From a phage: 64,000 bases of DNA. This document shows, one piece after another, positions 1 through 64,000 of this stretch. The notes under the pieces were generated by a model that worked only from the letters and a program-made list of their open reading frames with translations, did no database searches and was not told the DNA's origin. The first letter of the stretch is position 1. Each line of letters opens with the position of its first letter. Location of the stretch: assembly GCA_024672315.1 (NCBI GenBank), contig GCA_024672315.1_4714.1; one strand, written 5' to 3'. The position numbers were made by a program, and so were the translations under genes.

Positions 1-27
1 AAAAAAAAAAAAATAATGATAGTCACA

Positions 28-49
28 GGCTCTCCAATGAAGGAGAGCC
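28..49 (-). terminator. intrinsic terminator after gene 62-763
   Basis: 8-bp stem GGCTCTCC/GGAGAGCC with 6-nt loop; A13 at 1-13 gives a U-run on the minus transcript 14 nt past the hairpin. Confidence 0.55.
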
Positions 50-61
50 GTGACCGTCAGT

Positions 62-763
62 TTAGGATGCGGATAATCTCGCGTACTTCTGGCGAACATG
101 GTTCTTACGGCGAACTTCGTCGTCCTCGTCACGCCATTCGAGGTAAGCAACGAATCGACGTAACTGCGCTGCCGTCATCGTTGACGAGCGGTCTTCTACG
201 TCCAGAACAACGTAACGAACATCACCAACATCATCGCAATCAACGTAACTGAATACCAAAAGACCATCACCATATTCAACGATGGTAACTTCGAATCGTT
301 TATCGAACAAATAAAACAGTTCCGATTCAATGATCATTGGAATGACGCATAAATCGGCACGATTGAGGATTTCCATCATCACCCGTAACGCGCGAGGAGT
401 ATGACGAGCGAACTGGTCGTTAAAACGTTGTTTCATCGCTTGTTCCACGCCATCTGTTTTTGTTCCAAACCACGGACGTACTACAGATTTCGGTGGTGTA
501 AGACGAAAGCGATATGCTTGTATAAACAACAGAATATCAGCGACGTTGGGAAATTCTTCCTGGTCTTCGTATATCTTGCGGATAATATCCGGAATCGTAA
601 CCATCAAGTATTTCTTATCGCCTCCCACTTTCTCGAGATTAGCAATATGTCCTTCTACCACCGGCTGGTAAACGAAATTATACCAATGACGGTATCTTTC
701 GGTACGTTGGTAGTTTGGGATAAAATTAAGAATAATACTCACTGCGCGTTTTAACGGGTTCAT
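62..763 (-). CDS. hypothetical protein
   Basis: 233-aa ORF; ATG at 763 preceded by AAGGAT RBS; no motif recognised. Confidence 0.55.
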   Translation of the reverse strand: MNPLKRAVSIILNFIPNYQRTERYRHWYNFVYQPVVEGHIANLEKVGGDKKYLMVTIPDIIRKIYEDQEEFPNVADILLFIQAYRFRLTPPKSVVRPWFGTKTDGVEQAMKQRFNDQFARHTPRALRVMMEILNRADLCVIPMIIESELFYLFDKRFEVTIVEYGDGLLVFSYVDCDDVGDVRYVVLDVEDRSSTMTAAQLRRFVAYLEWRDEDDEVRRKNHVRQKYARLSAS

Positions 764-777
764 CGAAAGGATCCTTC

Positions 778-1191
778 TTATGTTTTAATATGCACATCGT
801 CAATCCCCTCGGTAATCCAGCCGATGGGAAGGACAATCGTTGTTATCGTGTTATGGGTGTAATGATTGAGAAAATGGAAATAGTAATTTTTGTTAGACTG
901 TTCAATCCGCAGGTCGAGGTGCGCGTCTTCAGGTAACCGTAACCATGCACCGTACAGTTCATTAAACTTACGCTGAATTTTACCGGGGTTCATTGGAACC
1001 CCACGACCACGACGATGTAGCTGACGTAATGATTCAATCAAACACTCAGAGATACCCGTTGTCGTTCCGTTATCGCTTGTATCAATAACGATGAACTCTC
1101 GTGACCCACGACCGAGATAAAAGCCAGCGACAAAAGCTGCAGCAACAAAAATTATCGTACCGATACCAATATACCAATAGTAAGTATCCAT
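778..1191 (-). CDS. small membrane protein (N-terminal TM helix)
   Basis: Track start at 1212 is TTG; ATG at 1191 has GAGG RBS; hydrophobic stretch YWYIGIGTIIFVAAAFVAGFYL near N-terminus. Confidence 0.45.
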   Translation of the reverse strand: MDTYYWYIGIGTIIFVAAAFVAGFYLGRGSREFIVIDTSDNGTTTGISECLIESLRQLHRRGRGVPMNPGKIQRKFNELYGAWLRLPEDAHLDLRIEQSNKNYYFHFLNHYTHNTITTIVLPIGWITEGIDDVHIKT

Positions 1192-1202
1192 AACGACCTC
1201 AC

Positions 1203-1730
1203 TTATACCCAATAGTCGGCAAGCGGTTTTACCTTATTAATGGGCAACTGTACTTTACCGATGTTCTCTACATCCGCATCAGCGTAGAGAACAATTTTAT
1301 CATCGTCTCTTTCCCAACGAATAGTAAATCGGCCAGGAAGAAGATTACCCTGTTCAAGAGACGCAGTAACCTGTTGTGTTAATACAGACAACCAAGCAGG
1401 CATCAGTGTTGCAATGTCTAAGTCATTTGACCATTCAGCACGTTGCTCCACTGGGCGTAACATACGTTCGACGGTGCGTTGAACCGTTGCGGTGATATAG
1501 CCTTTATCTTCGTCACTGATTGGATCAGGACGAGACACGAAACGTTCAGCAGGTTTACGGGAAATATGCTCATGCAAATCGATGAGTGGTGTTGTCATAG
1601 TACTCGCTCCATCAGAATGTAATTGGGTAACCCGTAGGGTTGTCTGCATGCTATTCAGAAGCGCAAAAGCGCCATAAACAACAACGATACCAAGTATAGC
1701 CAAAACAGAAATCATTAACGTGTATTGCAT
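1203..1730 (-). CDS. small membrane protein (N-terminal TM helix)
   Basis: Track start at 1778 is TTG; ATG at 1730 has GGGGAGA RBS; TM segment LMISVLAILGIVVVYGAFALL. Confidence 0.45.
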   Translation of the reverse strand: MQYTLMISVLAILGIVVVYGAFALLNSMQTTLRVTQLHSDGASTMTTPLIDLHEHISRKPAERFVSRPDPISDEDKGYITATVQRTVERMLRPVEQRAEWSNDLDIATLMPAWLSVLTQQVTASLEQGNLLPGRFTIRWERDDDKIVLYADADVENIGKVQLPINKVKPLADYWV

Positions 1731-1800
1731 TGTCGTCTCCCCTACATACGCATCTTGAAGATCGGTTAAAAACAACAAAAGAAAAAACGATATAAAGCAA

Positions 1801-1822
1801 GGTCCTCTGATATCAGAGGACC
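1801..1822 (-). terminator. intrinsic terminator after gene 1832-2488
   Basis: Perfect palindrome GGTCCTCTGATATCAGAGGACC followed on minus strand by T-rich tract. Confidence 0.6.
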
Positions 1823-1831
1823 TTGGATCAA

Positions 1832-2488
1832 TTAGCTTGCAGCTTCTTCATTTGTATCAGGTTTGCTTCCCCCTAACAAACCGTCAAACAGACCCGTATG
1901 TTTCAGGTAGAAGAGAGCGATAGCGCCCATTGCTGCTGCGCTCGTCGCCGTTAACGCAACCCCAGCACGATACTGCCATTTACGGTCAGGCTTTTGATCA
2001 AGAGCCATACGACGCATGTATTCAGCCTCTGCTTCATTCCGATGAATTTCGGATTCAGCCAAGCGGGCTAAGGTATCGCGGTCAAGGTTATCATAACGTA
2101 CGTTCATGGTGGTTTCCTCTTGTTTGGAAGTTGATTGCTTAATGGATTCTTGGTCAACAGTCGTTTCAGATGGTTCAAACGGCTGGTTGTTCATTTTCTG
2201 ATCTTTATTGGTCATGATAGACTCCTTCGATTTTTGAGATGAAATTGATTTAAACCATCGTGGATGGCAGTGTTCGGTTTTGCATGTACAGTTAAGTTTC
2301 TCGTGCAGGAAAGCGTAAAAACGTTTTGCGCCTACACGTAAGGCTTTCAGCATTACCCATCCACGAGCACTCAAACGGTGTAGCTGTTGCGGTATGTCTA
2401 GTTTCCTAGCCAAGCGAAAGTATCTTTCAATCACTTCGATAGGAAACCATTGTTGTTCCACATCGGTGAGACTGAAAGTCTTATCCAT
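1832..2488 (-). CDS. hypothetical protein with C-terminal TM helix and CxC..HxH cluster
   Basis: 218-aa ORF, ATG at 2488; motif NCTCKTEHCH; C-terminal hydrophobic AGVALTATSAAAMGAIALFYL; conserved 24-bp motif 24 nt upstream. Confidence 0.5.
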   Translation of the reverse strand: MDKTFSLTDVEQQWFPIEVIERYFRLARKLDIPQQLHRLSARGWVMLKALRVGAKRFYAFLHEKLNCTCKTEHCHPRWFKSISSQKSKESIMTNKDQKMNNQPFEPSETTVDQESIKQSTSKQEETTMNVRYDNLDRDTLARLAESEIHRNEAEAEYMRRMALDQKPDRKWQYRAGVALTATSAAAMGAIALFYLKHTGLFDGLLGGSKPDTNEEAAS

Positions 2489-2512
2489 GATTGAAATCTC
2501 GCTGGCTTACTT

Positions 2513-2536
2513 CACTTAAGTAATATAGCCGTGAAA
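2513..2536 (-). promoter_or_regulatory. conserved 24-bp motif, candidate phage promoter for gene 1832-2488
   Basis: Plus-strand CACTTAAGTAATATAGCCGTGAAA; 24 nt upstream of ATG 2488. Confidence 0.45.
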
Positions 2537-2638
2537 AATGTTGGATTAAGTTAAATACGGCAACCGCAACTAATTTTATAGGCTTTTAGCCTAAACCAAT
2601 CATCTTCGGAATCATCATCTTTGAAACAGGAACCTATC

Positions 2639-3460
2639 ATGGAAAAAGTATTTGTTTGTAAGTTGTTTACTAACGGCAATAGCCAACCAATGTATCTGAC
2701 CGATCCCGTTCTAGGTAATCGTAACAGTACCGTATTCAAAGAAGCTTTCGAATACGCTAAAAATAAAGCCGTGAGAACACTGACGTCCGATGACTGTATC
2801 AATGGTATCACGTGGGCAGAGTTAATCGGTGATGCCGTTCGACACTTCGTTCGGGATGCGAGAAAACGGGAAATCTGTCTCACGACTATTGTTGTGCGTG
2901 AAAACGCAGAAATTTTATCAAACGTTTTGGTTGATTTTAATGACGTTTGTATGTTTAATCCAGAGAACACGTTTGAACAATACCTTACTGCCCTGAACAA
3001 CCAACTCGGTAAAGATATTCATCCCGAATTCGCCAAGTTAACATATCAGTTACTTTTTGACGACGTCGATCCAAATACGAAGATCAATACCAGCTCGTCA
3101 CACCTGGTAAAGAAATACGGATCGGTTCTCGCTACGGCAACACCCACCACCGATGGCGGTTATGATATAGAATTGGATGGTCCATTAAAAGAACAAGAGC
3201 CTACTGGGGTTCGGGCGGTACATCACAACCTCGTCGTTAAATCTGATGGATGCGATGAACATTACGCTATGATAAACGATGAAAACAATTACCGTTTAAG
3301 TCAAGCGATTGGTGTTCTACGCTATACCGAACCAACCGTTGTAGACGATTACACATCGACAACAACGCACACCACGTGTTTCATTTTCATCTATCCCAAT
3401 GAAAGTGTATACATTACTGACTGCTACGGCAATACCGTAGATAGCTTACGTCGTTACTAA
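2639..3460 (+). CDS. hypothetical protein
   Basis: Track start 2621 is TTG; ATG 2639 preceded by AGGAA RBS; followed by classic terminator 3468-3493. Confidence 0.55.
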   Translation: MEKVFVCKLFTNGNSQPMYLTDPVLGNRNSTVFKEAFEYAKNKAVRTLTSDDCINGITWAELIGDAVRHFVRDARKREICLTTIVVRENAEILSNVLVDFNDVCMFNPENTFEQYLTALNNQLGKDIHPEFAKLTYQLLFDDVDPNTKINTSSSHLVKKYGSVLATATPTTDGGYDIELDGPLKEQEPTGVRAVHHNLVVKSDGCDEHYAMINDENNYRLSQAIGVLRYTEPTVVDDYTSTTTHTTCFIFIYPNESVYITDCYGNTVDSLRRY

Positions 3461-3467
3461 TCGTCGA

Positions 3468-3493
3468 GCCTGTCCTTCGGGGCAGGCTTTTTA
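3468..3493 (+). terminator. intrinsic terminator after gene 2639-3460
   Basis: GCCTGTCC-TTCG-GGGCAGGC stem-loop followed by TTTTTA. Confidence 0.75.
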
Positions 3494-3571
3494 TGCTGTT
3501 AAATATCAGGAATAAGAATTAACAAAATAGGAAAATGGTGTGAATATAACACAAAGGGGAGGGAGATGATT

Positions 3572-3688
3572 ATGTTACTCATTCTAATGGAGAGAGCATT
3601 GCTGGCGGGTATCTGCGCATTCTCTGTTAAACACGCTGTTGCTATCATGGCTGAAGAAAGGCGTAATACGCATAATGTATTACGCTGA
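3572..3688 (+). CDS. small hydrophobic peptide (38 aa), speculative
   Basis: Below track threshold; strong RBS GGGGAGGGAG 6 nt before ATG 3572 (in-frame ATG also at 3566); product MLLILMERALLAGICAFSVKHAVAIMAEERRNTHNVLR. Confidence 0.3.
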   Translation: MLLILMERALLAGICAFSVKHAVAIMAEERRNTHNVLR

Positions 3689-3797
3689 AAACACTGTGTG
3701 CATTAGTGTATGACGAGAAATCGTCGAGGCCCCCGTCTTCACGAGGGCCAACACCTATGCATGATTATCCATCGTCTGTTAAACAAAGGTTATAAAC

Positions 3798-4106
3798 ATG
3801 AGCAATTTGAACGTTGAATTTACTTCAACAACGCCTGTCATGAATGGTGTTGGCACTGAAACCAAAATCGTATTAGAACCCATTCCAGGGTTACGCGATC
3901 TCGGTGATTTTTATCCACTGATGCCGCGTATACGGAAGGCCTTAAACAGTATCGATCTTGATTCCAATAAAGATTTCCAACACGATACGGAAAATACCGA
4001 TCATGTATTGCTGCCATCAGGGATCGCAAAATTCACCTACACGCAAACATTGAAAGCCTCCGATGGTGAAATCCGTCGTTTTATCGTTGAAGTAGAAAGC
4101 GCATAA
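3798..4106 (+). CDS. hypothetical protein
   Basis: 102-aa ORF, ATG with AAAGG RBS; ends 5 nt before hairpin 4111-4142. Confidence 0.5.
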   Translation: MSNLNVEFTSTTPVMNGVGTETKIVLEPIPGLRDLGDFYPLMPRIRKALNSIDLDSNKDFQHDTENTDHVLLPSGIAKFTYTQTLKASDGEIRRFIVEVESA

Positions 4107-4110
4107 AAAC

Positions 4111-4142
4111 CATCCTCCCAACCCGTAAGGGAAGGGAGGATG
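4111..4142. terminator. CCTCC-family hairpin H1 at convergent junction
   Basis: CATCCTCCC-AA-CCC-GTAA-GGG-AA-GGGAGGATG between stops at 4106 (+) and 4160 (-). Confidence 0.6.
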
Positions 4143-4159
4143 AAATATGCCGTTAAACG

Positions 4160-4789
4160 TTATTCAACAAACCCCGCATTCAACAGATTGTCGTAAACAC
4201 GATTAGCGACATCAACAGGAGAATGTGTGTTACTGGTGTCTATACACAACGTTTTCGCGTCGCCGAGATAGTCCATAAAATCCATGTAACGATAACGTCG
4301 TTTATTGAATGTCGCTTCATCGATGTTATCAAACATCTGATGTTTAGCGTGGCGAACACGGAACCGTCTTAAATACGTAGGATAGTCAATATCCAGATAA
4401 ACGTAGTAAGACGGCATGATAATAGACGGTAAGTTCGGCAACAACGCATCAAACAACTTAACGTTAGCATCATTAACCTGATAAACGTACGTCGAAGCAA
4501 TCGAACGATCGCTAAGCACAGTCTTCCCTTCGTTAAGGGCTGGATGAATCACCTTGTTGAAGAGATGATTGCGTTGCGACATCATCGCCAATAGTTCAGT
4601 TTCTGGATCGAATCTGTTCGTTGGAGTCTGATCTTCCAGGATAAGTTTACGAATGGCTTCTCCGTAGAGCGTACCACCAGGCTCACGTACGACACAGACA
4701 TTGTTTAAACGGCTGTGTAAAGACGAGATAACCGAACTCTTTCCTGAATAATCCAGGCCTTCAATAACGATATATTTATTACGAGACAT
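4160..4789 (-). CDS. tmk: thymidylate (dTMP) kinase
   Basis: P-loop IVIEGLDYSGKSS, REPGGT motif and DR motif (SDRSIAS) in Tmk order; track start 4801 is TTG, ATG at 4789 has GGAG RBS. Confidence 0.85.
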   Translation of the reverse strand: MSRNKYIVIEGLDYSGKSSVISSLHSRLNNVCVVREPGGTLYGEAIRKLILEDQTPTNRFDPETELLAMMSQRNHLFNKVIHPALNEGKTVLSDRSIASTYVYQVNDANVKLFDALLPNLPSIIMPSYYVYLDIDYPTYLRRFRVRHAKHQMFDNIDEATFNKRRYRYMDFMDYLGDAKTLCIDTSNTHSPVDVANRVYDNLLNAGFVE

Positions 4790-4805
4790 TCCCCGCTCCA
4801 ATTAA

Positions 4806-5987
4806 CTATTTCGTTTTCGCCGTCAACGGCTGCGATACCGTAATCTCGACACGATTCTCATCGGTACGTTTAACGATGATAAGGCTGCGTTCATCACCGA
4901 ATGGTGCTGCTACCTTGGAAGCCTCTTTAAGATTTTCAAGAATCTCACCGAAAGCTTCAAATACCGCAAAACCAGAGCTAACATCAATTCTTACTAAATG
5001 TACACGCACGTTGTTTACGGTAATGGTGTCATCCGTCTTGAACCCGCAACAGGAGGGTAGACAGAACTGACCGTCAGCGCAATTAGCTAGGCATGCCTCG
5101 CCACCGAACATTTCTATTAACGTCACCGGTTTAAATGTTTTCTCTGGAAAAGCACTATTAAGGGTATCGTTTCCATTCACGAACCAGATCGTTACTTTAT
5201 CTTCGGAATACACCAGCCGGTACGGTTGGGTTGCGGACGCTTGCGCTTTATGCTGGTTAAATAACTTTGATTTTGTCGCAATCACAGCACGACCTTCGGC
5301 GTCGAAGTACAGAACTTCATACCCAACACATCCGATAAACACACGACGGTTATTAAGTTCCGGAATTCTGACTAATAATGCTTCACCGTTGTATCCGGTA
5401 GGAACAATACCACGTAGGATGATAGATTCATTGTTCAATACTGAGTTGTCCACGACGATGCTTCGCATTACCGCTGGCGTTACTGTTTTATCTGCGGTAG
5501 GTTCAGGTTGCTCGACAATACGGTCAAAAGGTTCGATGGATACCATGGGAACGAAGTATTCAACTATATACTTGTTTTCAGCACCAACGTCCATGACGAT
5601 GATCTGCAAACGCGTAGCATCCGAATTCAATGCCTGTTTCACACGTTCCGCATTAGGAGTATCACGGTCAATATGAATCAAGGCTTTTATCACACCGTCA
5701 TCTTCCAACCATCCCGTTAAAACGCGACCGACGATATCGTTCACGTCACGAATCGGGAAGAGCACTTCAGCGCCATCGAGCACCGCTTCGATTTTACTGC
5801 TAATGACGGGCACCTTACCGTCGTTAAGATGCGCCAACAGACCGGTTATTGCACCTTCACTAACCGGACGTTTTGTCGTCGTACTGACCAACGGTACGAT
5901 AAAACGATCTTCACTGTATTTCTCTGCACCACAGATAACCGGGACTTGAGGACAATAATCAACCAGGCCCCATTCAACCGTATTCAT
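4806..5987 (-). CDS. hypothetical protein with C-terminal Cys cluster
   Basis: 393-aa ORF, ATG 5987 with AAGGAAA RBS; motif CLANCADGQFCLPSCCGF; co-directional and tightly spaced with tmk and resolvase. Confidence 0.55.
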   Translation of the reverse strand: MNTVEWGLVDYCPQVPVICGAEKYSEDRFIVPLVSTTTKRPVSEGAITGLLAHLNDGKVPVISSKIEAVLDGAEVLFPIRDVNDIVGRVLTGWLEDDGVIKALIHIDRDTPNAERVKQALNSDATRLQIIVMDVGAENKYIVEYFVPMVSIEPFDRIVEQPEPTADKTVTPAVMRSIVVDNSVLNNESIILRGIVPTGYNGEALLVRIPELNNRRVFIGCVGYEVLYFDAEGRAVIATKSKLFNQHKAQASATQPYRLVYSEDKVTIWFVNGNDTLNSAFPEKTFKPVTLIEMFGGEACLANCADGQFCLPSCCGFKTDDTITVNNVRVHLVRIDVSSGFAVFEAFGEILENLKEASKVAAPFGDERSLIIVKRTDENRVEITVSQPLTAKTK

Positions 5988-6019
5988 AACGTTTTCCTTC
6001 TTGGGTTTTGTACATGTTG

Positions 6020-6661
6020 CTAACGGCGTTTTGTACCGACCTTCCCGTTTCGATGGTCGTCAAGAATACGCCATTCTTCGAACAGGAGTTCAGCTGCGAA
6101 ATAACCTACGGCGATGCTGTCTATCGCATGCTCATCAAGATTCGCTAACACAACACCGTTTCTGGGTGTGATGTTCATGAGGTTCAACACTTTCTGGCGA
6201 ACATCGTCCTTACCAACACGGGACGTCATGATCCCAACAGCGCGTTTTGCGCTTCGGTTATCAACCCCTAAGAAAGACACCGTAGGATCAAAATCGATAA
6301 CCGTTGTCTGAATCGCTGAAAACAGCTCGCTGAGCGCCATCCCGCTTTGCTTGAAACGACCGATGAACGGTGTCTCACAAGCAACCGCTTGCGGCTGGTA
6401 CTCTTGCAATAACGTTGTCAGCGAACGACGGTGTTCTTGGATACGCGCGGCACGATTACCGTATCCAAGCGCAATATCGCCATCGGGATCGTATCGACGT
6501 GAAGCGTGCCATGTCCCCGCATACAGCAGTTCAATATCTTCGACACGCACGTCCAAACGTAGTAACGACGCACCGAGCGTATCGGTGCCAGGGTCGATTG
6601 CCAGAATATCGTAAGCGTATTCTGGTGGGATCATGGTGTTACAACAGCCTCTACTGACCAT
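6020..6661 (-). CDS. RuvC-like Holliday junction resolvase
   Basis: Motifs ILAIDPGTD (catalytic Asp), AVACETPF (Glu), DEHAIDSIAVGY (His/Asp) in RuvC order; alternative start ATG 6634 gives an ATGA overlap with the upstream gene. Confidence 0.7.
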   Translation of the reverse strand: MVSRGCCNTMIPPEYAYDILAIDPGTDTLGASLLRLDVRVEDIELLYAGTWHASRRYDPDGDIALGYGNRAARIQEHRRSLTTLLQEYQPQAVACETPFIGRFKQSGMALSELFSAIQTTVIDFDPTVSFLGVDNRSAKRAVGIMTSRVGKDDVRQKVLNLMNITPRNGVVLANLDEHAIDSIAVGYFAAELLFEEWRILDDHRNGKVGTKRR

Positions 6662-7443
6662 GGGAAGGTTTTCGCAACAACACCTTCCAGGAAGCGTTCA
6701 ACTTCCGATTGCTCATACACCGAAAGCTTTTCAAACGGTGTTTGGTCTTCGGTTAAACCTACCGCATGAATAGGACCCAGGTCTTTAACCAGGGTAACTT
6801 CGCCTTTAACGCCTTCGCGTTTAACGATGATCGCATGATCGTTAACCTTAGGATCGTACAGCACGCGCATCATGGTTACTGCATCATCCGGTTCATAACC
6901 GAAATCGATGGCAACACGAGCATTCGTCCCTTCATCGTCCAGAAGCTTGCTTAGCGCTTTACAACGGTCTTCAATCCAATCCAACGCAACCACGGTTTCT
7001 TGGCGTAGCTGAACCTCAACTTCTTTTCCTTGTTCGTCGATACGTTTCACGGTAACAAAATCGTGTAATAAACGGTCAGGAAGGAGGGAAGCAATAAGCT
7101 CAACGTTGGGTTCAGGTTTTTCGTTTTCCAGAATGATGGTCGCTTGTGCGTCCAGATGTTCTTTAAAACGGATGTAACGCGTTAATCGCAGAACCTCGTC
7201 TTGGGATTTTGCGTCTTCGGGAATAATCTCCGTCATGACGTTATAGATCTTTTCAGCGAACGTCGGAATTACGGTGATTGTAATTCGTGCTGGCGTACCA
7301 CGCTCCTGGTACTCATCGGCTAACTTCTTCGCCATCCCGTTAAAATAAGTCTGGAGAAACGGTTGCTGCGTTAAAAACATTTTCTCCAGATCGGAATAGC
7401 GATGCTTGCGTGCATGGCCTAGCTTCTTCATGGGCTTTTTCAT
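6631..7443 (-). CDS. hypothetical protein between SbcC-like and RuvC-like genes
   Basis: Track start 7446 is TTG; ATG 7443 with AAGGAT RBS; no Mre11/SbcD phosphoesterase motifs. Confidence 0.55.
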   Translation of the reverse strand: MKKPMKKLGHARKHRYSDLEKMFLTQQPFLQTYFNGMAKKLADEYQERGTPARITITVIPTFAEKIYNVMTEIIPEDAKSQDEVLRLTRYIRFKEHLDAQATIILENEKPEPNVELIASLLPDRLLHDFVTVKRIDEQGKEVEVQLRQETVVALDWIEDRCKALSKLLDDEGTNARVAIDFGYEPDDAVTMMRVLYDPKVNDHAIIVKREGVKGEVTLVKDLGPIHAVGLTEDQTPFEKLSVYEQSEVERFLEGVVAKTFPWSVEAVVTP

Positions 7444-7464
7444 CAACAGAAATCCTTATTTGTC

Positions 7465-9921
7465 TTAAATAATCGTGACGTGTTCGTTATATGTTTCAGG
7501 GAGAATGATGTTCGTTTTATCAAGAACCATACACTCGGCTTTACGGAATGATGCATGGTTGATCACATAGTGGCTGATGAACCACACCTGGCTTACGCGG
7601 TGACCATCAACCAGACGACGAACAAAATCCATGGCATTAGATTGGTGCTGAGGATCAAATGTTGATGCGAATTCATCTAACATCAACGGATAATCCGTGA
7701 ACCCTTTGTAATGCATCATCGCGATGATGAACGCAATGTTGATAATTTCCTTTTGTCCCTTACTCCCATAAACAATATCTTTTCGCGGTGTCGGATACTT
7801 CTCAGTTAAAAGCGGAAAACGATAGTTCAATCCTTGCGCGTCGATAGCACACGGGAGTATCTGAAGTTGGTATTCCCAAATACTCGCAATGATACCGTTC
7901 ATGTACTCAACGAACGCGTTGATGGGACCCGCAATTGTTTCGGCAATCAGTCCGTTGGATGGACTTAACTCATCCAGAACAAGTTGTGCGTAACCGAGCT
8001 GTTCTTCCACCTCTTTTTGTGTCGTTTCCAACTGAGCCAGAAGCTGCTGGTCGGTTTTAGCTTCCTGTAACTGCTGTTCGACATGACTTATTCGGCGAAC
8101 CGTATCAGACATCGCAGCACGTAACGATTTCGTGTAGAGGTGTTGCAGATACTCTAACCACAGTTGGGTTAACGCTTTATCGCTGTTATCAGAACGCACC
8201 TGATCTTCCATAATCGCCGTAATGGTTTCCAGTCTACCTTCCGTAGCTGTGATGGCTTGTGTTAACCGCTCAACGGTTGTTAACAACTCTGTCCTGTTCT
8301 TATAAAGCGATTCTCGGCGTTGCTGTAACGGTTCAACATCAACCGCTTGTACACGTTCGAGCATACCTTGAAGATGCTTCCGTTCTTGTTCGGCTTGTGT
8401 GTAACGCGCAAGTTTCTCAAACGCAAGCAACCAATCGTTAATGATTCCAATGCTGCGGAATCCTAAACCGTTTTTACGTCCTTCTTCCAGCAGATTATCC
8501 CACATGGGTTTAATGGCGTAATAATCCTTCGTCCAACGCGTTAACTGACGATGCTGTTCCATCCAGAGCGTATAGCGCTGAACCTTCTCGCTAAGCTCAG
8601 CTAACGATTTCTCTTGTTCTTCAACCCAAGCACGACCCTTCTGAATACGCTGTTCAATACCCGCTTTGCTGGTCTTCTCTGTTTCACCAACATGAAAGCG
8701 ATAGTTGCATTTTGGACAGCTGGTCTGGGGTTGATGGTTAAGGTGGTCAAGATGCGCTTCTAAATCGGCTAACGCATGTTTCGCGTTACGCAAACGCATT
8801 CTTGCCGCCTCTTCCTCCTTGATGTAAGCTTCAGCATCGTAAACATGATAGGTGTTGTCGGTATCAATCCATTCTTGGAGTAATTCTGTTAACGGAGCCT
8901 GAACTTGCGTGAGCTGTTGTAAACAAACCGCAGCGTCCAGATTCATCGTTAAAAGCTCACCTGGATGATCTTGCTGAAGTTGTTCGTCCAAACAGGCAAG
9001 GCGGGCTTTAATCTGATCGATATCACCTTCACCAGACTGTTTCAACTGGTCAAGGATATTATCGATGCCCAACAGCTCGTCAACCTGACTTTCGAGTTTT
9101 GCATTCGCATTCGCGAGTTGTTCTCTTAGTTCAGCCAGATTCTGCTGTTCTTGTTGCGATGTTCCTCCTTGGTAACGAACAACCGCACGTAGAAGCTCGC
9201 GATTAAAATGATGGGCACGTTGTGCGGATTCCAGAAGCTGTCGTTGATCAACATCGCTATCGAATAACGGCAATCCCATCATCGCTTCGAGTGCTGAGCG
9301 TTGCTGCTTTAACTCTGCTTCTAATCCCTGGTGGTCGGTGCCGGTGTATTTCGCTTCAATACGCTGTGATGTTTCAACCAACTTATTCAGTGTGTGTTCA
9401 TTCACCGCTTTCAGTGAACGTACCTGTTGCTTAACCACCTGAAACAATTCAAGTGCGTAATCGACGTTAACCGGACATATCTGCGTTAATCGTTCGCGAC
9501 GTTTCATCGGCCCCATTTCGGTGAACTGGTAAGCCGTTTCGTAACCTAACAACAAACGAATGGTGTCGTCATTAAGTTCAAAATGTTCCTCGATTAGTTT
9601 CCACTGAGCGGGTTGTGTGCCACCACCGTTCAGGTTCTCGCTGTCGTTAACGTAGAACTCATGCTTAAACCCTTTTTCTAAACGACTGATAAGACGGTAT
9701 TGCTTATTACGGTGTTCACAGCGGTATTCGTAATACCCGTCTTTATCAAAATCGGCACGCTCAGGAACGGTCGGATACAGCAAAGGCAATAGACTACTCT
9801 TACCCGAACCGTTGCTGCCTAAAATGAGTTGTACGGGATTATCTGGCCGGATGACCAGCTCCCGAATCATCCCGGTATCAAAACGATTGAATCCACGTAA
9901 GTGGAGATAGGTGCATCGCAT
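7465..9921 (-). CDS. SbcC/Rad50-like ATPase with zinc hook
   Basis: Walker A GSNGSGKSS, long central coiled-coil with CPKC hook, signature-like YGSKGQKEI, Walker B LMLDEF, H-loop ISH; start placed at ATG 9921 (AAGGAT RBS, gives Rad50-like N-terminus); in-frame ATG also at 9984. Confidence 0.8.
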   Translation of the reverse strand: MRCTYLHLRGFNRFDTGMIRELVIRPDNPVQLILGSNGSGKSSLLPLLYPTVPERADFDKDGYYEYRCEHRNKQYRLISRLEKGFKHEFYVNDSENLNGGGTQPAQWKLIEEHFELNDDTIRLLLGYETAYQFTEMGPMKRRERLTQICPVNVDYALELFQVVKQQVRSLKAVNEHTLNKLVETSQRIEAKYTGTDHQGLEAELKQQRSALEAMMGLPLFDSDVDQRQLLESAQRAHHFNRELLRAVVRYQGGTSQQEQQNLAELREQLANANAKLESQVDELLGIDNILDQLKQSGEGDIDQIKARLACLDEQLQQDHPGELLTMNLDAAVCLQQLTQVQAPLTELLQEWIDTDNTYHVYDAEAYIKEEEAARMRLRNAKHALADLEAHLDHLNHQPQTSCPKCNYRFHVGETEKTSKAGIEQRIQKGRAWVEEQEKSLAELSEKVQRYTLWMEQHRQLTRWTKDYYAIKPMWDNLLEEGRKNGLGFRSIGIINDWLLAFEKLARYTQAEQERKHLQGMLERVQAVDVEPLQQRRESLYKNRTELLTTVERLTQAITATEGRLETITAIMEDQVRSDNSDKALTQLWLEYLQHLYTKSLRAAMSDTVRRISHVEQQLQEAKTDQQLLAQLETTQKEVEEQLGYAQLVLDELSPSNGLIAETIAGPINAFVEYMNGIIASIWEYQLQILPCAIDAQGLNYRFPLLTEKYPTPRKDIVYGSKGQKEIINIAFIIAMMHYKGFTDYPLMLDEFASTFDPQHQSNAMDFVRRLVDGHRVSQVWFISHYVINHASFRKAECMVLDKTNIILPETYNEHVTII

Positions 9922-10035
9922 GCTATGATAATCCTTCTTCGATACCTTCTGAACCACGGGTTCAGAATGCGAAGCTGAAGCCATACTTCAGCGTTATTTT
10001 CTATATCGTTATTTAAATCAGTAGGAGATTACAGC

Positions 10036-11124
10036 ATGAGCGACCTGGCAACAGACAATCGCACAAAAGGGAGTCAGCTAGCTCCAGACAACAACGTAAG
10101 CGTTTTCCGTATCTATGCCTTGGGTACTGTTGCTGCCGACTTTTCCAATAAAAGTCTGGAAGAAGATCCTAACCAAACGCTGGAGGTCTTTCTTGATGAG
10201 ATGATGTCAGGTGCTGACGGGAAAGTTGAAGCGGCGGGAAGCGTGAAAGAAGTCAGTGCAACAGACGCTCAAGGGAACAGCTATACAGCGAAAGCGGCAA
10301 CAACAACCAGCGTACAGTGTTATTGGTTACCTTTCGGTAGTAACCGGATGACGGCACCTAACTTGAGGAAAGGTCAGCGTGTGGTGGTCTGGCGTACCGC
10401 CGATGAAGAACAACTCTACTGGCAGCCCAAAGGAGGGGATAGCGAGCTGATGACCATGGAATCAGTTATCCTCACCGTCAGCGCACGTCCTAGCGCTAAG
10501 AAGGACCGTAAATCGATTTCAACGGAAGACTGCTATTACCTAATGGTTGATACCTTCCTCAAGAAAGCGGTTATCGGCACCAGCGCGCAGCTTGGTGAAG
10601 TTACCCAAGTCTACATGGAACTTAATCTAGACGAGGGTTACTTACAGGTTGCGGACAGCGTTCATCAAAATCTGCTGTTACTCCATTTCGTTGAACATAT
10701 GCTGCGTTATCAAAACCAGGACGACAGCATCATCGACGTGACAAAAAAGAACATCACATTCCAGTGCGAGGATACGCTCAAAGCAATTGCTAAGAACGAT
10801 ATCCGAATGAAAGCAAAAAACATTTATACCGAATGTGAGAACTTCGAGCGTACCAGCAAAACAGAAAGCGTTACGAGTCAGAATGTTTCTTTGAAGTGTG
10901 ACCGTTACACCGCGCAAGTATCAGGACAGACCACGTTCAAATGTCCTAATACGGTATTCACTGGAGCTGTAAGCTTCACAGGTGAAGACGGGAACACGAT
11001 GACGTTGAATGGGAACTTCATACACATCGCAGGCTCTTGGCGTTCACCAACCGGAACAAACGTATACACCCACGATCACGGTGGTGTAGATCGTGGTAGC
11101 GGTCGTACAGACCCGTTCCAATAA
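10036..11124 (+). CDS. hypothetical protein, possibly baseplate spike-like
   Basis: ATG with AGGAGA RBS; N-terminal YWLPF..GQRVVVW resembles gpV/gp5 OB-fold signature (weak, from memory); Gly/Thr-rich C-terminus. Confidence 0.3.
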   Translation: MSDLATDNRTKGSQLAPDNNVSVFRIYALGTVAADFSNKSLEEDPNQTLEVFLDEMMSGADGKVEAAGSVKEVSATDAQGNSYTAKAATTTSVQCYWLPFGSNRMTAPNLRKGQRVVVWRTADEEQLYWQPKGGDSELMTMESVILTVSARPSAKKDRKSISTEDCYYLMVDTFLKKAVIGTSAQLGEVTQVYMELNLDEGYLQVADSVHQNLLLLHFVEHMLRYQNQDDSIIDVTKKNITFQCEDTLKAIAKNDIRMKAKNIYTECENFERTSKTESVTSQNVSLKCDRYTAQVSGQTTFKCPNTVFTGAVSFTGEDGNTMTLNGNFIHIAGSWRSPTGTNVYTHDHGGVDRGSGRTDPFQ

Positions 11125-11144
11125 AAAAAAGAAATGCAATACAA

Positions 11145-11179
11145 CCTCCTTCCCTAGCCATCAAGGCCGGGGAAGGAGG
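11145..11179. terminator. CCTCC-family hairpin H2 (variant loop) at convergent junction
   Basis: CCTCCTTCCC ... GGGAAGGAGG stem; A8 run 14 nt upstream on plus strand. Confidence 0.55.
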
Positions 11180-11194
11180 ATTATAGTTTATTTA

Positions 11195-11584
11195 TTAACG
11201 CGTTGCATTCTGGATGATTTCTTTTCCAATCTTAACCAAAGCGGGTATCTGTACAGCGGTTGCGCCTCGATGACGAAACGCGGTCGTTAACGCAGTATCG
11301 ATACTCACCGCACGTCCATGAAGACGATCGAAATAGACTTGAGTGATTGCGGTAGCGTAATCCTTTCGCTGTTTCTTGGTTTGGCTCAACAGCGCCGCAC
11401 TATGACTAACGATGAAGTAAGCGATTAAGAAGAACGCCGCTGAACGCGAACCGGGTAGAAAACCTTGTCGCTTAGGGAGCATCTCACAATCGCGAACAGA
11501 ATTATCGTTCGCCAGCTCTTCCATGTCAACGCAGCATAATTTTGCATAGGTGTGGAGATAGTGGGTAAAAGTTGAATTTAACAT
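11195..11584 (-). CDS. hypothetical small membrane protein
   Basis: 129 aa, GAGGAA RBS; hydrophobic AAFFLIAYFIVSHSAALL. Confidence 0.5.
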   Translation of the reverse strand: MLNSTFTHYLHTYAKLCCVDMEELANDNSVRDCEMLPKRQGFLPGSRSAAFFLIAYFIVSHSAALLSQTKKQRKDYATAITQVYFDRLHGRAVSIDTALTTAFRHRGATAVQIPALVKIGKEIIQNATR

Positions 11585-11689
11585 TTTCTTTCCTCGATTG
11601 CCATGAGTTCAATGTATAGCTTAAACGTCACAGAACGACGTATAACGGTTTGTTTTAATTTCTAAGGGGTTTCCCTATCTAAGATTGAA

Positions 11690-12052
11690 TTAAAGCGTTC
11701 TGAAGAGTTCTGTCGCGTTCTCGTCACGTAAACAGGCTTCGTTCAACAACTCCGCCAACAACTTCGATCTAACTTCAACGAATGTCCTGGTACGATGCTC
11801 CCAGTCTAAACGGATGGTGTAGGTATCATCCATGTTTCTGTGGTCCACAACAGATGTTGAACAGCGCGTTTCTTGTTTATTCACAGCACTCCAGACATCA
11901 CGGATAATCGTCATGCCTTTCTTGGTACACGTAAACGTTAAGATACAACGATTATTCGCTGCTTCTTCACAAACGTGAATAAATTCACTTCGTAGCGATG
12001 AGGTCTTGGTCAATCGATCGATAGCGAGCGATAAACCGATACGTTGTTGCAT
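11690..12052 (-). CDS. hypothetical protein
   Basis: 120 aa, AAGGAA RBS. Confidence 0.5.
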   Translation of the reverse strand: MQQRIGLSLAIDRLTKTSSLRSEFIHVCEEAANNRCILTFTCTKKGMTIIRDVWSAVNKQETRCSTSVVDHRNMDDTYTIRLDWEHRTRTFVEVRSKLLAELLNEACLRDENATELFRTL

Positions 12053-12053
12053 A

Positions 12054-12479
12054 TCAAATTCCTTCTTTCAAAATCTCATTAAGACCGTCAGTAATCCAGT
12101 CGAACTTCGTCTTAATCATGGCTGGGTTCAATCCATATACTTCCCACACAAGCTGGGGTTTATGTGTTCCATCGTCCAAACAAAGCACATCGATTGAGAG
12201 TACCATACCACCCGTCAATTTCATGTTCTCGCAACTACGAAGATATGCGGATTCTAGCAATACTTTCCCTAACGCAGTGCAAGCAAATGTTAACCGGGAA
12301 GAGTACAGGTACGATGACGTTTTACAGTAGGTTGCTGATATCGGTTGAATATGTTTGCGGAGTTTGGCGTCTTCACGTAAAAGCAATAACGTGTGATGTA
12401 ACCGCGTATGCTCGGTAACCGATGAGCTATACTCACCGATACACTCTTCGGCGACTGATTTAGGCCATTTAATTTTCAT
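12054..12479 (-). CDS. hypothetical protein (possible paralog of 12495-12938)
   Basis: 141 aa, GAGGAA RBS; N-terminus MKIKWPKSVA resembles MEIKFCKSIA of neighbour. Confidence 0.5.
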   Translation of the reverse strand: MKIKWPKSVAEECIGEYSSSVTEHTRLHHTLLLLREDAKLRKHIQPISATYCKTSSYLYSSRLTFACTALGKVLLESAYLRSCENMKLTGGMVLSIDVLCLDDGTHKPQLVWEVYGLNPAMIKTKFDWITDGLNEILKEGI

Positions 12480-12494
12480 GTTCGATTCCTCGTA

Positions 12495-12938
12495 TTAACG
12501 CTGTGTTCCATTCGATAAGCGGGTGGTATCAAAACGATCCAGTTGGTGTACAATGCTATCAGCAACACGATGCAAATAGTGTATTTTGTCCATTCGTGAA
12601 ATCGCAGAAATCGTCCAGCAAGCCTCTGACGTCCAATAGGTGCCGTCTTCACTAAGGCTAACGTTATAAACTAACTTCGTCATCACATTTCTCGCCTTAT
12701 GCTCAGCAGACCAGAATATGTTTTCTAACACATCCTTCCCCGTTTGTGAAAACACGAACCCAAGCTTCACGTCGAAGTCGGATGCTTCAAGATTAACGCA
12801 GTGAAGATGATTCTCTAACGGCGCAAAAGAGGCTAAACGTTCCAGCGCATGTTGCAGTGTGGGATGATCGAGCTTTTCGAGATCATCCGCAGGTTGTTCA
12901 GGTACAATCGCGATCGATTTACAGAATTTAATTTCCAT
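12495..12938 (-). CDS. hypothetical protein
   Basis: 147 aa, AGAGGA RBS. Confidence 0.5.
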   Translation of the reverse strand: MEIKFCKSIAIVPEQPADDLEKLDHPTLQHALERLASFAPLENHLHCVNLEASDFDVKLGFVFSQTGKDVLENIFWSAEHKARNVMTKLVYNVSLSEDGTYWTSEACWTISAISRMDKIHYLHRVADSIVHQLDRFDTTRLSNGTQR

Positions 12939-13050
12939 GGTAGGTTCCTCTTGATAGTGGTTGATGATAGTAACGGGGACGGCGATGTCCCCTTGGTTTC
13001 TTATTGCCCCGCCCGAACCCGATGAGGTACAGGCGGGTGATGTTGATGCG

Positions 13051-13458
13051 TTATAGCGGCATCAGACGTTCTTTAAGTTGGGTTAACTTATTTGCAACGA
13101 TGTTCTCAACGTCGATCATCTTGTTCATGTTGTCGAGGGTATCCTGCCAGATGAAAATATCCACGGAACCGGTTCCGACTAACGCGTTCTCAGGACGATG
13201 GTCGCGGGTCACGTAGCGTGGTCTCTGCGGGCAGGTTTGTAACTCGATCCAAAGCGCATCTAACGGACCACGGTCCGTGACACCTAAGGCGAAGAATTCA
13301 CCTCGTACGACCAGAACATCATCAGCCGTCCTGACACGGGTTGATCCTTCGTACACCAATTCCATCTTTGCTCGACAGGCTGGGTTCTCGTTCCACGCCT
13401 GGACGGCATCGGCAAGGGCTATTGACGTTGCGGTGGTGTTCGTTTGATCATGTTGCAT
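13051..13458 (-). CDS. hypothetical protein
   Basis: 135 aa, AGGAG RBS. Confidence 0.5.
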   Translation of the reverse strand: MQHDQTNTTATSIALADAVQAWNENPACRAKMELVYEGSTRVRTADDVLVVRGEFFALGVTDRGPLDALWIELQTCPQRPRYVTRDHRPENALVGTGSVDIFIWQDTLDNMNKMIDVENIVANKLTQLKERLMPL

Positions 13459-13535
13459 TCTAAGCTCCTGTAACGCTCTCTAAGCGTCGTTTTAAGTTAA
13501 GGTATAGTTTCCCTTCTTTGGATTCGTTTATTGCG

Positions 13536-13811
13536 TTATACGGCTTTTCTGTGCGCGTAGAACGCCTTCGTTCCGTTGTTGATTGCTTCAACCACATCCC
13601 GGGTTAACACAACGGCGTTATCGCTTCGAGACGACGGTGCGTAATACCCTTCACCGTTCTCGGTAATCAGGCGATAACGGACTAAGCCTATACTCGGTTC
13701 AACACGTAGCACCTTCTCAAGTTTGTATTTGATGATCTTCGTCAGGCTGACTGTGTCTGACGCGTAGATTGCTTTATAAACCTTGTTCTTTGCTGTCGGT
13801 TTCATCAACAT
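13536..13811 (-). CDS. hypothetical protein
   Basis: 91 aa ORF, weak RBS. Confidence 0.4.
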   Translation of the reverse strand: MLMKPTAKNKVYKAIYASDTVSLTKIIKYKLEKVLRVEPSIGLVRYRLITENGEGYYAPSSRSDNAVVLTRDVVEAINNGTKAFYAHRKAV

Positions 13812-13851
13812 GATTTCTGTTGTACTTTCCTTTTCGCTTGTTGGTGTTGGA

Positions 13852-14151
13852 TTAAGGTTTAGGTTCCGTTTTGTGTTGTGCGAGTAGTGTGTTGATCTGC
13901 TCCCGCTGTTCTTTTAAGCATGCGGGAAGTTGGTCTTCCCGTACCGTTCCGATTTCCAACGTGATGTACCAGCGTTGTTCGGAAGCCTGCCATTGAAAAC
14001 TGCTCTGTAACCTCAGGATGTTAGGATCACGTACCTTGCTTGCGCTGTAGCGATCGAACCAATCCAGGTATTCTGCTTTCCCTTCCTCGTCGGCAACGTA
14101 ACGCTGCACGCTGTTCTTCCCTTTGTTTTCGTATCCCGTTGCACGTATCAT
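13852..14151 (-). CDS. hypothetical protein
   Basis: Start moved to ATG 14151 with AAGGAG RBS (track start 14208 lacks RBS and overlaps upstream gene). Confidence 0.45.
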   Translation of the reverse strand: MIRATGYENKGKNSVQRYVADEEGKAEYLDWFDRYSASKVRDPNILRLQSSFQWQASEQRWYITLEIGTVREDQLPACLKEQREQINTLLAQHKTEPKP

Positions 14152-14174
14152 GCGAATGTTTCTCCTTGGTTGTA

Positions 14175-14924
14175 TTAGGGATGGCGCAACATAGTCACAT
14201 CCCAGCATACCAGCTTGCTTTTCTCAAGCATCTTCTGCGCGATATCAACGCTAACTCTAGGATGCATGACAGGTAGCCAACGTTCGTTAAGTACCTTCGC
14301 TTCCAGGCGTTGTTTGCGGGGATTGTAGCGCGCTTCGCTAACCCATGTGTAACCGAAAGGATGGATAACCCGTGGGTAGTAACGTTTAAGCATCACCAGT
14401 CTTTGCTGATAAAGCTTATCGGAACCCTCGCCAACGAATAAGGCAACCCGTTCCAACCGCTTGGTGTAATACGTTCCGGTGGTATGATTGATCCAACCAG
14501 GAAGCGTTCGTACGTCATTTTCAAGTGTTCCTGATACGTTGTGCACTTCACCGCTATACACCGTCCCAACAACCTGATTCGCTGCGTCCACCATCGACCG
14601 TGGCAAAGCATCGGCGGTAGGATACAACCATGCGTCCCCAAGCTGCTCTCCCGACGCAAGTACTCGTAGTCCGCTTGCGCTCATCCGTTGCGGATGCTGA
14701 CTCTTATGCGCACGCAACTGCACCACAGATAAGTCCGCTGGATAGGCGACACAACAACCCCGCTGACGGAACCGTCCAACCTCACCATCCATCCCTTCGA
14801 TCATGCTTCCTTCCGAACCGTTCCACCAACGTTTAACCTTCACGCATTCTGCTTGCACCGCTTCAGGCAACGTTAGATAATCGTGCTCGATAAACACCAC
14901 ATCAAAAATTAATTCATTGTTCAT
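14175..14924 (-). CDS. hypothetical protein
   Basis: 249 aa, AGAGGA RBS; first gene downstream of the promoter-motif pair at 15006-15072. Confidence 0.55.
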   Translation of the reverse strand: MNNELIFDVVFIEHDYLTLPEAVQAECVKVKRWWNGSEGSMIEGMDGEVGRFRQRGCCVAYPADLSVVQLRAHKSQHPQRMSASGLRVLASGEQLGDAWLYPTADALPRSMVDAANQVVGTVYSGEVHNVSGTLENDVRTLPGWINHTTGTYYTKRLERVALFVGEGSDKLYQQRLVMLKRYYPRVIHPFGYTWVSEARYNPRKQRLEAKVLNERWLPVMHPRVSVDIAQKMLEKSKLVCWDVTMLRHP

Positions 14925-15005
14925 GTAAAAAGATCCTCTGTTTCACGTTAACTAAACAACGTGTTGATTTCTATTTGACAGAATACGAACATTGTACGTA
15001 TCTAT

Positions 15006-15028
15006 CACTTAGGTAACGCTTACGCGTC
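15006..15028 (-). promoter_or_regulatory. partial copy of conserved motif
   Basis: CACTTAGGTAACGCTTACGCGTC shares first 11 nt with the motif. Confidence 0.3.
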
Positions 15029-15031
15029 GCG

Positions 15032-15054
15032 TTCATGATGCATGGCATCATGAA
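15032..15054. promoter_or_regulatory. perfect palindrome, operator-like
   Basis: TTCATGATGC-ATG-GCATCATGAA between two promoter-motif copies. Confidence 0.4.
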
Positions 15055-15072
15055 GGTAATATAGTCGTGAAA
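15052..15072 (-). promoter_or_regulatory. conserved motif, candidate promoter for gene 14175-14924
   Basis: GAAGGTAATATAGTCGTGAAA, ~128 nt upstream of ATG 14924; abuts palindrome 15032-15054. Confidence 0.45.
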
Positions 15073-15758
15073 GGATTTGTGTTACAGCAAGGGTTTTGTT
15101 GTTTTTAAGAAGGGATGGATTTAGAAGAGGTGTTGCAAGCAAGGAAGGTAAACGAGGATAGGTATTTTGATTTAAGTAAGTAAGATGTTATCTGTATTCG
15201 TTAAAAGTGTATTGTCTATCTTAAGTTATGTCTTATTGTTTAATCGTTTAATATTTTTATCTAAATAGGTTTAACTCTATCTTGTTTGTATATTTAAATT
15301 AAATCAATAAGCTTATCTTCAAAACAATGGATAACATGTGTTTACTACCTTAACGGTAACACATGTCATCTGTGCATTACACTTCGTTACATGCTAATTA
15401 AATCGGATAACTCAAAAAACATTTGTGATACTCTTCTTCACGTTGTTCATCAGAGTATCCCGTCTATACTCATTGCATTCGTATACGACATAACCGTTAT
15501 ACGCTAACGCTACGCTTATAGCTTGATAACTCTAAGGATAAAAACATAAACTCGCTTCGCTCGTTTAGTTTTTCTTTTTCTTAGAGTTATCCTGTTGCTC
15601 GTCTCTAAAGGACTTCGCTCCTCCCCCGTCCCCCGAAGGGGCCGAGGTCGTGGAAATTTTACTTTCCAAATACATTTACAACATCTGTAAACTTTTACTC
15701 CAGGTACTTAATCTTATCATTAGAAATTATAAAAGAGAAGAATAAACACAAACATAAA

Positions 15759-15791
15759 CCTTCCTCCAACCCAACAGGGAAGGAGGAAGGG
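15759..15791 (-). terminator. CCTCC-family hairpin H3 after gene 15807-16700
   Basis: CCTTCCTCC-AA-CCC-AACA-GGG-AA-GGAGGAAGG; identical to H9. Confidence 0.65.
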
Positions 15792-15806
15792 AGAGATTAA
15801 TTAAAA

Positions 15807-16700
15807 TTAATCAGCGACGTTATAACCGAATACGACTTTACCGTAGGTGTGAGTACCGTCAGCTAATGACAGCACCAGCACGTGGTTGTACGTAGCGTTA
15901 ACGCCCTTGTCGGTAGACTGGGCGGTAGCACCGTTATAGACAAAGGTAGCCGTTTGCAGATTGGTTTTCAGCTCATTGATGATATCATCACTTACACCGG
16001 TCTGCTCTTTGATCAGCGTAGTCAGGTTACCTGCTAAGCCTGCATCGATATTTACTTCGTTGCCGGTAATAGCTTGTAAACCTGCGGTGTAAGTACTGAA
16101 GTCTAACGGATAGGTTAACAGACGTGCTGAGGTCTTGGTACCATCGCCTTCATCAACGTAGGTTAAGTTACCTAGATTGGTAACCTTGATGATGTTAGCC
16201 AGATCCAGCGTGGTGTTATAAACTTTAACTTGAACAGAGCCGTACCACGCCAACGAATCTTCTTTGGCTTCCAGGGTGATCGTCTGGATACCATGCTGGT
16301 CGAAGGTAACCGGCGTAGCTAACGTTTCGGCTTTGATGTCTTTCGTTTTATCCAGGAACTTGTCACCGGAAGGCGTGATCATACCGTAGCGTTGAGCTAC
16401 GAGGTCGACCACATCACCGATGGTGGTGTTAGCAGTAACGTTAACACGTACGGCGATCTTCTGGAACCACTTAGCCAGATCCAGACGATGGTAGGTAACA
16501 TCGCGGTCATTGAAGTAAGGGGTACCATCACCAGGGCTAAGCGTTAAAGTTGCTTCTGGAGCAGAATCACTTTTGGATTTAAGAACGTATTTAAGATCAG
16601 AGTATTGGAATTCGGCACCAGTGTCGGCGTTGAGTTTGTTAATCTCATCAACGATAAGTTGCCAAGGTGTTTTTAAAGTAAGCGAAACTTGAGTTGCCAT
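15807..16700 (-). CDS. abundant virion-type protein, member of ~300-aa paralog family
   Basis: 297 aa; strongly biased enterobacterial codon usage; shares YxR[IL], R[YF]G[ILM] and LAW[YT]GSV blocks with 16842, 27766, 29588 and 30450; hairpin H3 follows 16 nt after stop. Confidence 0.65.
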   Translation of the reverse strand: MATQVSLTLKTPWQLIVDEINKLNADTGAEFQYSDLKYVLKSKSDSAPEATLTLSPGDGTPYFNDRDVTYHRLDLAKWFQKIAVRVNVTANTTIGDVVDLVAQRYGMITPSGDKFLDKTKDIKAETLATPVTFDQHGIQTITLEAKEDSLAWYGSVQVKVYNTTLDLANIIKVTNLGNLTYVDEGDGTKTSARLLTYPLDFSTYTAGLQAITGNEVNIDAGLAGNLTTLIKEQTGVSDDIINELKTNLQTATFVYNGATAQSTDKGVNATYNHVLVLSLADGTHTYGKVVFGYNVAD

Positions 16701-16841
16701 TTTCTACCTCTATGGTTGTTACATCACTCTCAAAAGATGTAAGTGTTTACAGAAATTAATATATTTTATATTAGTGTGAATAATATGGAGAACGACTCCG
16801 AATCTCCTTTTCGACCATCAAAAATCAGAGGACACATTATC

Positions 16842-17384
16842 ATGGCCTTAGACTTTAACAAAGCAGCGAAATCCCTTCTGCTTGATCTTATCAACACCAA
16901 AGCGACCCGCACGCTGACCGAAGAAGAACTGCAGTTCGGTACTCCGCAGGCATCTTCCGAACATCCTAAGAACACCGTTATTCAGCTGGACGCTGCGCCT
17001 GAAGCAGCTAACCTGCAGGGTAGTAAGCAGTTCTACTACGATCGTCTGGCTCTGTCCGACGTTTTCGCTGATGTAACTAGCGATGTTACTTTCGAACTGC
17101 CGCACGGTACCGACAGCATCCAGGCTTCTGAACTGGTAAGCAAGCTGGTCACCAAATTCGGCCTGGCTTCCCTGACCGGTGAAATCAAAGAAGAAACCTT
17201 CCAGCTGTCTGCAGGTACTGTTGCTCAGGTAACTCTGAACGCGATCGAGAATGGCATGGTATATACCGGCACCCTGCAGGTTGCACTGACCTACGCAGCT
17301 GCACCGAAAGATGACCTGGCAACCGTTCTGGCGAATAACGTAGCTGAAGGCTTCGAGAAACCGACCGTTAGCGTTGTTGGCTAA
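16842..17384 (+). CDS. short member of ~300-aa paralog family
   Basis: Start moved to ATG 16842 (AGAGGA RBS, onset of strong codon bias); motifs FYYDRLALSDVF, KFGLASLTGEI, MVYTGTLQV. Confidence 0.6.
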   Translation: MALDFNKAAKSLLLDLINTKATRTLTEEELQFGTPQASSEHPKNTVIQLDAAPEAANLQGSKQFYYDRLALSDVFADVTSDVTFELPHGTDSIQASELVSKLVTKFGLASLTGEIKEETFQLSAGTVAQVTLNAIENGMVYTGTLQVALTYAAAPKDDLATVLANNVAEGFEKPTVSVVG

Positions 17385-17583
17385 TAAGCACATAGAGCAA
17401 TAGTATGGGTTTTGTACAGCTCGGCTATTGCTCTTCTACAATTTGGTTGTAATAATCTGCGTGGTTGCACGCTTATCTTTCTCATTGAGCGCTTCGTATG
17501 AAGCGTGGTGTTGAAAGGGTTGTGGATCTCCTCAAGCGGCCAGGGACCCAGACCAACCTGAATAAACACGAACACCTGTTAAG

Positions 17584-17615
17584 CCCCTCCTCATCCGTTA
17601 TTGGGTGAGGAGGGG
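17584..17615. terminator. CCTCC-like hairpin between convergent genes 16842-17384 and endolysin
   Basis: CCCCTCCTCA / TGAGGAGGGG 10-bp stem followed by T-rich tract on plus strand. Confidence 0.5.
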
Positions 17616-17678
17616 TCTTATACGTCTTTATGCGTTCCGTTCGTTCTGGAGCGTTTTAGGACGGTTTACGGCAGGGTT

Positions 17679-18314
17679 TTATTCAACACTGAAACCGTTC
17701 AAACGAATAGCTTCATAACGCTTACGTTCACGACGTTTACGTGCCTGCCAGCCGTAAATGAACTTCTCGTCTTTCTCACGACGTTCAGCTAATTCGATGT
17801 AGTAGGTGCTCTGCATATCCAACATCGCGTCGATGAGATAATCTTTACCGGTTTCTCCGCGTTTAGCGATGTAAGCGTCGAGTACGCCTAACGTCGCAGG
17901 TCCCATCAAACCGTCGGCGTTGATATCTTTCCAGTAAGTTTGACGATTGTTCATGACGTTAAGGTAACGCTGGAGGTTCTTAACCGCAACCGTTTTACCT
18001 GCATTGATACCCAGGTCAAAGAGACGGTCAGCTAAGAACACAGAACGTTTCATGACTTCGTCAAGCTTCATCTTATCCCAGAAATGAGTCTTGTAGATAA
18101 AGAACGCCATTTCCGTGGTAAGGTTACGCATGTTACCGTTCCAGCCGAATTTCGTTTTCAGCGTGGTTTTGTATTGTTCCGCCAAAGCTTGCGTCACGCC
18201 GTGGTTTGTGATTCCGCCCGAATCATCGGGATCGTCGACGTAACCTGCTTCGATGCTTGTTTTGTCACGAATGATGAATTCGCAGGTAAAATCTTTTTCT
18301 GTAATCTTAGCCAT
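17679..18314 (-). CDS. endolysin, GH108-type lysozyme with peptidoglycan-binding domain
   Basis: N-terminal EAGYVDDPDDSGGITNHGVTQ matches GH108 catalytic signature; AGGAG RBS. Confidence 0.75.
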   Translation of the reverse strand: MAKITEKDFTCEFIIRDKTSIEAGYVDDPDDSGGITNHGVTQALAEQYKTTLKTKFGWNGNMRNLTTEMAFFIYKTHFWDKMKLDEVMKRSVFLADRLFDLGINAGKTVAVKNLQRYLNVMNNRQTYWKDINADGLMGPATLGVLDAYIAKRGETGKDYLIDAMLDMQSTYYIELAERREKDEKFIYGWQARKRRERKRYEAIRLNGFSVE

Positions 18315-18357
18315 TAGAACTCCTCGTTGGAATAACGATTTAGAGGAACAGGAAGGG

Positions 18358-18431
18358 TCTAGAACGCGATAAACGATTTAATCCAGGCAAACCCCAGGTT
18401 AAACTTTTCGGAGCGTTACAACGCGTTCTAG
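18358..18431. promoter_or_regulatory. inverted repeats upstream of endolysin gene
   Basis: TCTAGAACGCG at 18358 and 14-bp perfect palindrome GCGTTCTAGAACGC at 18418-18431. Confidence 0.35.
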
Positions 18432-18440
18432 AACGCTGAA

Positions 18441-20489
18441 TTAAATACCCTTGGTTCCTTTCACGTGATGTGCAATTTCTTCAACCATTGCACGCAGAGC
18501 ACGAAGCTGTTGGTCATGTTCGTACCAACCGCCTAACAGAACCCCGCTATACACCATGGTGTCAAGACTTAACAGCCCTTTATCTGATACGTTGATCATT
18601 TCAGGGAACTGTTCTTGAACACGCTGTGCGATAACACCGATCTTCTCGACATCAGGATCGTAGTTGTGACGGAAACGGGCAAGCCCACTGCGTGCCATTT
18701 CACGTAAACGTTCACTAAGAGATTCTGGATGGTCTTTCAGATAACGGATGTCGTGTTTACTGCGCTCATCTGAACGGATGTAAGCGTTAGGAACATCGAT
18801 GTTGCTGTTGAAGTACAGCGCACTACCACCACCTGCAGAGTTCCCCCAATAGAAGCGCGTGATCTCACCGCCACCATTTTCCGTGATGATAACATGTTTA
18901 CCTAAACGTGTACCACCATTACCATCAACGAAGACCAGTTTGTTTCCGCTGTAAGAACCCCAGAACAAGCGTGTATCGATGATGTGCGTTGCGGCGAGAC
19001 GGGCGTTACGCGGTGTAGAATACACGGTGTTAACATCTTGCTGCGCATGCGCATCGGAAGCGATACCGTAGTTCTGAACGTTCCCCAACCCTACCTGCGC
19101 TTTCGTAACAGCGTGAGGGTTGTCTCGACGGTTAGCGTGAGCGTTAACCAGATCACCCGCTAATTTCTGAATTGCCCAGTTAGTAGACTGTGGTGTCATG
19201 TAACGGTTAGTCGAGGAACCACCTTGCGCTTCAGCTTGGTTAGCGGTTGGGTAGTTCTCAACACTTCCTAACCCTACTTGTGCTTTAGACACTTGGTGTG
19301 GGTTATTCTTGTCAGCGATGTGTGCATTAAGCGGAACTAACGCAAAGGTCTCAATGGACGCTTTGGTTGTGTTCGGTGCCATTAATCGGTTAGCTGCAAC
19401 ACCGGCGCGCGCTTCTTCTTCAGAAGCCATCGGATAGTTTTGCACATTACCTAATCCCACCTGGGCTTTAGTTACCTTGTGTGGGTTGTTGTAATCGGTT
19501 TTGTGTGCATTAAGCGGAATCAGTGCGAACTGTTCAATCGCTGCAACAGTGCGTAGCGGCGTCATGAAACGGTTGTTCGCTGTTCCGGCTTTCGCCTCAC
19601 CATCCGAAGCGGTCGGGAAGTTATCAACGTTCCCAAGGTTAACCTGTGCTTTGGTGACGCTATGCGGGTTATCCCGACGGTTAGCGTGTGCGTCGACGAG
19701 ATCGCCCGCCAGTTTAGCAATTGCCCATCCAACCGTTTGTGCGGTCATGTATCGGTCAGGTGCAGTACCGGCTTCTGCCTCCGCCTTGTTTGCGGTAGGA
19801 TAGTTCTGTACGTTACCGAGTCCGACTTGGGCTTTTGTTACTTCGTGCGGGTTATCGGTACGGTTAGCATGCGCGTAATGCAGATCGGTTAGATCTTTAT
19901 CCGCTGCTTGCATGTCTTTGCGTAGCTGATCGATTGCCGCCCAGAGACGGTTATCGGATGCAGCATCACCGATAAGTATTGCGGCTTTCAGTGAATAGAT
20001 CGCTAAGCAAAGATGTTCGGTACCGTAAATAGCACTAACGTGGTGGATGTGTGGTTCAGGCGGATAAAGTTCCGGTTTGTTCTTGATGTCGTCCCAGTTG
20101 ATCGGACGATCGTCAAGTTTGAGTTCTTCGATAGCCTGATATAACGCGTCAATAAGACTTACGTAAACACCACCGATGATACGATAGTCGTTAACTAACG
20201 TCCCCTCGATATCATCGTTGATGATGGCGATCGCCGCACAGATTTCTTTACCTGCGTAAAGCGTTGCGTCCTGATACAAGAAGATGGGTTTATAATCCAC
20301 GCCTCGCACCAGTGTCTTACCGGTAAGCTTTTCAGTGATGACCAGACTTTCGGTGAAGAACGGTCCGCCATCAAGGGCGTAACATTTATTCTCGGTTCGT
20401 GGAACGGTATGCTCTTCACCAACGATGTGGTTGCTGGCGAGTGTACCGGTCCAGTCCTCGGGGTACTTCAGGGTAATTGGTGTCGACAT
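18441..20489 (-). CDS. tail fibre with NPH repeats and C-terminal S74 intramolecular chaperone domain
   Basis: Five ~55-aa repeats (NPHxVTKAQVGLGNVxNY...YMTP); C-terminal RSDERSK Ser/Lys motif and GWYEHDQQLRAL typical of self-cleaving chaperone domains. Confidence 0.75.
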   Translation of the reverse strand: MSTPITLKYPEDWTGTLASNHIVGEEHTVPRTENKCYALDGGPFFTESLVITEKLTGKTLVRGVDYKPIFLYQDATLYAGKEICAAIAIINDDIEGTLVNDYRIIGGVYVSLIDALYQAIEELKLDDRPINWDDIKNKPELYPPEPHIHHVSAIYGTEHLCLAIYSLKAAILIGDAASDNRLWAAIDQLRKDMQAADKDLTDLHYAHANRTDNPHEVTKAQVGLGNVQNYPTANKAEAEAGTAPDRYMTAQTVGWAIAKLAGDLVDAHANRRDNPHSVTKAQVNLGNVDNFPTASDGEAKAGTANNRFMTPLRTVAAIEQFALIPLNAHKTDYNNPHKVTKAQVGLGNVQNYPMASEEEARAGVAANRLMAPNTTKASIETFALVPLNAHIADKNNPHQVSKAQVGLGSVENYPTANQAEAQGGSSTNRYMTPQSTNWAIQKLAGDLVNAHANRRDNPHAVTKAQVGLGNVQNYGIASDAHAQQDVNTVYSTPRNARLAATHIIDTRLFWGSYSGNKLVFVDGNGGTRLGKHVIITENGGGEITRFYWGNSAGGGSALYFNSNIDVPNAYIRSDERSKHDIRYLKDHPESLSERLREMARSGLARFRHNYDPDVEKIGVIAQRVQEQFPEMINVSDKGLLSLDTMVYSGVLLGGWYEHDQQLRALRAMVEEIAHHVKGTKGI
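19020..19920 (-). repeat. tandem coding repeats (five NPH units) in tail fibre gene
   Basis: Repeated DNA cores encoding NPHxVTKAQVGLGNV. Confidence 0.7.
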
Positions 20490-20502
20490 AACCTGGAGGT
20501 CC

Positions 20503-23106
20503 TTATAACGTGACTGTACCTAATTTGGTTGTCTTATTGAGATTAATGACAGAGATCTGGGTATCGCTGGTCGTAATCGTTCCGATATTAACGCGCTGTC
20601 CTTTATCATCTTCTTGCTTGTAGATGGTTAACTCCAGTTCTAACTGGTCGCCATTAGGAACAACGGAAACGTACCATGTTTTATTACCCGGTGAGCTATT
20701 ATAGTCTTTTAGGTTATAATGGCCTTTAGGTAAGGTCATGACCTTACCGGCAAACAAGCAAGTGATGTCTTCGTTGATGTAGATATCGTAACCGGAAGCA
20801 GCAACGACCGTAGAAACCATGTAACGGTTTTTAACAGCGAGAGCTTTATATTCCGCAACGGAATTACCGACAGCGCTAAAGACTTGACCGCCATTACCCA
20901 TCACCGTAGAGACTGCGGTATCAACATAACCGATTCCCCACACCGGATGCACGTTCCAGCGCCAGCCGCTTGTCTGTAGGTAAGCATACATACCTTCAAA
21001 TGCGATGGTTGTCCAGTTCCCATCGTTTTGTCGTCCAGCTCGGAACTGATAGGTGTTCTGGTTCCCTGCAGACTGACGGGAGTACGGAACATGTCCCGCA
21101 ACAAGCCATCCATCACTCGCCTTCTTGTAAGCTAATACACCCCAGGCAGCATCCTGACTACCGATATTTGTTGAATCGGGTTCTTCGACATAACCCAGCA
21201 ATTTGGTTACGCCCGTCACCGTAATAGCGCCTTTACGCGCGGATACGGTAACCTCTGCAGCGATTCGTCCATGTACGCGTGTGCTGGTATTACAGCCAGC
21301 AACAAACAGGATACAGGGTGCGTTTGTACCATCTGGAGGCACTGCTAACGCATGTCGCCACTGACTTACCCCTGATAACTTAGATCCTGTATATGCGTTC
21401 CACACAAGCTGACCGCCTGCCTGCAGATTCGCTGCGGTTATGCTGATGGCTTCACCGGATGGTGCAAGTTTGGTTGCATCGTAACCGATTTTGCTTGTTA
21501 GGACCGCATCGGTTAAATAAGACCCGCTAACCACCGTATTATCGTCGCTTAAATGCACGGTTAGGAAAGGTAGTGACATTTGACCCGTTCTAACCACCAC
21601 GTTGTTGGAAGGCGGAAAACCGTAAACATTAATACCCTCGCCCTGATAATGGTAATTGAGGTTCCAGTCATAGGTCACTAGACGAGCCTCAAAATTACCC
21701 TGTCCGCCAGCCGTACGCGAGTTAACAAAAACCTTGTTCTTAGAAAAGAAACCCAGGTAACCATGGGACGCGAGTGCACCAACGACGCGATCCCCGACGC
21801 TTTTCCAGTTTGAATCGTACTGTCTTCCACCGGTCGGGCCGAGTTTGGCGAGTTCGTCGAACACGTTTCCAGAGAAACCATTGATGGTGTACGATCTCGC
21901 TTGGGGGGCGGATAAGTTGTCGTTTTGGATAAGGGCTACCTGACCACGTTCGTTGATTTCGATATTCCCGGTACCGTTACCCGAACCCCATTGCCAGAAA
22001 CCATCGTTATATGCACTTGTCCCCTCCGTTGTGTTGGAAGGTCCTATCCAGTCAATACCGCTGCTGGTTGACGTGTAAGTCGATTGTCCAGCGCCTGGGT
22101 TCATGCTGTAACTGTTGTTGGCGGTTTCAAAATCCAGATAAAACTGATGCAGCCCGTTTTTAGATCGGTTGTTACGGTTGTTCGTCCACCACGCCGAAGC
22201 AATCAGAATGCGTGCTTTAGTGCCTTTGGTTGCTGCAAGCAGACGAATCTGGGCACGCCAGACGATTTGACCGATCCCGTCAGAAGGGAAATCGTTCGCA
22301 GTTATGCGGTTGCAGACAATCATCTCGGCGCTGTTGCTTATTGCCATCCCTTCTATCGTTCTACCGCTAATATTCGTAAGCTGTGTAGCCGCTACGCTGC
22401 CACCGCTGGGACCGATGGAAGATTTAGTTACGGTATAAACATTTAAGTAGAGTTTATAACTGTTAGTGCCAGCAATAGCGATGTAGATTTTACCGTTAAT
22501 TTCCCAACAGCAGACATTCGGTGACGTATCAACAAAGTTGGCAAGACTACCATCGAGATACATGGCGACGTGTTTGGATGCATCAAACGTTCCGTCTGTC
22601 AATGCGATAAACATTTTAGGGCTGCTACCGTCTTCAAAAGCAGCTTGACCTAACATGATACCGTTCTGGTGACAGTATATCGCCGTAGGAATACGGTCGA
22701 GCGTCGCGGGTTCATAACGACGACTGGTTGGGATAACTTCGGTGATTTGCCCGTTTTGATCTGTTTTACAGATAACGTAGTAAACCCCTTTCTTTACGCT
22801 GTTCGTTGCTGAACGCAATAACACGATAGTACCGTCGGATTCACGACATACGCCGTAACGACGGTATCTGTCGTTTAGGGAGATAGCACCATCAGCGGAG
22901 CCTTCAATTGCCAGAGGAAAATAACTTTGGTCCCCAACCTGTTCGATATCGGTTACGCCAATATCGATGTATTTTTCCATCTCAGTGTCGAACTCAGCGG
23001 TACTGTAGGCACCGAGATCGCTCGCCTTTAGTCCCGTTGGGTTGTCACGACTGGCGATACGCGTAGTAACGCTACTCACCAGTTCGCTGAACTTTTTCAT
23101 TGCCAT
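20503..23106 (-). CDS. tail fibre / receptor-binding protein
   Basis: 867 aa; N-terminus FSELVSSVTTRIASRDNP shares module with neighbouring fibre genes; Gly/Ser/Thr/Asn-rich body; GAGGTG RBS. Confidence 0.6.
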   Translation of the reverse strand: MAMKKFSELVSSVTTRIASRDNPTGLKASDLGAYSTAEFDTEMEKYIDIGVTDIEQVGDQSYFPLAIEGSADGAISLNDRYRRYGVCRESDGTIVLLRSATNSVKKGVYYVICKTDQNGQITEVIPTSRRYEPATLDRIPTAIYCHQNGIMLGQAAFEDGSSPKMFIALTDGTFDASKHVAMYLDGSLANFVDTSPNVCCWEINGKIYIAIAGTNSYKLYLNVYTVTKSSIGPSGGSVAATQLTNISGRTIEGMAISNSAEMIVCNRITANDFPSDGIGQIVWRAQIRLLAATKGTKARILIASAWWTNNRNNRSKNGLHQFYLDFETANNSYSMNPGAGQSTYTSTSSGIDWIGPSNTTEGTSAYNDGFWQWGSGNGTGNIEINERGQVALIQNDNLSAPQARSYTINGFSGNVFDELAKLGPTGGRQYDSNWKSVGDRVVGALASHGYLGFFSKNKVFVNSRTAGGQGNFEARLVTYDWNLNYHYQGEGINVYGFPPSNNVVVRTGQMSLPFLTVHLSDDNTVVSGSYLTDAVLTSKIGYDATKLAPSGEAISITAANLQAGGQLVWNAYTGSKLSGVSQWRHALAVPPDGTNAPCILFVAGCNTSTRVHGRIAAEVTVSARKGAITVTGVTKLLGYVEEPDSTNIGSQDAAWGVLAYKKASDGWLVAGHVPYSRQSAGNQNTYQFRAGRQNDGNWTTIAFEGMYAYLQTSGWRWNVHPVWGIGYVDTAVSTVMGNGGQVFSAVGNSVAEYKALAVKNRYMVSTVVAASGYDIYINEDITCLFAGKVMTLPKGHYNLKDYNSSPGNKTWYVSVVPNGDQLELELTIYKQEDDKGQRVNIGTITTSDTQISVINLNKTTKLGTVTL

Positions 23107-23118
23107 TATTCACCTCGA

Positions 23119-23604
23119 TTAAATAGGCGAGTCGGGTAGCTGACCATCATCGATCTCGATGGTGGCCACCTTACGTGTTGCAGCAAGATGTGATGTACCC
23201 TGGATTTTGTTCCAGGTGCCGATACGCATGGCGTTTTTGTAGCTGCTATCGCTATCGTTCAGTGTGTAAACAAAACCGCTATCGGTTACGGCAAGATAGA
23301 TCCAGCCTACAGACTCACTGATACCTGACACGTCCAAAGTTGCTGCTGGCACCGTCCCTACCACCGTGTTGTATTCCGCTGTACCTTGACCAATGCTGAT
23401 CCGTCCGTTGCTGTAACTGGCTGCCGGAAGCGTTTTATTTCGACTGAAGAAAAGAAACGGAAGGTAACGCTGGGTAACAAGCGGTGCAAGTTTAGAAGCC
23501 ACTTCGGTCTTAACGTAGACATCTGTTTGTGTTGGCGTTACCTCGTGAGGGTTCTTTTGGGTAAGATACGTCCCCCATTCAGAAAGCAGTGTTGATAGCT
23601 TCAT
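23119..23604 (-). CDS. small tail-fibre-family protein
   Basis: 161 aa; N-terminus LSEWGTYLTQKNPHEVTPTQ shares fibre module. Confidence 0.5.
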   Translation of the reverse strand: MKLSTLLSEWGTYLTQKNPHEVTPTQTDVYVKTEVASKLAPLVTQRYLPFLFFSRNKTLPAASYSNGRISIGQGTAEYNTVVGTVPAATLDVSGISESVGWIYLAVTDSGFVYTLNDSDSSYKNAMRIGTWNKIQGTSHLAATRKVATIEIDDGQLPDSPI

Positions 23605-23608
23605 GCGG

Positions 23609-24118
23609 TTACCCCATGTAACGTTTTTGGCCGAGGATGAAGACTTTGTTAAAGACCACCGAAGTGATTCCTGTTGCGTTACAGCTCACCTGCCCGACGC
23701 GAATTGCTGTTGACGTATCGACCCCAGCACTACTCTGCCAGATCCAATCGATCGATCCGTCTTTCTGACGAATGAAAAGATAACCGGTTTTGTTCGCCCA
23801 GTCGGAAGTAAGTTTTTTGATGTCTAGCGTTCCCTTCGCCAGAATATAGTCGGTACCGGCGATCATGACGGGTATTTCAGGATACGAGATTACCGTACCG
23901 CTGGCGGTAACGTTGCTGATGCGATCACTACGAATATCAGTACAATCACCGAAATACGCTACGGGGAGTATCCCCTTAGGGAGCTTTTTGCCGATTCTCG
24001 TATCGATCGTGTTTTTATCGGGTGCACCGATTTGTGCTGCAGTGACTTGGTTAGGGTTATCCTTCCTTGCGTACCATGTCGTCATGCGAGCACCCAATTC
24101 ACTCATTTTTGTGCCCAT
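23609..24118 (-). CDS. small tail-fibre-family protein
   Basis: Track start 24124 is GTG; ATG at 24118; N-terminus MSELGARMTTWYARKDNPNQVTAAQIG shares fibre module. Confidence 0.5.
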   Translation of the reverse strand: MGTKMSELGARMTTWYARKDNPNQVTAAQIGAPDKNTIDTRIGKKLPKGILPVAYFGDCTDIRSDRISNVTASGTVISYPEIPVMIAGTDYILAKGTLDIKKLTSDWANKTGYLFIRQKDGSIDWIWQSSAGVDTSTAIRVGQVSCNATGITSVVFNKVFILGQKRYMG

Positions 24119-24152
24119 TTTCACATCCTATCGAAAAATAAAAAGAAGGAAA

Positions 24153-24169
24153 GGTGGGTAGAACCCACC
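24153..24169 (-). terminator. intrinsic terminator after tail fibre gene 24176-26329
   Basis: GGTGGGT / ACCCACC stem; plus-strand A-rich run 24128-24150 gives U-run on minus transcript. Confidence 0.65.
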
Positions 24170-24175
24170 CATCCG

Positions 24176-26329
24176 TTATAACGTTTCGAAGTCGGTTGCT
24201 TTGATAACCGCGTTGAAGTTAGCAAGGAATTCCTTAAGCAGTGCTTGGAAGACATCACGAAACGCTGTGTTCGTCTGCAAGCTGGTTAAATAATCGTTCT
24301 TAAGGTAATCGCTCAGCTTACCGATCTTCTGCATCTTCTCGCCGTCTTGGTTCTCTCCAGGTTCTTGGCTGTTGATGTTAACCCATTTGATCCCTTCGAG
24401 ATCGCCATCGGCAAGGAAGTTGGCGGGTGTCTCATCGTCGTTCAGGATTTTAATCGTATCACTGGATTCAATACCACCGTAAGCTTCCAGAAGCTGGTTG
24501 ACTGTTAGCTTATTGGTGTTGATTGAACCATTGACACCATCGATACCGATGCCTGCACCTGTGATGGATGTCGCCGAAAGATCGATCGGTCCGGTTAACT
24601 TACCACCGTTGATCGGTAACGCACCAACTTGCTCAGCGGTGTGTGTATGGTCAGCTAACGCCGCAAACGCCACGATAGACTTATATGTCGAATACGGCGT
24701 CATATACGCTGATTGGTTGGTGTTGTCAGCCGCTTCAGTATCGGTAGCAACATTAAAGTTCTGCACGTTGCTGAGACCGACCTGTGCCTTCGTTACTTCG
24801 TGCGGGTTGTTCTTATTGACAACGTGTGCGGCAAAACCGTCACCAGCTAAAGCAGTGATTGCAGCTTTTGTCGCAGCCGGTGTCATATAGCGGTTGGTTG
24901 CTTCACCCGTTTGCGCCTCTTCGTCGGAAGCAACAGGATAGTTCTCAACGCTCCCCAAACCGACCTGAGATTTTGTTACTTGGTGTGGGTTTTCGGTATT
25001 CGCGATGTGACTACTGAACCCTTGACCAGCCAGCTGCTCGATTGCGTAACGAACAAGTATTGGTGTCATGTACTTGTTGTTAACTTGACCATCGATCGCT
25101 TCTTGGGTGGTGGCAACCCCGAAGTTTTGCACGCTCCCCAACCCAACTTGCGCTTTCGTAACAGCGTGAGGGTTATTGGTGTTACCGATGTGATCGGTAA
25201 CCGTTGGGGTGATTAATGCTGCGATAGCGGCTGCCGTGGTCGCAGGGGTCATGTATTTATCGTTAGCAACACCTGCACCAGCTTCTACGTTAGATGCTAC
25301 ACCGTAGTTCAATACATTCCCTAACCCAACTTGAGCTTTGGTTACCCCATGGGGGTTGGTCTTGTCTCCGGTATGGGTTGTCAACGTAGCGTTGACATGA
25401 TCGATACGCGTGCTTAAGCCGTCGGTGATTGCTTTGATTGCGGCTCGTACACCCGCTGGTGTTGTGTACAGATTTGTGGCCGTACCGGTAATAGTTGTAT
25501 TACTATCGGCTGTACCGTAGTTCTCAACGTTTCCGAGCCCCACCTGGGCTTTCGTTACCTTGTGTGGGTTGTTGTAGTTGCTGATGTGTGCAGCAGCACT
25601 ATCACCACTCAGGTTAGCGATCATCTTACGCGTCATCGCCAACGTCATGTACAGATTTTCACCGATGGTTTCCAGATCGCTCTCGGTCGCCGTTGTGAAG
25701 TTCTGAACATTCCCCAAACCAACTTGTGCCTTGGTTACACCATGGGGGTTATCGCGACGATTCTCGTGCTGTAGCAATGCGGTCATTGCTTTATTGAACC
25801 CTTCTTCAAGCGGTTCTTTCAATGATTCGATTGCAGCCACCACATCGTCCCACGTCATTGTGTCGGTTTCGACATTATGCTGATGGTTGATTGGCGGGAA
25901 TACGGAAGGAACGTCGGCAACCTTTTCCCAGAACGTAACGCGGGGGTCGTAGAGGTTGTTGGCTAAAACGTTAAGAATTTGTTGTTGATCAAGTGTAAAC
26001 TCACCCCCCAGTGAATAGTAGTTCAGTTGCAACTGTCCACTGAATGCGGTGTCCAACAGCATGATGGAACCGTATAATTCCAGGCCGGTCAGCGCAGCCA
26101 TGGCACGGAAGGGGTGAGTGCATAAAAAGTCAACGCCTTCTTCCAGATACGCGTTTGTTTCAGGGTTGTAGATCTTTAACCCATTACGAAAATAGGGTGC
26201 GTATTTAGGAACGAGAAAGTTAAATCCGGTCCCCGTGGAAGGACGGACAGTGACGAGTTCTTCTGGAACCCATGCGCCATCCAAATTCCCCTGCGGGTTA
26301 TACGGAAGGCGTTTAATTTCATCTGTCAT
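24176..26329 (-). CDS. tail fibre with six NPH repeats
   Basis: 717 aa; six repeats of NPHxVTKAQVGLGNVxNx...YMTP; followed by terminator 24153-24169. Confidence 0.75.
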   Translation of the reverse strand: MTDEIKRLPYNPQGNLDGAWVPEELVTVRPSTGTGFNFLVPKYAPYFRNGLKIYNPETNAYLEEGVDFLCTHPFRAMAALTGLELYGSIMLLDTAFSGQLQLNYYSLGGEFTLDQQQILNVLANNLYDPRVTFWEKVADVPSVFPPINHQHNVETDTMTWDDVVAAIESLKEPLEEGFNKAMTALLQHENRRDNPHGVTKAQVGLGNVQNFTTATESDLETIGENLYMTLAMTRKMIANLSGDSAAAHISNYNNPHKVTKAQVGLGNVENYGTADSNTTITGTATNLYTTPAGVRAAIKAITDGLSTRIDHVNATLTTHTGDKTNPHGVTKAQVGLGNVLNYGVASNVEAGAGVANDKYMTPATTAAAIAALITPTVTDHIGNTNNPHAVTKAQVGLGSVQNFGVATTQEAIDGQVNNKYMTPILVRYAIEQLAGQGFSSHIANTENPHQVTKSQVGLGSVENYPVASDEEAQTGEATNRYMTPAATKAAITALAGDGFAAHVVNKNNPHEVTKAQVGLSNVQNFNVATDTEAADNTNQSAYMTPYSTYKSIVAFAALADHTHTAEQVGALPINGGKLTGPIDLSATSITGAGIGIDGVNGSINTNKLTVNQLLEAYGGIESSDTIKILNDDETPANFLADGDLEGIKWVNINSQEPGENQDGEKMQKIGKLSDYLKNDYLTSLQTNTAFRDVFQALLKEFLANFNAVIKATDFETL
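24700..25770 (-). repeat. tandem coding repeats (six NPH units) in tail fibre gene
   Basis: Same unit as 19020-19920; segments 25121-25171 and 25531-25580 nearly identical to 19071-19121 and 19451-19500. Confidence 0.7.
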
Positions 26330-26433
26330 GATGCGCCCTTTACAAGTTGTTAGTAAGTATGGGATACCCTGGGGTATCCTGTGTTAACAGCGGTAAAATA
26401 TTACTGTAACTATAAAATAAGGGGGCCTCTCCC

Positions 26434-27714
26434 ATGTATACATTGGTAAAAACTTACGGATTACCCGTAGGTTCTGGCACGGCCTGGACAGCGCTTGAGG
26501 CGGGTGAAAGTGTCCTGAGTACGTTGTTCTCAACGTATCAAAAACTCAAGATCCAGGTCCATGAAAGCTATGCTGACCAGCAACAAGTTATTGATCTGTA
26601 CACATTTCAATCCGAGCTTCAAAACAGCAGTGATACGCTCAATGCGTGGTTGAAAGCGAAATCGGATGCGCATACCAACCTTCGCGGACAGCCTGGTGAG
26701 CTGTCGATTAAAACCCACAAGCTTTATTGTCATGACGCTATTACGGTAGGCTTTCTCCCTAAAGTCGGTAATAGCGGTTATCATCCGAGCAACGCGATCC
26801 CTGAGTCGGAACGCACCGATATCCTGTTGACGAAAGCGAATACGAATTACGAAAATATCGGCAAACATTGTTTGTTCACCGTAGGTGGTTATGTCCATCC
26901 TCACGTTTACGGTAAAGACGTTGGTGTCTATATCCAAGGTGGGTTCAAGACAGCACAGCGTGGCCAAGAAAACGATATCGGCATGATTGATTTTAGCCGT
27001 ATTGGGAGTTTGGAAATCCATGCTATCACAGAAGAGATGATTGCTGATTCCACGAAGCTCTTGCCGTATAAGGACGAGATGTACTTGCGGTTACCGCGCA
27101 AGGTCGCCGAAGATGAAACCGTCGCGCTGGTGTTCGGGGGATATTTACATCTTCTTGACGATTGTTACACGATCGTTAGCGACACGACAGCGAAAATAAA
27201 CTGCATTAACATGTTTCTCTATGAACGATACTTCCGCTCCCGCAAATACCTCGATCTAACATCTCTTGGTATTCTGTTGAACGAAGAAGACCCACAGTCC
27301 GACATTGTTGCCAATCGTTTATTGTCAGATAAAGCATTAAAAGCGTGGGTGACACATCCTTGCAGTTTCTGGGTGTATATCAAAGCAACATCAATTCAGG
27401 TTACGCAAGAACCTTTACCACGAAGTGGTGTACCAGGACAATATTTCTTAGGTAAGAAACCGGAAGGATTGATTCGAGCCGATCTTGGTGAGTTACCGGC
27501 TTACGTACAGACCTATGAAAAACCGTTATGGGTACTTCACTCGCGCTGGGGACTTCGTAAGAACATGTTGTTTGAAAACACATTGTACAAACATACCCGC
27601 GTTAAGCGGCTTAACGATACGCCTTATCTTCACCAGGTCTGGTTGGAAACGCATGCGACGTTGCAGACAGTACACAAGCTCGAATTGATCGATTCCAGTC
27701 AGAAAAACAAATAA
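26434..27714 (+). CDS. hypothetical protein
   Basis: 426 aa; plus-strand gene between tail-fibre cluster and paralog cluster; ends at hairpin H4. Confidence 0.55.
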   Translation: MYTLVKTYGLPVGSGTAWTALEAGESVLSTLFSTYQKLKIQVHESYADQQQVIDLYTFQSELQNSSDTLNAWLKAKSDAHTNLRGQPGELSIKTHKLYCHDAITVGFLPKVGNSGYHPSNAIPESERTDILLTKANTNYENIGKHCLFTVGGYVHPHVYGKDVGVYIQGGFKTAQRGQENDIGMIDFSRIGSLEIHAITEEMIADSTKLLPYKDEMYLRLPRKVAEDETVALVFGGYLHLLDDCYTIVSDTTAKINCINMFLYERYFRSRKYLDLTSLGILLNEEDPQSDIVANRLLSDKALKAWVTHPCSFWVYIKATSIQVTQEPLPRSGVPGQYFLGKKPEGLIRADLGELPAYVQTYEKPLWVLHSRWGLRKNMLFENTLYKHTRVKRLNDTPYLHQVWLETHATLQTVHKLELIDSSQKNK

Positions 27715-27724
27715 CCAAACATAA

Positions 27725-27756
27725 CCCTCCTCCAACCCGTCAGGGAAGGAGGAGGG
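27725..27756. terminator. CCTCC-family hairpin H4 at convergent junction
   Basis: CCCTCCTCC-AA-CCC-GTCA-GGG-AA-GGAGGAGGG between stops at 27714 (+) and 27766 (-). Confidence 0.6.
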
Positions 27757-27765
27757 AATATGCTG

Positions 27766-28671
27766 TTATGCCACGTATAGCGTTAGATAACCATCGATGA
27801 GCGTATTCATCACACTGAGTTGAAGTACGACAGCTTTACTAACATCCGTACGTACACCGAACGGTAGTGTTTTGAATTGCTCTGGATCGGCTATTACTTG
27901 CGCATTCTGCAAGTTGAGCGGCCCAGGCATTGCTGACAATACCCAGCGATCGTTGACCATAAGGCCGTCGATCTCTTCAGAGAGACCCAATTGCAGCATG
28001 TTCATTTCTGCGATTAGTGCCTCCGATTGCGTATCACCTGAGGTTAACGTATAACCATCGGTAAGTGACGCCAGAACACCAGCAGATACGAACCAGTTGT
28101 ACGAAACAATAGCGCCTGGGAGTTTACTGCTATCTCGATCGATGATATAATTCAACCCAGCCAACATATTGTTGCGAACGAGGTTGTTGAGGTCATTATG
28201 TCCTGAAGTTAACTCGACAAGTAACTGACCAACCCATACTTGGTTACCGGGTTTAGGTGTTATCACAACCTGTATCGGTGACTTGGACTTATCCAGATCC
28301 GTGTCGACAATCTCGGTTTTGTTGAGAAGGATACCGTACGTCGATGCTAAGACAGGTAGGATCTCAGAGACCTTGGTTAGCGCATCTAAGGTTTCGATCT
28401 CGACGGGCCAGTGGTGCTGTCCGCCAGGCCAAGTACCCAGTTTACCAAGATCGATGCGGTTATAATAGATGTCGACAGAGTTCACCAGCCCTGAACCCGG
28501 CTGGGGATGCACGGTTAACTTGCTGTTACGCTTGTACCCTGTGCTTTCAGAAGCCTCACCGATAACCAGTTTATCCAGCGTTACGCCTCGAGCATCGAAA
28601 TCGCTATGCTTTCGAATCAGCCGAAAGAGGATTTCTTTCGATTCTAACCCCAGGATTTCACTGTACTCCAT
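27766..28671 (-). CDS. member of ~300-aa paralog family
   Basis: 301 aa; YYNRIDLGKL, STYGILLN, VWVGQLLV blocks; AAGGGG RBS. Confidence 0.6.
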   Translation of the reverse strand: MEYSEILGLESKEILFRLIRKHSDFDARGVTLDKLVIGEASESTGYKRNSKLTVHPQPGSGLVNSVDIYYNRIDLGKLGTWPGGQHHWPVEIETLDALTKVSEILPVLASTYGILLNKTEIVDTDLDKSKSPIQVVITPKPGNQVWVGQLLVELTSGHNDLNNLVRNNMLAGLNYIIDRDSSKLPGAIVSYNWFVSAGVLASLTDGYTLTSGDTQSEALIAEMNMLQLGLSEEIDGLMVNDRWVLSAMPGPLNLQNAQVIADPEQFKTLPFGVRTDVSKAVVLQLSVMNTLIDGYLTLYVA

Positions 28672-28686
28672 TTAACACCCCTTAGG

Positions 28687-29571
28687 TTACGGTAGGATTT
28701 CTGCGCCCGTCGGGCCTGCCTTACGAGCTTCCAACGCACCAAGGTCGTATTTCAGTGTCAGCGTATCGTTGGTGGTAAATAGGTTGTGGTAAGTCGAAAT
28801 CAGATCGGTAACCTGCGCACCAACGATTTCGTTCATGTCGAAGGCCGAACCTTGACCATCATCAGCACGAACGATTTTATCGCCAGCAGAGACCATCCCA
28901 ATTTCAGAAATAACCGCGTACTCTTCACCACCTTCGGTGAGTTTAGCCACATTGAGATATTCGTTAATATCCCATGGCGTCCAAACCAAAGAGACTTTAC
29001 AGCTATAATCGTAGTACTCCCCGGTCGCTACCAGAATTCCGGTTGTTGGAATATCCGGTCGGGTGGGGTTGAGGTTCGCGTCGGTTGGATGCCATTCGAT
29101 GGTCTGAGCGACGCCGTCGACGTATTTGGTATAACGCATGGAGCGGACAACGTTATCGAAATCGATGCGACGACCGTAATAACAGATATACTTTTTACCG
29201 CTTTCCAGTGTCTCAATACGACGTAACCCAAATTTAGCGCGTTCGTCCGTGGTCAAGTCGTTACCAACCTCACGCATCACGAAAGGCTTGATTTTCCACG
29301 GTGAAAGATCGCTTGCTTCGTGAGCGATCGGCATCGAGGAAGGGATACCGTTAGCGTTGCGGATGAATTCATGACCCTGGTTGCCGATACAGAAGTAACG
29401 TACAGCAGGATTACCCTCGGGGTAAACCTTTGATTGAATCTGAAGCTTTTCATTCAAGGTGCTGTGTTCTTCCCATGCATGAGGAAGACCGAGCGTAAGG
29501 TTAGTTTGTACTTGACCGCCGATAATCGTACGGACGATACGATCGGTAGCACGGATTTGTGTAGAAGCCAT
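28687..29571 (-). CDS. hypothetical virion-type protein
   Basis: 294 aa, AGGAAA RBS; embedded in paralog cluster but lacks family motifs. Confidence 0.55.
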   Translation of the reverse strand: MASTQIRATDRIVRTIIGGQVQTNLTLGLPHAWEEHSTLNEKLQIQSKVYPEGNPAVRYFCIGNQGHEFIRNANGIPSSMPIAHEASDLSPWKIKPFVMREVGNDLTTDERAKFGLRRIETLESGKKYICYYGRRIDFDNVVRSMRYTKYVDGVAQTIEWHPTDANLNPTRPDIPTTGILVATGEYYDYSCKVSLVWTPWDINEYLNVAKLTEGGEEYAVISEIGMVSAGDKIVRADDGQGSAFDMNEIVGAQVTDLISTYHNLFTTNDTLTLKYDLGALEARKAGPTGAEILP

Positions 29572-29587
29572 GTCTTTTCCTATTTAA

Positions 29588-30439
29588 TCAGTTATATTGC
29601 ATCAACAGGATACCGCCGTAGTTCGTGCAGTAATCTTGGCTAAGCGTAACGATAACAGCGTTAGCGAACGCAGGGTTAACCGGATAACCCTGTGCGATAA
29701 GTTCTGTTGTTTTACCGGTTGCAAGCACAGTGGCTCCGTAAAGGTTGTTTTCGTCTTCACGGCCGTTATAAACCCACGGGATTGGCGCAACGTTGTTGAA
29801 TAAGCTAACCAGTGCGCTTAAGTTACCGCCAACTTTTAACCCAGCAAGATCGGAACGGATAGCCGTACAGTCTATAGCGTAACTGTAGACCAATGCCTGG
29901 ATACGATTTGCGGTGTAGTACGGGAAATTGAGACCGGTCATCACCGAAGTCTTCATCATCCCCGCAATATCGTGGGCACTATCGAGGAGATAGAACGTAA
30001 CACTTCCCGTCCAAGCCAATCCGGTTGTTTTCAATTCTACGGTGTGAGGGAACGGATATTCATCCCCTCGTACAATCGGAGAATCGACGCAGCTATCCTG
30101 ATCGATAACGATTCCGTACGTTGATTGAATCAGAGGGATAAGATCGTGCGTCGTTTTAACCCCAGCATCGATAGCAAGCTTCGGTTCCATTCCCAAGAAG
30201 AAGTCTTGGATAGGGATACGATCGTACCACACGTAGCTGCTTTCACGGTATTGTGCTGGCGTTACTGTTGCCGAAGGCGATACCTTAGCGCGTGTGTTCC
30301 GTTTATACGCATGGTTTCCGTTTTCAGCAGCATCCGTGATATCAATTGCATCGAAGTTAAAGTCGAAGTCAGGATTGGCCGCCTGAATAAGTTCAGCGAC
30401 CAGTACTTTAGGACTTTTGTTTAACAATTTCTGACTCAT
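29588..30439 (-). CDS. member of ~300-aa paralog family
   Basis: 283 aa; VWYDRIPIQDFF, STYGIVID, LAWTGSV blocks; AAGGAA RBS. Confidence 0.6.
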   Translation of the reverse strand: MSQKLLNKSPKVLVAELIQAANPDFDFNFDAIDITDAAENGNHAYKRNTRAKVSPSATVTPAQYRESSYVWYDRIPIQDFFLGMEPKLAIDAGVKTTHDLIPLIQSTYGIVIDQDSCVDSPIVRGDEYPFPHTVELKTTGLAWTGSVTFYLLDSAHDIAGMMKTSVMTGLNFPYYTANRIQALVYSYAIDCTAIRSDLAGLKVGGNLSALVSLFNNVAPIPWVYNGREDENNLYGATVLATGKTTELIAQGYPVNPAFANAVIVTLSQDYCTNYGGILLMQYN

Positions 30440-30449
30440 TGTTTATTCC

Positions 30450-31385
30450 TTAGCCTTGTTCTTCTGGAGAACGACCCTGGAGGCTTGCGGTATGTCCGTC
30501 GACATTGTAATAGAAAATCAATGGACCGCCAACGGCAGTACAGTAGTTTTCATCCAGACTGATCTCGATACCGTATTGGTAACCTGCTCTTGCTGGAATA
30601 CGTCCGCCTAACTCACCGTTGAAAGCCACTTTAGCATTATACAGGTTATACGGTGCGGCGTTGTCGTCTAATACCCAACGATCGGTAGTCATTTCAGCCA
30701 GAAGATCGGCAACCACCACATCGCTAATAACGGTACCTGTTACCAGCGAAGCCAGTAGTTCACCGTAATCAGAAGTATCACGACTGTAACTGTAAATCTC
30801 GCCGCTAGCGCGTACGCCTTGACCGAAGAACTTAAGGCCGTCCAGCTCCTTGATCGCGATAATATCATCAAGATTCGGTACACGCGACTTCATCAAGATA
30901 CGAACGCTCCCCGTCCAAGCCAGGCAGTTAGATGCGACACGAAGCAATTGTCCGTTAACGGTATCCCAGTTAAGTTCGTCGTTGACGATTTCTTCCGCGG
31001 TAAGGCCAAGACCGAAACGTTCTTTGATGATAGGCCAGATTTCACGCATCTTGGTGGCGTCTGGCGCATCGATAAGAATAGGCGCTACGTTACGCAGATA
31101 CGCACCGATGTTAATACGATCGTAATACAGCGTCGTCGAACCTTCATAATCGTCTAACTCGGTAAGCTTAGCGGTTGCTGTCGCCGTAATCTGGGTGTCG
31201 CGCTCGTAGGCGCTTTGGTTAGTGGTTGGTGTTCCTAAAACCAATAATTCAGGGGTTAGAACATGCTCTCCGTTCTGAGGTGGGTTATCGTGGTTGATAA
31301 GACCATACACGAGATCGGATGAGGGTAAAGAGACGTCGACCGGGTAAAGTTCGGTGTCGTCAATAGTTGTTACCGTATCACTCAC
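30450..31385 (-). CDS. member of ~300-aa paralog family
   Basis: 311 aa; GTG start with strong GAGGAGG RBS; LYYDRINIGAYL, ERFGLGLT, LAWTGSV blocks. Confidence 0.6.
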   Translation of the reverse strand: MSDTVTTIDDTELYPVDVSLPSSDLVYGLINHDNPPQNGEHVLTPELLVLGTPTTNQSAYERDTQITATATAKLTELDDYEGSTTLYYDRINIGAYLRNVAPILIDAPDATKMREIWPIIKERFGLGLTAEEIVNDELNWDTVNGQLLRVASNCLAWTGSVRILMKSRVPNLDDIIAIKELDGLKFFGQGVRASGEIYSYSRDTSDYGELLASLVTGTVISDVVVADLLAEMTTDRWVLDDNAAPYNLYNAKVAFNGELGGRIPARAGYQYGIEISLDENYCTAVGGPLIFYYNVDGHTASLQGRSPEEQG

Positions 31386-31444
31386 GGTGACCTCCTCGCC
31401 GGGAATTAGATAAAAAAGACTTTACGATTTGCTGCGCTATCACG

Positions 31445-33856
31445 TTAAACGTCCTCGATAGGCAAAGGTTTAACAATCAAACGATTGAGCGGATTCGATA
31501 GACGCATACTGATAGGCTTATACGCAACACGATTCGTCTCACTTAGAGCCACTGATCTGAAACGACCGTTCAACTGTTTGTAAATCGGTTCTATCCAGAG
31601 ACCTCGAAGATCACGTTTACGGAAACGTTGTTCGAACGGTTTGATTGGGGTTACGGTTAACCCATGCAACGACTCTGATGGTAGACGTTCACGAAGGTCG
31701 CGTGGTGCCCGACCTGGGAACGGTGCAAGCCACAAACCATCGAGCGGATTTTTACGGAAACGCAACGAGACAGGATCGCTAATGACTTGTGCCCAATATT
31801 GCGTACTGAATCGAACGGTTTGGGTGTTCTCGTAACCACTACAATCACACCAGGTTGGTTTCGGAGGCGCTTCCAAACTTTCAACCGCCGATTCACGCCA
31901 GTTCGTCATCGGGTTGTTATCGTGTACAAATTTGATAACTTCCGTAGCCTGGTTATCCGTATCATGAACGTTTGCTTGCGCCCAGTCTTCCCACAGTTCT
32001 TCACTACCGCTTACTAAACTCGAGCCGAGACGGATGGCAATTTTGTTTAGCGGTTTGATTGGATCGCTGTTGATTGTCTGGATAAAATGGATGGTGTAAC
32101 TGCTCAATGTCTTAAGCAGCTGCAGCATTCCGTATTGAATATCCTTAAGACTGGTGACATCTTCCAAATCTTGACCGGTGGCCTTTGTGAAGATATCGAG
32201 AGCCAGAATTCCCGCCTCTTCTTGACTGATTGCGTCAAGCTCCCAATCCATCGATAAGAACCATTCCTTGTAAAGCTGCCCAATACCGAAGTCGACACCA
32301 ACATCCACGTAGAAGTTTTCAACGATTGCTTCAGCCATGCCTCGAGCTTGATAATGTTCCTGGAGCTGATACATGAACTGATGGCGACGCCAACCCTGGT
32401 AAATCTCGGTAACGGCGCTCAGAAACTCTTCAGTACTGACGACCGCACGCAGCGTCACTTGCTTATCCAAACACCACCAGATCAGTTTATCGGGAATGAT
32501 AGCAGGATCGGTAATGCTACGGAGATGGTCGAATGTCGGTAGCGTTAATACCCTGACGTGGTTAGCATGGATCTTAGGTACTTCAATCAGCGTCATGCCC
32601 ATCGAATAGTTCAGCAAATACAAGAACAGCTTGTATGCATCTTTCATCGACATCGTCATGGTATCACCCGTCACCGGGTTGGTTGTTGTCAACCGTGACT
32701 GATACATGCCTATCGCGCTAAGATGAATCCATTCGTTCAGTAGGAAATCATACTTAGGATACAGTTCACTGTCTGTAAGGTCTTCGGCTTCACTTTCCAA
32801 CACCTTGGTCGTTAAGGTATTGTTGTCGTGCATCGACATCTTCTCTATCGTGCGGTTAAGCTCGGTATAATACTCCGCTTCGTTATCCCGCGCTAGAGGG
32901 AACTGTTGTTGCATCACGGTAGTGACCTTACGTCTTACCGTGCCATTACCGACGATCTCTTGAAGGTTAAGCGGTTTACGCTCCATGTAAACTGTGGGTT
33001 TTAACGTCTGAGGTATCTCGGAAGCGTCTTGTTTGATCGAGAACGCACCGATTGGAATCCCACGATCGGTTAATACCTTTTGAATGAGCTTATCGTAGTT
33101 TTCCGTTCTGCCCATGTTTCTTTCAATGTAAGCGATGTTACGATAGAACCAGAGCATTTGGGATTCGGTCATGTATCGCTTGAATCGATCAAGACCTTGA
33201 TGGCTTGCCAGATAACTCCAGATATGGAAGCTATGGGCATAATGGGTATGACAGTTTTCCCAACGAATACCTTTTATCATCTCAGGTATTTGTGTGAATA
33301 GGATGGCGTATAGCGCAGGCCAATGAAGCATATCGACGCTCTCATATGCCGGATGTTCCCAGCGTCTGAAGTAATCGTCGATTTCTTGCTGTAAACGTGG
33401 AATAAGATTGGCCTCGCGCGACTCAACCTCTTGTGTATCGTACCAGAGAATCTCATGATTGCGTGCCGCAATTGCTTTCTCGATATCGATGGGGTTAAGG
33501 ATACCCAAGATCAGCATACGCTGTTCCGGATACCGCGCAATTAAACGATTGAAATAATCTCCACCATACGCGTATTCCCTTGCTGTCATGCGATGCCGTA
33601 ACATGTTTTCCTTGGTGAACTCGATCTCTTCGAGCGTATCCAGGGAATTTACGGTCATCATTGTCTGACAAGGATGATACTCGCCAGCGAGATTCATGTA
33701 GTATAACCACGTGCGTGGGTCGTCCCCGACGGTCATCTGGTAGACTTCGGAAACCTTGAGGTTTAACCGTTCTGCCGTGATGTCGCTTTTAATAATCAGG
33801 GTGTCCGTTAGACGCTGCACGCTTTCCGAATAAAGCTGATAGTCAGTGTTGGACAC
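31445..33856 (-). CDS. large hypothetical protein with C-terminal short repeats
   Basis: Start placed at GTG 33856 with GGAGGA RBS (track start 33925 is TTG and overlaps divergent gene); C-terminal repeats RKNPLDGLWLAPF / RKRDLRGLWIEPI. Confidence 0.5.
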   Translation of the reverse strand: MSNTDYQLYSESVQRLTDTLIIKSDITAERLNLKVSEVYQMTVGDDPRTWLYYMNLAGEYHPCQTMMTVNSLDTLEEIEFTKENMLRHRMTAREYAYGGDYFNRLIARYPEQRMLILGILNPIDIEKAIAARNHEILWYDTQEVESREANLIPRLQQEIDDYFRRWEHPAYESVDMLHWPALYAILFTQIPEMIKGIRWENCHTHYAHSFHIWSYLASHQGLDRFKRYMTESQMLWFYRNIAYIERNMGRTENYDKLIQKVLTDRGIPIGAFSIKQDASEIPQTLKPTVYMERKPLNLQEIVGNGTVRRKVTTVMQQQFPLARDNEAEYYTELNRTIEKMSMHDNNTLTTKVLESEAEDLTDSELYPKYDFLLNEWIHLSAIGMYQSRLTTTNPVTGDTMTMSMKDAYKLFLYLLNYSMGMTLIEVPKIHANHVRVLTLPTFDHLRSITDPAIIPDKLIWWCLDKQVTLRAVVSTEEFLSAVTEIYQGWRRHQFMYQLQEHYQARGMAEAIVENFYVDVGVDFGIGQLYKEWFLSMDWELDAISQEEAGILALDIFTKATGQDLEDVTSLKDIQYGMLQLLKTLSSYTIHFIQTINSDPIKPLNKIAIRLGSSLVSGSEELWEDWAQANVHDTDNQATEVIKFVHDNNPMTNWRESAVESLEAPPKPTWCDCSGYENTQTVRFSTQYWAQVISDPVSLRFRKNPLDGLWLAPFPGRAPRDLRERLPSESLHGLTVTPIKPFEQRFRKRDLRGLWIEPIYKQLNGRFRSVALSETNRVAYKPISMRLSNPLNRLIVKPLPIEDV

Positions 33857-33883
33857 GATCGGTCCTCCAAGGAGCCAGTGTAA

Positions 33884-36793
33884 ATGAACGATATAAATAA
33901 AGGGCGCGTCGCCCTCGAACGTCAAATGAGTAATAATGACGTTGCGAAGGCACTCATGAACAAATTTGTCGCTCCTGCTCCGCAGTCACGTCTTTATAAT
34001 ACACGTGATGCGGAAGGAGCGAACGGTCGTTTCGGGTTAGTTGTTCCCGACCAAATGACGATGAACACGGTTACGCGTGCGACCGCGACAAACATCGAGG
34101 ATAATAAAAACATCCTCGAGTTGTTCCCTGAACTTAAACGCGTGATGCAGATCTATGTTGCCGCGTTGACGAACCCTAACGATCTTAAGACGGTCGAGAT
34201 GTTTATCGACAGCGAAGATTTCCCCGGCAGAGTCGCAGAAATCGTTCAGCCGATGATCGATACCATCGACACGCATTTTAAGAATATCTATAAAATAAAG
34301 ACGCTTATCCCTCGTATCATCGAAGACGTCTTCTTTATCAAGGGCAGTTATAACTTCGTTGTTCTGCCAGAAAGCACGCTCGACCGCGCCATTAATGGTA
34401 ACGGTCAACTGAAACTTGAAGAATACGGATTTAAAGACAACCATTTTGCAAGTTGGGGGCTTCTAGGTAACGACAGTCGCAAACGCCACGAAAATCAATT
34501 ACCTGCGACGGTTTCGATGGAAGATTATTTCTCAGGCGTTAATGAAACCATACCGTACGATCCTGTTGTTCGCATAGACAGCATTAAGTTTACCAATACC
34601 CTGCTTCGTGATAAGGACGGTAAATTCATTGAAGCGAAGATCGATATTCCGGATATGGTTACGGTTGTCGATAACCCAGACATCCTCCGCATGCCTATTC
34701 TACATCAACGTCGAGCAGCGACCGCGGTACAACGTGCGTTACGTGCGAACACGTTAGGTGGTAGTGGTTTGGTAACACTGTCAGGTGATCCGACCCTAAC
34801 CGCTAACCGACGTGAGCTGTCGCAAGAACAGGTTAACGAGATTTGGAATAAACTCAACATCCAGCGTCACACCAAGGTATCTCCCGTTTACGCGTTGGCA
34901 ACCCCAGATACACTCGATCGTCAAAGCGTTGGTCATCCTGGCGTGATGCACGTACCACCTGAGGCATTAGAACCCGTACATGCACCAGGTGATCCGGAGA
35001 ACCATATCGGGTATTTAGTTCAGTTGGATGAGTTTGGTTATCCGGTGCGTTTGGTTGAAGACGCAGCGTATTACAAGCAGTTGGAAGGTCGATTGTCGAA
35101 GATCACCGCGGATATCGCAGGTACGTCAAGCAACGGCATGGCGAGCGAGATGATCGGCGCAGCCAAGAACATGATCCAAGGTACGTCATGTAATCAGGTA
35201 GACATGTCGGCCTTCGTATCGTCGTACGAATCGCTGATGCAACGTTACATTGTTGAACGTATCGTTAACGGCTATCTTGGCAGTGCGGTGGAAATCGGCG
35301 CGACATCATCGTTCTATTTGTCTATGCTTGCTCGTAGTCTCGCTCACAAGCAGACCCGTGTTTTGTTTATTCCTCGAGAGATGGTGACTTACATCGCCTA
35401 TGAATACAACAAATACGGTATCGGTCGTTCGCTGCTTGAAAGTACGAAAATGATCTCGTCGCAACGAGCCATGCTCATGGTTCAAGAACTGATGGCGAAA
35501 ATCAAAAGTTCGTTGAACTATACGACGTTAAGCGTAATGCTTGAAGACACCGACAGAAACCCGGTCGATACCGTCGAACAAGCACTACATAGTTTCGCTC
35601 GTGTCTACCAGTCTGGTTTCCCGTTGGGTGAAACTAACCCGATGGATATCATCAATGCGTACGAACGAAGCTCGATTCGATTGAAGGTTGAGGGGAATAA
35701 CCCACGCTTCCCGAAATTGAATACAGACGTCAGCGTTGAGCAGCGCAACTATCAGTCTCCTGATAATGAGCTGATGGATCGTTACCGTCGTGACCATTTC
35801 ATGGGCTTGGGCGTTTCTCCGGAGATTATCGATACTTCCTACCAATCTGAATTCGCAGCTTCTGTGATTACAGCTAACGCGATGCAGGAGAAACAGTTCA
35901 CGGTTTGTCGTGAGGTGATCACGAATGGGTTATCGGACCACATCAAGAAATACACGGCATACAGTCCCGTGTTGTTGACGTCGTTACGAAACACGGTTCG
36001 TGCGAACATGTCTAAGCTCTCCCAGGCACAATTGAAGCAGCTTTTTGGTAGCGATTTCGAAAACGGTGTTATCCGTAACGTTAACGCCTATCAGGAGATT
36101 GACGACCAATCAGCAACAATGGATCTGGATTACACTAAACCAGAAGTCCAGGAAGTTATTGCCGATGCTTATGTGTCCATGTTCTTAAACAGCCTGCGTG
36201 TGCGTTTACCGGATAGCAATGCTCGTCGCCTTGAAGATCAGGTACGTGAATATAATCAGTACAAGGAAGCGATTACTGCGCAACTTGATGATTATTTAAC
36301 GCCTGATTACGTCATGGGTCTGGGTGGGGTTGATGAAACAACGCTGCAGATGATTCGTGCATGCATTATTGGTACCGCGATGCGTACGTGGGCAAAAGAG
36401 AACAACTTCAATCAGGAGCTAGCTGATCTCTTCAGTCTTGACGATAAGAAGAATGCCGTGCAAGATTGGAAACGTATGTCCATGGAACATATTGAAGTCA
36501 TGGGTAAATGCATGGGTGATTTTGCATTGTATATTCAGAATCTGACGAAGAAGATTGAAGAGAAGATGGGCGCTCAAGCACAGGATGGTAGCGTTTCATC
36601 TGACGGTTCTTGGTCATCCGATTCAAGTAGCGATACCGGTTCTTCTGATGACTTCGGTGGCGGTGACGATTTCGGGGATACCGATTTCGATACCGAAACG
36701 ATGGAGGAAACCTCAACAGAAGAAACAACCACATCTGAGGATACGACGACCGACACAACGTCAGAAGACGATACTTCAGGTGATATTGTCTAA
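33884..36793 (+). CDS. large virion-type protein with acidic Ser/Thr/Asp/Glu-rich C-terminal tail (portal only a guess)
   Basis: 969 aa; ATG with AAGGAG RBS; last ~65 aa low complexity; followed by A-run and hairpin H5. Confidence 0.55.
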   Translation: MNDINKGRVALERQMSNNDVAKALMNKFVAPAPQSRLYNTRDAEGANGRFGLVVPDQMTMNTVTRATATNIEDNKNILELFPELKRVMQIYVAALTNPNDLKTVEMFIDSEDFPGRVAEIVQPMIDTIDTHFKNIYKIKTLIPRIIEDVFFIKGSYNFVVLPESTLDRAINGNGQLKLEEYGFKDNHFASWGLLGNDSRKRHENQLPATVSMEDYFSGVNETIPYDPVVRIDSIKFTNTLLRDKDGKFIEAKIDIPDMVTVVDNPDILRMPILHQRRAATAVQRALRANTLGGSGLVTLSGDPTLTANRRELSQEQVNEIWNKLNIQRHTKVSPVYALATPDTLDRQSVGHPGVMHVPPEALEPVHAPGDPENHIGYLVQLDEFGYPVRLVEDAAYYKQLEGRLSKITADIAGTSSNGMASEMIGAAKNMIQGTSCNQVDMSAFVSSYESLMQRYIVERIVNGYLGSAVEIGATSSFYLSMLARSLAHKQTRVLFIPREMVTYIAYEYNKYGIGRSLLESTKMISSQRAMLMVQELMAKIKSSLNYTTLSVMLEDTDRNPVDTVEQALHSFARVYQSGFPLGETNPMDIINAYERSSIRLKVEGNNPRFPKLNTDVSVEQRNYQSPDNELMDRYRRDHFMGLGVSPEIIDTSYQSEFAASVITANAMQEKQFTVCREVITNGLSDHIKKYTAYSPVLLTSLRNTVRANMSKLSQAQLKQLFGSDFENGVIRNVNAYQEIDDQSATMDLDYTKPEVQEVIADAYVSMFLNSLRVRLPDSNARRLEDQVREYNQYKEAITAQLDDYLTPDYVMGLGGVDETTLQMIRACIIGTAMRTWAKENNFNQELADLFSLDDKKNAVQDWKRMSMEHIEVMGKCMGDFALYIQNLTKKIEEKMGAQAQDGSVSSDGSWSSDSSSDTGSSDDFGGGDDFGDTDFDTETMEETSTEETTTSEDTTTDTTSEDDTSGDIV

Positions 36794-36827
36794 ACGGACG
36801 TAAAAAAAAAAAATAACACATAGTTAA

Positions 36828-36863
36828 CCTTCTCCCCAACCCGATGAGGGAAGGGGAGAAGGG
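36828..36863. terminator. CCTCC-family hairpin H5 at convergent junction
   Basis: CCTTCTCCCC-AA-CCC-GATGA-GGG-AA-GGGGAGAAGG; A12 run 14 nt upstream on plus strand. Confidence 0.6.
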
Positions 36864-36879
36864 CTATGCGCTATTTAAT

Positions 36880-37155
36880 TTATTTCGAGGTTAACCACGA
36901 TTCAATTGTGGTGAGTTTGCTTCTCAGTACGCGCCAACTAGGGTGTGGTGGGATCACAGCGCCATTGTCGATTACGGTTAGCTGAACCTGGTACTTCTGT
37001 TGCATACGTGCTACCGTGTCGCTTATCGAGAGGAAAAGCTGGTAACGTTCATATGCCGTCAGTTCACTGTCCTGTTGAACTGCGTTGGCTGCTAACGTAA
37101 TTTCGCGTAAGTCCTTTGCATCCACAGAGACGGTAATGAGTTTATATTGACTCAT
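36880..37155 (-). CDS. hypothetical protein
   Basis: 91 aa; AAGGAAA RBS; perfect 8-bp hairpin 37177-37198 upstream. Confidence 0.45.
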   Translation of the reverse strand: MSQYKLITVSVDAKDLREITLAANAVQQDSELTAYERYQLFLSISDTVARMQQKYQVQLTVIDNGAVIPPHPSWRVLRSKLTTIESWLTSK

Positions 37156-37216
37156 ACGGTTTCCTTATCAACTAGGGTATTGCAAATACAATACCCGTCG
37201 TCGGACGATAAGTTAA

Positions 37217-39775
37217 TTACTGCTCATCACGTTCCAACAGATACTCGGAAGCGGTAATACCGTTTACCGTACGCACTGCTTTCAGACGAGTATCATCACT
37301 CAGAATCACGGTAACAGATTGCAGACCTTTTACTTTGGTTTCGAAGGTCTTGAACACCTGATCCAGCATACGAGCAATGCTTGGGTTGGTTGCAGCCGAT
37401 GCGTGAGTGTAACCGCTCTGGTTCAGCTTCAGAATCTTGGCGTTGGTCGGTACGCGAACAACAACATGCGGACGCATCGCGAATACGCTGTGATTGAACC
37501 AGTAAGCATCGTTGCTATCTTCGTCGGTAACGATGTCTGGATTAACACGCATATCCTCGATAGCCGCATCCGCCAAACGACGTTCGATTTCATCGGCGTC
37601 CAGAGAGCCATCTTTCTCCAGTTCTGCACGATACTCACTCATGGCGACCAGATGACGCTCACGATTCGCTGCAGATTTTTCGTGAGCGGCTTTCAGGTAG
37701 TCATGCATGTTGTACAGTTCAGCCATGGAAAGACGAATGTTCCATTGACCTTCGCCATCACGATTGCAGTAGAGACACTTCAGCATGTTGACCCAGGTGT
37801 AGTAGCAATTGGAGAATTCATCTTCAATGAACTTCTGGTCCATTTTAAGATCGTGAATCAGCCAACCGGACAGTTCTCCGATATCATCAACGAAGCTAGA
37901 GATGGTGGTTTCAGAGAAGTTCTTCGGTACGATACGTTTGATCAGCTTATTGACGTCTTTGGTCATGCTATCGTTCAGGAAATGCCAGATACGCAGAGGA
38001 ATGACATCTCGATACTGTTGCATGATCTGACGATAAGCTTTGATATCGTCGCTACGACCTTTATCAATAGACAACGCATCCAGGAATTCATGGATTGCAT
38101 CCAGCTCCTTGTCGGTATAGGTTCCCAGATAGGAATTGACCGTAGCCAGGAATGCTAATGCGTCGTTTTGGTTGACGTCGGTGTTGGTCTGCTGAATGAT
38201 TGCCACTGAAGCTTTGGTTTCAGCATCCTCAACGCTTGACGCTGCGATTGCGTCGGTGACGGTAAACAGTTTCATTTCGCGCTGCTCGCCGACAACGATT
38301 GGTTCGCGTTGAACCGGTTTGTTAAGGCTAACACGAACAACTTCTGCTTGCGCGATGCGATCCAGTTTTGCCATTTCCTGCTCTGCCATACGACGAGCGG
38401 TTGGATCTGATTCAAGTTCGATGTATTCCACTTCTTCCTCCGTGAGGGATGTAATGTCAACAATGGTTTCATGAAGAATTCCGTTTTCGTCGATACGTGC
38501 CCGACGAGCGAAGTGTCTGAAGTCATACAACGTCGGCCAACGACTATTAGGTGCAAAGTCTTTGGCTTTCAGACGCATCTGCATAAATTCTTCATGTTGA
38601 ACAACACGACCGTAACGCTTAGCATCTTCGGTCGCATCAATTGGATTAACGGTCTTTGTTACCGTAGCAGAACGAGCCGTACGAACGGGTTCCGGTTTCA
38701 CCTGCGCAGGTTCAGGTTGAACGGGTTTCTGCTGCCCAGCCTTAACATGCCATTCTGGCTCTTCGTACTGTTCAGCAAACTGTTCAGCCGCTGCAAAGAT
38801 ATCGTTGATACCACCAATATCTCCTTCAGGATTTGTCGAGTAAATCCGTGGTTGTGGTGCCTCGTAACGCGGCGCTGTAGCAGCAGGTGCATCATCAACG
38901 ATAGGATCGTCATCACCAACATCATACAAACGGTTGAACGCACAATCCTTCGAATCGATGTACGATGGCGCTTGTGGTTGAACAACCGTCGGCCGAGGTT
39001 GTGCGCCGTATCCTGGCGTTGTTGGAGCCATACCACGCATAACTGCCGGATTAGGCTGGTATTGCGGTTGCGGATAGGTTCCACCATACATGGCGTACGC
39101 TGGCTGTTGTGGTTGACCGTACCCGCCACTAACCATCGCGCTTGCTTGCGGGCCACGATAAGTCATCCCCATCTGCATCACCTGCTGCTTCAAACCACGT
39201 GACTTCTGCGCGATTTGTGCCAGGCTCCCGCTTTTATTCAGCTGCGTGTACTTATTCGCGGCTTCCGGGTTAATGCGTGATAATTCAATCGCGCGATAAT
39301 ATTCCGGGTACTGATTCGGTTCAAAGAGCCACGTTACAAGATGATACAGCGCAACTGTGCTCACGGCAGCAGAGACGATCTGGTCGTCGGACGCGTTCTG
39401 CGGCATCGGGTTGATGTAAGAGAACACGTTCCAACAACAGTCTTCAACAAGCGATTCCATCATCATATCGTTATTGGTATAACGTGCGACGAATTCGGTT
39501 TGTATTTTGTCTTGCTGAGCGAAGTCTTTCAGGACATTAAAGATAGCTTGACGGATTTTGACGATCGTTGCTTCTTGGGTGATGAAGTTATAGTTCTGCT
39601 GATATGAGGGTTGTTGGTATTGTGGTGGTTGATAGGCGTTATTCGGATATGCGCCGTACGGCGATTGCTGATACTGTTGCTGACGAACCTGTTCAGCCGC
39701 ATAATTAACCGTGCTCGTATAAGGGTTTTCGCTATAGCCCATTTGTTGATACATGTTGTTACTGCCATTATACAT
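37217..39775 (-). CDS. hypothetical protein with Gln/Tyr/Pro-rich low-complexity regions
   Basis: 852 aa; AAGGAT RBS; N-terminal ~70 aa and residues ~205-285 are Q/Y/P/N-rich. Confidence 0.55.
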   Translation of the reverse strand: MYNGSNNMYQQMGYSENPYTSTVNYAAEQVRQQQYQQSPYGAYPNNAYQPPQYQQPSYQQNYNFITQEATIVKIRQAIFNVLKDFAQQDKIQTEFVARYTNNDMMMESLVEDCCWNVFSYINPMPQNASDDQIVSAAVSTVALYHLVTWLFEPNQYPEYYRAIELSRINPEAANKYTQLNKSGSLAQIAQKSRGLKQQVMQMGMTYRGPQASAMVSGGYGQPQQPAYAMYGGTYPQPQYQPNPAVMRGMAPTTPGYGAQPRPTVVQPQAPSYIDSKDCAFNRLYDVGDDDPIVDDAPAATAPRYEAPQPRIYSTNPEGDIGGINDIFAAAEQFAEQYEEPEWHVKAGQQKPVQPEPAQVKPEPVRTARSATVTKTVNPIDATEDAKRYGRVVQHEEFMQMRLKAKDFAPNSRWPTLYDFRHFARRARIDENGILHETIVDITSLTEEEVEYIELESDPTARRMAEQEMAKLDRIAQAEVVRVSLNKPVQREPIVVGEQREMKLFTVTDAIAASSVEDAETKASVAIIQQTNTDVNQNDALAFLATVNSYLGTYTDKELDAIHEFLDALSIDKGRSDDIKAYRQIMQQYRDVIPLRIWHFLNDSMTKDVNKLIKRIVPKNFSETTISSFVDDIGELSGWLIHDLKMDQKFIEDEFSNCYYTWVNMLKCLYCNRDGEGQWNIRLSMAELYNMHDYLKAAHEKSAANRERHLVAMSEYRAELEKDGSLDADEIERRLADAAIEDMRVNPDIVTDEDSNDAYWFNHSVFAMRPHVVVRVPTNAKILKLNQSGYTHASAATNPSIARMLDQVFKTFETKVKGLQSVTVILSDDTRLKAVRTVNGITASEYLLERDEQ

Positions 39776-39809
39776 TTCTTACGATCCTTTTTATTTATTC
39801 GGTTATGTG

Positions 39810-41606
39810 TCAATCGATTATGTCGTGATCGTTAATTTCTACAATTTCTTCATCGAATCGACCGACGTCTTTCTTCAAGCCTGCATTGGTTGCTGCAACG
39901 TCATTTGCAATTTGTGGAGTAATGATTAACCGACCACGCTCGTCGATAGGTGCGTACATACTGAACTTCTGACGTCCGGTTGGTTCGGAGTGCGGAAGAT
40001 TCAGATAGCTTGCACAGAACGGGATGGAACCACTAACCAAACGACTCTCGTCAGCCAATGCAGCACCGCCTGCATTTTGGCTCTGGAGAACAACATGTGT
40101 GCTCACTTTGAACAGCATGCAATCACCAGGTGACTGAATCGATGTTGCCACTTTCTCACGTTTATCACGATTGCTCTGGATATTGAGAATCGCTTCCGTT
40201 GCAACTTGATTTCGCAACGCCTTCTGTACATCGCGATTGGTCATCTCTTTACGGTTGTTCTGTCGTTTACCACGTTCTGTGGTTTTAAGATGGAACCCCA
40301 GTTTAAAGATGCTCTTACGCACATCCTCCATGACATATTCCAACACCATCAGTTCCTTACCGAACATCGTCGTGGTATCAACACGACTCATTTCGATAGT
40401 AACATTATCAATCAGATACGCCATAAATTCGTAGAAGTCGTCGCAAGGAATATTTTCCTGTTTGAACTTCTTCTGTTGAATCTCGTCAACGTAAAGATCG
40501 AGACTGTCGATGTGGTGGTTTACATCACGCAACAAACGCGCATCCGCATTGTTGTTATTAAAGATAATCAAACCGAGTAATGTACGCCAATGGTCTGGCG
40601 CATTCGCGAACTCTTCAACCGGATAGTCTTCCGGAAAACGATCGTAATAACGGTCGATGAGATATAAGAACGCACCGACAAGGCCAAGAACAATACGTTC
40701 CGTGCCTCCACGTCTTACAGCGATTTGAATATCAGGATGTTTATAACGTACAGCGCTAGCGCTACGGCTTTTACCGCTTTTGCTGATACTAAAGCCTTTA
40801 GGAATAACCCCCATGGTGCGATAGATTACCCATTGGTCGCGCGGAAAATCACGTTCAGCAAGGTTCCGTCCGGTTACGGCTTCGACACCTGCAAAACGTC
40901 GGAAACACTCACCCACCCCGTACTTCGCAAAGAGATAGTGACCCAGTGTGGTTACGCTGGTGTGGTTGATGTTGTCACCGTTCACTTTACTTTGTTTGGT
41001 AAGATGATAGATTTGCGACCAGGGTAATGACAGGTAATGACGATAATCGATACCGGTCGGTGTATCATTGCTCAGGAACTGATACGGTGTACGTTTAACC
41101 GTGATTTTGTCACGCGGAAGCATGATGAACGCCATGTCTTTCGTGTAACTGATTACCGGGTCAGCGAGCACCGCACTGAGAATGAAGTTCGCACCACGTA
41201 GACGCATTTTACCACCCTGACCTACCGCGGGTAATAGGAGAGGGTGTCGGATAATGCAGTAGTCCTTTCCGGGTTCACGACGGTCACCTGATTCCATCGC
41301 GCCGTACCAGCGGAATTCTAGCATCACCATAAACACATCGGAAGGCGCAAGGTCGAAGGTCAGCTTACCGCTATCCTTCCCTTTGGTTTTCTTTCCTCCG
41401 CTTAAGTAGTGGAACTGTTCGCGGGCCATACAGCGACGCAGGCCATGATACACCAGATCCTTAGGTAAACTATCTTTGCTGTTCCGCCAAAGACGATCAA
41501 CATAGGACTCAACATCTTGCATCTTATCGACGACGATGTTGCGTGCTATCTTCTCGTTCATCTTCGGTGCAAGCTCAGCGACAGCTTTGCAGAATCTAGG
41601 ATCCAT
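39810..41606 (-). CDS. hypothetical protein
   Basis: Track start 41609 is GTG; ATG 41606 with AAAGGAG RBS; 598 aa; no polymerase or ligase motifs. Confidence 0.55.
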   Translation of the reverse strand: MDPRFCKAVAELAPKMNEKIARNIVVDKMQDVESYVDRLWRNSKDSLPKDLVYHGLRRCMAREQFHYLSGGKKTKGKDSGKLTFDLAPSDVFMVMLEFRWYGAMESGDRREPGKDYCIIRHPLLLPAVGQGGKMRLRGANFILSAVLADPVISYTKDMAFIMLPRDKITVKRTPYQFLSNDTPTGIDYRHYLSLPWSQIYHLTKQSKVNGDNINHTSVTTLGHYLFAKYGVGECFRRFAGVEAVTGRNLAERDFPRDQWVIYRTMGVIPKGFSISKSGKSRSASAVRYKHPDIQIAVRRGGTERIVLGLVGAFLYLIDRYYDRFPEDYPVEEFANAPDHWRTLLGLIIFNNNNADARLLRDVNHHIDSLDLYVDEIQQKKFKQENIPCDDFYEFMAYLIDNVTIEMSRVDTTTMFGKELMVLEYVMEDVRKSIFKLGFHLKTTERGKRQNNRKEMTNRDVQKALRNQVATEAILNIQSNRDKREKVATSIQSPGDCMLFKVSTHVVLQSQNAGGAALADESRLVSGSIPFCASYLNLPHSEPTGRQKFSMYAPIDERGRLIITPQIANDVAATNAGLKKDVGRFDEEIVEINDHDIID

Positions 41607-41645
41607 CACACACTCCTTTCAGAAAGTTGCTTAAGCAGATTAAAG

Positions 41646-43082
41646 TTACTTTTTCGATGACGCCTTCTCAAGAATCTTGAAAAAGGTCATACCTATACCG
41701 ACAACGGCCGCAGTTATACTCGCAGCGGCTTTCCAAACATCGACGTTACGTTGACGTCGCGCTTCTTCCGCTTCACGTTGTCTTTTTGCCTCTTCATCAC
41801 GTCGGCGTATCTCGGCAGCAAACTCGTCGTGCTTACGTTTGGATTCTTCGTCTCGACGACGAAGTTCAGCGACGAATTCTTCATGTTTGCGTTTAGCCTC
41901 GTCATCACGACGTTTTAAATCAGCTTGATAATCTTCGTGTATTTGTTTACGTAGATCATCTTGACGTTTCATTTCGGCTTGGTGTTGTTCCATCCTACGT
42001 TTTTGTTCGTCTTTAAGCTGATCGAGTTCGGCTTTATGTTGTTCATCGCGCAGCTTTGCGTCGGCGCGATGCGCCTCATGCATCTGCGCGATAACTGCCT
42101 TGTGTTCATCCGCCATACGTCGCATTTCAGCCATCACCCCTTTAAGGGTTTCTTCTGATGCCTTACGTTCGTAGCTACGCTGGTCGAAATCATTTTTGTA
42201 GGCTTCTTTTTGGATGGGGTCGCGCCAATGCAATGCCGATTCACGTGTCGGAAAAACATTGTACTTCCACATCTCTTTTTCCAAATCTTCGACCGGTACG
42301 AAGATGGAGTCATTATTCCCGAAGGTAACCAACATACCTGGCGCGCCTGCTCCATTCGTTGGTTTTATTTCGAACGCTTTCCCCAGCACGTTAACCCATA
42401 AGCTATACGGATTATGAAAGTCGGGTGGCGTCCAATGGATAGTGAGTTGCGTTCCGAGAATTCGGAAACCCTCTGTTTTTCCCGTCAAGCTCCGCGCGCA
42501 CGTTGCGATGTAGGGGTGATCAATCCCTTTCGTAACGTGGTCTGCGCTTTTGTATTCTCCTTTAACTTTTACGATTGCCACGTTGATTTGCGCGACATAA
42601 GCGGGTTGATTAAAGTTCAACGTGTTGAGGTCAATTTGACATATTTCATCCAGCGTATCGTACCAGTCTTGCTGGTCTAATAGGCGCGGCATTTTCTCGG
42701 TGTTAACAATACGACGGATATGCGGTTTCCTTATCGCGTAACCTGTGCCGTTTTTAACACGGAGTATATCCCGACGTCTACCCGCGTAGACGAAGTTTCT
42801 GAATGCACCATTCGCATTAGATACGTCATGGCTGTCAACTATTACAGGACTACGAAATTTTGAACGTCGTACGATCCTGAATGTATTGCCGTCCTCAACC
42901 CTACCAGGAATGTACTGGAACATATTGTCGGAGGTGATAACCAACACGGTATGGCCAGATTCATTAATACATGCCCATCCTAATTCCAGGTCATATAACG
43001 GTTCAGCATAACCGTCAATGCGATAAGCGTGCGTACCATCCCACGGTTCGAACGCCGTATCACATATTGGCATGGAGGGCAT
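41646..43082 (-). CDS. tail-anchored protein with charged Glu/Arg/Lys-rich helical repeats
   Basis: Track start 43088 is TTG; ATG 43082 with GGAGG RBS; tandem ~18-aa repeats; C-terminal TM AAASITAAVVGIGMTFF; conserved promoter motif ~150 nt upstream. Confidence 0.55.
   Translation of the reverse strand: MPSMPICDTAFEPWDGTHAYRIDGYAEPLYDLELGWACINESGHTVLVITSDNMFQYIPGRVEDGNTFRIVRRSKFRSPVIVDSHDVSNANGAFRNFVYAGRRRDILRVKNGTGYAIRKPHIRRIVNTEKMPRLLDQQDWYDTLDEICQIDLNTLNFNQPAYVAQINVAIVKVKGEYKSADHVTKGIDHPYIATCARSLTGKTEGFRILGTQLTIHWTPPDFHNPYSLWVNVLGKAFEIKPTNGAGAPGMLVTFGNNDSIFVPVEDLEKEMWKYNVFPTRESALHWRDPIQKEAYKNDFDQRSYERKASEETLKGVMAEMRRMADEHKAVIAQMHEAHRADAKLRDEQHKAELDQLKDEQKRRMEQHQAEMKRQDDLRKQIHEDYQADLKRRDDEAKRKHEEFVAELRRRDEESKRKHDEFAAEIRRRDEEAKRQREAEEARRQRNVDVWKAAASITAAVVGIGMTFFKILEKASSKK
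41736..41906 (-). repeat. tandem ~54-nt coding repeats
   Basis: Encode DLKRRDDEAKRKHEEFVAE / LRRRDEESKRKHDEFAAE / IRRRDEEAKRQ. Confidence 0.6.
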
Positions 43083-43232
43083 CGTCAACCTCCATCTGAT
43101 TGAAAACTATCACGCATAACGCATTTCCCTTTTCTTGTTCTTATCGAGCCGACAGCCGACGGTTTCAGTATCGTTCCTAGCGCGAGAACGACCTTACGTG
43201 TTGTCTATGCCTTATTCATCGCAGGCGTCTGT

Positions 43233-43256
43233 CACCTAGGTAATGTAAGCGTCAAA
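43233..43256 (-). promoter_or_regulatory. conserved motif, candidate promoter for gene 41646-43082
   Basis: CACCTAGGTAATGTAAGCGTCAAA, ~150 nt upstream of ATG. Confidence 0.45.
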
Positions 43257-43290
43257 TTTTTTCTATTCGCAACGATAAACGGCATAGAAA

Positions 43291-43320
43291 CCTCCCCCAA
43301 CCCTTACGGGCTGAGGGAGG
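43291..43320 (-). terminator. CCTCC-family hairpin H6 downstream of major virion protein gene
   Basis: CCTCCC ... CCC-TTAC-GGG ... GGGAGG, about 100 nt past stop; promoter motif 35 nt further on minus strand. Confidence 0.55.
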
Positions 43321-43419
43321 CTGACTTATGTATCACGGTGCCGGATGAATGTCCGGTGCAATGAAACCATCCGCAACGTTGTCGTCAAGAATATCATCCA
43401 ACGAAGCAGCTACGGTAGT

Positions 43420-45642
43420 TCAGTTAGTCTGAACAGGCAGCTTGATGTTTTCAGTGTAGACCTTACGCAGGTTCACAACGTTAATCAGACCCAGCAGCGG
43501 GCAGTTGTTAACGAAGCGGCAGCGCGGCTGAACCATGGTTTCTTTAGAAACCTGACCGTTACGGGTAACCTGAGCAACAGATACCAGTTCCGGTACATAC
43601 AGGAACATACCGAAGGTCAGCGGATCCGGAGAACCCTGGATACCACGAGACAGGGTCACGAAGATCTTATCACGCAGCATGACGTTCGGGTTATCTACAA
43701 CCACGAAGTTGAAGCTTACACCAACGGTACGGAAATCACCATCGGTCTGCAGGAACTGCGGGATGTAGTTGTCAGTTGCTACTACGCAACGCGGTTTCTC
43801 ATCAGCGTTGGAAGACAGCAGCTGCAGAGCTGGCTGATAACCAGACTCGGAGTACATGCGGTATGCCATTTCACGAATCACGTTCATGATCGCAGCAGAC
43901 ACTTCAGCACGACGTTCTGCAGTGGTGGTACCCTGAACAGATTTCTCCAGGTCCAGATTGATTTCTTCGAACCACGGACGGATCAGGTAACGACCGAAAC
44001 CTTCGATCTGGATGTCGCCGAACTGACGGAAGCGAGAGGTCGCAACCGCTTTCAGTGCGTCTTTGTAGCTGAACAGTTTCTCAACCATCAGGTTGTCGAA
44101 ACGTGCGTTAGCAGCCTGGATCAGAACGTCCAGGTCAGCAGCGTTTTCTTCCCAATCCAGCGGACGAGGAATGGAGAACGGAGCCAGCAGGCCGATTGCG
44201 TAACGTTCTTGCTTCATGTTGAAGTCAAGGTGCTTACCGCGTTCACGACGGTTGCTGTTGTTACGACGGATACGCAGTTCGTAACCAACCAGTTTGAAGC
44301 TCAGGTCTTCAGCCAGCTGTTTGAACTCTTCGCTCTTACGCGGTTGTTCGATGTTGTCCTGATCAACCAGGCGATACAGTTCAGCGTTAGCGCCGTTAAC
44401 ACGCAGACCGGCTTTCTCTACGTTGGAAGAACCGTAAACTTCGATTGCCAGCTGAGCAGCGGATTTCGAATCGATGATGTCCTGCAGCGCTTCAGCTCGT
44501 GCACCTTTAACGTCAACGGTGTGCTCATCAACGAAGATGGAGTGGGTGTCGAACGCCAGGGTCATTTTGCGGAAGTCGCCTTCCAGGGATTTCTGGAAAC
44601 CGTTGGTGATCAGACCAGATACGTCGAACGGTACGTAAGAGGTTTTGCTGTGCTTGGTAGATTTGATTTCCACCAGGATTTTGGTCAGCGTGATCTGAGC
44701 ATCCAGCGCATCGGTGTTGTCGCTGTAACCGTTAGCCAGAATGCTATCGTCTTCAGCGATACCGATCATGTCGATCAGTTTATCAACAGCCAGGTAAGAC
44801 GTTTTATAAGTTACGCCTTTAATTTCGATGTCGCGCGGAGCAACGATAGTTTTGTCAACGAAGTACTGCGCGTTAGCATCGTCAGCACGATAGATCGGAT
44901 GCAGATCGGTCACGTCGTTGGACAGAACGTCGTTGTACATGAACGCATCCAGCAGCGGACGACGTACCCAATCAGCCGGAGTACCGTCAGCGTTACGGCG
45001 CAGGTGGTTGAACACCAGCGGACGACGGAAAGATACATCGTAACCGATCTGGTTCGGAGCCAGAACGATGGTGTTGTACAGTTCGTTACCCATGCGGCTC
45101 AGACGAGAAGCCTTCACGTTGAACACAACGGAGTACGGCATCATGTCACGCAGTTCTTTCTGGTCGTAGGACAGCTGAACCAGTTCTTCAGATTCGCAAC
45201 CGCAGGAATCAGCAGCCATCATGACGAAGTTAGAGCTGTCAACTTCACGGCCAGACGGAGTGGTGCTGATGTTCATGGAACGTGCTTGTTTAGCATATTC
45301 CACCGGGTTGCCATGAGCCAGCATGATCAGTGCTGCTGCACGAGCCTGCTGTGCGTTCATGGTGAACAGCTGTTCTTCAATACGCTGCTTCTCTTCCGGA
45401 GTGGTGGTTTCGAAGCCCAGCATGGACAGAACCGGTTCTTCTGCTTTACGGATGTCGCTGCTGAAGCTCTTAACATCCATTTCGTTAACCAGTTTGTCCA
45501 TGGATTTGAAATCAACCTTAGAAGCAGATTCCATAGACAGGAAGGTGTTCTCCAGACCTTTGTCTGCTGGTTTGCTACCATTAGCGGTCAGGAACTGGCG
45601 AGTGGCCGCGACCTGTTGGCTAAGAAGGGTTTTATCATTCAT
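43420..45642 (-). CDS. major virion structural protein, tentatively major capsid (tail sheath not excluded)
   Basis: 740 aa; extreme enterobacterial codon bias; AAGGAT RBS; size fits large-phage capsid proteins; N-terminal ~160 aa contain several S/A/G-x-E sites. Confidence 0.45.
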   Translation of the reverse strand: MNDKTLLSQQVAATRQFLTANGSKPADKGLENTFLSMESASKVDFKSMDKLVNEMDVKSFSSDIRKAEEPVLSMLGFETTTPEEKQRIEEQLFTMNAQQARAAALIMLAHGNPVEYAKQARSMNISTTPSGREVDSSNFVMMAADSCGCESEELVQLSYDQKELRDMMPYSVVFNVKASRLSRMGNELYNTIVLAPNQIGYDVSFRRPLVFNHLRRNADGTPADWVRRPLLDAFMYNDVLSNDVTDLHPIYRADDANAQYFVDKTIVAPRDIEIKGVTYKTSYLAVDKLIDMIGIAEDDSILANGYSDNTDALDAQITLTKILVEIKSTKHSKTSYVPFDVSGLITNGFQKSLEGDFRKMTLAFDTHSIFVDEHTVDVKGARAEALQDIIDSKSAAQLAIEVYGSSNVEKAGLRVNGANAELYRLVDQDNIEQPRKSEEFKQLAEDLSFKLVGYELRIRRNNSNRRERGKHLDFNMKQERYAIGLLAPFSIPRPLDWEENAADLDVLIQAANARFDNLMVEKLFSYKDALKAVATSRFRQFGDIQIEGFGRYLIRPWFEEINLDLEKSVQGTTTAERRAEVSAAIMNVIREMAYRMYSESGYQPALQLLSSNADEKPRCVVATDNYIPQFLQTDGDFRTVGVSFNFVVVDNPNVMLRDKIFVTLSRGIQGSPDPLTFGMFLYVPELVSVAQVTRNGQVSKETMVQPRCRFVNNCPLLGLINVVNLRKVYTENIKLPVQTN

Positions 45643-45791
45643 TGAAAGTATCCTTTACAGAATTAACTTATATAAGTCGGTCGATAGACCATAGCGTACA
45701 CGCGTGCATGCGCCACTATAGTATCAGTAAACACTTACCGTTATTGAGGTCGTGATACAACACTAAAAATGCCGCATAACTTTTCCCTACG

Positions 45792-46412
45792 TCACAAACG
45801 ACGCAGGCGATAATGGATGGAACGATTGGTGCAATATGAACGGAACAGCGGCAATTGCGCAACTTCCGCAAGACTCATATTAATTCGCAGGTGTTCAATA
45901 ACGGCGCTGTAGTTATCAGCAATACGATCGCTCAATAACTCTTCTGCCAATAAAGGAAGACAATCGACAACAATCGCGATCACATCCTCATTAACATAAC
46001 GCACCCGAACACTCAACGGACGTTTGTCTGGGCTGTAAGTTGGATCCGCCAAACGACGTTCAATATCACGCGGATAGCTCGTCAGTAAATGGTAATAACC
46101 ATTGTCATAACGATTGATGTACTCACACAGCACATCAACATTCTTCTCTGGCGGCAAACCTGTTTCGTCATAGTGATACGCAAACATACCACCAAGCAAG
46201 TTGTTAAGATGAACCGCAGGGTTCGCTTGTTCGTGTTCTTTCGTGATGAAGAAAGGCACGTTCTGGGCTGCGAAATAAAAACCTACATCATTGGGCGATA
46301 GTATGCCGAAAAGACTTTTAGGGTCTAATAACACCTGTAAGTCATCACGCGCATTTCGAATAATCGCGTGTTCTACCCAATTCGGAACGACGAGATATCG
46401 GAGTTCCTTCAT
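45792..46412 (-). CDS. hypothetical protein
   Basis: 206 aa; ATG with AGAGG RBS; divergent from helicase gene. Confidence 0.5.
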   Translation of the reverse strand: MKELRYLVVPNWVEHAIIRNARDDLQVLLDPKSLFGILSPNDVGFYFAAQNVPFFITKEHEQANPAVHLNNLLGGMFAYHYDETGLPPEKNVDVLCEYINRYDNGYYHLLTSYPRDIERRLADPTYSPDKRPLSVRVRYVNEDVIAIVVDCLPLLAEELLSDRIADNYSAVIEHLRINMSLAEVAQLPLFRSYCTNRSIHYRLRRL

Positions 46413-46451
46413 TATGATTACCTCTTTGCAAGTATCGAAAGGATTGAGTCG

Positions 46452-48062
46452 ATGGACCCAAAACAGATAGCCATTAAGATTATTACGTTACTGTTTCGTA
46501 ATGCACAATTGAACCATCCCGATCCCAGTACGATCGAACATGTTAAATCCGTCTTAGATAAAGTCGAACCCCCGAAAAACCATCTCGCTACAGACGTAGA
46601 TAGAGAGGTTTTCAGCAACCTGATGAACACCATTCATTGGATGCTGGAACAACCGTTATCGGAACCTTTCGATAAACAACAGTTGTTACAAAGGATACGT
46701 TTAGATTGCCTTGAACAAAGCAACCTTTACGAGATTCTTGCCGACGGACTGTACGATATCGAAGACGACGCTCATATCAGTAAGGTCTGTTCGCTCTATT
46801 ACAATGAATTACGTAATCTGATTACCCGTCGTCGTGTTTTCGAAACCTTTAAAAACACGTACATGGATATCAGTAACGGGCGACTTGGGGATAAAGAATT
46901 TTTCGATGCGATGGCGAATTTGAAATTATCGCTAGACAGTATCGAAATGGATACCGAAAATCCCGAAGAGATGTCGTGTATGATTGACGGCTTTATCGCT
47001 GACAGTGAAGACGATATCGAGAAAGTTGAACGTATGTTCGTCAAAGCGATGGAACGTAACAGTCCTGAAGGTGGGTTTGTAACCGGCTGGCAAGGCTTTA
47101 ATAAAATGTTGGGGTCGGTCGGCGTTTTACGTCGCGGTACCTTAGGACTGATTGGTGCAATGCAGCACCGGAACAAGTCAGGTGTGTTGTTAAAACTGTT
47201 CACGCATCTGGCACTGTACAATAAACCCCATTTCTTTTTTCCGGAGCGAGCAAAGAAAGCACTACTGATTCATTTGTCAACCGAAAACGAAGTGGAAGAA
47301 AACACGCTTCAAATATACAAGAACATGCGAGAACAGGAAACAGGCGAATATGTCGATATTCGTAAGATTGACCCTCGCGAGGCATCACGTTATGTGTTGA
47401 AGGTGTTCAATGATGCGGGTTTCTCTGTTTGTATGCGTCGTGTTGATGGGATGAGCTATAAACAACTCGCTAATCTCATCGACCATTTCGAACGCATGGG
47501 TTATGAAGTCATGGCGTTGTTCATTGACTATCTGAAAATGTTCTCATCGGAAGGGTTGGATAGAAATGGGCCGACCGGCGCATGGCTCCAAGAACTCTTT
47601 AACAAAGTACGTAACCTCTGCAGCGTTAAACGTATTTTAGGTATGACCGTACACCAGCTGTCATCCGATGCGAAGATGCGTGCGCGTGATGGCAACGATG
47701 AAGAGTTCGTTGACCAGGTCGCGGGTTTAAGTTACTGGGATGGTTGTAAAGGGATTGACCGTGAGATTGACCTTGAAGTGATTGTTGATATCGTTAAGGA
47801 ACCGGGCAAACGTCAAAGCTGGCAGGTCTTTGCGTTAGGGAAAGACCGTCAACCGGATAACGGTTCAACGAAACCTGAAGACAAACATTTCGCGATGCCA
47901 TTCCAAACCATCGGGATGCTTCCTGATGATTACGGTAAGAAAGCAGTATACTGCCGCAAGGTTGGCGGACAACCTGTCTCCGAGGGAGGTAAAGGTCCGT
48001 GGAACAAGTTCGATGAAAACGCAGCACCGAGTAATGAATTACAATTTGATTTAGAATTTTAA
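46452..48062 (+). CDS. DnaB-like replicative helicase (RecA-fold ATPase)
   Basis: Track start 46368 is GTG; ATG 46452 with AAAGGA RBS; motifs in DnaB order: Walker A-like GAMQHRNKSG, H1a LIHLSTE, Walker B LFIDYL, H4-like TVHQLSSDAKMRAR. Confidence 0.6.
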   Translation: MDPKQIAIKIITLLFRNAQLNHPDPSTIEHVKSVLDKVEPPKNHLATDVDREVFSNLMNTIHWMLEQPLSEPFDKQQLLQRIRLDCLEQSNLYEILADGLYDIEDDAHISKVCSLYYNELRNLITRRRVFETFKNTYMDISNGRLGDKEFFDAMANLKLSLDSIEMDTENPEEMSCMIDGFIADSEDDIEKVERMFVKAMERNSPEGGFVTGWQGFNKMLGSVGVLRRGTLGLIGAMQHRNKSGVLLKLFTHLALYNKPHFFFPERAKKALLIHLSTENEVEENTLQIYKNMREQETGEYVDIRKIDPREASRYVLKVFNDAGFSVCMRRVDGMSYKQLANLIDHFERMGYEVMALFIDYLKMFSSEGLDRNGPTGAWLQELFNKVRNLCSVKRILGMTVHQLSSDAKMRARDGNDEEFVDQVAGLSYWDGCKGIDREIDLEVIVDIVKEPGKRQSWQVFALGKDRQPDNGSTKPEDKHFAMPFQTIGMLPDDYGKKAVYCRKVGGQPVSEGGKGPWNKFDENAAPSNELQFDLEF

Positions 48063-48090
48063 ACGCAAAAAAAAAAAAGATTGTGCGGTT

Positions 48091-48122
48091 CCCTCCTCCA
48101 ACCCGTAAGGGAAGGAGGAGGG
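48091..48122. terminator. CCTCC-family hairpin H7 at convergent junction
   Basis: CCCTCCTCC-AA-CCC-GTAA-GGG-AA-GGAGGAGGG; A12 run 12 nt upstream on plus strand. Confidence 0.6.
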
Positions 48123-48138
48123 GTTATGACCGCTTTGA

Positions 48139-48465
48139 TTAACTTATTGTCATGAATTCATTAGGTGAAAATTTCCAGCCGTTCTCAGTGAGAAGCGTGT
48201 TGAGTTTCGCTGCAACGATAAGCCATGCGTGCATGGCTGTTACGTCGTATTGGCGATTCACTCGACGTTGGTTTTCGATATTGATTTGCTCCTGTTCAGT
48301 GATGTTTGGATAAAGTGCGATAGCGCTGGGTTTACCCAATGCGCTAGTCATCACCGCCGTACATTCACTGATAATGTTGTTTAAGTGGTAGTTATACACC
48401 GTTCCACGCATGACGCGATGACGGCATTCGATAATAGCGTCGTAAATGATTTCTCGAGTAATCAT
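48139..48465 (-). CDS. hypothetical protein
   Basis: 108 aa ORF. Confidence 0.45.
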   Translation of the reverse strand: MITREIIYDAIIECRHRVMRGTVYNYHLNNIISECTAVMTSALGKPSAIALYPNITEQEQINIENQRRVNRQYDVTAMHAWLIVAAKLNTLLTENGWKFSPNEFMTIS

Positions 48466-48471
48466 GATAAT

Positions 48472-48873
48472 TTAAAACATACGGTCGTTTTTAGCACGGG
48501 CATCCATTACCAGATCGTAGATGCCTGCGGTTCGTAAGCACTCTTCGTAGTAACGATGTGTGCCTTCCTCAGCCATCCACGATAGCCCACGACTATCCGC
48601 AACAATAACCAGTTTGTTATTGTTGAACGCACACACCACACGGTAGGTCGCGTTGTTATTCGGATCGCGAGTGATAAGTTCGTAGACGCCGTTAACAGGT
48701 TTACTGAATTCACCATTTAACGGAACGAGTTCGGTAGTACCTTCAGCAAACGTTACGTTGATCGGTGATGGATCTTTAGCGATAACAGTATATTCCACAT
48801 TGTGTTCTTTACTGGTCATAATACCGAAGTAAGAACTGACAGGGGAACGCGGTACACTAAGAATATTAAACAT
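48472..48873 (-). CDS. hypothetical protein
   Basis: 133 aa ORF, 4-nt gap to downstream gene. Confidence 0.45.
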   Translation of the reverse strand: MFNILSVPRSPVSSYFGIMTSKEHNVEYTVIAKDPSPINVTFAEGTTELVPLNGEFSKPVNGVYELITRDPNNNATYRVVCAFNNNKLVIVADSRGLSWMAEEGTHRYYEECLRTAGIYDLVMDARAKNDRMF

Positions 48874-48942
48874 AAATGTTGTCCTCTTAATTGGATTTAG
48901 ATTGTTGAGTATGTGATTGGAAATGAAAACGTTGTTTCGGTT

Positions 48943-49512
48943 TTAGACGATGAGTGACCAGGTGGTAAGCACCCCGCTTGCGAATTCGAGCTTAAGACGT
49001 TTACCGATAAGTTGTTGCTGAATCATCTTCTCGGTGATACGTCGATCATGCTGAACCGCTTTATCAAACGCTTCTTTCGCTTCAGCTTGGTAGAAGTTCG
49101 TTTCTTCGTTTTCGTCGATCTCTTCGAGAGCATCGTCGTCGATGTCAGCAAGTTTCACTCGACCGTTTTCATCAGGTTGTTCTGCAGGTTCATTGTCATA
49201 CGGCGTGTCTTTTGTTGGTGCGACACGATGTTGCAACTCGACCTGTGTTAACATGATCTCCATCTCACCATCGATAGGAATGATTTCATCGGCGCTGCCG
49301 TTTTCGGTCAGCTCCCGACTTTCCAGTAATGTCGTCGTAACAGAGAACACCTCTTCAACAGGAACCTCATCATCGTCGATGGTGTTAACCGTGTTGCTGG
49401 TAACTTCAGCAACGACCATCAAATCAAATGCGTGAGGATCGCCTGGCATTTTGATTCCTGGAAGTTTGTTGAGGTACCAAGGATCAAGAATCATGATTTC
49501 TGGATTAAACAT
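48943..49512 (-). CDS. hypothetical acidic protein
   Basis: 189 aa; ~205 nt leader downstream of promoter motif 49717-49740. Confidence 0.5.
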   Translation of the reverse strand: MFNPEIMILDPWYLNKLPGIKMPGDPHAFDLMVVAEVTSNTVNTIDDDEVPVEEVFSVTTTLLESRELTENGSADEIIPIDGEMEIMLTQVELQHRVAPTKDTPYDNEPAEQPDENGRVKLADIDDDALEEIDENEETNFYQAEAKEAFDKAVQHDRRITEKMIQQQLIGKRLKLEFASGVLTTWSLIV

Positions 49513-49716
49513 CGTATTTTTACCTTTCTATGTTAGGTGGATTGCGGATAGAAGAATCAATGCATAGATTGATCGTTCTATGTTAGAAATTATTGCTGAA
49601 CTGGTTATGGTTATAACGCGTGTTTTCGTATGCTGACGGGTCGCGTATTAATAAGGCCATGACTGTATCCTCGATTATTAAGAGAAATTTACAACGGTAA
49701 CAGTAACCGCTCTTAT

Positions 49717-49740
49717 CACCTAGGTAATGTAGTCGTGAAA
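49717..49740 (-). promoter_or_regulatory. conserved motif, candidate promoter for gene 48943-49512
   Basis: CACCTAGGTAATGTAGTCGTGAAA, ~205 nt upstream of ATG. Confidence 0.45.
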
Positions 49741-49775
49741 TAAACTGGAGTAACGAGAAATAAGACAGCATAGAA

Positions 49776-49808
49776 CCCTCTCCCTTCCCTGATGGGTTGG
49801 GAGAGGGA
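49776..49808 (-). terminator. CCTCC-family hairpin H8 (inverted orientation) after gene 49814-50446
   Basis: CCCTCTCCC-TT-CCC-TGAT-GGG-TT-GGGAGAGGG; promoter motif 36 nt downstream on minus strand. Confidence 0.6.
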
Positions 49809-49813
49809 ATATA

Positions 49814-50446
49814 TCACCAATGATCGAAGGAACCGGGAGCGTTACGAACGATCTCAACTTGGAAGGTTATTGGTACTGATGGCAATGAAACATATTCGCG
49901 TTGCGATAGCAGGACGTTGTCTTCTCGCTCATCGATGCGAGCAGAACCCGTCAGAAATTGGAACATAGCGACTTGAAGCTCATCGGTGAAACGGAGGTAC
50001 TCACCGATGTGTGGTGTTGCATCATATCGAATAAGTACGTTACCAAACCGTCGTGCGATATTTGGAGTATCTGTGAACGAAACAGGGAAATCCAAAGTCA
50101 TTCCCATCGTTTCACCTGGCTTCATTTTCCGAATCGACGCAATTGGCACGTCGAAGATATTCCATTCTTCTTTCATCGTGTCTGGAAACACACCGCGATA
50201 CAAGATGGTTTTTTGATGACGATGAACGGGTTGTAAACGGTCAACCAATATTTTCAAAGGTTTAAGTTCTTCAGCCAATTCATAATCTGCTTGGATGTTC
50301 CACTTTGCCGCAAGTTCCATTAGGTTGGGATACGCGCTATATTTATTGACGATAGCCCAGTTAACATTACGCAAATCGATAGGAAGGAATTTGATAATTT
50401 CCTTGTTGAATATCCATTGGTTTAATTTCTTAATCTCCGAAAGCAT
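49814..50446 (-). CDS. hypothetical protein, weak ADP-ribosyltransferase-like motif arrangement
   Basis: Start moved to ATG 50446 to remove 113-nt overlap; LYRG, VSFTDT and DEREDN spaced roughly like R-S-E ART motifs (speculative). Confidence 0.4.
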   Translation of the reverse strand: MLSEIKKLNQWIFNKEIIKFLPIDLRNVNWAIVNKYSAYPNLMELAAKWNIQADYELAEELKPLKILVDRLQPVHRHQKTILYRGVFPDTMKEEWNIFDVPIASIRKMKPGETMGMTLDFPVSFTDTPNIARRFGNVLIRYDATPHIGEYLRFTDELQVAMFQFLTGSARIDEREDNVLLSQREYVSLPSVPITFQVEIVRNAPGSFDHW

Positions 50447-50462
50447 GATGTACTCACTACAG

Positions 50463-51830
50463 CTAAACGGTTGGGCGAATGGTGTTGTCTTTTTCTGGTG
50501 CAAGCCATAACGTGACCGTACCATGGCATGTCCACTGTGGTTCACGTACAGAAGAACCTGCCATCGTAACAGCACAATCGGTACGCATGATAACCCCGTA
50601 TGCTTCGCAGAGATTGTTATCCTGCATCCACACGACTTTAGCAGGCATGCCGGGATACAACAAATCCATGTTTGCGTATTCCCACACCAACTGCATTGTT
50701 CTACCGCGTAATCCAGCAGTATTACTTAATTCACGCCATCGGTTATCGGTTACGCGTCCCATCCCTTTCGCCACCTTCACGTTATCGCTACGTTCTTCAG
50801 TTACGTACTCGCTAACGTTTACAGTACGGCTGATTATCGTATCGCCCCCTTTTGATAATGTCATTCCCTGACTCATCTGACTTGCCGAAACAAAACGCCC
50901 ACCCGCATTACCTAACAACGAAGCCGCGTTATTGATGTCGCTTACCGACGCCCCTCTCGTACATGCAATTTCCACGTATTTGTCACGGTTGATCCAAGTC
51001 TTGTCCATGCCCGGAAACATATCGGCAGGATAGTTGTAAAAGATAGCCGTGCGCCGACCGTCAGAGAAACGGGTTTCGTCGTAGAGAGGATAAATATACA
51101 GATACGGAGATTGATAATAACAACCGACGTCCGCCGAATAAATACCGACCTGGTTCTGGATTTTGTCTACGAGATCCATTGCGTTGGTGCCGTGCGGAAG
51201 AATAAGCAACTTGAACAGGTTGTCGTTATTCGGTGCAACAATGTCTACACCCTGCATTTTGAATCCGGTGTCGGCTTCAACCGCAGAAAGTATCTTGCTG
51301 AATTCGAGTCGTAACACATCCAGCACTTTCGACCCGGTATAGTTTTCACCGGTTTCTGATTGCATGAAGCTTTCAAGAACAGGATCGAACAGTTGAAATT
51401 GAAGATCGACCATTTGTTCGTAGTCTTTCTTCGAAGAATCGGTTGCGGTACGTTCGTCGTTAGCAGACATACGACTGTCCACGGTTGTTAAACAAACCGC
51501 CCGATAGACGTAAGCTTGCGCAGCATCGTCTACGGTTTGGCGTTGTCCGCGCATCAGGCTGTACGCCTGCACGATGATGCGCATTTTAAGTTGTTGTTGG
51601 TACGGTAAGATGTATTTTCCGTAACTGCCTGGCGGGAACTTTACAGAGATATAAAGTTCATCTCCTGCATTACGTTCATAGTCTCGATACGTGTGGACTT
51701 GAGTCACTAAAGGAACAGACACCGTCATTGACGGCGTGATTAATTCCGCGGTGACTTTATACGCAACAGCAACTGCTTCCTGCGCAAATGTACCGATGTA
51801 CCGTCCTAACGGCGTCTGTTTGTAATCCAT
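50463..51830 (-). CDS. hypothetical virion-type protein
   Basis: 455 aa; tightly packed operon. Confidence 0.55.
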   Translation of the reverse strand: MDYKQTPLGRYIGTFAQEAVAVAYKVTAELITPSMTVSVPLVTQVHTYRDYERNAGDELYISVKFPPGSYGKYILPYQQQLKMRIIVQAYSLMRGQRQTVDDAAQAYVYRAVCLTTVDSRMSANDERTATDSSKKDYEQMVDLQFQLFDPVLESFMQSETGENYTGSKVLDVLRLEFSKILSAVEADTGFKMQGVDIVAPNNDNLFKLLILPHGTNAMDLVDKIQNQVGIYSADVGCYYQSPYLYIYPLYDETRFSDGRRTAIFYNYPADMFPGMDKTWINRDKYVEIACTRGASVSDINNAASLLGNAGGRFVSASQMSQGMTLSKGGDTIISRTVNVSEYVTEERSDNVKVAKGMGRVTDNRWRELSNTAGLRGRTMQLVWEYANMDLLYPGMPAKVVWMQDNNLCEAYGVIMRTDCAVTMAGSSVREPQWTCHGTVTLWLAPEKDNTIRPTV

Positions 51831-51832
51831 GT

Positions 51833-52438
51833 TTAACGACCCCGTTGCTGTTGTTGAATGATGAATTCTTCGATCTTCGTACCACGGAATTCGCTGTGAC
51901 GAACCGCTTGCAGTTGCTCTTCAACGGTCGGGCCTGCATTGAGACCACCACGACGTGCGCGGTTGATGCCGATTTTACGACGCTGACCGATTTCACGTAA
52001 ACGTGAAGATAATCCGCTCATTTCGGTTGGGTCTTTAATGCGACCGCGTGCAACGTTCCACAGACCACCCATGAACTCTTCGAGGATACGGCTGGCTTCG
52101 AGAGACGGTACGCGCGCGTTAGGATCGTTTTCGAGATTGTATTTAACGTATTCCGTGTGTTCCAGAAGAAGCATGAACATCTTCATGGCGTTCACGTCAG
52201 GATTTGCAATACGCATAGGGACACCACGAGAATGTTTTTCAGCAGCCTGCGGTACCGTGAGCTGTGCGGGCACCTCTTCGTTCATGGCCATATCGTCGAT
52301 TTCTGCAACCCCTGAAGAGTAGACACCGCTGACCTCATTGGTGTAGTTATCCACCATGAATTTACGGGGAATCCAGAATTCGAATTTACGTTCAAATAGA
52401 CGTTTGGTTGGGGTATCTTTAACGTGTTGTAGACTCAT
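51833..52438 (-). CDS. hypothetical protein
   Basis: 201 aa; ATGA start/stop overlap with upstream gene. Confidence 0.5.
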   Translation of the reverse strand: MSLQHVKDTPTKRLFERKFEFWIPRKFMVDNYTNEVSGVYSSGVAEIDDMAMNEEVPAQLTVPQAAEKHSRGVPMRIANPDVNAMKMFMLLLEHTEYVKYNLENDPNARVPSLEASRILEEFMGGLWNVARGRIKDPTEMSGLSSRLREIGQRRKIGINRARRGGLNAGPTVEEQLQAVRHSEFRGTKIEEFIIQQQQRGR

Positions 52439-53751
52439 GGTTCAATAGCTCCTGCTCGTAACAGCATGATAACGAACGGTGTGAAATAATAACGATCTAG
52501 CGGAGAAAGCAACGGTATTGCGTCAACCATCTGTTTCAGTGCTGGATGGCTGATCGCTTTCTCATCGACCATATCACGTACCATACTCTCAATAATCGTC
52601 ATTGGGGCTTGATTGCGGTAGAAAGCCTCTGTGAAAACATAGTACGGATCGTCCGCTACTGATGGAAACAGCGGAACGCCGTCATACTCCATCGATGTAA
52701 GGTTGGTCACCAACGGGTTTGTCGGTGGTGTGTTTTCAGGCACAGCCAACTCTTTACCGACGTCTTCACCGAGCGACATGGTCGCAGGCCACATACAGAA
52801 CCGCGCCCCGCTAAAACGAATCCCGCCTGCAGCCGGGTATTGATAGAAACGCTTCGTTGATAACAGTGTGAATTTTACTGTCAACCGTGCTTCGTCTTCC
52901 CGACGTCCGTCCATGACCCATTCAAAGACAGAAATCGCATTCGCTTCCTGGTTGTCGTCTACGTTAAGGCGTCCGAAGTTCCATGATGGCTTTCCTTCAA
53001 GCGATGACCATAATTTCGTAAACGCGTTAACACACCAGGGATCGTAGGTTGCCGCATCCTGACCAGGAACAAGTAGTGTGTTTAATTCACGGCTGTAAAA
53101 TTCGTGGTAATACGCGTGACAAAGTCCCAGTGCACGACGGAGATAATCATACTTACGATTGTATTTCTCCGTTGCCATCACGGGATGTTTTCCGTGCTTT
53201 AACTGGTCTTGGTCGTATAGCGTATCTTCAACGATTTTCGCTTCCAGTTCGATAAGCTGTTTTTCGTCAAGAATACGTTGGAAGGAAATATCGCATTCGT
53301 AAGCCGGTGCTAAGCTGATGTTCTTCGGCGTGATTCGGGTGATTGTGTACACCGCGATACGATGATCGAGACCGGAGATTAACAGCATGTTACCTAAAAG
53401 AGGAACCGATACCGCCGGAAGTATACATGTACCCTCGGATTGAAAACGTGCGGTACCGTTGTCGTACGACGGTGTCAATGACGACATTAACTTGATAGGG
53501 TAATGTCTGATGCGACGGTACTGCTGTTCAGCGATGTCGCGGTTAGCCTGAAAACTGCTTTGTTCATCGTCGCGACCGAGAATCTGTTCGTAATAATCGC
53601 ATTCTACGGAATAACCGGATGCGTAATTCACTAACCCGATTTGACTATTGTATTGCTCATCCACCACCGCAGAACGATAAACATCGTCGCGAGCCTTCGC
53701 GGGTTGTTGGGGGTTGATGATGGGTTTCGCGGGCTTCTTAGCGAGCGCCAT
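52435..53751 (-). CDS. hypothetical virion-type protein
   Basis: 438 aa; overlaps neighbours by 4 and 14 nt. Confidence 0.55.
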   Translation of the reverse strand: MALAKKPAKPIINPQQPAKARDDVYRSAVVDEQYNSQIGLVNYASGYSVECDYYEQILGRDDEQSSFQANRDIAEQQYRRIRHYPIKLMSSLTPSYDNGTARFQSEGTCILPAVSVPLLGNMLLISGLDHRIAVYTITRITPKNISLAPAYECDISFQRILDEKQLIELEAKIVEDTLYDQDQLKHGKHPVMATEKYNRKYDYLRRALGLCHAYYHEFYSRELNTLLVPGQDAATYDPWCVNAFTKLWSSLEGKPSWNFGRLNVDDNQEANAISVFEWVMDGRREDEARLTVKFTLLSTKRFYQYPAAGGIRFSGARFCMWPATMSLGEDVGKELAVPENTPPTNPLVTNLTSMEYDGVPLFPSVADDPYYVFTEAFYRNQAPMTIIESMVRDMVDEKAISHPALKQMVDAIPLLSPLDRYYFTPFVIMLLRAGAIEP

Positions 53752-55303
53752 AGCGTTTCACTCCTACGATGGTACCGACAAGAATTCTCGGTACGAATAA
53801 ACTACGATGTTTGAACCATGATGCGGTTGTTGGGATACGTTTGATGGCTTCGATAAGCCCGATTAGCGTATAGCACCCCCGACTGTTCTTCTTAGGCCAG
53901 TACTTTTTATCTAAACCTAATACCGCAAACAGTTCATCCACCAGATTGGGATAACAACACAACGCTTCAAGTGTTTCAACCTGTAACTGACTTAAATCTA
54001 ACAGTATCGCTAGACGAACATGGTAATCACTCCGTAAGTCTAACGGATCTTTCGCTTCAAGATCGCCAACGTCGGTTAATGCCCACGCGTCTCTTGCGTA
54101 GCGGTATTTGCCCTTCCAAACCTCAAGGAAAAAAGGAGACTGGTAATGGCATTTTGACCATTCCGGGTACTCACGGAACCACCGAACAAGATCGGGATGG
54201 AATTCACCTTCTTCGGCTAACGAGTCCAACGTCACCAACAGGTTAGGTTGTTCGGGATCGATAGCAAGCAGCGCGGTGAAAAGCGTGCTTGATGGAAGCT
54301 CGGTTTCCACGCTCGATGGAGGCAGCCATTCATCCAAATCGGGATACCGATACGCTTGAAGCGATGCACCTTGTTCCGGCAAGAACGAATCACGAAGAAT
54401 GTCCTGATACTGCACCACCATACCACCACGACGCGCACGGGATTTATCGCGCACCGAGAGGCTTGGTTTGTAAAGGTACTCTTCGGGGAGTATCTGTTGA
54501 TGTACTTGAACAGGATACCGTGCTACGATGTGTGTTGGTGTGTCGTACGTGTAACGGTAAGAGAAGGTTGCGTTGTACGAAGAACTGTTCTCGTTCTTCT
54601 CTGGCTTCGGAGCGTCGGTGAAATCAAATTGACCAGAGATCTCTTCTTGCATTTCCCTGATAACCAATTTAACGCTCTTACCGTCACCAGCAACTGTCGT
54701 CATGGTGGTTGCACGGTTGTCGAACCCGTCTCTAAGGTATTCGCTGAACTTATCCCCGTAACCTGCTATTGCTTCTCGGTGTGTGTGAATAACTTTTAAC
54801 AACATGAGAAACTGTGTTGGGATCGCATAGCTGTATTCAGCGCTAAGAAAGGCAGCGACATGCTGACTTGTCAGCAAACGTTTCATGTCATACCACCAAC
54901 GTTCGGCAGTGACCTGATCTTCGAACCGTTTGGTGATCTGCATGGTCGCAACCATCGTACTGTAAACAGGTACTAACGATACGCCAAGGTTACGGTCTTC
55001 GAATACTGGAAGACTGTTTCGTTTGTAAACGGTATCGTACATAGAGGCCTGTTCTTCAGGGACAATGTTAAGCTCAATTTGGATAAACCCGTCAGCAGGC
55101 CCTTTTACATCCTGATCAACAACTTGCGGTGGTTGCTCGTTCACAGCGCTCATTTTAGCGTGAAGCGCTTCCCCTCGAAAAAGAATGTTCTCCCGATTAT
55201 AATCCCACCCGCAAAGCTCGCTGATCTGCCGTAACACCGCGATTGCAACCGGACGTGTTACCGTCGCGTATACGTCATTGATTTTTCGATCAAGTTTAGG
55301 CAT
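53738..55303 (-). CDS. hypothetical virion-type protein
   Basis: Start placed at ATG 55303 with GAGGAC RBS; ATG 55336 also possible. Confidence 0.5.
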   Translation of the reverse strand: MPKLDRKINDVYATVTRPVAIAVLRQISELCGWDYNRENILFRGEALHAKMSAVNEQPPQVVDQDVKGPADGFIQIELNIVPEEQASMYDTVYKRNSLPVFEDRNLGVSLVPVYSTMVATMQITKRFEDQVTAERWWYDMKRLLTSQHVAAFLSAEYSYAIPTQFLMLLKVIHTHREAIAGYGDKFSEYLRDGFDNRATTMTTVAGDGKSVKLVIREMQEEISGQFDFTDAPKPEKNENSSSYNATFSYRYTYDTPTHIVARYPVQVHQQILPEEYLYKPSLSVRDKSRARRGGMVVQYQDILRDSFLPEQGASLQAYRYPDLDEWLPPSSVETELPSSTLFTALLAIDPEQPNLLVTLDSLAEEGEFHPDLVRWFREYPEWSKCHYQSPFFLEVWKGKYRYARDAWALTDVGDLEAKDPLDLRSDYHVRLAILLDLSQLQVETLEALCCYPNLVDELFAVLGLDKKYWPKKNSRGCYTLIGLIEAIKRIPTTASWFKHRSLFVPRILVGTIVGVKRYGAR

Positions 55304-55679
55304 CGATGTCGTCCTCGTTAATTTCCTCACCTCCATGTTGTCGATATCCGGTATAATGAATCAGACTGCTCTGTAGAAGCTCTTTAACGAGCCCTAGACG
55401 CGTTTTATCTGTTTCATTGGACGTTTCCATTAATGTTTCTATTTCGTTGTTTAAAACAGCGTATAGCGCTTCTAACGGCAATCCTTGGATGATTGGTTTG
55501 ATGGTACCTTCCGGTAGTGCCGCAACAGGAATCTGCACGACGGTTTCATGTGCGGTATGTGGGTTAATACGGCAAATATACATACCGGGTACTGAATGTC
55601 GCGGGCACGCCGCTACCAAGCATGTCTGTTGCTGCGCACCGTTAAGTGCGAGTGAAAGAAATTTTGCTTCACGTGTCAT
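55296..55679 (-). CDS. hypothetical protein
   Basis: 127 aa; preceded by hairpin 55731-55753. Confidence 0.45.
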   Translation of the reverse strand: MTREAKFLSLALNGAQQQTCLVAACPRHSVPGMYICRINPHTAHETVVQIPVAALPEGTIKPIIQGLPLEALYAVLNNEIETLMETSNETDKTRLGLVKELLQSSLIHYTGYRQHGGEEINEDDIDA

Positions 55680-55730
55680 CGCAGATTCCTGTTTGAAAGA
55701 TAAGATATCACATGATGGTCGACAGCATAA

Positions 55731-55753
55731 AGCCCACCCCGAAGGGCGGGCTG
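55731..55753 (-). terminator. hairpin after 1128-aa gene
   Basis: AGCCCACCC-CGAA-GGGCGGGCT imperfect stem. Confidence 0.4.
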
Positions 55754-55767
55754 TTTATGCGTACGGA

Positions 55768-58700
55768 TTACTTGTAGGCACCGCAATGGGCTTTGATGAG
55801 GAAAAGCACCGCTTGCATCGGTTTATTGAACTGTTGCCATAACGTCAATGCCGGATGGAACAACCAATCTTCCAGGCCGAGAACAATACCGTAGTTAACG
55901 ACATTATTAACGTCGTTCTCAACGTTGAGTTCGCTGTCCAGGAATTTATCGATTGAACGCAGGGTCTGCATGGCATTGTCAGCAATAAGCCAAGCTTCAT
56001 GCGCTTCACGAGCCGCACGCAGCACTGCTTCCAGTTCGCTGATAGTGGCTACCGGTAATTCCTCACTGGTAAGGTCGTCAGATACCGTAAACTGGCGATT
56101 GATACCGGTGTAGATCCACTGCATCAGTTTCGCTGCTTCCTCGTTCGGGTTGTTACGCGTTGTCGCATAAGTCGCGCTCACCTTCACGATGTGTGTTTCA
56201 CCAAGATACGCCTTGGAACCAACACCTTTACGATCGCTGTCTTTCCACGGTTGTACGGTAGCGACCATGAGCTTATCCCATTTCTGAATAGGAATACGCT
56301 TCAGACCAACAACCGATCCGGCGGATGTTTCGGACTGGTTGCTCTTCCGCACGTCGCTGAGTTCACGATCGATAGCAACGATTAATTCACGCGTCATGTT
56401 ACCAAGCATTTTGATTTCACCCAACGCAGCGATGAGCTTCTTCACATCGGTAACAGGTTCACCACCGATGGTAAGATGACGGATGAAACGTTTCAGAATA
56501 ATCCGTTCTGCTGCTGGGTTACCGCGACGCGCTTTAGCCAATGCTTGCTGTGTTTCGGCGAACAGCTTATCCCATGGAGCCGTAGCGGCGGTATAGTAAC
56601 GGTGGTTGGTTTCAATCCAGTTACCGATACGGTTGACCGCGTTCTTAACGGTATCCATGAATCCTTCCATCGCAATTTCGGTAGCTTCGACGTTACCCTG
56701 GAAGTTATCAGGACCGATCTCACGTGCCGCGACCAGAATACCTTCCACCGCGCTCACCGCGTGGCGACCGATAGCTAGATTTCGCTGCGCTTCCTCAGCA
56801 CGCTCAACGAATTCCACCACAGCTGGATCGTCAACGATTTCCGCCTCGGCAATAGCACGTGTACCTGCATCGCCTTCCAGTGTTTCGATGGTGACAACAG
56901 GATCGTTTTCACCAGCAACATCCTGGTATTCTTCCTGTTTGAGATCGCCGTTATCAGCCGATGCGACAGCGGTGAGTATACGAACGGTAACATCGCCGAG
57001 TTCTTTTGAGGCAAACCCGTAAACAACGCATGCTGTTTTTGCGAAGTTCATCAGCGTGCGTGTGCGTTTAACGATGTAGCCGACATCGTAATCATTACCG
57101 CTCTTATCGATGTCACGGATTAACTGTTCAGCCGTTTCTTGAAGGATAGATACTGACTTCAAGAGATCGTCTTCAAACAGTTTCTTCGACACCTCAACCA
57201 ACATATCAGCATTGATGTTGGGTGGGGTTTTGTCGCCCTGCTGTTTCATCTCGCTTAATTCATCGCGGAACTTATTGATTCCATCTAAAGCGGCACTGGC
57301 GGTATGTCCGAACGCAGCCACGCCTGGCATTGTTGTTGCTGTCAGCATGTCCGCATCAGCGTTTGGACTTTCGCCTTCTTTAAGATCCTTCAGCTGGTCG
57401 AAGAACTTACGAGATGCTTCAGCGATACGTTTGCTGTCTTTAACTGCATTTACGATCTTATCGACGGATTTAGCGTCGTTTGCAAGCAGCGTATCGAGTT
57501 TGTTCCATTCGACATCGACTTTCGCTGCATCCTTAGTATCGCTTGGTGGAGGAAGCAGTTTTGTCACCGGGGTCGTGCGTTGTTCTTTGGTCAGCTTGTT
57601 GGCCTTCTCTTCGATTTTTTTCTTATTAACACCAAAGAGATTTTTCAAACGCGCCACGAGGGCTTTTAAGAACTTCGCGACCGCTTCGTAAACCGATTTC
57701 AGAATCTGTTTAAAGCGACCTGGCTGCTTTTCCCCGTCTTCCAGATTGAGATCGCTGTTCAGTGCGACATCAAGCTGTTTGTACGATTCCATGATGTATT
57801 CGTCTTTGATTTCAGGACGAATCTCGAAGCTTTCCATCGGACCTTCAGCCGGACGGAATTCCATTTTCAGTTCGCCTTGCAGGGTAGGGTCGACAATGGC
57901 GATAGCTTCACCCTGACCATCAGCGTTAAAGCGTTCAGCGTAACGAGTACGACGAACAATAACACTCTTATCCCCATCAAGACGACGTACCACCATGGTG
58001 CCAGGAATGTACGGTTGTTCTGTTTCAATGACGGTTACATCTGCCTCACCTTCACCGAGAATAACCGATGCGCGCTGTTCAACAACCGGAACATCTAATA
58101 CGCCACGGGCTTCCAGCTCTTGATGAATTTCGAACGACTCTTGTTTCAGATCTTCATCTTCTTCGTTTTCGTCGTCTTCATCATCGTCACCTTCGGTGTT
58201 TTCATCACCCTTGGTGGTTGTGTCGTCGGTGGCACCAGCGTCAGCGTCGGTGTTAGCAGGTTCTTCGGACGCAGGTTCGGTGGTGCTGTCCTCGGTGGGT
58301 GTTTCGTCAGTGTTATCGACATCAACATCACCTTGCAGTTCTGTTTCCTGAGCAACTGCTTCGGCTTTCTGCTCACCGGTATTACCGTCATTAGCGTCGA
58401 CAACAGGTTGTTCGTCAGCGACGGTATCTTCAACCTTTTCTACTTTCTCCACGACACGTTTAATCACGGTGACTTTGATGGGTTCTTCCGTTGTTTTGGT
58501 TTCTGGCGTCACCTCGGCTGCCGCAGCCGCTGTTTCAGCAACAGGTTCTGCTTTTTCCGGTTCGACGACATTACCTTTAACGCCTTCGGTGGTTTCTGCA
58601 GGTTGCGCTGCCTGTTCGATTTGCGCTGGATTGGTTGGATCGATGGCGTTAGCCGCATCCTGAATCTTGTTCTTCAGGTTGTCGCGGTCAGCGTTAACGG

Positions 58701-59154
58701 TCGGGTCGTTGGTCACTTTCGGTGCCGGTGTTTCGGTCGGTGCGTTTGCCGGATACGGGTTCTTCGGCTCTTCACCAGGTGCGGTCGGCACCGCGATCAG
58801 AACGAACGGTTGAACATCGTTACCATCTTCCATGGTCACGCCACCATTGCTCGGTGTGAAACGAATTCGCAAACTACCATCAATAGGACGGGTCACAATA
58901 ACAGCACGTACGACATCTTCACCGTTCTCATCCGTGCTACGAATCACACGAACGGCGTCATCAACAGTAGCCCCTTCCTCGAGCGTATCTGATTCGATCG
59001 TCGCTTCGATGCTGTCTGGCCGTGCCGCTGTAGGTAATGCGATCACTTGCTCTTCTTTATCAGTAGAAAGCGTTGCTTTGACTTCGATAGGTGTATCGCC
59101 GCTTTCCAGGTTAAGATGCGACTTACGCATCAGATCAGCTAACGATTTTTTCAT
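55768..59154 (-). CDS. very large virion-type protein with central acidic low-complexity segment
   Basis: 1128 aa; AGAGGA RBS; central D/E/T-rich stretch; no enzymatic motif recognised. Confidence 0.6.
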   Translation of the reverse strand: MKKSLADLMRKSHLNLESGDTPIEVKATLSTDKEEQVIALPTAARPDSIEATIESDTLEEGATVDDAVRVIRSTDENGEDVVRAVIVTRPIDGSLRIRFTPSNGGVTMEDGNDVQPFVLIAVPTAPGEEPKNPYPANAPTETPAPKVTNDPTVNADRDNLKNKIQDAANAIDPTNPAQIEQAAQPAETTEGVKGNVVEPEKAEPVAETAAAAAEVTPETKTTEEPIKVTVIKRVVEKVEKVEDTVADEQPVVDANDGNTGEQKAEAVAQETELQGDVDVDNTDETPTEDSTTEPASEEPANTDADAGATDDTTTKGDENTEGDDDEDDENEEDEDLKQESFEIHQELEARGVLDVPVVEQRASVILGEGEADVTVIETEQPYIPGTMVVRRLDGDKSVIVRRTRYAERFNADGQGEAIAIVDPTLQGELKMEFRPAEGPMESFEIRPEIKDEYIMESYKQLDVALNSDLNLEDGEKQPGRFKQILKSVYEAVAKFLKALVARLKNLFGVNKKKIEEKANKLTKEQRTTPVTKLLPPPSDTKDAAKVDVEWNKLDTLLANDAKSVDKIVNAVKDSKRIAEASRKFFDQLKDLKEGESPNADADMLTATTMPGVAAFGHTASAALDGINKFRDELSEMKQQGDKTPPNINADMLVEVSKKLFEDDLLKSVSILQETAEQLIRDIDKSGNDYDVGYIVKRTRTLMNFAKTACVVYGFASKELGDVTVRILTAVASADNGDLKQEEYQDVAGENDPVVTIETLEGDAGTRAIAEAEIVDDPAVVEFVERAEEAQRNLAIGRHAVSAVEGILVAAREIGPDNFQGNVEATEIAMEGFMDTVKNAVNRIGNWIETNHRYYTAATAPWDKLFAETQQALAKARRGNPAAERIILKRFIRHLTIGGEPVTDVKKLIAALGEIKMLGNMTRELIVAIDRELSDVRKSNQSETSAGSVVGLKRIPIQKWDKLMVATVQPWKDSDRKGVGSKAYLGETHIVKVSATYATTRNNPNEEAAKLMQWIYTGINRQFTVSDDLTSEELPVATISELEAVLRAAREAHEAWLIADNAMQTLRSIDKFLDSELNVENDVNNVVNYGIVLGLEDWLFHPALTLWQQFNKPMQAVLFLIKAHCGAYK

Positions 59155-59169
59155 AAAGCGTTATTCCTC

Positions 59170-60276
59170 TTAAAAGTAATATTTCAGCGCCTCGCGAGAG
59201 ACATCAAGCATAGCCGCTGTTGAATTCGTAAAGAACTCGGCATAGCCCACAAGCGGCACCTTGATCCACGCGGTATACGCTGTAAGGTATCGAGAAAGGG
59301 CTACCATAGCATCATCAGAAGCAGTAGTAACTGACAACTGACCTTGTTGACGATAAACGTCGTTAAGTTTTGCTTGTAGATTCCCTGCGATTTCGAGTAA
59401 CTCGTTGGCGTACTTTTTACGATGGTAACTAACCAGTAAATCAACACCCTTATTCACAGACTCGAGTAGCACACCAACTTGTTCTAATGATGGCATTGTA
59501 ACCACCATATCCCGTTCAACGGACGGTACATCCTGGACTTCAAACCGTGCGGATTGAATAGCAAGGGATTGTTGAATTGGACCAGAACCTGAGGTGGTAA
59601 CCTGATCGAGTCGTAGCGTACGGTTGCCCAGTAACGTTACGTTGACAAGTCTCGATTCGTTCAGCGTACCGTAGACTTTATGCAGTAACGTATACGCGTC
59701 ACGGTTAATCACATCGATTAATGCGGTATCCGTCTGTTTTAAGATAATGTCGAGCGCTCTATCTAACGTATTAGCGAACTGCTTGAAATCATCACGGAAC
59801 GACGAAGACAAGAGATATTCAGCGATTGCCAAATTCTGTTTGTATAACGTATTCCCAGTTGTGAAGTCGAATCCAAAACTGTTCCCATACCGTAGGTGCG
59901 GTGCCAGCGTTGACGAAGCTTCGAAGCTTTGCGCGATGGGTTTACGACCAACGGCTTTTGTGTAGTGACGGCGGATGTTGCTGAGTTCGAGCTGTAGTGC
60001 GCGACTACGATCGATAAACCGTGCGATAAACGCAGTAATGTTCCGCAACGTTGTCCAGATTGCATCGATGATAGCTTTGATGATTTTCATCGCAAGCTGA
60101 TCGTACGATTCCATCGTGAGGAGATCAGCACTTTCTGTGGTATAACTGGTTGCTGGAATACCGCCTGCTTGCTGATAAATAAGCTGGTGAATTTTTCGTT
60201 GCGTTGCTGTCTCTGGCACAGGTAATGTTTTTAACAAGCTTAACGCTTGAATCTGTCCATCATAGGTCTGCAGCAT
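59170..60276 (-). CDS. hypothetical virion-type protein
   Basis: Start placed at ATG 60276 with GAGGAA RBS (track start 60327 lies inside upstream gene). Confidence 0.5.
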   Translation of the reverse strand: MLQTYDGQIQALSLLKTLPVPETATQRKIHQLIYQQAGGIPATSYTTESADLLTMESYDQLAMKIIKAIIDAIWTTLRNITAFIARFIDRSRALQLELSNIRRHYTKAVGRKPIAQSFEASSTLAPHLRYGNSFGFDFTTGNTLYKQNLAIAEYLLSSSFRDDFKQFANTLDRALDIILKQTDTALIDVINRDAYTLLHKVYGTLNESRLVNVTLLGNRTLRLDQVTTSGSGPIQQSLAIQSARFEVQDVPSVERDMVVTMPSLEQVGVLLESVNKGVDLLVSYHRKKYANELLEIAGNLQAKLNDVYRQQGQLSVTTASDDAMVALSRYLTAYTAWIKVPLVGYAEFFTNSTAAMLDVSREALKYYF

Positions 60277-61561
60277 TGCTGGTTTCCTCAAGTTCGAGAT
60301 GCGCGTCAAGATAATCATTAAGACCATCGATGACGTCGCAGACAGTTAACAGGAATCGGGCAAAAGCAACCGCCTGGAAGCCGACGACGTTACGCGCGAT
60401 ACCCACGCGTTGAACGATAGCGGATGCTGCGGTATCGCTGTTATCCATCTGTTGTAGCAAACGCTCGTAAGGTTGAATCCATTCGTCCTGGTCGGCAAGG
60501 CTTGCTTCAAGACAACGTTTAAATTCCAACTGTCGTAGCGTAGACCATAACGTACTTAATGCGTTGATGATCGCGTTGGTTCCGTCGATAACATCGTTTA
60601 ACGGCAAGAAACGGAATCCGTCTTTTGCTGATTGGAAAGATACGGCTTCCCACACAACGCTGAACTGCGTTCCTGTTGCGTCTTCGATGTTGTGTAATTT
60701 AAGATAGGAAGCACCAACAGGTACGTCAACGACCAGATCGTCTGTTCCGGTAGGCGTTAACGGCTTCTCGCATAACGCATCGTTGATGACCTCGAGAATA
60801 TTCTCCCAACAGGCTTCGTTTTCTGCAGCGATACCTTCTTTGTTATCCACTGATGGTGCTTTTAGTAGCTGCATTAATAACGGATCGAGTTGACGATGCC
60901 ATGCTGCGAGGATTCCTGTGTTCGTTACGATGTTTTCTGCGGTTTGTCGTAAATCAGCAATACTGCTTACCGCGCCGCCTTTCGGATGAAGATATCGCCA
61001 GTTGTAGGGAAAGTTCTCCCAGAATGCATTATCTTCATCGACGTCGTATTCGGAAATAGTTTTCAGCGCAGCCGCTTTCTTTAATAACGGCTTCACCTGA
61101 CGAACGAATCGACGATAACAACGATTGCAGATATCGATCGCGTAACGGTATAACTCGTTCATGTAAAGCCATAACGCACGGGTTGCTTCTTTTGCGGTCT
61201 TGTCAAAACTTTCCATGTTCAAGCTCATCCCGCTGGAAGTTTCCTCTTCCAGACCCTCGATGATTTGGTTTGGGTCCATTCCCATTCCGGCTGCTGCGGT
61301 TGTTGCGATATGTTTGATCGTGCTGATATCGCGTTCTTCAACTTCAGCCATGTTTGGGACAATATCCAGCCGGAGTTTATTTAATGTTTGAAGGTGTTGT
61401 TCACCTTCTTTCATCGCCACGTTTGTTTCGTCGATTGAGTGAAACTGATTCTCAATATTACTGGCATCGAGAATATTGCCAGCGATACCGAACGATTCTA
61501 CAGGTTCATCATCAATCCCTTGAAACAACGATGTCATGGGTTGTTGTAACACGTTTTCCAT
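60260..61561 (-). CDS. head-internal-protein-like paralog with acidic N-terminal region
   Basis: 433 aa; AGGAG RBS; N-terminus and block IKHIATTAAAGMGMD parallel IRQIASTSAANLGMSD of 61710-62999. Confidence 0.55.
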   Translation of the reverse strand: MENVLQQPMTSLFQGIDDEPVESFGIAGNILDASNIENQFHSIDETNVAMKEGEQHLQTLNKLRLDIVPNMAEVEERDISTIKHIATTAAAGMGMDPNQIIEGLEEETSSGMSLNMESFDKTAKEATRALWLYMNELYRYAIDICNRCYRRFVRQVKPLLKKAAALKTISEYDVDEDNAFWENFPYNWRYLHPKGGAVSSIADLRQTAENIVTNTGILAAWHRQLDPLLMQLLKAPSVDNKEGIAAENEACWENILEVINDALCEKPLTPTGTDDLVVDVPVGASYLKLHNIEDATGTQFSVVWEAVSFQSAKDGFRFLPLNDVIDGTNAIINALSTLWSTLRQLEFKRCLEASLADQDEWIQPYERLLQQMDNSDTAASAIVQRVGIARNVVGFQAVAFARFLLTVCDVIDGLNDYLDAHLELEETSNAADL

Positions 61562-61667
61562 TTGGGACTCCTACGTAGGAAAATCTTGGCGGGTGATCAT
61601 GTCCGCCATTTACCTTCTGAACCGTTGATTCAGAAGTCAAAAGATAACCGGATACCAACGCCATAAA

Positions 61668-61700
61668 CCTTCCTCCAACCCAACAGGGAAGGAGGAAGGG
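61668..61700 (-). terminator. CCTCC-family hairpin H9 after gene 61710-62999
   Basis: Identical core to H3; shared upstream CATAAACC. Confidence 0.65.
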
Positions 61701-61709
61701 ATATAGTGG

Positions 61710-62999
61710 TTATGCTTTTTCGGTTACAGCATCGAAGTATTTCGCTGCAGCAAATACAGCATCTGCATATTGACGGTTAGCAACACGGAGGATCTTAGCT
61801 GCTAATACTGCACTCAAGCGTGCCATTTCAGAAATGGCGCTTATATAAGGGCGAACGGTTTCACGATCTGCTTCCGGTAGATTGTCGAGCATACCGTCCC
61901 ATTTAGTTTTAATTTTCATACCGTTTAGTTTAGCAGTACGTTCGACAGTACTTGTTAAACTTTCTGTCTGGCGAAAATACGCGGGGTCAACGACACGAAA
62001 CGCGTTAAGATACGAAGTCAGTGCGGCTTTCAATTCGTCGTCGTTATTGAAAATGTTCGCGTTTTCGATACTACCGGTCGCGGTTTCTTCAACTTCGATC
62101 TGAATATTCTTCACGAGCGCGCAGGCCTTAATGGTATCTTTCTCAGCCATAAGGGCGTCAAGACCTTTAACAACATATCGTTTCCCACCGCTTTCTGGTA
62201 GTTTGAGTCCTTTTAACGCAGGCTTGATGGCGTAAATATAATCGTCCAGAATATCGGCAAGTGTCGTCAAATCGGTTAGTTTATTAACTTTCTTGTTAAT
62301 GTCGTCAGTTTGGAGTAGTAAAAAAGCGGATGCTTGTGTGGATGCCGCTAACTGCTCGATATGTTTACGAACCTCCAACGCGTTAACCATTTTTGCGTTA
62401 GGGAACATGCTAATCATATTCCCGGTCGGTTTATTTATTTGTTTGAGGTGACGCTCGCCTTTATTTACAGCGGTTGCAACATCAGTAATTTTTTTATACG
62501 CTACCGCAAGGTTTTTGAAAAGCAGCTGAATCAGCTTACATAACTGTTCAGCCATGTTCGCAATGATTACCCAAACTGCGTATAACGCTTGTGCTGCGCG
62601 TTCTTTAAAGCCTTCCAGCACAATAGCTTGCCCTTCCACCAAACGATCGTCAGCTTGGAACATGTCTTCATCAGACATCCCCAGGTTTGCTGCTGACGTC
62701 GAAGCAATCTGACGGATAAGGGCGACGTCGCTCGCACGTGCTTCCGGGATCGTAGGCGCGATCATGTATGCGGTATCTTCCAGCGTTGCTGAGGTACGCA
62801 CTGCAATTTCAGCCAGTTCGCTAGATTCATCGATCGTCTCGTCGGTGCGTCGAATCACCAACTCAACTTCGTCCTCTTCGATTTCTGCGTTGGGATCATT
62901 TTGCTCCGCTGGAATTGTCGCAAGAAGATCTTCGGCGCTCAGCAAAGCGAGTTCGAATGCGTTTTTATTGACGTTATCAAAAAGAGAGATGCGGGCCAT
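61710..62999 (-). CDS. head-internal-protein-like paralog with acidic N-terminal region
   Basis: 429 aa; AAGGAA RBS; paralogous to 60260-61561; hairpin H9 10 nt after stop. Confidence 0.55.
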   Translation of the reverse strand: MARISLFDNVNKNAFELALLSAEDLLATIPAEQNDPNAEIEEDEVELVIRRTDETIDESSELAEIAVRTSATLEDTAYMIAPTIPEARASDVALIRQIASTSAANLGMSDEDMFQADDRLVEGQAIVLEGFKERAAQALYAVWVIIANMAEQLCKLIQLLFKNLAVAYKKITDVATAVNKGERHLKQINKPTGNMISMFPNAKMVNALEVRKHIEQLAASTQASAFLLLQTDDINKKVNKLTDLTTLADILDDYIYAIKPALKGLKLPESGGKRYVVKGLDALMAEKDTIKACALVKNIQIEVEETATGSIENANIFNNDDELKAALTSYLNAFRVVDPAYFRQTESLTSTVERTAKLNGMKIKTKWDGMLDNLPEADRETVRPYISAISEMARLSAVLAAKILRVANRQYADAVFAAAKYFDAVTEKA

Positions 63000-63008
63000 G
63001 TTAGTTCC

Positions 63009-64000
63009 TTAACCTTTGGTATAAGCTTTAACGAGAGTGTTGATAAATGAAGTCAGTGCGCGAAGATACTGGTAAGCGAATTGGTTTTCAATACGGTTCT
63101 CTTTACCGCAAAGCAGAATCGCGCGCTTAACGAGCTTAGGATAGATCTCGATGTACGGTTGGTAGCTCGCATCAAAATTCTGCTCGTTGAAGCGTTTCAT
63201 GGTGATTTCCTGGATGCGCTCCATGGTGCGAATTTTATTGCGAGAGAACATCTCAGAGAAAGCACGTCCGCGTTTTGTTACCATCAACAGATCTTTCGCG
63301 AACGTCAGTTGTCGAACGCTACGCAAATCGTCAGGTGTCGGCAGGACGTACGTTTCTGGATCGCTATCCCATTCAACATCTTCAACGACAATATCCAAGT
63401 CGAGGTAACGTTTAACCACATCGATGATATTGTCTTTTGACGCATCGAATTCTTTCAAGAAGACCGCACCGTTGATGTAGCGGATACGTTTTCCGGAAAC
63501 CGTTGGGGTGATAACGTCAGTACCTTCCACGGAACCGCGATTTTCCAGTGTCGATTTGACGGCGTGCAAGAAAGACAGATAATCAACGGGAAGTTTTTCG
63601 ACCTTATCTAAATGGAAGTCGATGATGTTTAATCCTAACCCATCAATAACCGAATGACCATCCGATTTAAGGAACATCTGATTGAAGGTATCGATGTTGC
63701 TTTTCAGTGCGTCTACACCACCAACGTTGTTACGGTTAGGGAAAAGCGTCCGCCATTCTGGTTTAAACACAACCTCTTTATTTTCCTCGTATTTGCCTTT
63801 AGGCATTTGTTCGAGGTCTGCAACGGCTTTCTGAAAATTGCGTGTCTCGTCGTAAACAAGACGGGTAAGCTTCTCGAAGGCTGCTGCCAAGGTCAGGGCA
63901 ATATCAACAATGATATCCCAGATCTTTTTCATGGCTTTTACAACGGTGTCCTTAAACCCTTCAACAACCAAAGCTTCTCCAACCTCAACACGATCGGTTG
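63009..64000 (-). CDS. hypothetical protein, 5' end beyond window
   Basis: Frame stays open to position 64000; track start at 63971 is only a TTG codon. Confidence 0.5.
   Translation of the reverse strand, partial: TDRVEVGEALVVEGFKDTVVKAMKKIWDIIVDIALTLAAAFEKLTRLVYDETRNFQKAVADLEQMPKGKYEENKEVVFKPEWRTLFPNRNNVGGVDALKSNIDTFNQMFLKSDGHSVIDGLGLNIIDFHLDKVEKLPVDYLSFLHAVKSTLENRGSVEGTDVITPTVSGKRIRYINGAVFLKEFDASKDNIIDVVKRYLDLDIVVEDVEWDSDPETYVLPTPDDLRSVRQLTFAKDLLMVTKRGRAFSEMFSRNKIRTMERIQEITMKRFNEQNFDASYQPYIEIYPKLVKRAILLCGKENRIENQFAYQYLRALTSFINTLVKAYTKG

Follow-up and report, generated by a model that had tools for sequence, protein, structure and literature searches.

The DNA analysed here (64 kb, hereafter the window) belongs to a Goslar-like nucleus-forming jumbo phage (Chimalliviridae), and the region of interest is 94.7% identical to Goslar at the DNA level. 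Between 11195 and 14924 the minus strand carries eight small ORFs, all present where the earlier note had placed them and collinear with Goslar gp014-gp021 (HOV27_gp014 to gp021), so that o1 to o8 are the orthologues of gp021 to gp014. The two phages agree in locus, gene order and strand, in seven of the eight proteins (86-100% identical), and in the flanking genes, gp013 (by annotation a baseplate assembly protein) and gp022 (which encodes a DUF7941 virion protein), whereas they differ in the first gene, of which Goslar carries another allele (260 aa compared with 249 aa in the window), and in the leader, which in Goslar lacks a 43-nt insert.

The first gene, o1 (14175..14924, minus strand as for all eight; 249 aa; family A), is the orthologue or an allele of Goslar gp021. 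At 42.5-43.8% identity it has diverged further than any other operon gene and heads the 47 genes compared between the two phages, most of which are 97-100% identical. It is followed by o2 (13852..14151; 99 aa; gp020 orthologue; family B), which is found in all relatives at 84-99% identity; by the basic o3 (13536..13811; 91 aa; pI 9.8; gp019 orthologue; family F), which has a dN/dS of 0.21-0.26 and is missing in one relative, L012; and by the acidic o4 (13051..13458; 135 aa; gp018 orthologue; family G). Next come a tandem paralogue trio consisting of o5 (12495..12938; 147 aa; gp017 orthologue; family H), its full-length paralogue o6 (12054..12479; 141 aa; gp016 orthologue; family C) and the more distantly related o7 (11690..12052; 120 aa; gp015 orthologue; family D), which is 70-88% identical among relatives. 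The last gene, the basic o8 (11195..11584; 129 aa; gp014 orthologue; family E), is conserved, with 100% identity in Goslar, L003, L005 and L012 and 89-95% in L008 and L010. A single hydrophobic segment (residues 49-67; maximum Kyte-Doolittle 19-residue window 1.85) is followed by KKQRK, so that o8 could possibly form a single-pass membrane helix.

The eight ORFs are real genes, since they have Shine-Dalgarno sites, dN/dS values of 0.07-0.44 against relatives, even where dS exceeds 1, and mass spectrometry (MS) peptides for the Goslar orthologues of o4, o5 and o6 (gp018, gp017 and gp016); the gp018 peptide is identical to the o4 sequence of the window. The Shine-Dalgarno sequences (GGAG/GAGGA-type) lie upstream of every ATG, with a spacing of 5-10 nt in seven genes and a weaker match about 14 nt from the ATG in o3. 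The start of o2 was corrected from the end of the mechanical ORF at 14208 to the ATG at 14151, which alone is preceded by a Shine-Dalgarno sequence and is the start annotated in Goslar. The reading frames of the block are kept in 12 genomes.

Promoter, leader and terminator of the block

The block is headed by an early promoter motif of the virion-RNA-polymerase type (TTTCACGACTATATTACCT; 15054..15072, minus strand), from which the start site was predicted. The pattern TTTSACGNYTAYATTACYT has four matches in 64 kb, compared with an expectation of 0.03. All four are on the minus strand, and each of these 19-nt copies precedes a block of genes of which the Goslar orthologues stay expressed under ChmA knockdown. 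The motif thus recurs before other early operons of the same genome, as in jumbo-phage early operons. The copy at 15054-15072 is kept in all eight relatives, with variable sequence on its upstream side; the extended form, TTTSACGNY-TAYATTAC-YT, was derived solely from the window and its relatives. The PhiKZ early core, which we take to be TATATTAC, is identical to the core of the block's motif.

Downstream of the motif lies a structured 5' leader (14925..15053, minus strand), with a predicted RNA fold of -39.1 kcal/mol (z = -4.08 against shuffled sequences). Its 3' 80 nt are near-invariant in eight relatives and include a conserved hairpin at 14944-14963, immediately before the o1 Shine-Dalgarno sequence. 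The 43-nt insert (about 15008-50) is confined to the window, L005 and L010, and carries a perfect 10-bp palindrome with arms at 15032-15041 and 15045-15054, the outer arm reaching one base beyond the leader. The earlier note had described a promoter/operator cluster at 15006-15072; the promoter part corresponds to the conserved early motif, but the palindrome at 15032-15054 is not a conserved operator, because its insert occurs in only three of the eight relatives.

At the other end, a hairpin (CCTCCTTCCC, 15 nt, GGGAAGGAGG) at 11145..11179 lies between the convergent genes gp013 (plus strand) and o8 (minus strand), and is probably a bidirectional terminator that closes the operon. The hairpin matches its own reverse complement in L003, its Goslar counterpart is annotated as a putative terminator, and Goslar RNA-seq shows a sharp switch of expression class across it.

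Early expression and lineage restriction

The assignment of the block to the early class, as had been proposed from the sequence, holds on two grounds: the conserved early-promoter-type motif, and the continued expression of the Goslar orthologues under ChmA knockdown, in which infection stalls at the early vesicle stage. In the published Goslar RNA-seq, gp014-gp021 have a log2FC of +0.8 to +1.4 in the knockdown, values that are ChmA-knockdown ratios for the Goslar orthologues and not a mapped transcript of the window phage, while the flanks gp005-013 and gp022-036 in the same data have a log2FC of -3 to -7. Transcription of the orthologues therefore does not need nucleus formation, nor probably the non-virion polymerase, and the late expression that the earlier note had named as evidence against its reading was not seen. 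Read density in Goslar is even over the eight genes, at about 0.8-1.6 reads per nt. Late virion structural genes were also considered, and are excluded by the early, nucleus-independent expression of the Goslar orthologues.

The statement that the proteins have no recognisable motifs proved correct for Pfam, PHROGs and PADLOC, which gave no matches at E <0.05 for any of the eight; PADLOC defence-protein HMMs had no matches even at E <= 1, and o2 had no family match at any threshold in the three collections. Profile searches against the PDB found nothing for the block proteins. None of the eight is similar to any phage protein outside Goslar and the Goslar-like lineage, and an exhaustive HMM search with o1 returned six representatives, all Goslar-like. 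We found no published discussion of the Goslar gp014-gp021 block, in which all eight genes are annotated as encoding hypothetical proteins. A confident structure model was obtained for one of the eight proteins, o5, and the fold comparison therefore covers o5 alone; the AF2 model of o1 was poor (pLDDT 47) and unusable. In its model, o5 is predicted to be an alpha/beta two-layer sandwich. Compared with solved structures, the model gave generic fold matches only and no informative relative, so that the structure-based search for anti-defence relatives that the earlier note had suggested, run on this model, found no characterised inhibitor. Known anti-defence families thus gave neither sequence homology in Pfam, PHROGs and PDB profiles nor a fold match to the o5 model. 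The predicted topology of o5 and o6 raised the possibility of a YbjN or type III secretion chaperone-like fold, but no structural match to it was significant.

Paralogy and a hypervariable island

The earlier note had reported similar N-termini in o5 and o6. The similarity is real and is not limited to the N-termini but spans the full length of both proteins, with 26.6% identity across 109 aa in blastp and a 92.7% hhalign probability (E = 4e-7, 131 columns) between the family alignments. For o7, blastp against o5 and o6 gave E = 0.003-0.012, and hhalign against the o5/o6 family gave 40% probability (E = 3e-4). The family HMMs of o5, o6 and o7 are mutual best non-self matches among 437 six-frame ORFs, and o7 is, judging from these sequence comparisons, probably a third, more distant member of the family.

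The block is a cassette-type hypervariable island and the most variable stretch of a near-identical genome, a result new to this analysis. Between the promoter motif and gp013, 12 relatives show six gene architectures with 7-11 genes, and the locus combines a fixed site between conserved flanks with changing content and the exchange of old alleles. Compared with L003, the block is 39-91% identical and its flanks 90-100%. Values of dS range from 0.5 to above 2 in the block versus 0.13-0.38 in gp013, with dN/dS below 0.45, and synonymous divergence is 5-20 times as high in the block as in the flanks. This variability cannot be put down to early expression by itself, because the other early blocks of the window (gp001-004, gp037-040 and gp044-047) are 90-100% conserved relative to Goslar. 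Within the island, o2, o7 and o8 are conserved framework genes.

Variation takes several forms. First, o1 combines a conserved short N-terminus and a conserved C-terminal module of about 110 aa with a variable central region. Its alleles are mosaic, with breakpoints inside the gene (the allele P0008 is one such mosaic), and have a dN/dS of 0.20-0.44; the family comprises 15 clusters at 90% identity, all from Goslar-like contigs, with 1-3 paralogues per genome. Both o1 allele types are found in Salmonella and in E. coli assemblies, independently of host genus. Second, o4 is replaced elsewhere by 133-aa or 156-aa alleles or is absent; the 156-aa form comes with an extra 145-aa gene and shares 38-41% identity with o4 (dS >1.5, dN/dS 0.22-0.40). 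Third, the o6 alleles of L003, L008 and L012 are 48-56% identical (dS >1.5). In these patterns the central region of o1 is swapped between alleles, and the o4 family and the tandem o5/o6 paralogues are swapped, duplicated or lost, through recombination of old alleles between near-identical genomes and under continued purifying selection. A homing endonuclease or mobile element was considered as the cause of the mosaicism and rejected, as Pfam detected no HNH, GIY-YIG, LAGLIDADG or transposase domain. Among the Foldseek results for o5 there is a LAGLIDADG maturase at E = 0.11 and TM 0.25.

Possible functions and comparison with known systems

The candidacy of the block for anti-defence or host takeover, raised by the earlier note, is strengthened by the early expression, lineage restriction and hypervariability of these ORFans, but no member matches a known anti-defence family. 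With slightly better than even confidence, we read the block as one polycistronic early operon of lineage-specific early host-interaction effectors, situated in a cassette-exchanging island. We infer that the injected virion RNA polymerase would initiate at the 15054-15072 motif before the genome has left the early-infection vesicle, would read o1 through o8 as one transcript and would halt at the hairpin at 11145-11179, and that translation of the mRNA in the host cytoplasm would yield the eight small, lineage-restricted proteins. The variable members would probably bind or evade variable host factors there, for example cytoplasmic defence proteins without a DNA target; the targets are probably defences that are not directed at DNA, given that phages of this family have their DNA shielded already. 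Variability such as that of the island is the signature that host-interaction or counter-defence genes would be expected to leave in a population. As the proteins have no sequence match to a known anti-defence family and the o5 model has no informative relative, anti-defence activity itself is a role that we infer.

The following observations count against the reading as effectors: the conservation of o8, o2 and o7, which is easier to reconcile with a housekeeping early role than with an arms race; the allele type of o1, which does not track host genus; and the detection of Goslar gp017 in a virion preparation.

A more specific account, which we offer tentatively, is that the island is the counter-defence toolkit of the E. 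coli and Salmonella chimalliviruses, with o1 proteins as a new class of modular effectors and the alpha/beta-sandwich paralogues o5, o6 and o7 as a second new family, each cassette neutralising, or escaping recognition by, a different cytoplasmic, non-DNA-targeting defence of the early vesicle stage and the set being matched to the defence repertoire of the strain that harbours the persisting phage. In such a toolkit, o1, in 1-3 copies, would join a conserved scaffold at its C-terminus to a central recognition region that can be exchanged.

Rather unlikely, in our judgement, is a block of core host-takeover or early-regulatory factors that act on host translation or metabolism or on the vesicle-to-nucleus transition, have no anti-defence role, and vary through weak constraint and recombination. 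Such factors would fit the early expression of the Goslar orthologues, the identity of o8 in four genomes, the presence of o2 and o7 in every relative, the absence of anti-defence homology and a dN/dS below 1 throughout; core functions, however, are not normally duplicated, lost or replaced by 38-55% identical alleles in genomes that are otherwise 97-100% identical. We are more doubtful still that the genes serve a persistent (carrier-state) lifestyle or phage competition, for instance by superinfection exclusion or slower host killing. Exclusion genes are typically early, small, variable and lineage-restricted, all but one of the 60 Goslar-like genomes known (59) derive from assemblies of bacteria rather than phage isolates, and the named homologues derive from Salmonella and E. 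coli isolates for o1 and from E. coli and Shigella isolates for the o5/o6 family, but the proteins have no PADLOC defence-protein matches, and plaque-forming Goslar has the same eight-gene architecture as the window.

It seems improbable that any of the products, with o5/gp017 and o4/gp018 as the main candidates, are packaged in the virion and injected with the DNA. Label-free quantification (LFQ) MS of a Goslar virion preparation detected, at low levels, gp017 (an estimated 12-29 copies or so), gp018 (about 2.5-6) and gp016 (<1), but the same preparation also held non-structural ChmC (about 50-120 copies), nvRNAP subunits and E. coli proteins. Moreover, gp014, gp015, gp019, gp020 and gp021 were absent from the portion of the MS table that the analysis covered, none of the eight is modelled in the Goslar virion structure, and the block belongs to the early nucleus-independent class, while all flanking virion genes fall more than 8-fold under ChmA knockdown. 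Finally, we can practically dismiss the notion that these ORFs arose as annotation artefacts or are filler with no function, which the lack of database homologues beyond the Goslar-like lineage might suggest, given their purifying selection, kept frames and Shine-Dalgarno sites and the MS peptides and RNA-seq coverage of the Goslar orthologues.

Nucleus-forming jumbo phages evade DNA-targeting immunity by their compartments, and how they handle cytoplasmic or early-vesicle defences is largely open. Goslar is the E. coli model of the family. The search for such factors is narrowed here to one 3.9-kb early operon with the population signature of an arms-race locus, for which the present analysis defines a promoter, a terminator, nine protein families and a natural allele series. 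Because most Goslar-like phages occur within bacterial assemblies, each natural variant of the island is accompanied by the genome of its host, and an association test against host defence content is directly possible. Even if unrelated to defence, the island is still the chief site of variation in a group of very uniform phages.

Reviews describe the early motifs of jumbo-phage virion RNA polymerases as AT-rich, roughly 10 nt long and centred near -10. The block resembles the early operons of PhiKZ-like phages in its AT-rich motif of about 10 nt, the T-rich stretch upstream of it and a run of small ORFans, which in those phages are expressed immediately after injection; unlike in those operons, the start in the window is predicted from the motif, and no sequence similarity links any of the eight to PhiKZ-like phage proteins. 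In a viral structure library, Foldseek matched the o5 model best to uncharacterised jumbo-phage proteins of 130-165 aa (E = 2e-5 to 8e-4) from PhiPA3 (gp356), 201phi2-1, PA7 and the Erwinia phages Simmy50, Kwan and Stratton, with TM-scores of only 0.35-0.52. PhiPA3 gp356, which has been noted as similar to PhiKZ gp290, belongs, like the block genes, to a long series of small genes for hypothetical proteins, but a profile-sequence comparison with o5 gave 0.3% probability, that is, no relationship.

T-even plasticity regions and anti-CRISPR or anti-defence clusters are hypervariable accessory islands of virulent phages. Unlike these, the block has no anti-defence member inferred from homology and, in the Pfam search, no Aca-type regulator or similar linked marker gene; it shares with them the fixed site, the small early ORFans, the changing content, the tandem paralogues and the recombined alleles.

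Eight genes restricted to the Goslar-like lineage

The region 11000-15200 matched vB_EcoM_Goslar with 94.7% DNA identity over 87% of its length, and no other record matched it in a search of 50,697 phage genomes. Goslar, a member of the family Chimalliviridae, is a jumbo phage that forms a nucleus. The window phage is distinct from Goslar and runs about 41 nt behind it in numbering; the closest relative that we located is IMG/VR contig UViG_3300011560, and no match was found among complete E. coli genomes or PLSDB plasmids. According to a preprint, the Goslar-like group is highly uniform, and 59 of its 60 known genomes were recovered as persistent infections in bacterial assemblies.

The block comprises o1 (14175-14924), o2 (13852-14151), o3 (13536-13811), o4 (13051-13458), o5 (12495-12938), o6 (12054-12479), o7 (11690-12052) and o8 (11195-11584), all on the minus strand and collinear with Goslar gp021 to gp014, which are all annotated as hypothetical proteins. 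It is flanked by gp013 (plus strand; annotated baseplate assembly protein) and gp022 (a DUF7941 virion protein). The eight ORFs are real genes, since they were verified at the coordinates of the earlier note, a Shine-Dalgarno-like site precedes every ATG, dN/dS was 0.07-0.44 for all eight even near synonymous saturation (pairwise Nei-Gojobori, four relatives), and mass spectrometry peptides are known for Goslar gp016, gp017 and gp018, with the displayed gp017 and gp018 peptides matching the window proteins exactly. Small corrections to that note concern the extent of the o5/o6 similarity, a palindrome (both treated below) and the start of o2, where a Shine-Dalgarno site lies at ATG 14151 only and not at ATG 14208, in agreement with the Goslar annotation.

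Family scans of all eight proteins with Pfam, PHROGs and PADLOC gave nothing below E = 0.05, as expected from the claim that they carry no recognizable motif, and tblastn of the concatenated and single proteins against the 50,697 phage genomes gave nothing beyond Goslar even at E <= 5. The o1 family consists of 15 clusters at 90% identity, 37-95% identical to o1 and all on Goslar-like contigs from Salmonella, E. coli and metagenomes. An exhaustive profile search with this family through 1.84 billion representative proteins returned six, namely the two allele types and four longer paralogues, and no homologue outside the Goslar-like alleles and paralogues. The o5/o6 family likewise has 15 clusters, every one Goslar-like, and PDB profile searches with the o1 and o5/o6 families gave no meaningful match. 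The ORFan status of the proteins is upheld by the family scans, tblastn and the exhaustive o1 search, and the block proteins are restricted to the Goslar-like lineage.

The AF2 model of o1 was poor (pLDDT 47) and was not used for fold search. The o5 model was good (pLDDT 82.6, pTM 0.79), and its predicted fold is an alpha/beta two-layer sandwich in the order beta, alpha, alpha, beta-beta, alpha, beta-beta, alpha. Foldseek with this model found nothing in the PDB below E = 0.03; among the ten top-scoring matches in a viral structure library, most were uncharacterised 130-165-aa jumbo-phage proteins, the matches coming from PhiPA3, 201phi2-1, PA7, RaK2 and three Erwinia phages with E = 2e-5 to 8e-4 and TM-scores of only 0.35-0.52. 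Kinship to PhiPA3 gp356, a Foldseek lead, gained no support from profile comparison, and the predicted fold of o5 carries no functional conclusion. The o8 protein has one hydrophobic segment (Kyte-Doolittle 19-residue maximum 1.85) followed by KKQRK, and its sequence makes a membrane anchor possible.

One conserved early-type promoter and early expression of the Goslar orthologues

The core TATATTAC, which we take to be the same octamer as the PhiKZ early-promoter core, occurs twice in the window, and its one-mismatch variants exposed a longer common context. The pattern TTTSACGNYTAYATTACYT has exactly four matches in the 64 kb against 0.03 expected, all on the minus strand: at 2518-2536 upstream of the run corresponding to Goslar gp004 to gp001, at 15054-15072 upstream of the block (gp021 to gp014), at 43238-43256 upstream of the gp040 to gp037 run, which includes a gene annotated as polymerase, and at 49722-49740 upstream of the gp047 to gp044 run. 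In reviews and in a dRNA-seq study, the early promoters of jumbo phages are given as a conserved AT-rich motif of ~10 nt, centred near -10 and preceded by a T-rich stretch; the motif lies ahead of early operons and is credited to the virion RNA polymerase. The copy at 15054-15072 is kept in all eight relatives and the DNA directly upstream of it is variable, so that the block is headed by one conserved early-type promoter. Sites found by a sigma-70 promoter scan were no commoner than in shuffled sequence.

The motif copy at 49722-49740 sits within the annotated 62-aa CDS of Goslar gp047, and in the Goslar RNA-seq table the gp047 reads are far below those of gp046, so that gp047 could be a wrong annotation or be transcribed only in part.

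Of the promoter/operator cluster that the earlier note had placed at 15006-15072, the promoter motif stands and the operator part does not. The perfect 10-bp palindrome adjoining the motif (15032-15054) lies inside a 43-nt leader insert that is present in the window and in the relatives' contigs L005 and L010, and absent from Goslar, L003, L007, L008 and L012; with the insert in only three of eight relatives, a conserved operator is ruled out. The insert itself (~15008-15050, minus strand) also holds a second small GC palindrome, is bounded in L005 by ~14-nt direct repeats (TTACCTTCATGATG), and occurs regardless of which type of o1 allele is carried; a small duplication and a miniature insertion are both possible origins. 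The rest of the ~130-nt leader is strongly structured (z = -4.08), and its 3' 80 nt are nearly invariant, including a hairpin just 5' of the ribosome-binding site. No Rfam match was found over 10900-16000.

At the far end of the block, a hairpin with a 10-bp stem lies between the convergent gp013 and o8 (11145-11179) and is a putative terminator in the Goslar annotation. This hairpin (CCTCCTTCCC...GGGAAGGAGG) and another after gp022 at 15759-15790 (CCTTCCTCCAACCC...GGGAAGGAGGAAGG) are both CT-rich and of one style, and appear to represent a terminator type that recurs across this genome. The stretch from gp022 to the promoter (15073-15806) is ~730 nt of non-coding AT-rich DNA with indels among relatives and several inverted repeats, among them 20-nt arms at 15525-15591 and 13-nt arms at 15330-15370.

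The early expression proposed for the block is upheld by published RNA-seq of its Goslar orthologues, in which knockdown of ChmA halts infection at the vesicle stage and leaves a transcriptome of early type (10.1101/2023.09.20.558163). In Supplementary Table 2 of that study, gp014-gp021 change by log2 +0.8 to +1.4 under the knockdown, whereas gp005-gp013 and gp022-gp036 go down by log2 3 to 7. Normalised to gene length, the tabulated reads are evenly spread over the eight genes (control 0.8-1.6 per nt, knockdown 0.6-1.5), and those of the flanks drop from about 0.5 to 0.00-0.01 per nt. Because the reads over the eight genes are even and stable against the collapsed flanks, the pattern in Goslar, as orthologue data for the window phage, fits a single co-regulated early unit. 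The four motif-headed runs account for the only expression retained in the knockdown among the tabulated gp001-gp050, and expression of the Goslar orthologues is independent of the nucleus.

A cassette-type hypervariable island under purifying selection

The o1 protein is 42.5-43.8% identical to Goslar gp021, against 97-100% for most of the 47 genes compared; the next-lowest are gp015 (o7; 85.8%) and gp009 (87.8%). Against L003 (IMG/VR contig UViG_3300045988_173921), the flanking genes are 90-100% identical, and the block genes are 41.7% (o1), 91% (o2), 76% (o3), 39% (o4), 54% (o5), 48% (o6), 74% (o7) and 100% (o8) identical. The dS values range from 0.5 to above 2 in the block versus 0.13-0.38 in gp013, with block dN/dS below 0.45. 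This combination identifies the divergent versions as old alleles moved by recombination, and contradicts local decay or a burst of positive selection. Breakpoints fall within o1, where DNA homology to Goslar is lost between about 14381 and 14836, and one allele, P0008, is a mosaic with the N-terminal and central part of one type and the C-terminus of the other. The three remaining early blocks of the window keep 90-100% identity to Goslar, so the variability is specific to this block. Salmonella and E. coli assemblies each contain both o1 allele types, which argues against a link between allele type and host genus.

Gene content between the promoter and gp013 varies as well. With the families denoted A (gp021/o1), B (gp020/o2), F (gp019/o3), G (gp018/o4), H (gp017/o5), C (gp016/o6), D (gp015/o7), E (gp014/o8) and I (an extra 145-aa family), 12 genomes display six architectures: A-B-F-G-H-C-D-E, A-B-A-A-F-I-G-H-C-D-E, A-B-A-A-F-I-G-C-D-E, A-B-A-F-C-D-E, A-B-A-F-G-H-C-D-E and A-B-I-G-H-C-D-E. 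The A family has one to three copies per genome, which share a short N-terminal motif and a ~110-residue C-terminal module with invariant W, HPxG, W(L/V)P and WD positions, and differ in the central region. The extra paralogues (one or two, 277-297 aa) lie between the gp020 and gp019 homologues in L003 (14127-15991) and at equivalent positions in L007, L008, L010 and L018-L020; relatives also carry the 145-aa gene, which has no window counterpart. A paralogous relation between this family and the gp018 family was unsupported (hhalign probability 1%).

Paralogy is also found in tandem. The likeness of o5 and o6, which had been described as N-terminal, is real and extends over the full length: blastp gave 26.6% identity over 109 residues, the family alignment of 16 homologues has 13 invariant columns from M1 to W108, and hhalign of the two family alignments gave 92.7% probability (E = 4e-7, 131 columns). 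A weaker third member is o7 (blastp E = 0.003-0.012; hhalign 40%, E = 3e-4). Among 437 six-frame window ORFs, the family HMMs of o5, o6 and o7 have each other as sole best non-self matches, and since the three genes are consecutive, they form a tandem paralogue array. No additional paralogue of any block family was found elsewhere in the window. The block is thus a cassette-type hypervariable island under purifying selection, with tandem and dispersed paralogy in its families, in which o2, o7 and o8 are the conserved framework and the o1 family, o4 with or without the 145-aa gene, o5/o6 and o3 are the swapped, duplicated or lost cassettes.

The window has other locally divergent genes. The DUF7941 virion genes at 15807-16700 and 16743-17384 (gp022 and gp023 homologues), whose products a Goslar structure preprint proposes to be host-recognition fibre proteins, are 88-90% identical and more divergent than the backbone; the gp023 homologue has 51% identity in L005, and the L010 gene at this position encodes 370 aa versus the usual 180 or so. 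The gp009 homologue (4806-5987, minus strand; 393 aa, hypothetical, late class) is 88-93% identical among relatives, the backbone being otherwise 97-100% identical.

Candidate roles of the block

A single mRNA covering the block would be made by the virion RNA polymerase from the early vesicle, and its protein products would act in the host cytoplasm. The combination of a conserved framework and exchangeable cassettes, as at phage loci that meet variable host factors, favours early host-interaction effectors by analogy. For the variable members, counter-defence or evasion of recognition would be the most likely role, a plausible if unproven candidate, and the targets are plausibly defences that do not act on DNA, because this phage family already shields its DNA in compartments. 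The earlier suggestion of host-takeover or anti-defence genes is supported in part, by early expression and ORFan status, and anti-defence activity is a plausible candidate; none of the products matched anti-defence families in the scans run.

Three other readings compete with host-interaction effectors: the block may encode core takeover functions, its functions may be tied to persistence or phage exclusion, or products may be packaged into the virion. A weak hint of packaging comes from gp017, with an estimated 12-29 copies in the reported Goslar virion preparation; however, ChmC (50-120 copies), nvRNAP and host proteins were in that preparation too, and the expression class of the block in the Goslar RNA-seq tables is unlike that of structural genes.

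The genes were already annotated in Goslar; the present analysis adds their operon structure, their protein families and the hypervariable character of the island. This early accessory island offers a well-defined and tractable set of candidates in the E. coli model of phages that form a nucleus.

Follow-up and report, generated by a model that had tools for sequence, protein, structure and literature searches.

Nucleus-forming jumbo phages serve as a model for viral compartments and are candidates for therapy, and their non-coding functions are almost unmapped. Intergenic small RNAs occur in related jumbo phages (PMC11512511). Those of phiKZ and 201phi2-1 were detected by transcriptomics and filtered at <250 nt; some of them are positionally conserved across genera, and their function is unknown (PMC11512511, PMC8244752). 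The locus described here resembles these sRNAs in that it contains a short intergenic unit and belongs to a nucleus-forming jumbo phage. In the literature we found no description of the replication origin of any such phage, and the phage transposon-mutagenesis papers make no mention of non-coding regions or phage origins.

With about 94% identity to the E. coli jumbo phage Goslar, the phage from which the window (the whole analyzed stretch of 64,000 nucleotides) is derived is classed as a Goslar-like nucleus-forming jumbo phage. Goslar-like assemblies are numerous in read sets of Salmonella, E. coli and Shigella. The genomes are mosaics in which some blocks are about 100% identical, for instance window positions 12200-14000 compared with Goslar. 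Between two minus-strand genes lies a gap (14925-15806) that the first-pass annotation had described as an AT-rich, ORF-free island and the only long non-coding stretch. This description was borne out. The gap contains no ORF of at least 45 aa, its G+C content is 34.9% compared with about 47% in the window, and the homologous Goslar interval (14972-15825) carries no annotation. The Goslar counterpart is the largest annotated gap of that genome and the sole one above 340 bp in its first 64 kb. A gap is kept at this locus in 15 of the 15 related genomes in which the locus is fully assembled. The gp022 proteins of these 15 genomes share 78-94% identity with that of the window. The conservation figures given below are based on this set; variation in the core was also read across 22 loci from many samples. 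Relatives are designated by L numbers (e.g. L005, L009, L018).

As judged from its elements, the gap is a composite control region consisting, in minus-strand order, of a terminator, a conserved core, a spacer, an early promoter and a leader (Table 1). The G+C content is unevenly distributed among them, with 40% in the core and 29% in the spacer (15101-15414). The earlier proposal of a regulatory hub is right: besides the terminator and the chimallivirus early promoter, the gap contains a repeat array and a palindrome that resembles an operator.

Table 1. Elements of the gap and its flanking genes in window coordinates, listed in minus-strand order.
Feature	Position	Strand	Remarks
gp022 homologue, virion structural protein (DUF7941), upstream of gap	15807..16700	-	ORF
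gp022 intrinsic-type terminator H0	15741..15790	-	inverted repeat and T-rich tail read from sequence
Palindrome GTAAAAGTTTACAGA, putative promoter or operator	15684..15698	-	half-sites GTAAA / TTTAC; recurrence
Ultra-conserved single-copy core, candidate ~280-nt structured ncRNA	15415..15698	-	284 nt
H1, GUUUACA / UGUAAAU	15674..15692	-	one pair U-A to U-G in three relatives
H2, UGGAAA / UUUCCA	15651..15668	-	never varies, so neutral as to variation
H3, CCUCG-G-CCCC-UUCG-GGGG-A-CGGGG	15624..15647	-	GC-rich hairpin
H4, GAGGA / UCCUU, loop GCGAAG	15608..15623	-	invariant
H5, A-rich / U-rich inner stem, GCGAAGC tip flanked by tandem G-A	15525..15591	-	invariant in 20 distinct sequences
H6 region, a single long hairpin (most genomes) or three short ones (consensus)	15462..15522	-	fold ambiguous
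H7, GAUACUCU / AGAGUAUC	15427..15459	-	17-nt invariant loop
U-run, possible 3' end	15414..15419	-	5-9 U in relatives; conservation stops
Dispensable segment with hairpin 15330-15370 and two GGATAAC copies	15321..15413	-	3% of columns invariant
AT-rich, indel-rich spacer with one-directional AGATAA / AGATAG repeats	15170..15320	-	about 21% G+C
Conserved G-poor segment upstream of early promoter	15096..15169	-	4% G
Chimallivirus early (virion RNA polymerase type) promoter, ...TTTCACGACTATATTACC	15046..15095	-	octamer and extended consensus
43-nt insertion directly after promoter, with hairpin 15032-15054	15004..15046	-	only in window phage and one relative
gp021 5' leader	14925..15003	-	hairpin 14944-14963; Shine-Dalgarno AGAGGA 14934-14939
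gp021 homologue, first in operon of small proteins without known families	14175..14924	-	ORF

The gene that precedes the gap shares 89% identity with Goslar gp022 and matches both Pfam DUF7941 and the PHROG family 'virion structural protein'. It is followed by a stem of 14-nt arms (CCTTCCTCCTTCCC / GGGTTGGAGGAAGG, 15759-15790) and a T-rich tract (15741-15758; TTTATGTTTGTGTTTATT downstream of the stem on the minus strand). This G+C-rich stem-loop with a T-tract after the stop codon has the features of an intrinsic terminator. The stem of H0 is retained in all relatives at a divergence of 0.088, and a variable linker of 58 nt separates H0 from the core. Searches of gp021 and its operon against Pfam and PHROG gave no match, and the AlphaFold model of gp021 (pLDDT 48) is too poor for fold comparison. 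The family searches gave no support to gp021 as a possible initiator protein. The palindrome CACGTT...AACGTG that had been noticed earlier exists in the leader of gp021, six bases away from where it had been placed (14944-14963).

The element preceding this leader has the features of a phiKZ-type early promoter, namely the AT-rich motif TATATTAC / TACATTAC, an extended consensus and a position upstream of an operon of small genes. The octamer TATATTAC lies at 15056-15063 on the minus strand, and the extended consensus is common to at least 13 Goslar sites, all of them on the minus strand and one upstream of chmA. The site matches this consensus as well as the octamer of the phiKZ early promoters (PMC7058600 Table 2; PMC7598289), and an early consensus for phiKZ and 201phi2-1 is available (PMC7058600 Table 2). 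The promoter is also retained in the distant relative L009. This likeness accounts for the promoter-proximal 50 bp of the gap but not for the core.

The core corresponds to Goslar 15430-15717. Among the 15 genomes, 94% of its columns are invariant and the mean pairwise divergence is 0.020, compared with 0.184 for gp022 (0.115 for the first two codon positions, 0.322 for the third). Relative to the neighboring gene, the core is thus about 9 times slower in its evolution, and relative to the third codon positions of that gene about 16 times. Conservation has sharp edges, the 5' edge coinciding exactly with the palindrome and the 3' edge with the U-run, and the core hardly varies in any of the 22 loci examined. 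The rare substitutions set L010 and L012-L015 apart, just as the flanks do, indicating that conservation was inherited and does not reflect a recent sweep. Evolution this slow is the mark of a strong, sequence-specific function overlooked in annotation.

Outside this locus the core appears to have no counterpart. Searches of the full Goslar genome by nhmmer, with the whole core and with each hairpin module, revealed no second copy. In Rfam, the window gave no match at the gathering score and, at E values up to 10, only chance-level matches outside the core. A tRNA/tmRNA scan found nothing. The gap with the flanking gene ends had no match in E. coli genomes and plasmids, nor had the core in a distant-mode search of E. 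coli. A distant-mode search of a phage collection matched Goslar alone, profile-guided scans of viral and species-representative contigs returned the same three viral genomes only or nothing, and a core-pattern scan of genome contigs gave no match. In the relative L009 (50% identity) core and spacer are both absent. The contig of a relative with 77% identity stops at the terminator.

Read in the minus sense, the core folds with a z-score of -5.39, and none of 200 shuffled sequences folds as well. The predicted structure is a series of 7-9 hairpins, the same ones being predicted in every relative. As the plus strand and a fold with DNA parameters reach nearly equal scores (z = -5.31 and -5.33, respectively), thermodynamics cannot tell strands or molecule types apart. 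In the alignment, 99.9% of cells are paired according to the consensus structure, as opposed to 37-53% when partners are shifted by 1-3 columns. Pairs changed on both sides are rare (3 of 78). They support helices 1, 3 and 9, and five helices are invariant. Sequence variation is too limited for covariation to be strong. The number of cells with changes on both sides and the covariation score exceed those of all 500 shuffles; the number of pairs with both-side change and that of further pair types did not exceed all 500.

It is the nature of the few variants that distinguishes the strands. Under the consensus model, 8 of 11 variant pair types are standard in the minus sense and only 4 of 11 in the plus sense; under the long-hairpin model, the figures are 8 of 9 and 2 of 9. 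Moreover, five pairs of the core are fixed as G-U, and canonical pairing amounts to 99.7% in the minus sense versus 92.0% in the plus sense. Hence there is, as far as sequence comparison can tell, strand-specific evidence of base pairing in the core, mainly in the minus sense. The first-pass annotation had named a structured RNA as a finding that would speak against its origin-or-hub reading, and a 284-nt ultra-conserved block with such evidence is in part a finding of this kind.

The individual helices contribute differently. H2, H4, H5 and H7 are without any variation. H3, which corresponds to the GC-rich hairpin noted earlier (15624-15647), occurs in three variants, all of which pair in the minus sense: CU to UC opposite GG, U-G to U-A, and an inversion of the tip from UUCG to CGAA in L026. 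The inverted tip comes with a compensating change in the stem. H5 contains the previously recorded 12-bp inverted repeat (15525-15536 / 15580-15591), the arms of which extend to 20 nt. In the H6 region, the consensus model yields two compensatory pairs (A-U to G-C and U-A to C-G) and a G-G clash in L035-L037. The changes in L018, L024, L027 and L035 suit the long hairpin by means of wobble pairs, and five group-B sequences break it. The U-run lies 7 nt past H7 and is not adjacent to the stem, so that the 3' edge has no canonical intrinsic terminator. Two candidate interactions were rejected. Pairing of the H7 loop with the hairpin in the gp021 leader involves a complementarity of 9 nt that is expected by chance and is lost in the second lineage, where the loop is invariant. 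As to GGA sites of the CsrA type, the sole good candidate, CAGGAU, also occurs as CAUGAU or CAAGAU.

The palindrome GTAAAAGTTTACAGA at the 5' edge of the core is found at three sites in the window where 0.07 would be expected. Goslar carries five exact copies, one with a single mismatch (188961) and an overlapping pair with two mismatches (81200/81211). All of these sites are intergenic except that at 176758, which overlaps the last codons of gp243. Apart from the core, the motif precedes the major capsid gene and also lies in the interval between gp022 and gp023; at the latter site, the half-sites are conserved and the two central bases are variable. Downstream of two of the Goslar sites come about 150-190 nt of non-coding DNA and then a canonical terminator. 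At a second palindrome-associated locus, at 176.5 kb of Goslar, the three comparable genomes are 98% identical throughout, too alike to reveal differences in conservation. The motif is associated with late genes and is a putative promoter. It may also be an operator rather than a promoter.

In the spacer, the AGATAA / AGATAG sites begin at 15318, 15282, 15262, 15221 and 15193. In Goslar, the word AAGATAA is clustered nowhere else in the genome, and its five copies here share one orientation. Relatives have 2-6 copies of AGATAA in one orientation, the units being 6-7 bp long and their spacing irregular and drifting. The TATCTT words reported in the first-pass annotation (AAGATA on the minus strand) amount to three in the gap of the window (P = 0.05) and five in Goslar (P = 0.002). 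GGATAAC is present three times as described, at 15329-15335 (+), 15405-15411 (+) and 15586-15592 (-), and GGATAAA at 15536; for GGATAAC, about 0.12 copies would be expected, and none of 500 dinucleotide shuffles reaches three. The segment next to the core is deleted in L005, L016 and L017 and carries indels in other relatives.

We favor, with middling confidence, the explanation that the core is a new structured non-coding RNA gene of about 280 nt that is confined to Goslar-like phages and gives rise to a putative transcript. Conservation above that of neighboring coding DNA with sharp edges, a stable fold and strand-specific tolerance of G-U pairs are all found here. We infer a discrete minus-strand RNA, with the palindrome as its promoter, whose 5' end would lie at GTAAAAGTTTACAGA or immediately beyond it. 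Folded into 7-9 successive hairpins, this RNA would end near the U-run. Since loops and linkers of the core are as invariant as stems, its role would probably lie in sequence-specific contacts with a conserved partner, be it a protein or an RNA, of the phage or of the host.

A cis-acting element of the phage DNA is a serious but rather unlikely alternative. It might act as a replication origin; a site for packaging or for organizing the genome is less likely. In this reading, the hairpin block and the adjacent AT-rich AGATAA spacer would act together. A transcript from the palindrome region may form an R-loop or primer in the spacer, by analogy with known origins, or the hairpins may extrude from single-stranded DNA. 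The core is single copy and lies within the largest annotated non-coding region of Goslar. Likewise, a spacer of 29% G+C that falls to about 21% where the repeats lie, the genome-unique, co-oriented AAGATAA cluster with 2-6 AGATAA copies retained in relatives, and the enrichment of GATAAC words, the count of which is reached by 0 of 500 shuffles, all suit such an element. GCGAAGC-type tips are enriched as well (2 copies versus 0.04 expected). Unusually stable DNA mini-hairpins of the GCGAAGC kind are found in single-strand origins of small phages. In addition, the fold with DNA parameters is as significant as that with RNA parameters, totally invariant loops suit protein binding, and Goslar encodes an RNase H. 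Loop invariance suits a DNA-level protein-binding element equally well as an RNA. However, cumulative GC skew, a check suggested in the first-pass annotation, shows no turn near 15 kb over the whole Goslar genome, and there are no replication genes close by, the neighbors being a virion protein and small early genes. Moreover, 6-7-mer repeats with irregular, changing spacing and number are unlike typical iterons of 17-22 bp, and compatibility through wobble pairs only favors a single-stranded fold, more naturally RNA. As L009 lacks both core and spacer, the element cannot be required throughout the lineage.

In a specific form of this alternative, the gap would be the origin, or one of several origins, of Goslar-like phages and would be RNA-primed or RNA-licensed; an ultra-conserved hairpin RNA from a promoter at the palindrome would hybridize in the AGATAA spacer and start DNA synthesis. 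The hybrid would be formed inside the phage nucleus, much like ColE1 RNA II or the T4 oriF transcript. This scheme is built by analogy, and we consider it quite improbable. If true, it would be the first origin defined for a nucleus-forming jumbo phage, as far as we found.

It is unlikely that the core is simply part of flanking transcripts, either as a 3' extension or insulator of gp022 or as a late-phase leader into the gp021 operon. In the former version the hairpins would back up the gp022 terminator and stabilize an abundant late mRNA, and in the latter they would be the structured 5' part of a long leader reading into the operon. The core consists of successive hairpins and sits right between a late gene and an early operon, both on one strand, and complex terminator motifs and 5'-UTR-derived small RNAs occur in related phages (PMC11512511). 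However, a strong T-tract terminator is already present upstream, with the variable 58-nt linker in between. Insulation or stabilization needs no invariant loops or linkers, and ordinary terminators drift, as reflected by H0 (0.088 versus 0.020 in the core). On the other side, the interval between core and operon is deleted or rearranged in relatives and contains a promoter of its own.

Recent spread of a selfish or hitch-hiking segment, rather than function, is a very unlikely reason for the conservation. Mosaic genomes with other blocks of about 100% identity and the absence of the element from the distant L009 would be compatible with it, but the core substitutions share the lineage split of the flanks, near-invariance extends to all 22 loci from many samples, and neither terminal repeats nor a target duplication or second copy was found. 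Still more improbable is a hidden gene for a small protein, the candidates being a 36-aa ORF (15565-15675, minus strand) and a 38-aa ORF (15391-15507, plus strand). Both ORFs exist and the former frame is open in all relatives. Yet this longest ORF of the core lacks a Shine-Dalgarno sequence, and about half or more of its few substitutions are non-synonymous, the third positions showing no other change. The plus-strand ORF begins where indels are frequent, and length changes of the T/A run disrupt its frame. No gene caller predicts anything here in 15 assemblies.

An origin dependent on host DnaA, as read earlier from the GGATAAC / TTATCC words, is hardly credible: although GGATAAC is locally enriched and the region 15101-15414 is AT-rich (29% G+C), no 9-mer within one mismatch of TTATCCACA occurs between 11885 and 16775, the TTATCC-containing words match by eye 6-7 of the 9 box positions, the copy at 15329 lies in the segment deleted in L005, L016 and L017, that at 15405 is altered in L010, L016, L017 and L018, the other GATAAC-type words are the two arms of one conserved hairpin, and neither the window nor Goslar has a cumulative GC-skew extremum near 15 kb, the skew tracking gene orientation. 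In addition, phage nuclei exclude host factors (e.g. PMC9365700), which makes it unlikely that host DnaA reaches the replicating genome. Thus, the label 'DnaA-box-like' has to be given up, and of the initial choice between origin and regulatory hub, the hub stands and the host-DnaA origin falls on boxes, conservation and skew.

If the core is an RNA, as we favor, it would represent a new family that is open to the knock-down tools already applied to Goslar, namely dCas13d and antisense oligomers. If it is a DNA element, it becomes a candidate origin. The early-promoter consensus and the late-gene-associated palindromic motif are two practical annotations for Goslar-like genomes.

Comparison with known origins reveals partial likenesses. 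Like oriC-type DnaA-box clusters, the gap is AT-rich and contains recurring TTATCC-containing words, but it is without full DnaA boxes and a skew switch, and the words are unconserved. Iteron-type origins are represented by lambda ori, SPP1 oriL and P1 oriR. With these the AGATAA array shares a co-oriented short word that is genome-unique (AAGATAA in Goslar) and embedded in AT-rich DNA, whereas its unit has only 6-7 bp, spacing and copy number drift and no initiator gene is identifiable nearby. Transcript-primed origins comprise ColE1 RNA II, which is itself multi-hairpin, T4 oriF/oriG and the T7 primary origin. The succession of a promoter-like element, a hairpin segment and an AT-rich region, together with the Goslar RNase H, recalls these systems; there is no homology and the AT-rich part is variable, so that the analogy is one of layout only.

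Among RNAs, the phiKZ-like sRNAs differ from the core, which has about 280 nt, is known from sequence only and occurs in Goslar-like phages only. Compared with GOLLD, ROOL and HEARO (Rfam), the core is much smaller and shows far weaker covariation, with no Rfam match even at E values up to 10. It nevertheless resembles these RNAs in being multi-hairpin, highly conserved and phage-borne with no known function.

At approx. 94% identity and with nearly coincident coordinates, the window matches the Escherichia jumbo phage vB_EcoM_Goslar, a nucleus-forming member of the Chimalliviridae. The stretch between its gp022 and gp021 homologues, hereafter the gap, corresponds to the biggest annotated gap of the Goslar genome and has a G+C content of 34.9% compared with approx. 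47% for the whole window. Because both flanking genes lie on the minus strand, the gap is to be read from 15806 to 14925. A gp022 protein search returned 71 clusters with 50–94% identity, from many of which the locus was retrieved; eight extra loci came from scanning metagenomes with a pattern. Every fully assembled Goslar-like locus (gp022 at least 78% identical) has a gene-free gap of 760–920 bp after gp022, the anatomy of which was derived from an alignment of 15 genomes (Table).

Table. Features of the gap, its flanking genes and related sites; positions refer to the window unless Goslar is named
Feature	Coordinates	Strand	Remarks
gp022, virion structural gene	15807-16700	minus	3' end at gap
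gp022 terminator	15741-15790	minus	stem-loop and T-tract
T-rich linker	15699-15758		lineage-dependent sequence
Core	15415-15698	minus	94% of columns invariant
Indel segment	15321-15414		wholly deleted in three genomes; two of three GGATAAC copies
Indel-rich spacer	15170-15320		G+C approx. 21%; AGATAA/AGATAG repeats in single orientation
Conserved G-poor segment	15096-15169
Early promoter	15046-15095	minus	...TTTCACGACTATATTACC, containing octamer TATATTAC
gp021 leader	14925-15045		includes 43-nt insertion 15004-15046
gp021, hypothetical gene	14175-14924	minus	start at gap; heads operon of small proteins without known families
Early-promoter family, window	15046-15095, 2520-2527	minus
Early-promoter family, Goslar	2567, 43266, 49732, 86705, 113797, 142800, 160791, 166069, 172978, 187639, 201944, 226695	minus
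Palindrome, other window sites	16739-16753; 45724-45738	plus; minus	between divergent gp022/gp023; upstream of major capsid gene
GTAAR-NN-YTTAC motif	Goslar 173098, 176758, 188961, 81200		recurrent between genes

Several features of the surroundings deserve mention. Many gp022 clusters are known from contigs of approx. 1 kb only, and three independent short-read contigs (L019, L034 and L038) end 34–46 nt past the gp022 stop codon, inside the terminator, where the ultra-conserved block begins; such breaks likely reflect branching of the assembly graph at points where co-occurring strains become identical in sequence. gp021 occurs in two allelic types with a mutual identity of only approx. 40%, and the window type is unalignable with Goslar as DNA over approx. 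450 bp, especially at 14381–14836, a mosaic replacement adjoining the conserved gap. A second large annotated gap of Goslar (82469–83289, approx. 820 bp, outside the window) adjoins an HNH/NUMOD1 endonuclease gene and a DNA polymerase fragment and may contain intron or mobile-element remnants.

The object of interest at this locus is an ultra-conserved block of 284 nt, a phage non-coding element that we call the core. Among the 15 genomes its mean pairwise divergence is 0.020 compared with 0.184 for gp022, where third codon positions reach 0.322 and positions 1+2 stay at 0.115. It matches no Rfam family, and similarity search found no counterpart of it in E. coli, none of the gap and flanking gene ends in plasmids and none of the gap in phages other than Goslar. 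The core folds much better than shuffled sequence (z = −5.39), and seven hairpins, H1 to H7, are predicted in all relatives. In a consensus structure of 20 distinct sequences, 99.9% of the cells in its 78 local pairs are paired, a value that drops to 37–53% when partners are slid by 1–3 columns. Three pairs are changed on both sides, five helices show no variation at all, and two folds compete in the H6 region (15462–15522). H3, the GC-rich hairpin already noticed in the first-pass annotation, exists in three variants, each with the stem retained. In a metagenomic locus (L026:1025-1327, minus strand) its tip is inverted from UUCG to CGAA (GCCCCUUCGGGGG to UCCCCCGAAGGGG) and a compensating G-to-A change in the stem restores a U-A pair, a pattern that resembles an inversion event at the hairpin tip.

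Under the consensus model, the minus sense gives standard pairs for 8 of the 11 variant pair types, and under a long-hairpin model for 8 of 9; the plus sense does so for 4 of 11 and 2 of 9, respectively. Five further pairs are fixed G-U and would read A-C on the opposite strand. This strand-specific substitution pattern points to folding of a minus-sense single strand, most naturally RNA. Folding energy separated neither the two strands nor RNA from single-stranded DNA. The best-supported reading, to which we give about an even chance, is that the core encodes a structured non-coding RNA not described before, approx. 280 nt long and transcribed from the minus strand. As suggested by the invariant loops and linkers, such an RNA would work through sequence-specific partners.

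Conservation sets in exactly at GTAAAAGTTTACAGA (15684–15698), centred on the palindrome GTAAA-AG-TTTAC. In degenerate form (GTAARWGTTTACWGA) the motif has three sites in the window versus 0.07 expected. Goslar carries five exact matches, a site with one mismatch (188961) and an overlapping pair with two mismatches (81200/81211), all intergenic according to the annotation tables except 176758, which overlaps the last codons and the stop codon of gp243. Downstream of two Goslar sites lie approx. 150–190 non-coding nt and then a canonical terminator, so these sites may represent further small RNA genes. In relatives, the half-sites of the gp022/gp023 palindrome are retained and its two central bases vary, as would be expected if a protein dimer bound there. 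In our reading the palindrome may serve the middle or late programme as a promoter or operator. At the 3' edge of the core, a run of 5–9 U stands 7 nt beyond H7 and does not form a canonical terminator.

The octamer of the promoter preceding gp021 is the phiKZ early-promoter octamer (PMC7058600, Table 2; PMC7598289). At least 13 Goslar sites, each of them on the minus strand, share its extended consensus; one is upstream of the nuclear-shell gene chmA, near which GTAAR-NN-YTTAC also recurs. None of the family sites is annotated in the Goslar record; the Goslar consensus (...TTTCACGrCTAYATTACyt..GTGA) matches the early consensus of phiKZ and 201phi2-1. The insertion directly after the promoter, which the window phage shares with just one relative (a viral contig), forms a hairpin (TTCATGATGC / GCATCATGAA) and is similar to the sequence after the Goslar early promoter at 226695. 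This likeness suggests that promoter-proximal leaders have been exchanged between early promoters.

The main rival, a phage-specific cis-acting DNA element, is unlikely. In its most interesting version, an origin, the core would act together with the AT-rich AGATAA spacer, whose five AAGATAA copies in Goslar are the sole such cluster in 237 kb. The layout resembles that of transcript-primed origins such as T4 oriF, the T7 primary origin and ColE1 RNA II, and Goslar encodes an RNase H. However, a turn in GC skew is absent, as are replication genes in the neighbourhood, and the AGATAA repeats drift among close relatives (two to six copies at varying distances). Moreover, neither core nor spacer is present in L009, a related locus with a 50% identical gp022, where the terminator is directly followed by an early promoter and a small ORF; there, the interval up to the next called gene (L009:4883-5256) contains, besides the early-promoter-like site, an ORF of approx. 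70 codons that is not called as a gene and whose product resembles a membrane protein. The literature searched contained no Goslar transcriptome and described no origin for these phages.

Somewhat less probable still is that the core serves gp022 as a 3' extension or insulator, or forms a long leader for the gp021 operon; it lies between the gp022 terminator and the early promoter. Recent selfish spread is improbable. The core occurs once in the whole Goslar genome. Its few substitutions share the lineage split of the flanks, indicating conservation that is inherited and maintained rather than due to recent transfer. A small protein gene is very improbable. The gap contains no ORF of at least 45 aa and carries no annotation in Goslar, and gene callers place no gene in it in the fully assembled Goslar-like loci.

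Least tenable is the DnaA-box origin proposed in the first-pass annotation, whose alternative of a regulatory hub was right. Its GGATAAC repeats are real (15329 and 15405, plus; 15586, minus; approx. 0.12 expected from gap shuffles, none of 500 giving three), as is the 12-bp inverted repeat; the short palindrome exists but at 14944–14963, six bases off the reported site. The label DnaA-box-like does not hold: across 11885–16775, every 9-mer differs from TTATCCACA by at least two mismatches. Window-wide, GGATAAC (19 sites versus 7.4 expected) and DnaA-box-like 9-mers with one mismatch (29 versus 15.6) are in excess and mostly intragenic, and therefore probably reflect composition or codon usage rather than binding sites.

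In summary, the gap noticed in the first-pass annotation is real, and the 284-nt block is its most interesting part. Among phages of this kind, phiKZ and 201phi2-1 have intergenic small RNAs (PMC11512511, PMC8244752).

Follow-up and report, generated by a model that had tools for sequence, protein, structure and literature searches.

The five genes that we designate A to E in a 64-kb stretch of phage DNA (the window) are real paralogues belonging to DUF7941, a family of chimallivirus virion proteins that has already been described and whose function is only partly settled. The window comes from a jumbo phage, as supposed in the initial annotation of this DNA; it is Goslar-like and ~96% identical at the nucleotide level to the E. 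coli jumbo phage Goslar. All five open reading frames are present where that annotation had placed them (Table 1), and they correspond to Goslar gp22, gp23, gp31, gp33 and gp34, respectively. Its central claim, that they form a paralogous family, is correct but not new, since the family had been described previously in jumbo phages, first under the name 'paralog family B' in SPN3US (2016-17) and again in 2026, in a Goslar cryo-EM and mass-spectrometry preprint (Basu et al., bioRxiv 10.64898/2026.04.21.720040) and a phiKZ structural atlas.

Table 1. Positions of the five DUF7941 genes and of associated features in the window.
Feature	Position	Strand	Description	Basis
Hairpin	15759..15790	-	G+C-rich hairpin then T-run, directly after gene A stop	inverted repeat I7
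Gene A	15807..16700	-	Goslar gp22 orthologue, 297 aa, N + linker + C	ORF, PF25613 E 5e-50
Bipartite motif	16739..16788	+	GTAAGTGTTTAC-N33-TATGG, A-B intergenic, ~55 nt before B ATG	motif search
Gene B	16842..17384	+	Goslar gp23 orthologue, 180 aa, N + tail	ORF, PF25613 E 2e-21
Outer-baseplate gene	26434..27714	+	Goslar gp30 orthologue, phiKZ gp130 homologue	PDB 9xqd_L PHIKZ130 E 3.7e-24
Gene C	27766..28671	-	Goslar gp31 orthologue, 301 aa, N+C	ORF, PF25613 E 9e-56
Spoke gene	28687..29571	-	Goslar gp32 orthologue (DUF7208), 294 aa, baseplate spoke/band	PF23838 E 1e-96
Gene D	29588..30439	-	Goslar gp33 orthologue, 283 aa, N+C	ORF, PF25613 E 7e-47
Gene E	30450..31385	-	Goslar gp34 orthologue, 311 aa, GTG start, N+C	ORF, PF25613 E 5e-64
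Wedge gene	31445..33856	-	Goslar gp35 orthologue, baseplate wedge, phiKZ gp128 homologue	PDB matches
Second motif copy	45689-45738	-	GTAAGTGTTTAC-N33-TATGG, upstream of major capsid gene	motif search

The Pfam profile PF25613 (DUF7941), whose curated cut-off is 27 bits, is matched by all five proteins (A, 170.9 bits; B, 77.0; C, 189.8; D, 160.6; E, 216.9; E-values 2e-21 to 5e-64), and the full-length members are significantly similar to one another, with A, C, D and E aligning pairwise at Smith-Waterman z-scores of 15-29 against shuffles and at identities of 22-25%. The three ordered motif blocks noted earlier fall in register when the five are aligned; Y70, R72, G106 and G154 are invariant in this alignment and are 84-99% conserved among 119 family sequences (the five window proteins and 114 representatives). 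B is tied to the family mainly by the profile and by its similarity to E (z 12) and C (z 8), its direct similarity to the neighbouring A being weak (z 3.2). This weakness, together with pairwise identities of just 21-25% across the five, might suggest that the ORFs are alike merely by chance motifs or low-complexity similarity and form no true family, but we reject that reading, the likelihood of which is close to nil, in light of the Pfam E-values, the full-length z-scores, a predicted fold shared with phiKZ gp127, and the 2,345 representatives recovered at E<=1e-3 by a profile search of representative proteins. When the whole 64-kb window was searched with an HMM of the five, a sixth member was not found. 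The family does extend across jumbo phages: tblastn with E matched 125 phage records, with all matches listed being genomes of 197-307 kb and with up to 8 matching places per genome. Strict confinement to phiKZ-like phages is doubtful, however, because the domain has been reported in Spiroplasma proteins (PMC13375240).

The DUF7941 unit consists of a ~150-aa N-module, a short, strongly conserved linker and an optional ~100-aa C-module. Within the linker motif, L..LxG[LF]x[YF]P, residues L167, L176, G178, Y181 and P182 are 71-80% conserved family-wide. C, D and E align along their full length and have both modules, while B has an N-module and a conserved C-terminal tail without a C-module, an N-only layout found in 8 of the best 150 representatives. 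The earlier estimate of ~300 aa per member holds for A, C, D and E but not for B. Natural fusions with N-N, N-N-N and N-C-C arrays exist among relatives, and the family is assembled from shuffled N and C modules; other relatives are fused to Laminin_G_3, He_PIG, Ig_2, SPRY and Gly_rich_2 domains. The AF2 model of A (pLDDT 85) has an N-terminal domain (residues 1-165), a low-confidence linker (~165-190) and a C-terminal domain (190-297), and its sole significant fold match in the PDB is phiKZ gp127. The model of B (pLDDT 89.7) gave a Foldseek match to 9xqd_0 (E 4.6e-7, TM 0.62/0.72). Both models contain an N-module with the fold of the phiKZ gp127 N-domain (PDB 9XQD chain 0), the one solved example of this fold. 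The initial statement that the family could not be assigned to a known fold holds to the extent that this only solved relative was released in 2026, but the family does have a name, DUF7941.

The divergent pair A and B had been singled out for strong codon bias and high expression, and we agree on both points. Frequency of optimal E. coli codons (Fop) is 0.84 in the major capsid gene, followed by 0.80 in B, 0.65 in A and 0.64 in the gene ranking next, and on a capsid-referenced CAI B and A rank 1 and 2 of 53 genes, so that the pair comes directly after the capsid gene in codon bias. Mass spectrometry places their Goslar orthologues, gp22 and gp23, among the most abundant proteins of the virion (bioRxiv 10.64898/2026.04.21.720040). 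Within the family, codon bias runs B > A >> D, E > C, roughly tracking the copies per Goslar virion of gp23 (~2,144), gp22 (~577), gp33 (~112), gp34 (~27) and gp31 (~8.5) (Table S4, bioRxiv 10.64898/2026.04.21.720040), although these are label-free estimates that co-purifying free filaments could inflate.

A and B also diverge rapidly. A is 89.3% identical to gp22 in amino acid sequence, and in comparison with Goslar both genes have dN of 0.055-0.061 and dN/dS of 0.31-0.40 with ordinary dS, whereas dN is 0.001-0.014 in neighbouring structural genes; the pair evolves ~10x faster than the structural genes beside it. Across 57 gp22 orthologues the most conserved stretch is the low-pLDDT linker, and surface patches are hypervariable. 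gp23 occurs in two allelic classes with conserved ends and a hypervariable centre, the classes being 77% identical over the N-terminus and 67% over the C-terminal tail but 18% over the centre, as is also seen in flagellin and pilin. In one lineage, gp23 is replaced by a 370-aa variant.

The sequence flanking A and B holds two putative expression signals. The GTAAGTGTTTAC-N33-TATGG motif occurs exactly twice in the window, before B and before the capsid gene, versus 0 expected, and both of its boxes are conserved in Goslar-like loci; we consider it a candidate strong late promoter. Scanning the A/B region for sigma-70 promoters gave results no better than chance. The hairpin after gene A, the stem of which is maintained by compensatory changes in four loci, is likely an intrinsic terminator of A. 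A ~410-nt ultraconserved non-coding element also adjoins gene A. In the gene-free gap beside A, iteron-like AGATAAS repeats were not enriched and Rfam searches returned nothing meaningful.

C, D and E are surrounded by orthologues of phiKZ spoke gp139, wedge gp128, portal gp129 and outer-baseplate gp130, and the order of this block matches phiKZ gp126-gp130, with E adjoining the wedge gene as phiKZ gp127 adjoins gp128. phiKZ gp130 is an outer peripheral baseplate connector (PMC13250141). The wedge orthologue matches PDB 11lx_Bh (E 0) and 9xqs_C PHIKZ128 (E 1.4e-110). C is 98.3% identical to gp31 in amino acid sequence, with dN/dS of 0.075. The 294-aa gene that interrupts the tandem array, which lies between C and D, had been described as unrelated; its product is a baseplate spoke protein (PDB 11lx/11pb/36za of Goslar, E 2e-201; 9xpg/9xqd PHIKZ139, E 5.5e-43) and, going by these matches, a homologue of phiKZ gp139. 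In phiKZ the spoke protein borders a DUF7941 protein in the structure, the gp139 band ending at gp127 (PMC13250141). D aligns with phiKZ gp127 at z 18; gp127 is scored equally by A and D, and no one-to-one orthologue among the window paralogues was resolved.

Among the closest known systems, Goslar has direct orthologues of all five (89-98% amino acid identity), arranged in identical order and orientation, and the same layout of N-domain, linker and C-domain, gp23 likewise lacking the last of these. The differences are that A and B diverge at ~11% of residues, concentrated in surface patches, that the gp21 neighbour is replaced in the window and that the endolysin gene (gp24) has 88% nucleotide identity. 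Neither the replaced gp21 nor an inserted ORF (49814-50575) has a Pfam match. In SPN3US, paralog family B comprises gp83, gp138-154, gp160 and gp237 (Thomas et al. 2016/2017); gp138-145, gp151 and gp160 match PF25613 as the window five do, and one ~32 kDa and one ~18.5 kDa member are present in very high copy with the others low (PMC5694885). However, the ~20 SPN3US members, most of which form a single long tandem array, outnumber the five in the window and the 10 genome-wide in Goslar. phiKZ has three members only, gp126, gp127 and gp143, with sequence identity of ~15-23% but the same N-module fold, and PF25613 matches gp126 and gp127. There, gp126/gp127 adjoin wedge gp128 and portal gp129, as E/D adjoin gp35 and gp36, and N-only gp143 adjoins endolysin gp144, as B adjoins the endolysin; unlike in the window, the spoke gene (gp139) is found away from gp126/gp127.

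The explanation that we favor as a whole, and consider reasonably probable, is that DUF7941 proteins chain head-to-tail into thin, flexible filaments on the particle exterior. In this scenario the conserved linker/tail of one protomer would dock on the N-module of the next, giving rise to the chains; A (gp22 type) and B (gp23 type) would be the major subunits, produced in capsid-like amounts; and C, D and E would most plausibly be low-copy subunits that adapt or anchor the filaments to the peripheral baseplate. First contact with the host surface may be made by the exposed and rapidly evolving central part of the major subunits, together with relatives encoded elsewhere in the genome that carry lectin, Ig or glycosidase domains. 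What is observed is the family membership, the fold, the gene context, the codon bias and the evolutionary pattern; beyond these we infer the docking mode, the division into major subunits and anchors, the attachment site and the host-recognition role in this phage. Precedent comes from purified Goslar gp22, the one protein with which DUF7941 filaments have been made experimentally, which forms filaments by negative stain; AF3 head-to-tail dimers are reported alongside (bioRxiv 10.64898/2026.04.21.720040). The conserved linker and termini and the natural tandem-module fusions lend indirect support to head-to-tail assembly, and the fusion domains (Laminin_G_3, Ig_2 etc.) and fast A/B evolution suggest external exposure. 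Presence in purified virions has been established by mass spectrometry for the Goslar orthologues (bioRxiv 10.64898/2026.04.21.720040) and SPN3US homologues (PMC5105663, PMC5694885).

Where the proteins sit is a matter on which published locations conflict, the baseplate having been proposed in 2026 and tailless heads having been found to carry the family in SPN3US. When an amber mutation in SPN3US gp64 yields tailless particles, almost the whole family is retained and tube, sheath and fibre proteins are lost (PMC5105663). Spectral counts changed from 420 to 326 for gp141, 280 to 149 for gp160 and 19 to 18 for gp83 between tailed and tailless particles, compared with 1,723 to 1,691 for the capsid protein and 686 to 8 for the sheath (PMC5105663 Table S4). 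This retention led the authors to place the family in the head ('Head ejection?', PMC5694885); the SPN3US tailless-mutant work is not taken up in the Goslar preprint (bioRxiv 10.64898/2026.04.21.720040). Moreover, DUF7941 density was not seen in the Goslar baseplate map (bioRxiv 10.64898/2026.04.21.720040), which counts against the filament model, and the placement of phiKZ gp127 comes from an AF3 model docked in a ~4.4-4.7 A map, with only its N-domain modelled (PMC13250141).

One alternative, which we regard as quite unlikely, is that A and B are head proteins inside or bound to the capsid, possibly ejected, with only a few low-copy members on the baseplate. Such proteins would be comparable to the PF12699 inner-body proteins. 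None of the five matched PF12699 at E<=1, and the genes of that family form a separate block (Goslar gp53-gp58) at ~55.7-64 kb of the window; membership of that family (the phiKZ gp93 family, SPN3US paralog family A) was therefore rejected. A head location would explain why SPN3US family B stays with purified tailless heads when 28 tail proteins vanish (PMC5105663, PMC5694885), and phage proteins that are internal or ejected and encounter host defences can likewise evolve rapidly. phrog_1037 and phrog_2935 fall in the PHROG category 'head and packaging', but 'head' labels are unreliable here, as the phiKZ record names both wedge gp128 and sheath gp145 'structural head protein'. Our reasons for doubting a head location are that: (i) lectin, Ig, SPRY and glycosidase-type extensions are sensible only outside the particle; (ii) prohead-protease processing is unreported for SPN3US gp141/gp160, unlike gp53/gp54 in the same table (PMC5694885); (iii) the sole structurally placed member sits on the outer baseplate (PMC13250141); (iv) purified gp22 gives long filaments (bioRxiv 10.64898/2026.04.21.720040) and (v) the capsid, besides the DNA and the PF12699 proteins, would need room for another ~60 MDa of protein.

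It is similarly improbable, in our judgement, that A and B form intracellular filaments or bundles, possibly a bouquet matrix, that are not stoichiometric virion parts and co-purify with complete and tailless particles alike. This would predict the retention seen in tailless SPN3US preparations (PMC5105663), and it fits with gp22 alone giving filaments and bundles hundreds of nm long, with the lack of ordered density in Goslar maps (bioRxiv 10.64898/2026.04.21.720040) and with the very large bouquets that Goslar makes (PMC13282480). However, phiKZ gp127 has a defined baseplate site (PMC13250141), RAY has at least 5 DUF7941 proteins (bioRxiv 10.64898/2026.04.21.720040) yet makes no bouquets (PMC13282480), and CsCl-purified virions of two unrelated phages contain similar high amounts of the ~32 and ~18.5 kDa classes (bioRxiv 10.64898/2026.04.21.720040, PMC5694885).

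A more speculative version of the filament model, which we think unlikely, is that A and B act as a viral 'flagellin', a self-polymerising, antigenically variable coat filament whose centre is swapped between allelic classes and which is not tied only to the baseplate, since tailless SPN3US heads retain the family. Flagellin and the major pilins are likewise self-polymerising major subunits, made in very high copy and accompanied by minor or adaptor subunits, in which conserved termini provide the contacts and the exposed centre is hypervariable. The analogy is functional only; membership of the flagellin or type IV pilin families was rejected, their characteristic fold and terminal helices not being found. 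If true, the filaments could decorate or entangle whole particles, and could determine host range or serotype or cluster virions in bouquets, rather than form six baseplate-anchored fibres.

DUF7941 proteins are among the most abundant particle components of nucleus-forming jumbo phages, and their location and role are disputed. All five can now be annotated with confidence as DUF7941 members, A and B as major, probably filament-forming virion subunits and C, D and E as minor subunits in a baseplate module. To what was known, our analysis adds the shuffling of N and C modules, the conserved, putatively polymerising ends with a hypervariable centre, the fast evolution of A and B, the promoter-like motif shared with the capsid gene and the ultraconserved element beside A. 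It also brings out an as yet unreconciled contradiction: SPN3US genetics, in which tailless heads keep the family, is at odds with the 'fibre cloud' at the baseplate modelled in 2026. For jumbo phages considered as therapeutic agents, these points bear on how host range is understood and engineered.

The five genes A to E all belong to one family, and we regard both their family identity and their association with the virion as near certain. All five score 77-217 bits with Pfam PF25613 (DUF7941), whose cut-off is 27 bits, and PHROGs 1037 and 2935 ("virion structural protein") likewise match each one. The ORF coordinates in the initial annotation proved exact, the three motif blocks it described fall in register when A-E are aligned, and those blocks hold the residues best conserved across the family as a whole (R72, 99%; Y70, 92%; G154, 91%; G106, 84%). 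The five-member paralogy is also real, as pairwise similarity among the full-length members A, C, D and E is significant (z 15-29). The proposed family size of ~300 aa holds for these four but not for B, which is shorter and more divergent; B shows weak direct similarity to the adjoining A (z 3.2) and is linked to the family by its match to the profile and its similarity to E and C. No sixth member was found in the 64 kb searched. Overall, the initial observation was confirmed and its interpretation supported.

Coordinates of the family members and of other features in the window
Feature	Coordinates	Strand	Length	Remark
A	15807-16700	-	297 aa	Goslar gp22 orthologue
B	16842-17384	+	180 aa	Goslar gp23 orthologue
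C	27766-28671	-	301 aa	Goslar gp31 orthologue
D	29588-30439	-	283 aa	Goslar gp33 orthologue
E	30450-31385	-	311 aa	Goslar gp34 orthologue
Gene in C/D interval			294 aa	Goslar gp32 counterpart
Gene-free gap	14925-15806		882 nt	downstream of gene A
Conserved non-coding block	~15290-15700	-	~410 nt	inside the gene-free gap
GTAAGTGTTTAC-N33-TATGG	16739-16788	+		upstream of B (gp23)
GTAAGTGTTTAC-N33-TATGG	45689-45738	-		upstream of major capsid gene
First box, one-mismatch copy	26446-26457			upstream of tail-fibre gene
Tail-fibre-like genes	18441-20489 and 24176-26329	-		gp25 and gp29 orthologues
ORF in gp21 position	14175-14924	-	249 aa	largely unrelated to gp21
gp15 orthologue	11690-12052	-
Endolysin	17679-18314	-		gp24 orthologue
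Insertion relative to Goslar	~49772-50463		~650 nt	between gp47 and gp48 orthologues
ORF carried by the insertion	49814-50575	-	up to 253 aa

The window is closely related to Escherichia phage vB_EcoM_Goslar, a nucleus-forming jumbo phage; 17 kb queried gave 96% identity, and the Goslar genes are collinear, each being mapped across the window. The ORF carried by an insertion relative to Goslar had no match in Pfam. DUF7941 was studied in Goslar, to which the window is nearly identical, and the family is already known from one Pfam entry, two papers of 2016-17 and two of 2026. It was described in 2016-17 as 'paralog family B' (~20 members) from Salmonella phage SPN3US (PMC5105663, PMC5694885), an equivalence we confirmed, as PF25613 matches SPN3US gp138-145, gp151 and gp160. 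The 2026 preprint on the Goslar virion (10.64898/2026.04.21.720040) reports ten DUF7941 proteins, AlphaFold3 oligomers joined head to tail and, in negative stain, filaments formed by purified gp22; label-free mass spectrometry gave ~2,144 copies per virion of gp23, ~577 of gp22, ~112 of gp33, ~27 of gp34 and ~8.5 of gp31, and a 'DUF7941 fibre cloud' anchored at the peripheral baseplate was proposed. In the 2026 phiKZ atlas, gp127, a DUF7941 protein, has its N-domain placed at the outer end of the gp139-dimer band of the outer peripheral baseplate (PDB 9XQD; PMC13250141).

With E as a tblastn query, 125 phage genomes were matched, and those among the matches listed were all jumbo phages, 197-307 kb in size, each with at most eight copies. 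A library of 1.84 billion cluster representatives held 2,345 members at E<=1e-3. The preprint's claim that DUF7941 is exclusive to chimalliviruses may be too strong, because the domain was reported in 2026 in secreted, membrane-anchored Spaid-like proteins of Spiroplasma (PMC13375240) and because there are weak matches to the spiralin domain PF05215, one sub-threshold (E 2.9e-4) in SPN3US gp160 (SPN3US locus L008:10940-11467) and one precomputed in P0259, a gp23-type homologue. The N-module may therefore have relatives among Spiroplasma surface proteins.

AlphaFold2 models place an N-module of ~150-165 residues in both A (pLDDT 85) and B (pLDDT 90), and in A a linker of low confidence and a C-module follow it. 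What is called the 'DUF7941 domain' consists of two independently shuffled modules: the best 150 representatives include N-C (103), N only (8), N-N (10), N-N-N (4, two with an extra C-terminal extension) and N-C-C (9, two with a further extension) layouts. Covalent arrays of this kind are expected of units that normally chain non-covalently. Fusions to Laminin_G_3, He_PIG, Ig_2, SPRY and Gly_rich_2 domains, which are typical of surface adhesins, also occur. The linker that AlphaFold left unplaced carries a motif conserved across the whole family. Across 57 gp22 orthologues no other part is as well conserved, whereas three surface patches are hypervariable.

The strong codon bias and high expression ascribed earlier to A and B are borne out. 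Scored with E. coli optimal codons, the capsid gene had a Fop of 0.84, B followed at 0.80 and A at 0.65, and no other gene exceeded 0.64. When the capsid gene served as codon reference, B and A ranked first and second of 53 genes and C near the bottom, an order roughly paralleling the Goslar copy numbers. Furthermore, B and the capsid gene alone share the bipartite motif GTAAGTGTTTAC-N33-TATGG, with exactly 33 nt between its boxes and ~55 nt before each ATG (two occurrences in 64 kb; none expected by chance). It is kept in related phages and probably serves the Goslar-like group as a strong late promoter. Its first box recurs, with one mismatch, upstream of a tail-fibre gene. The two large tail-fibre-like proteins carry many copies of an 'NPH.VTKAQVGLGNV.N' repeat, and gp25 in related loci has a weak precomputed match to the Peptidase_S74 chaperone domain.

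A and B also evolve quickly. Relative to Goslar, dN and dN/dS were 0.061 and 0.31 for A and 0.055 and 0.40 for B, with ordinary dS; for C, D, E and other structural genes dN was 0.001-0.014 and dN/dS mostly below 0.12. In one Goslar-like genome, neighbouring proteins are 91-97% identical to those of the window, gp22 85% and gp23 48%. The gp23 orthologues form two allelic classes, between which identity is 77% over the N-terminal 35 residues, only 18% in the centre and 67% in the C-terminal tail. In one Goslar-like lineage (L015:1766-2878) a 370-aa DUF7941 protein occupies the place of the 176-180-aa gp23-type gene, beside a normal gp22-type gene, which suggests cassette-like replacement of a major subunit. 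Ends that are conserved around a variable middle, a very high copy number and the encoding of minor subunits at other sites together make the signature of a polymer's major subunit whose surface is exposed, as is also seen in flagellin and the pilins. The surroundings of the A/B pair show local mosaicism. Only 113 nt of the ORF in the gp21 position align to Goslar gp21 (80% identity); the gp15 orthologue (86% identity, dS 0.5) has a divergence that suggests import by recombination; and the endolysin is 88% identical, with indels.

C, D and E lie in a module of baseplate and portal genes. Ahead of C is a homologue of gp130 (outer baseplate), the gene adjoining E encodes the wedge protein (phiKZ gp128) and the portal follows. 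The initial annotation correctly saw the array interrupted between C and D, but the 'unrelated' gene there is no intruder; it encodes the spoke protein (DUF7208; phiKZ gp139). Given this context and the equivalent phiKZ block, ordered gp126-gp127-gp128-gp129-gp130, it is the structural partner of the family. Similarly, the N-only gp143 adjoins the phiKZ endolysin, as B adjoins the endolysin here.

We favor, with somewhat more confidence than doubt, a model in which head-to-tail filaments exposed on the particle would have A and B as their major subunits, and C, D and E, which are low in copy, slow to evolve and encoded next to the spoke gene, would probably be adaptors or anchors at the peripheral baseplate. 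There is a real conflict between baseplate placement and the results from tailless SPN3US particles, whose retention of family B led the authors to assign it to the head. In SPN3US the gene for gp83, a 20-kDa member of family B, lies between those for gp82 and gp84 (PMC5105663), which by their size and position only are probably homologues of the wedge and spoke proteins. Tailless particles retained nearly all family members (spectral counts, tailed to tailless: gp141, 420 to 326; gp160, 280 to 149; gp83, 19 to 18) and lost tube, sheath, fibre and presumed baseplate proteins (sheath, 686 to 8), with the capsid count at 1,723 to 1,691; gp82 and gp84 vanished, and gp237 was the sole family B member lost with the tail (PMC5105663 Table S4). 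The Goslar preprint makes no mention of this work (10.64898/2026.04.21.720040).

The retention has three possible readings: the filaments bind heads too, they assemble on their own and co-purify, or the members in high copy are internal. The conflict keeps the latter two alive as rivals. Self-assembly with co-purification, which would account for family members in tailless preparations, seems to us unlikely. That A and B are internal to the head, to which the same retention also points, we hold to be similarly improbable, as it fits poorly with (i) the adhesin-type fusions, (ii) the absence of protease processing and (iii) the placement of phiKZ gp127; moreover, 'head' labels are unreliable in this phage group, the phiKZ record tagging wedge gp128 and sheath gp145 as head proteins.

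The ~410-nt non-coding block beside A is a candidate for either a phage ncRNA not described before or a DNA element acting in cis. It had no match to an Rfam family. It is 98.8% identical to Goslar (adjoining gene A, 91.5%) and almost invariant in seven Goslar-like lineages whose flanking proteins differ by 9-52%. It begins at GTAAAAGTTTAC, a copy of the promoter-like box with two mismatches, contains a C(UUCG)G hairpin and is predicted to fold much more stably than shuffled controls (z about -6). Five of six variable predicted pairs remain paired, two through compensatory double changes and three through G-U changes that pair on the minus strand only.
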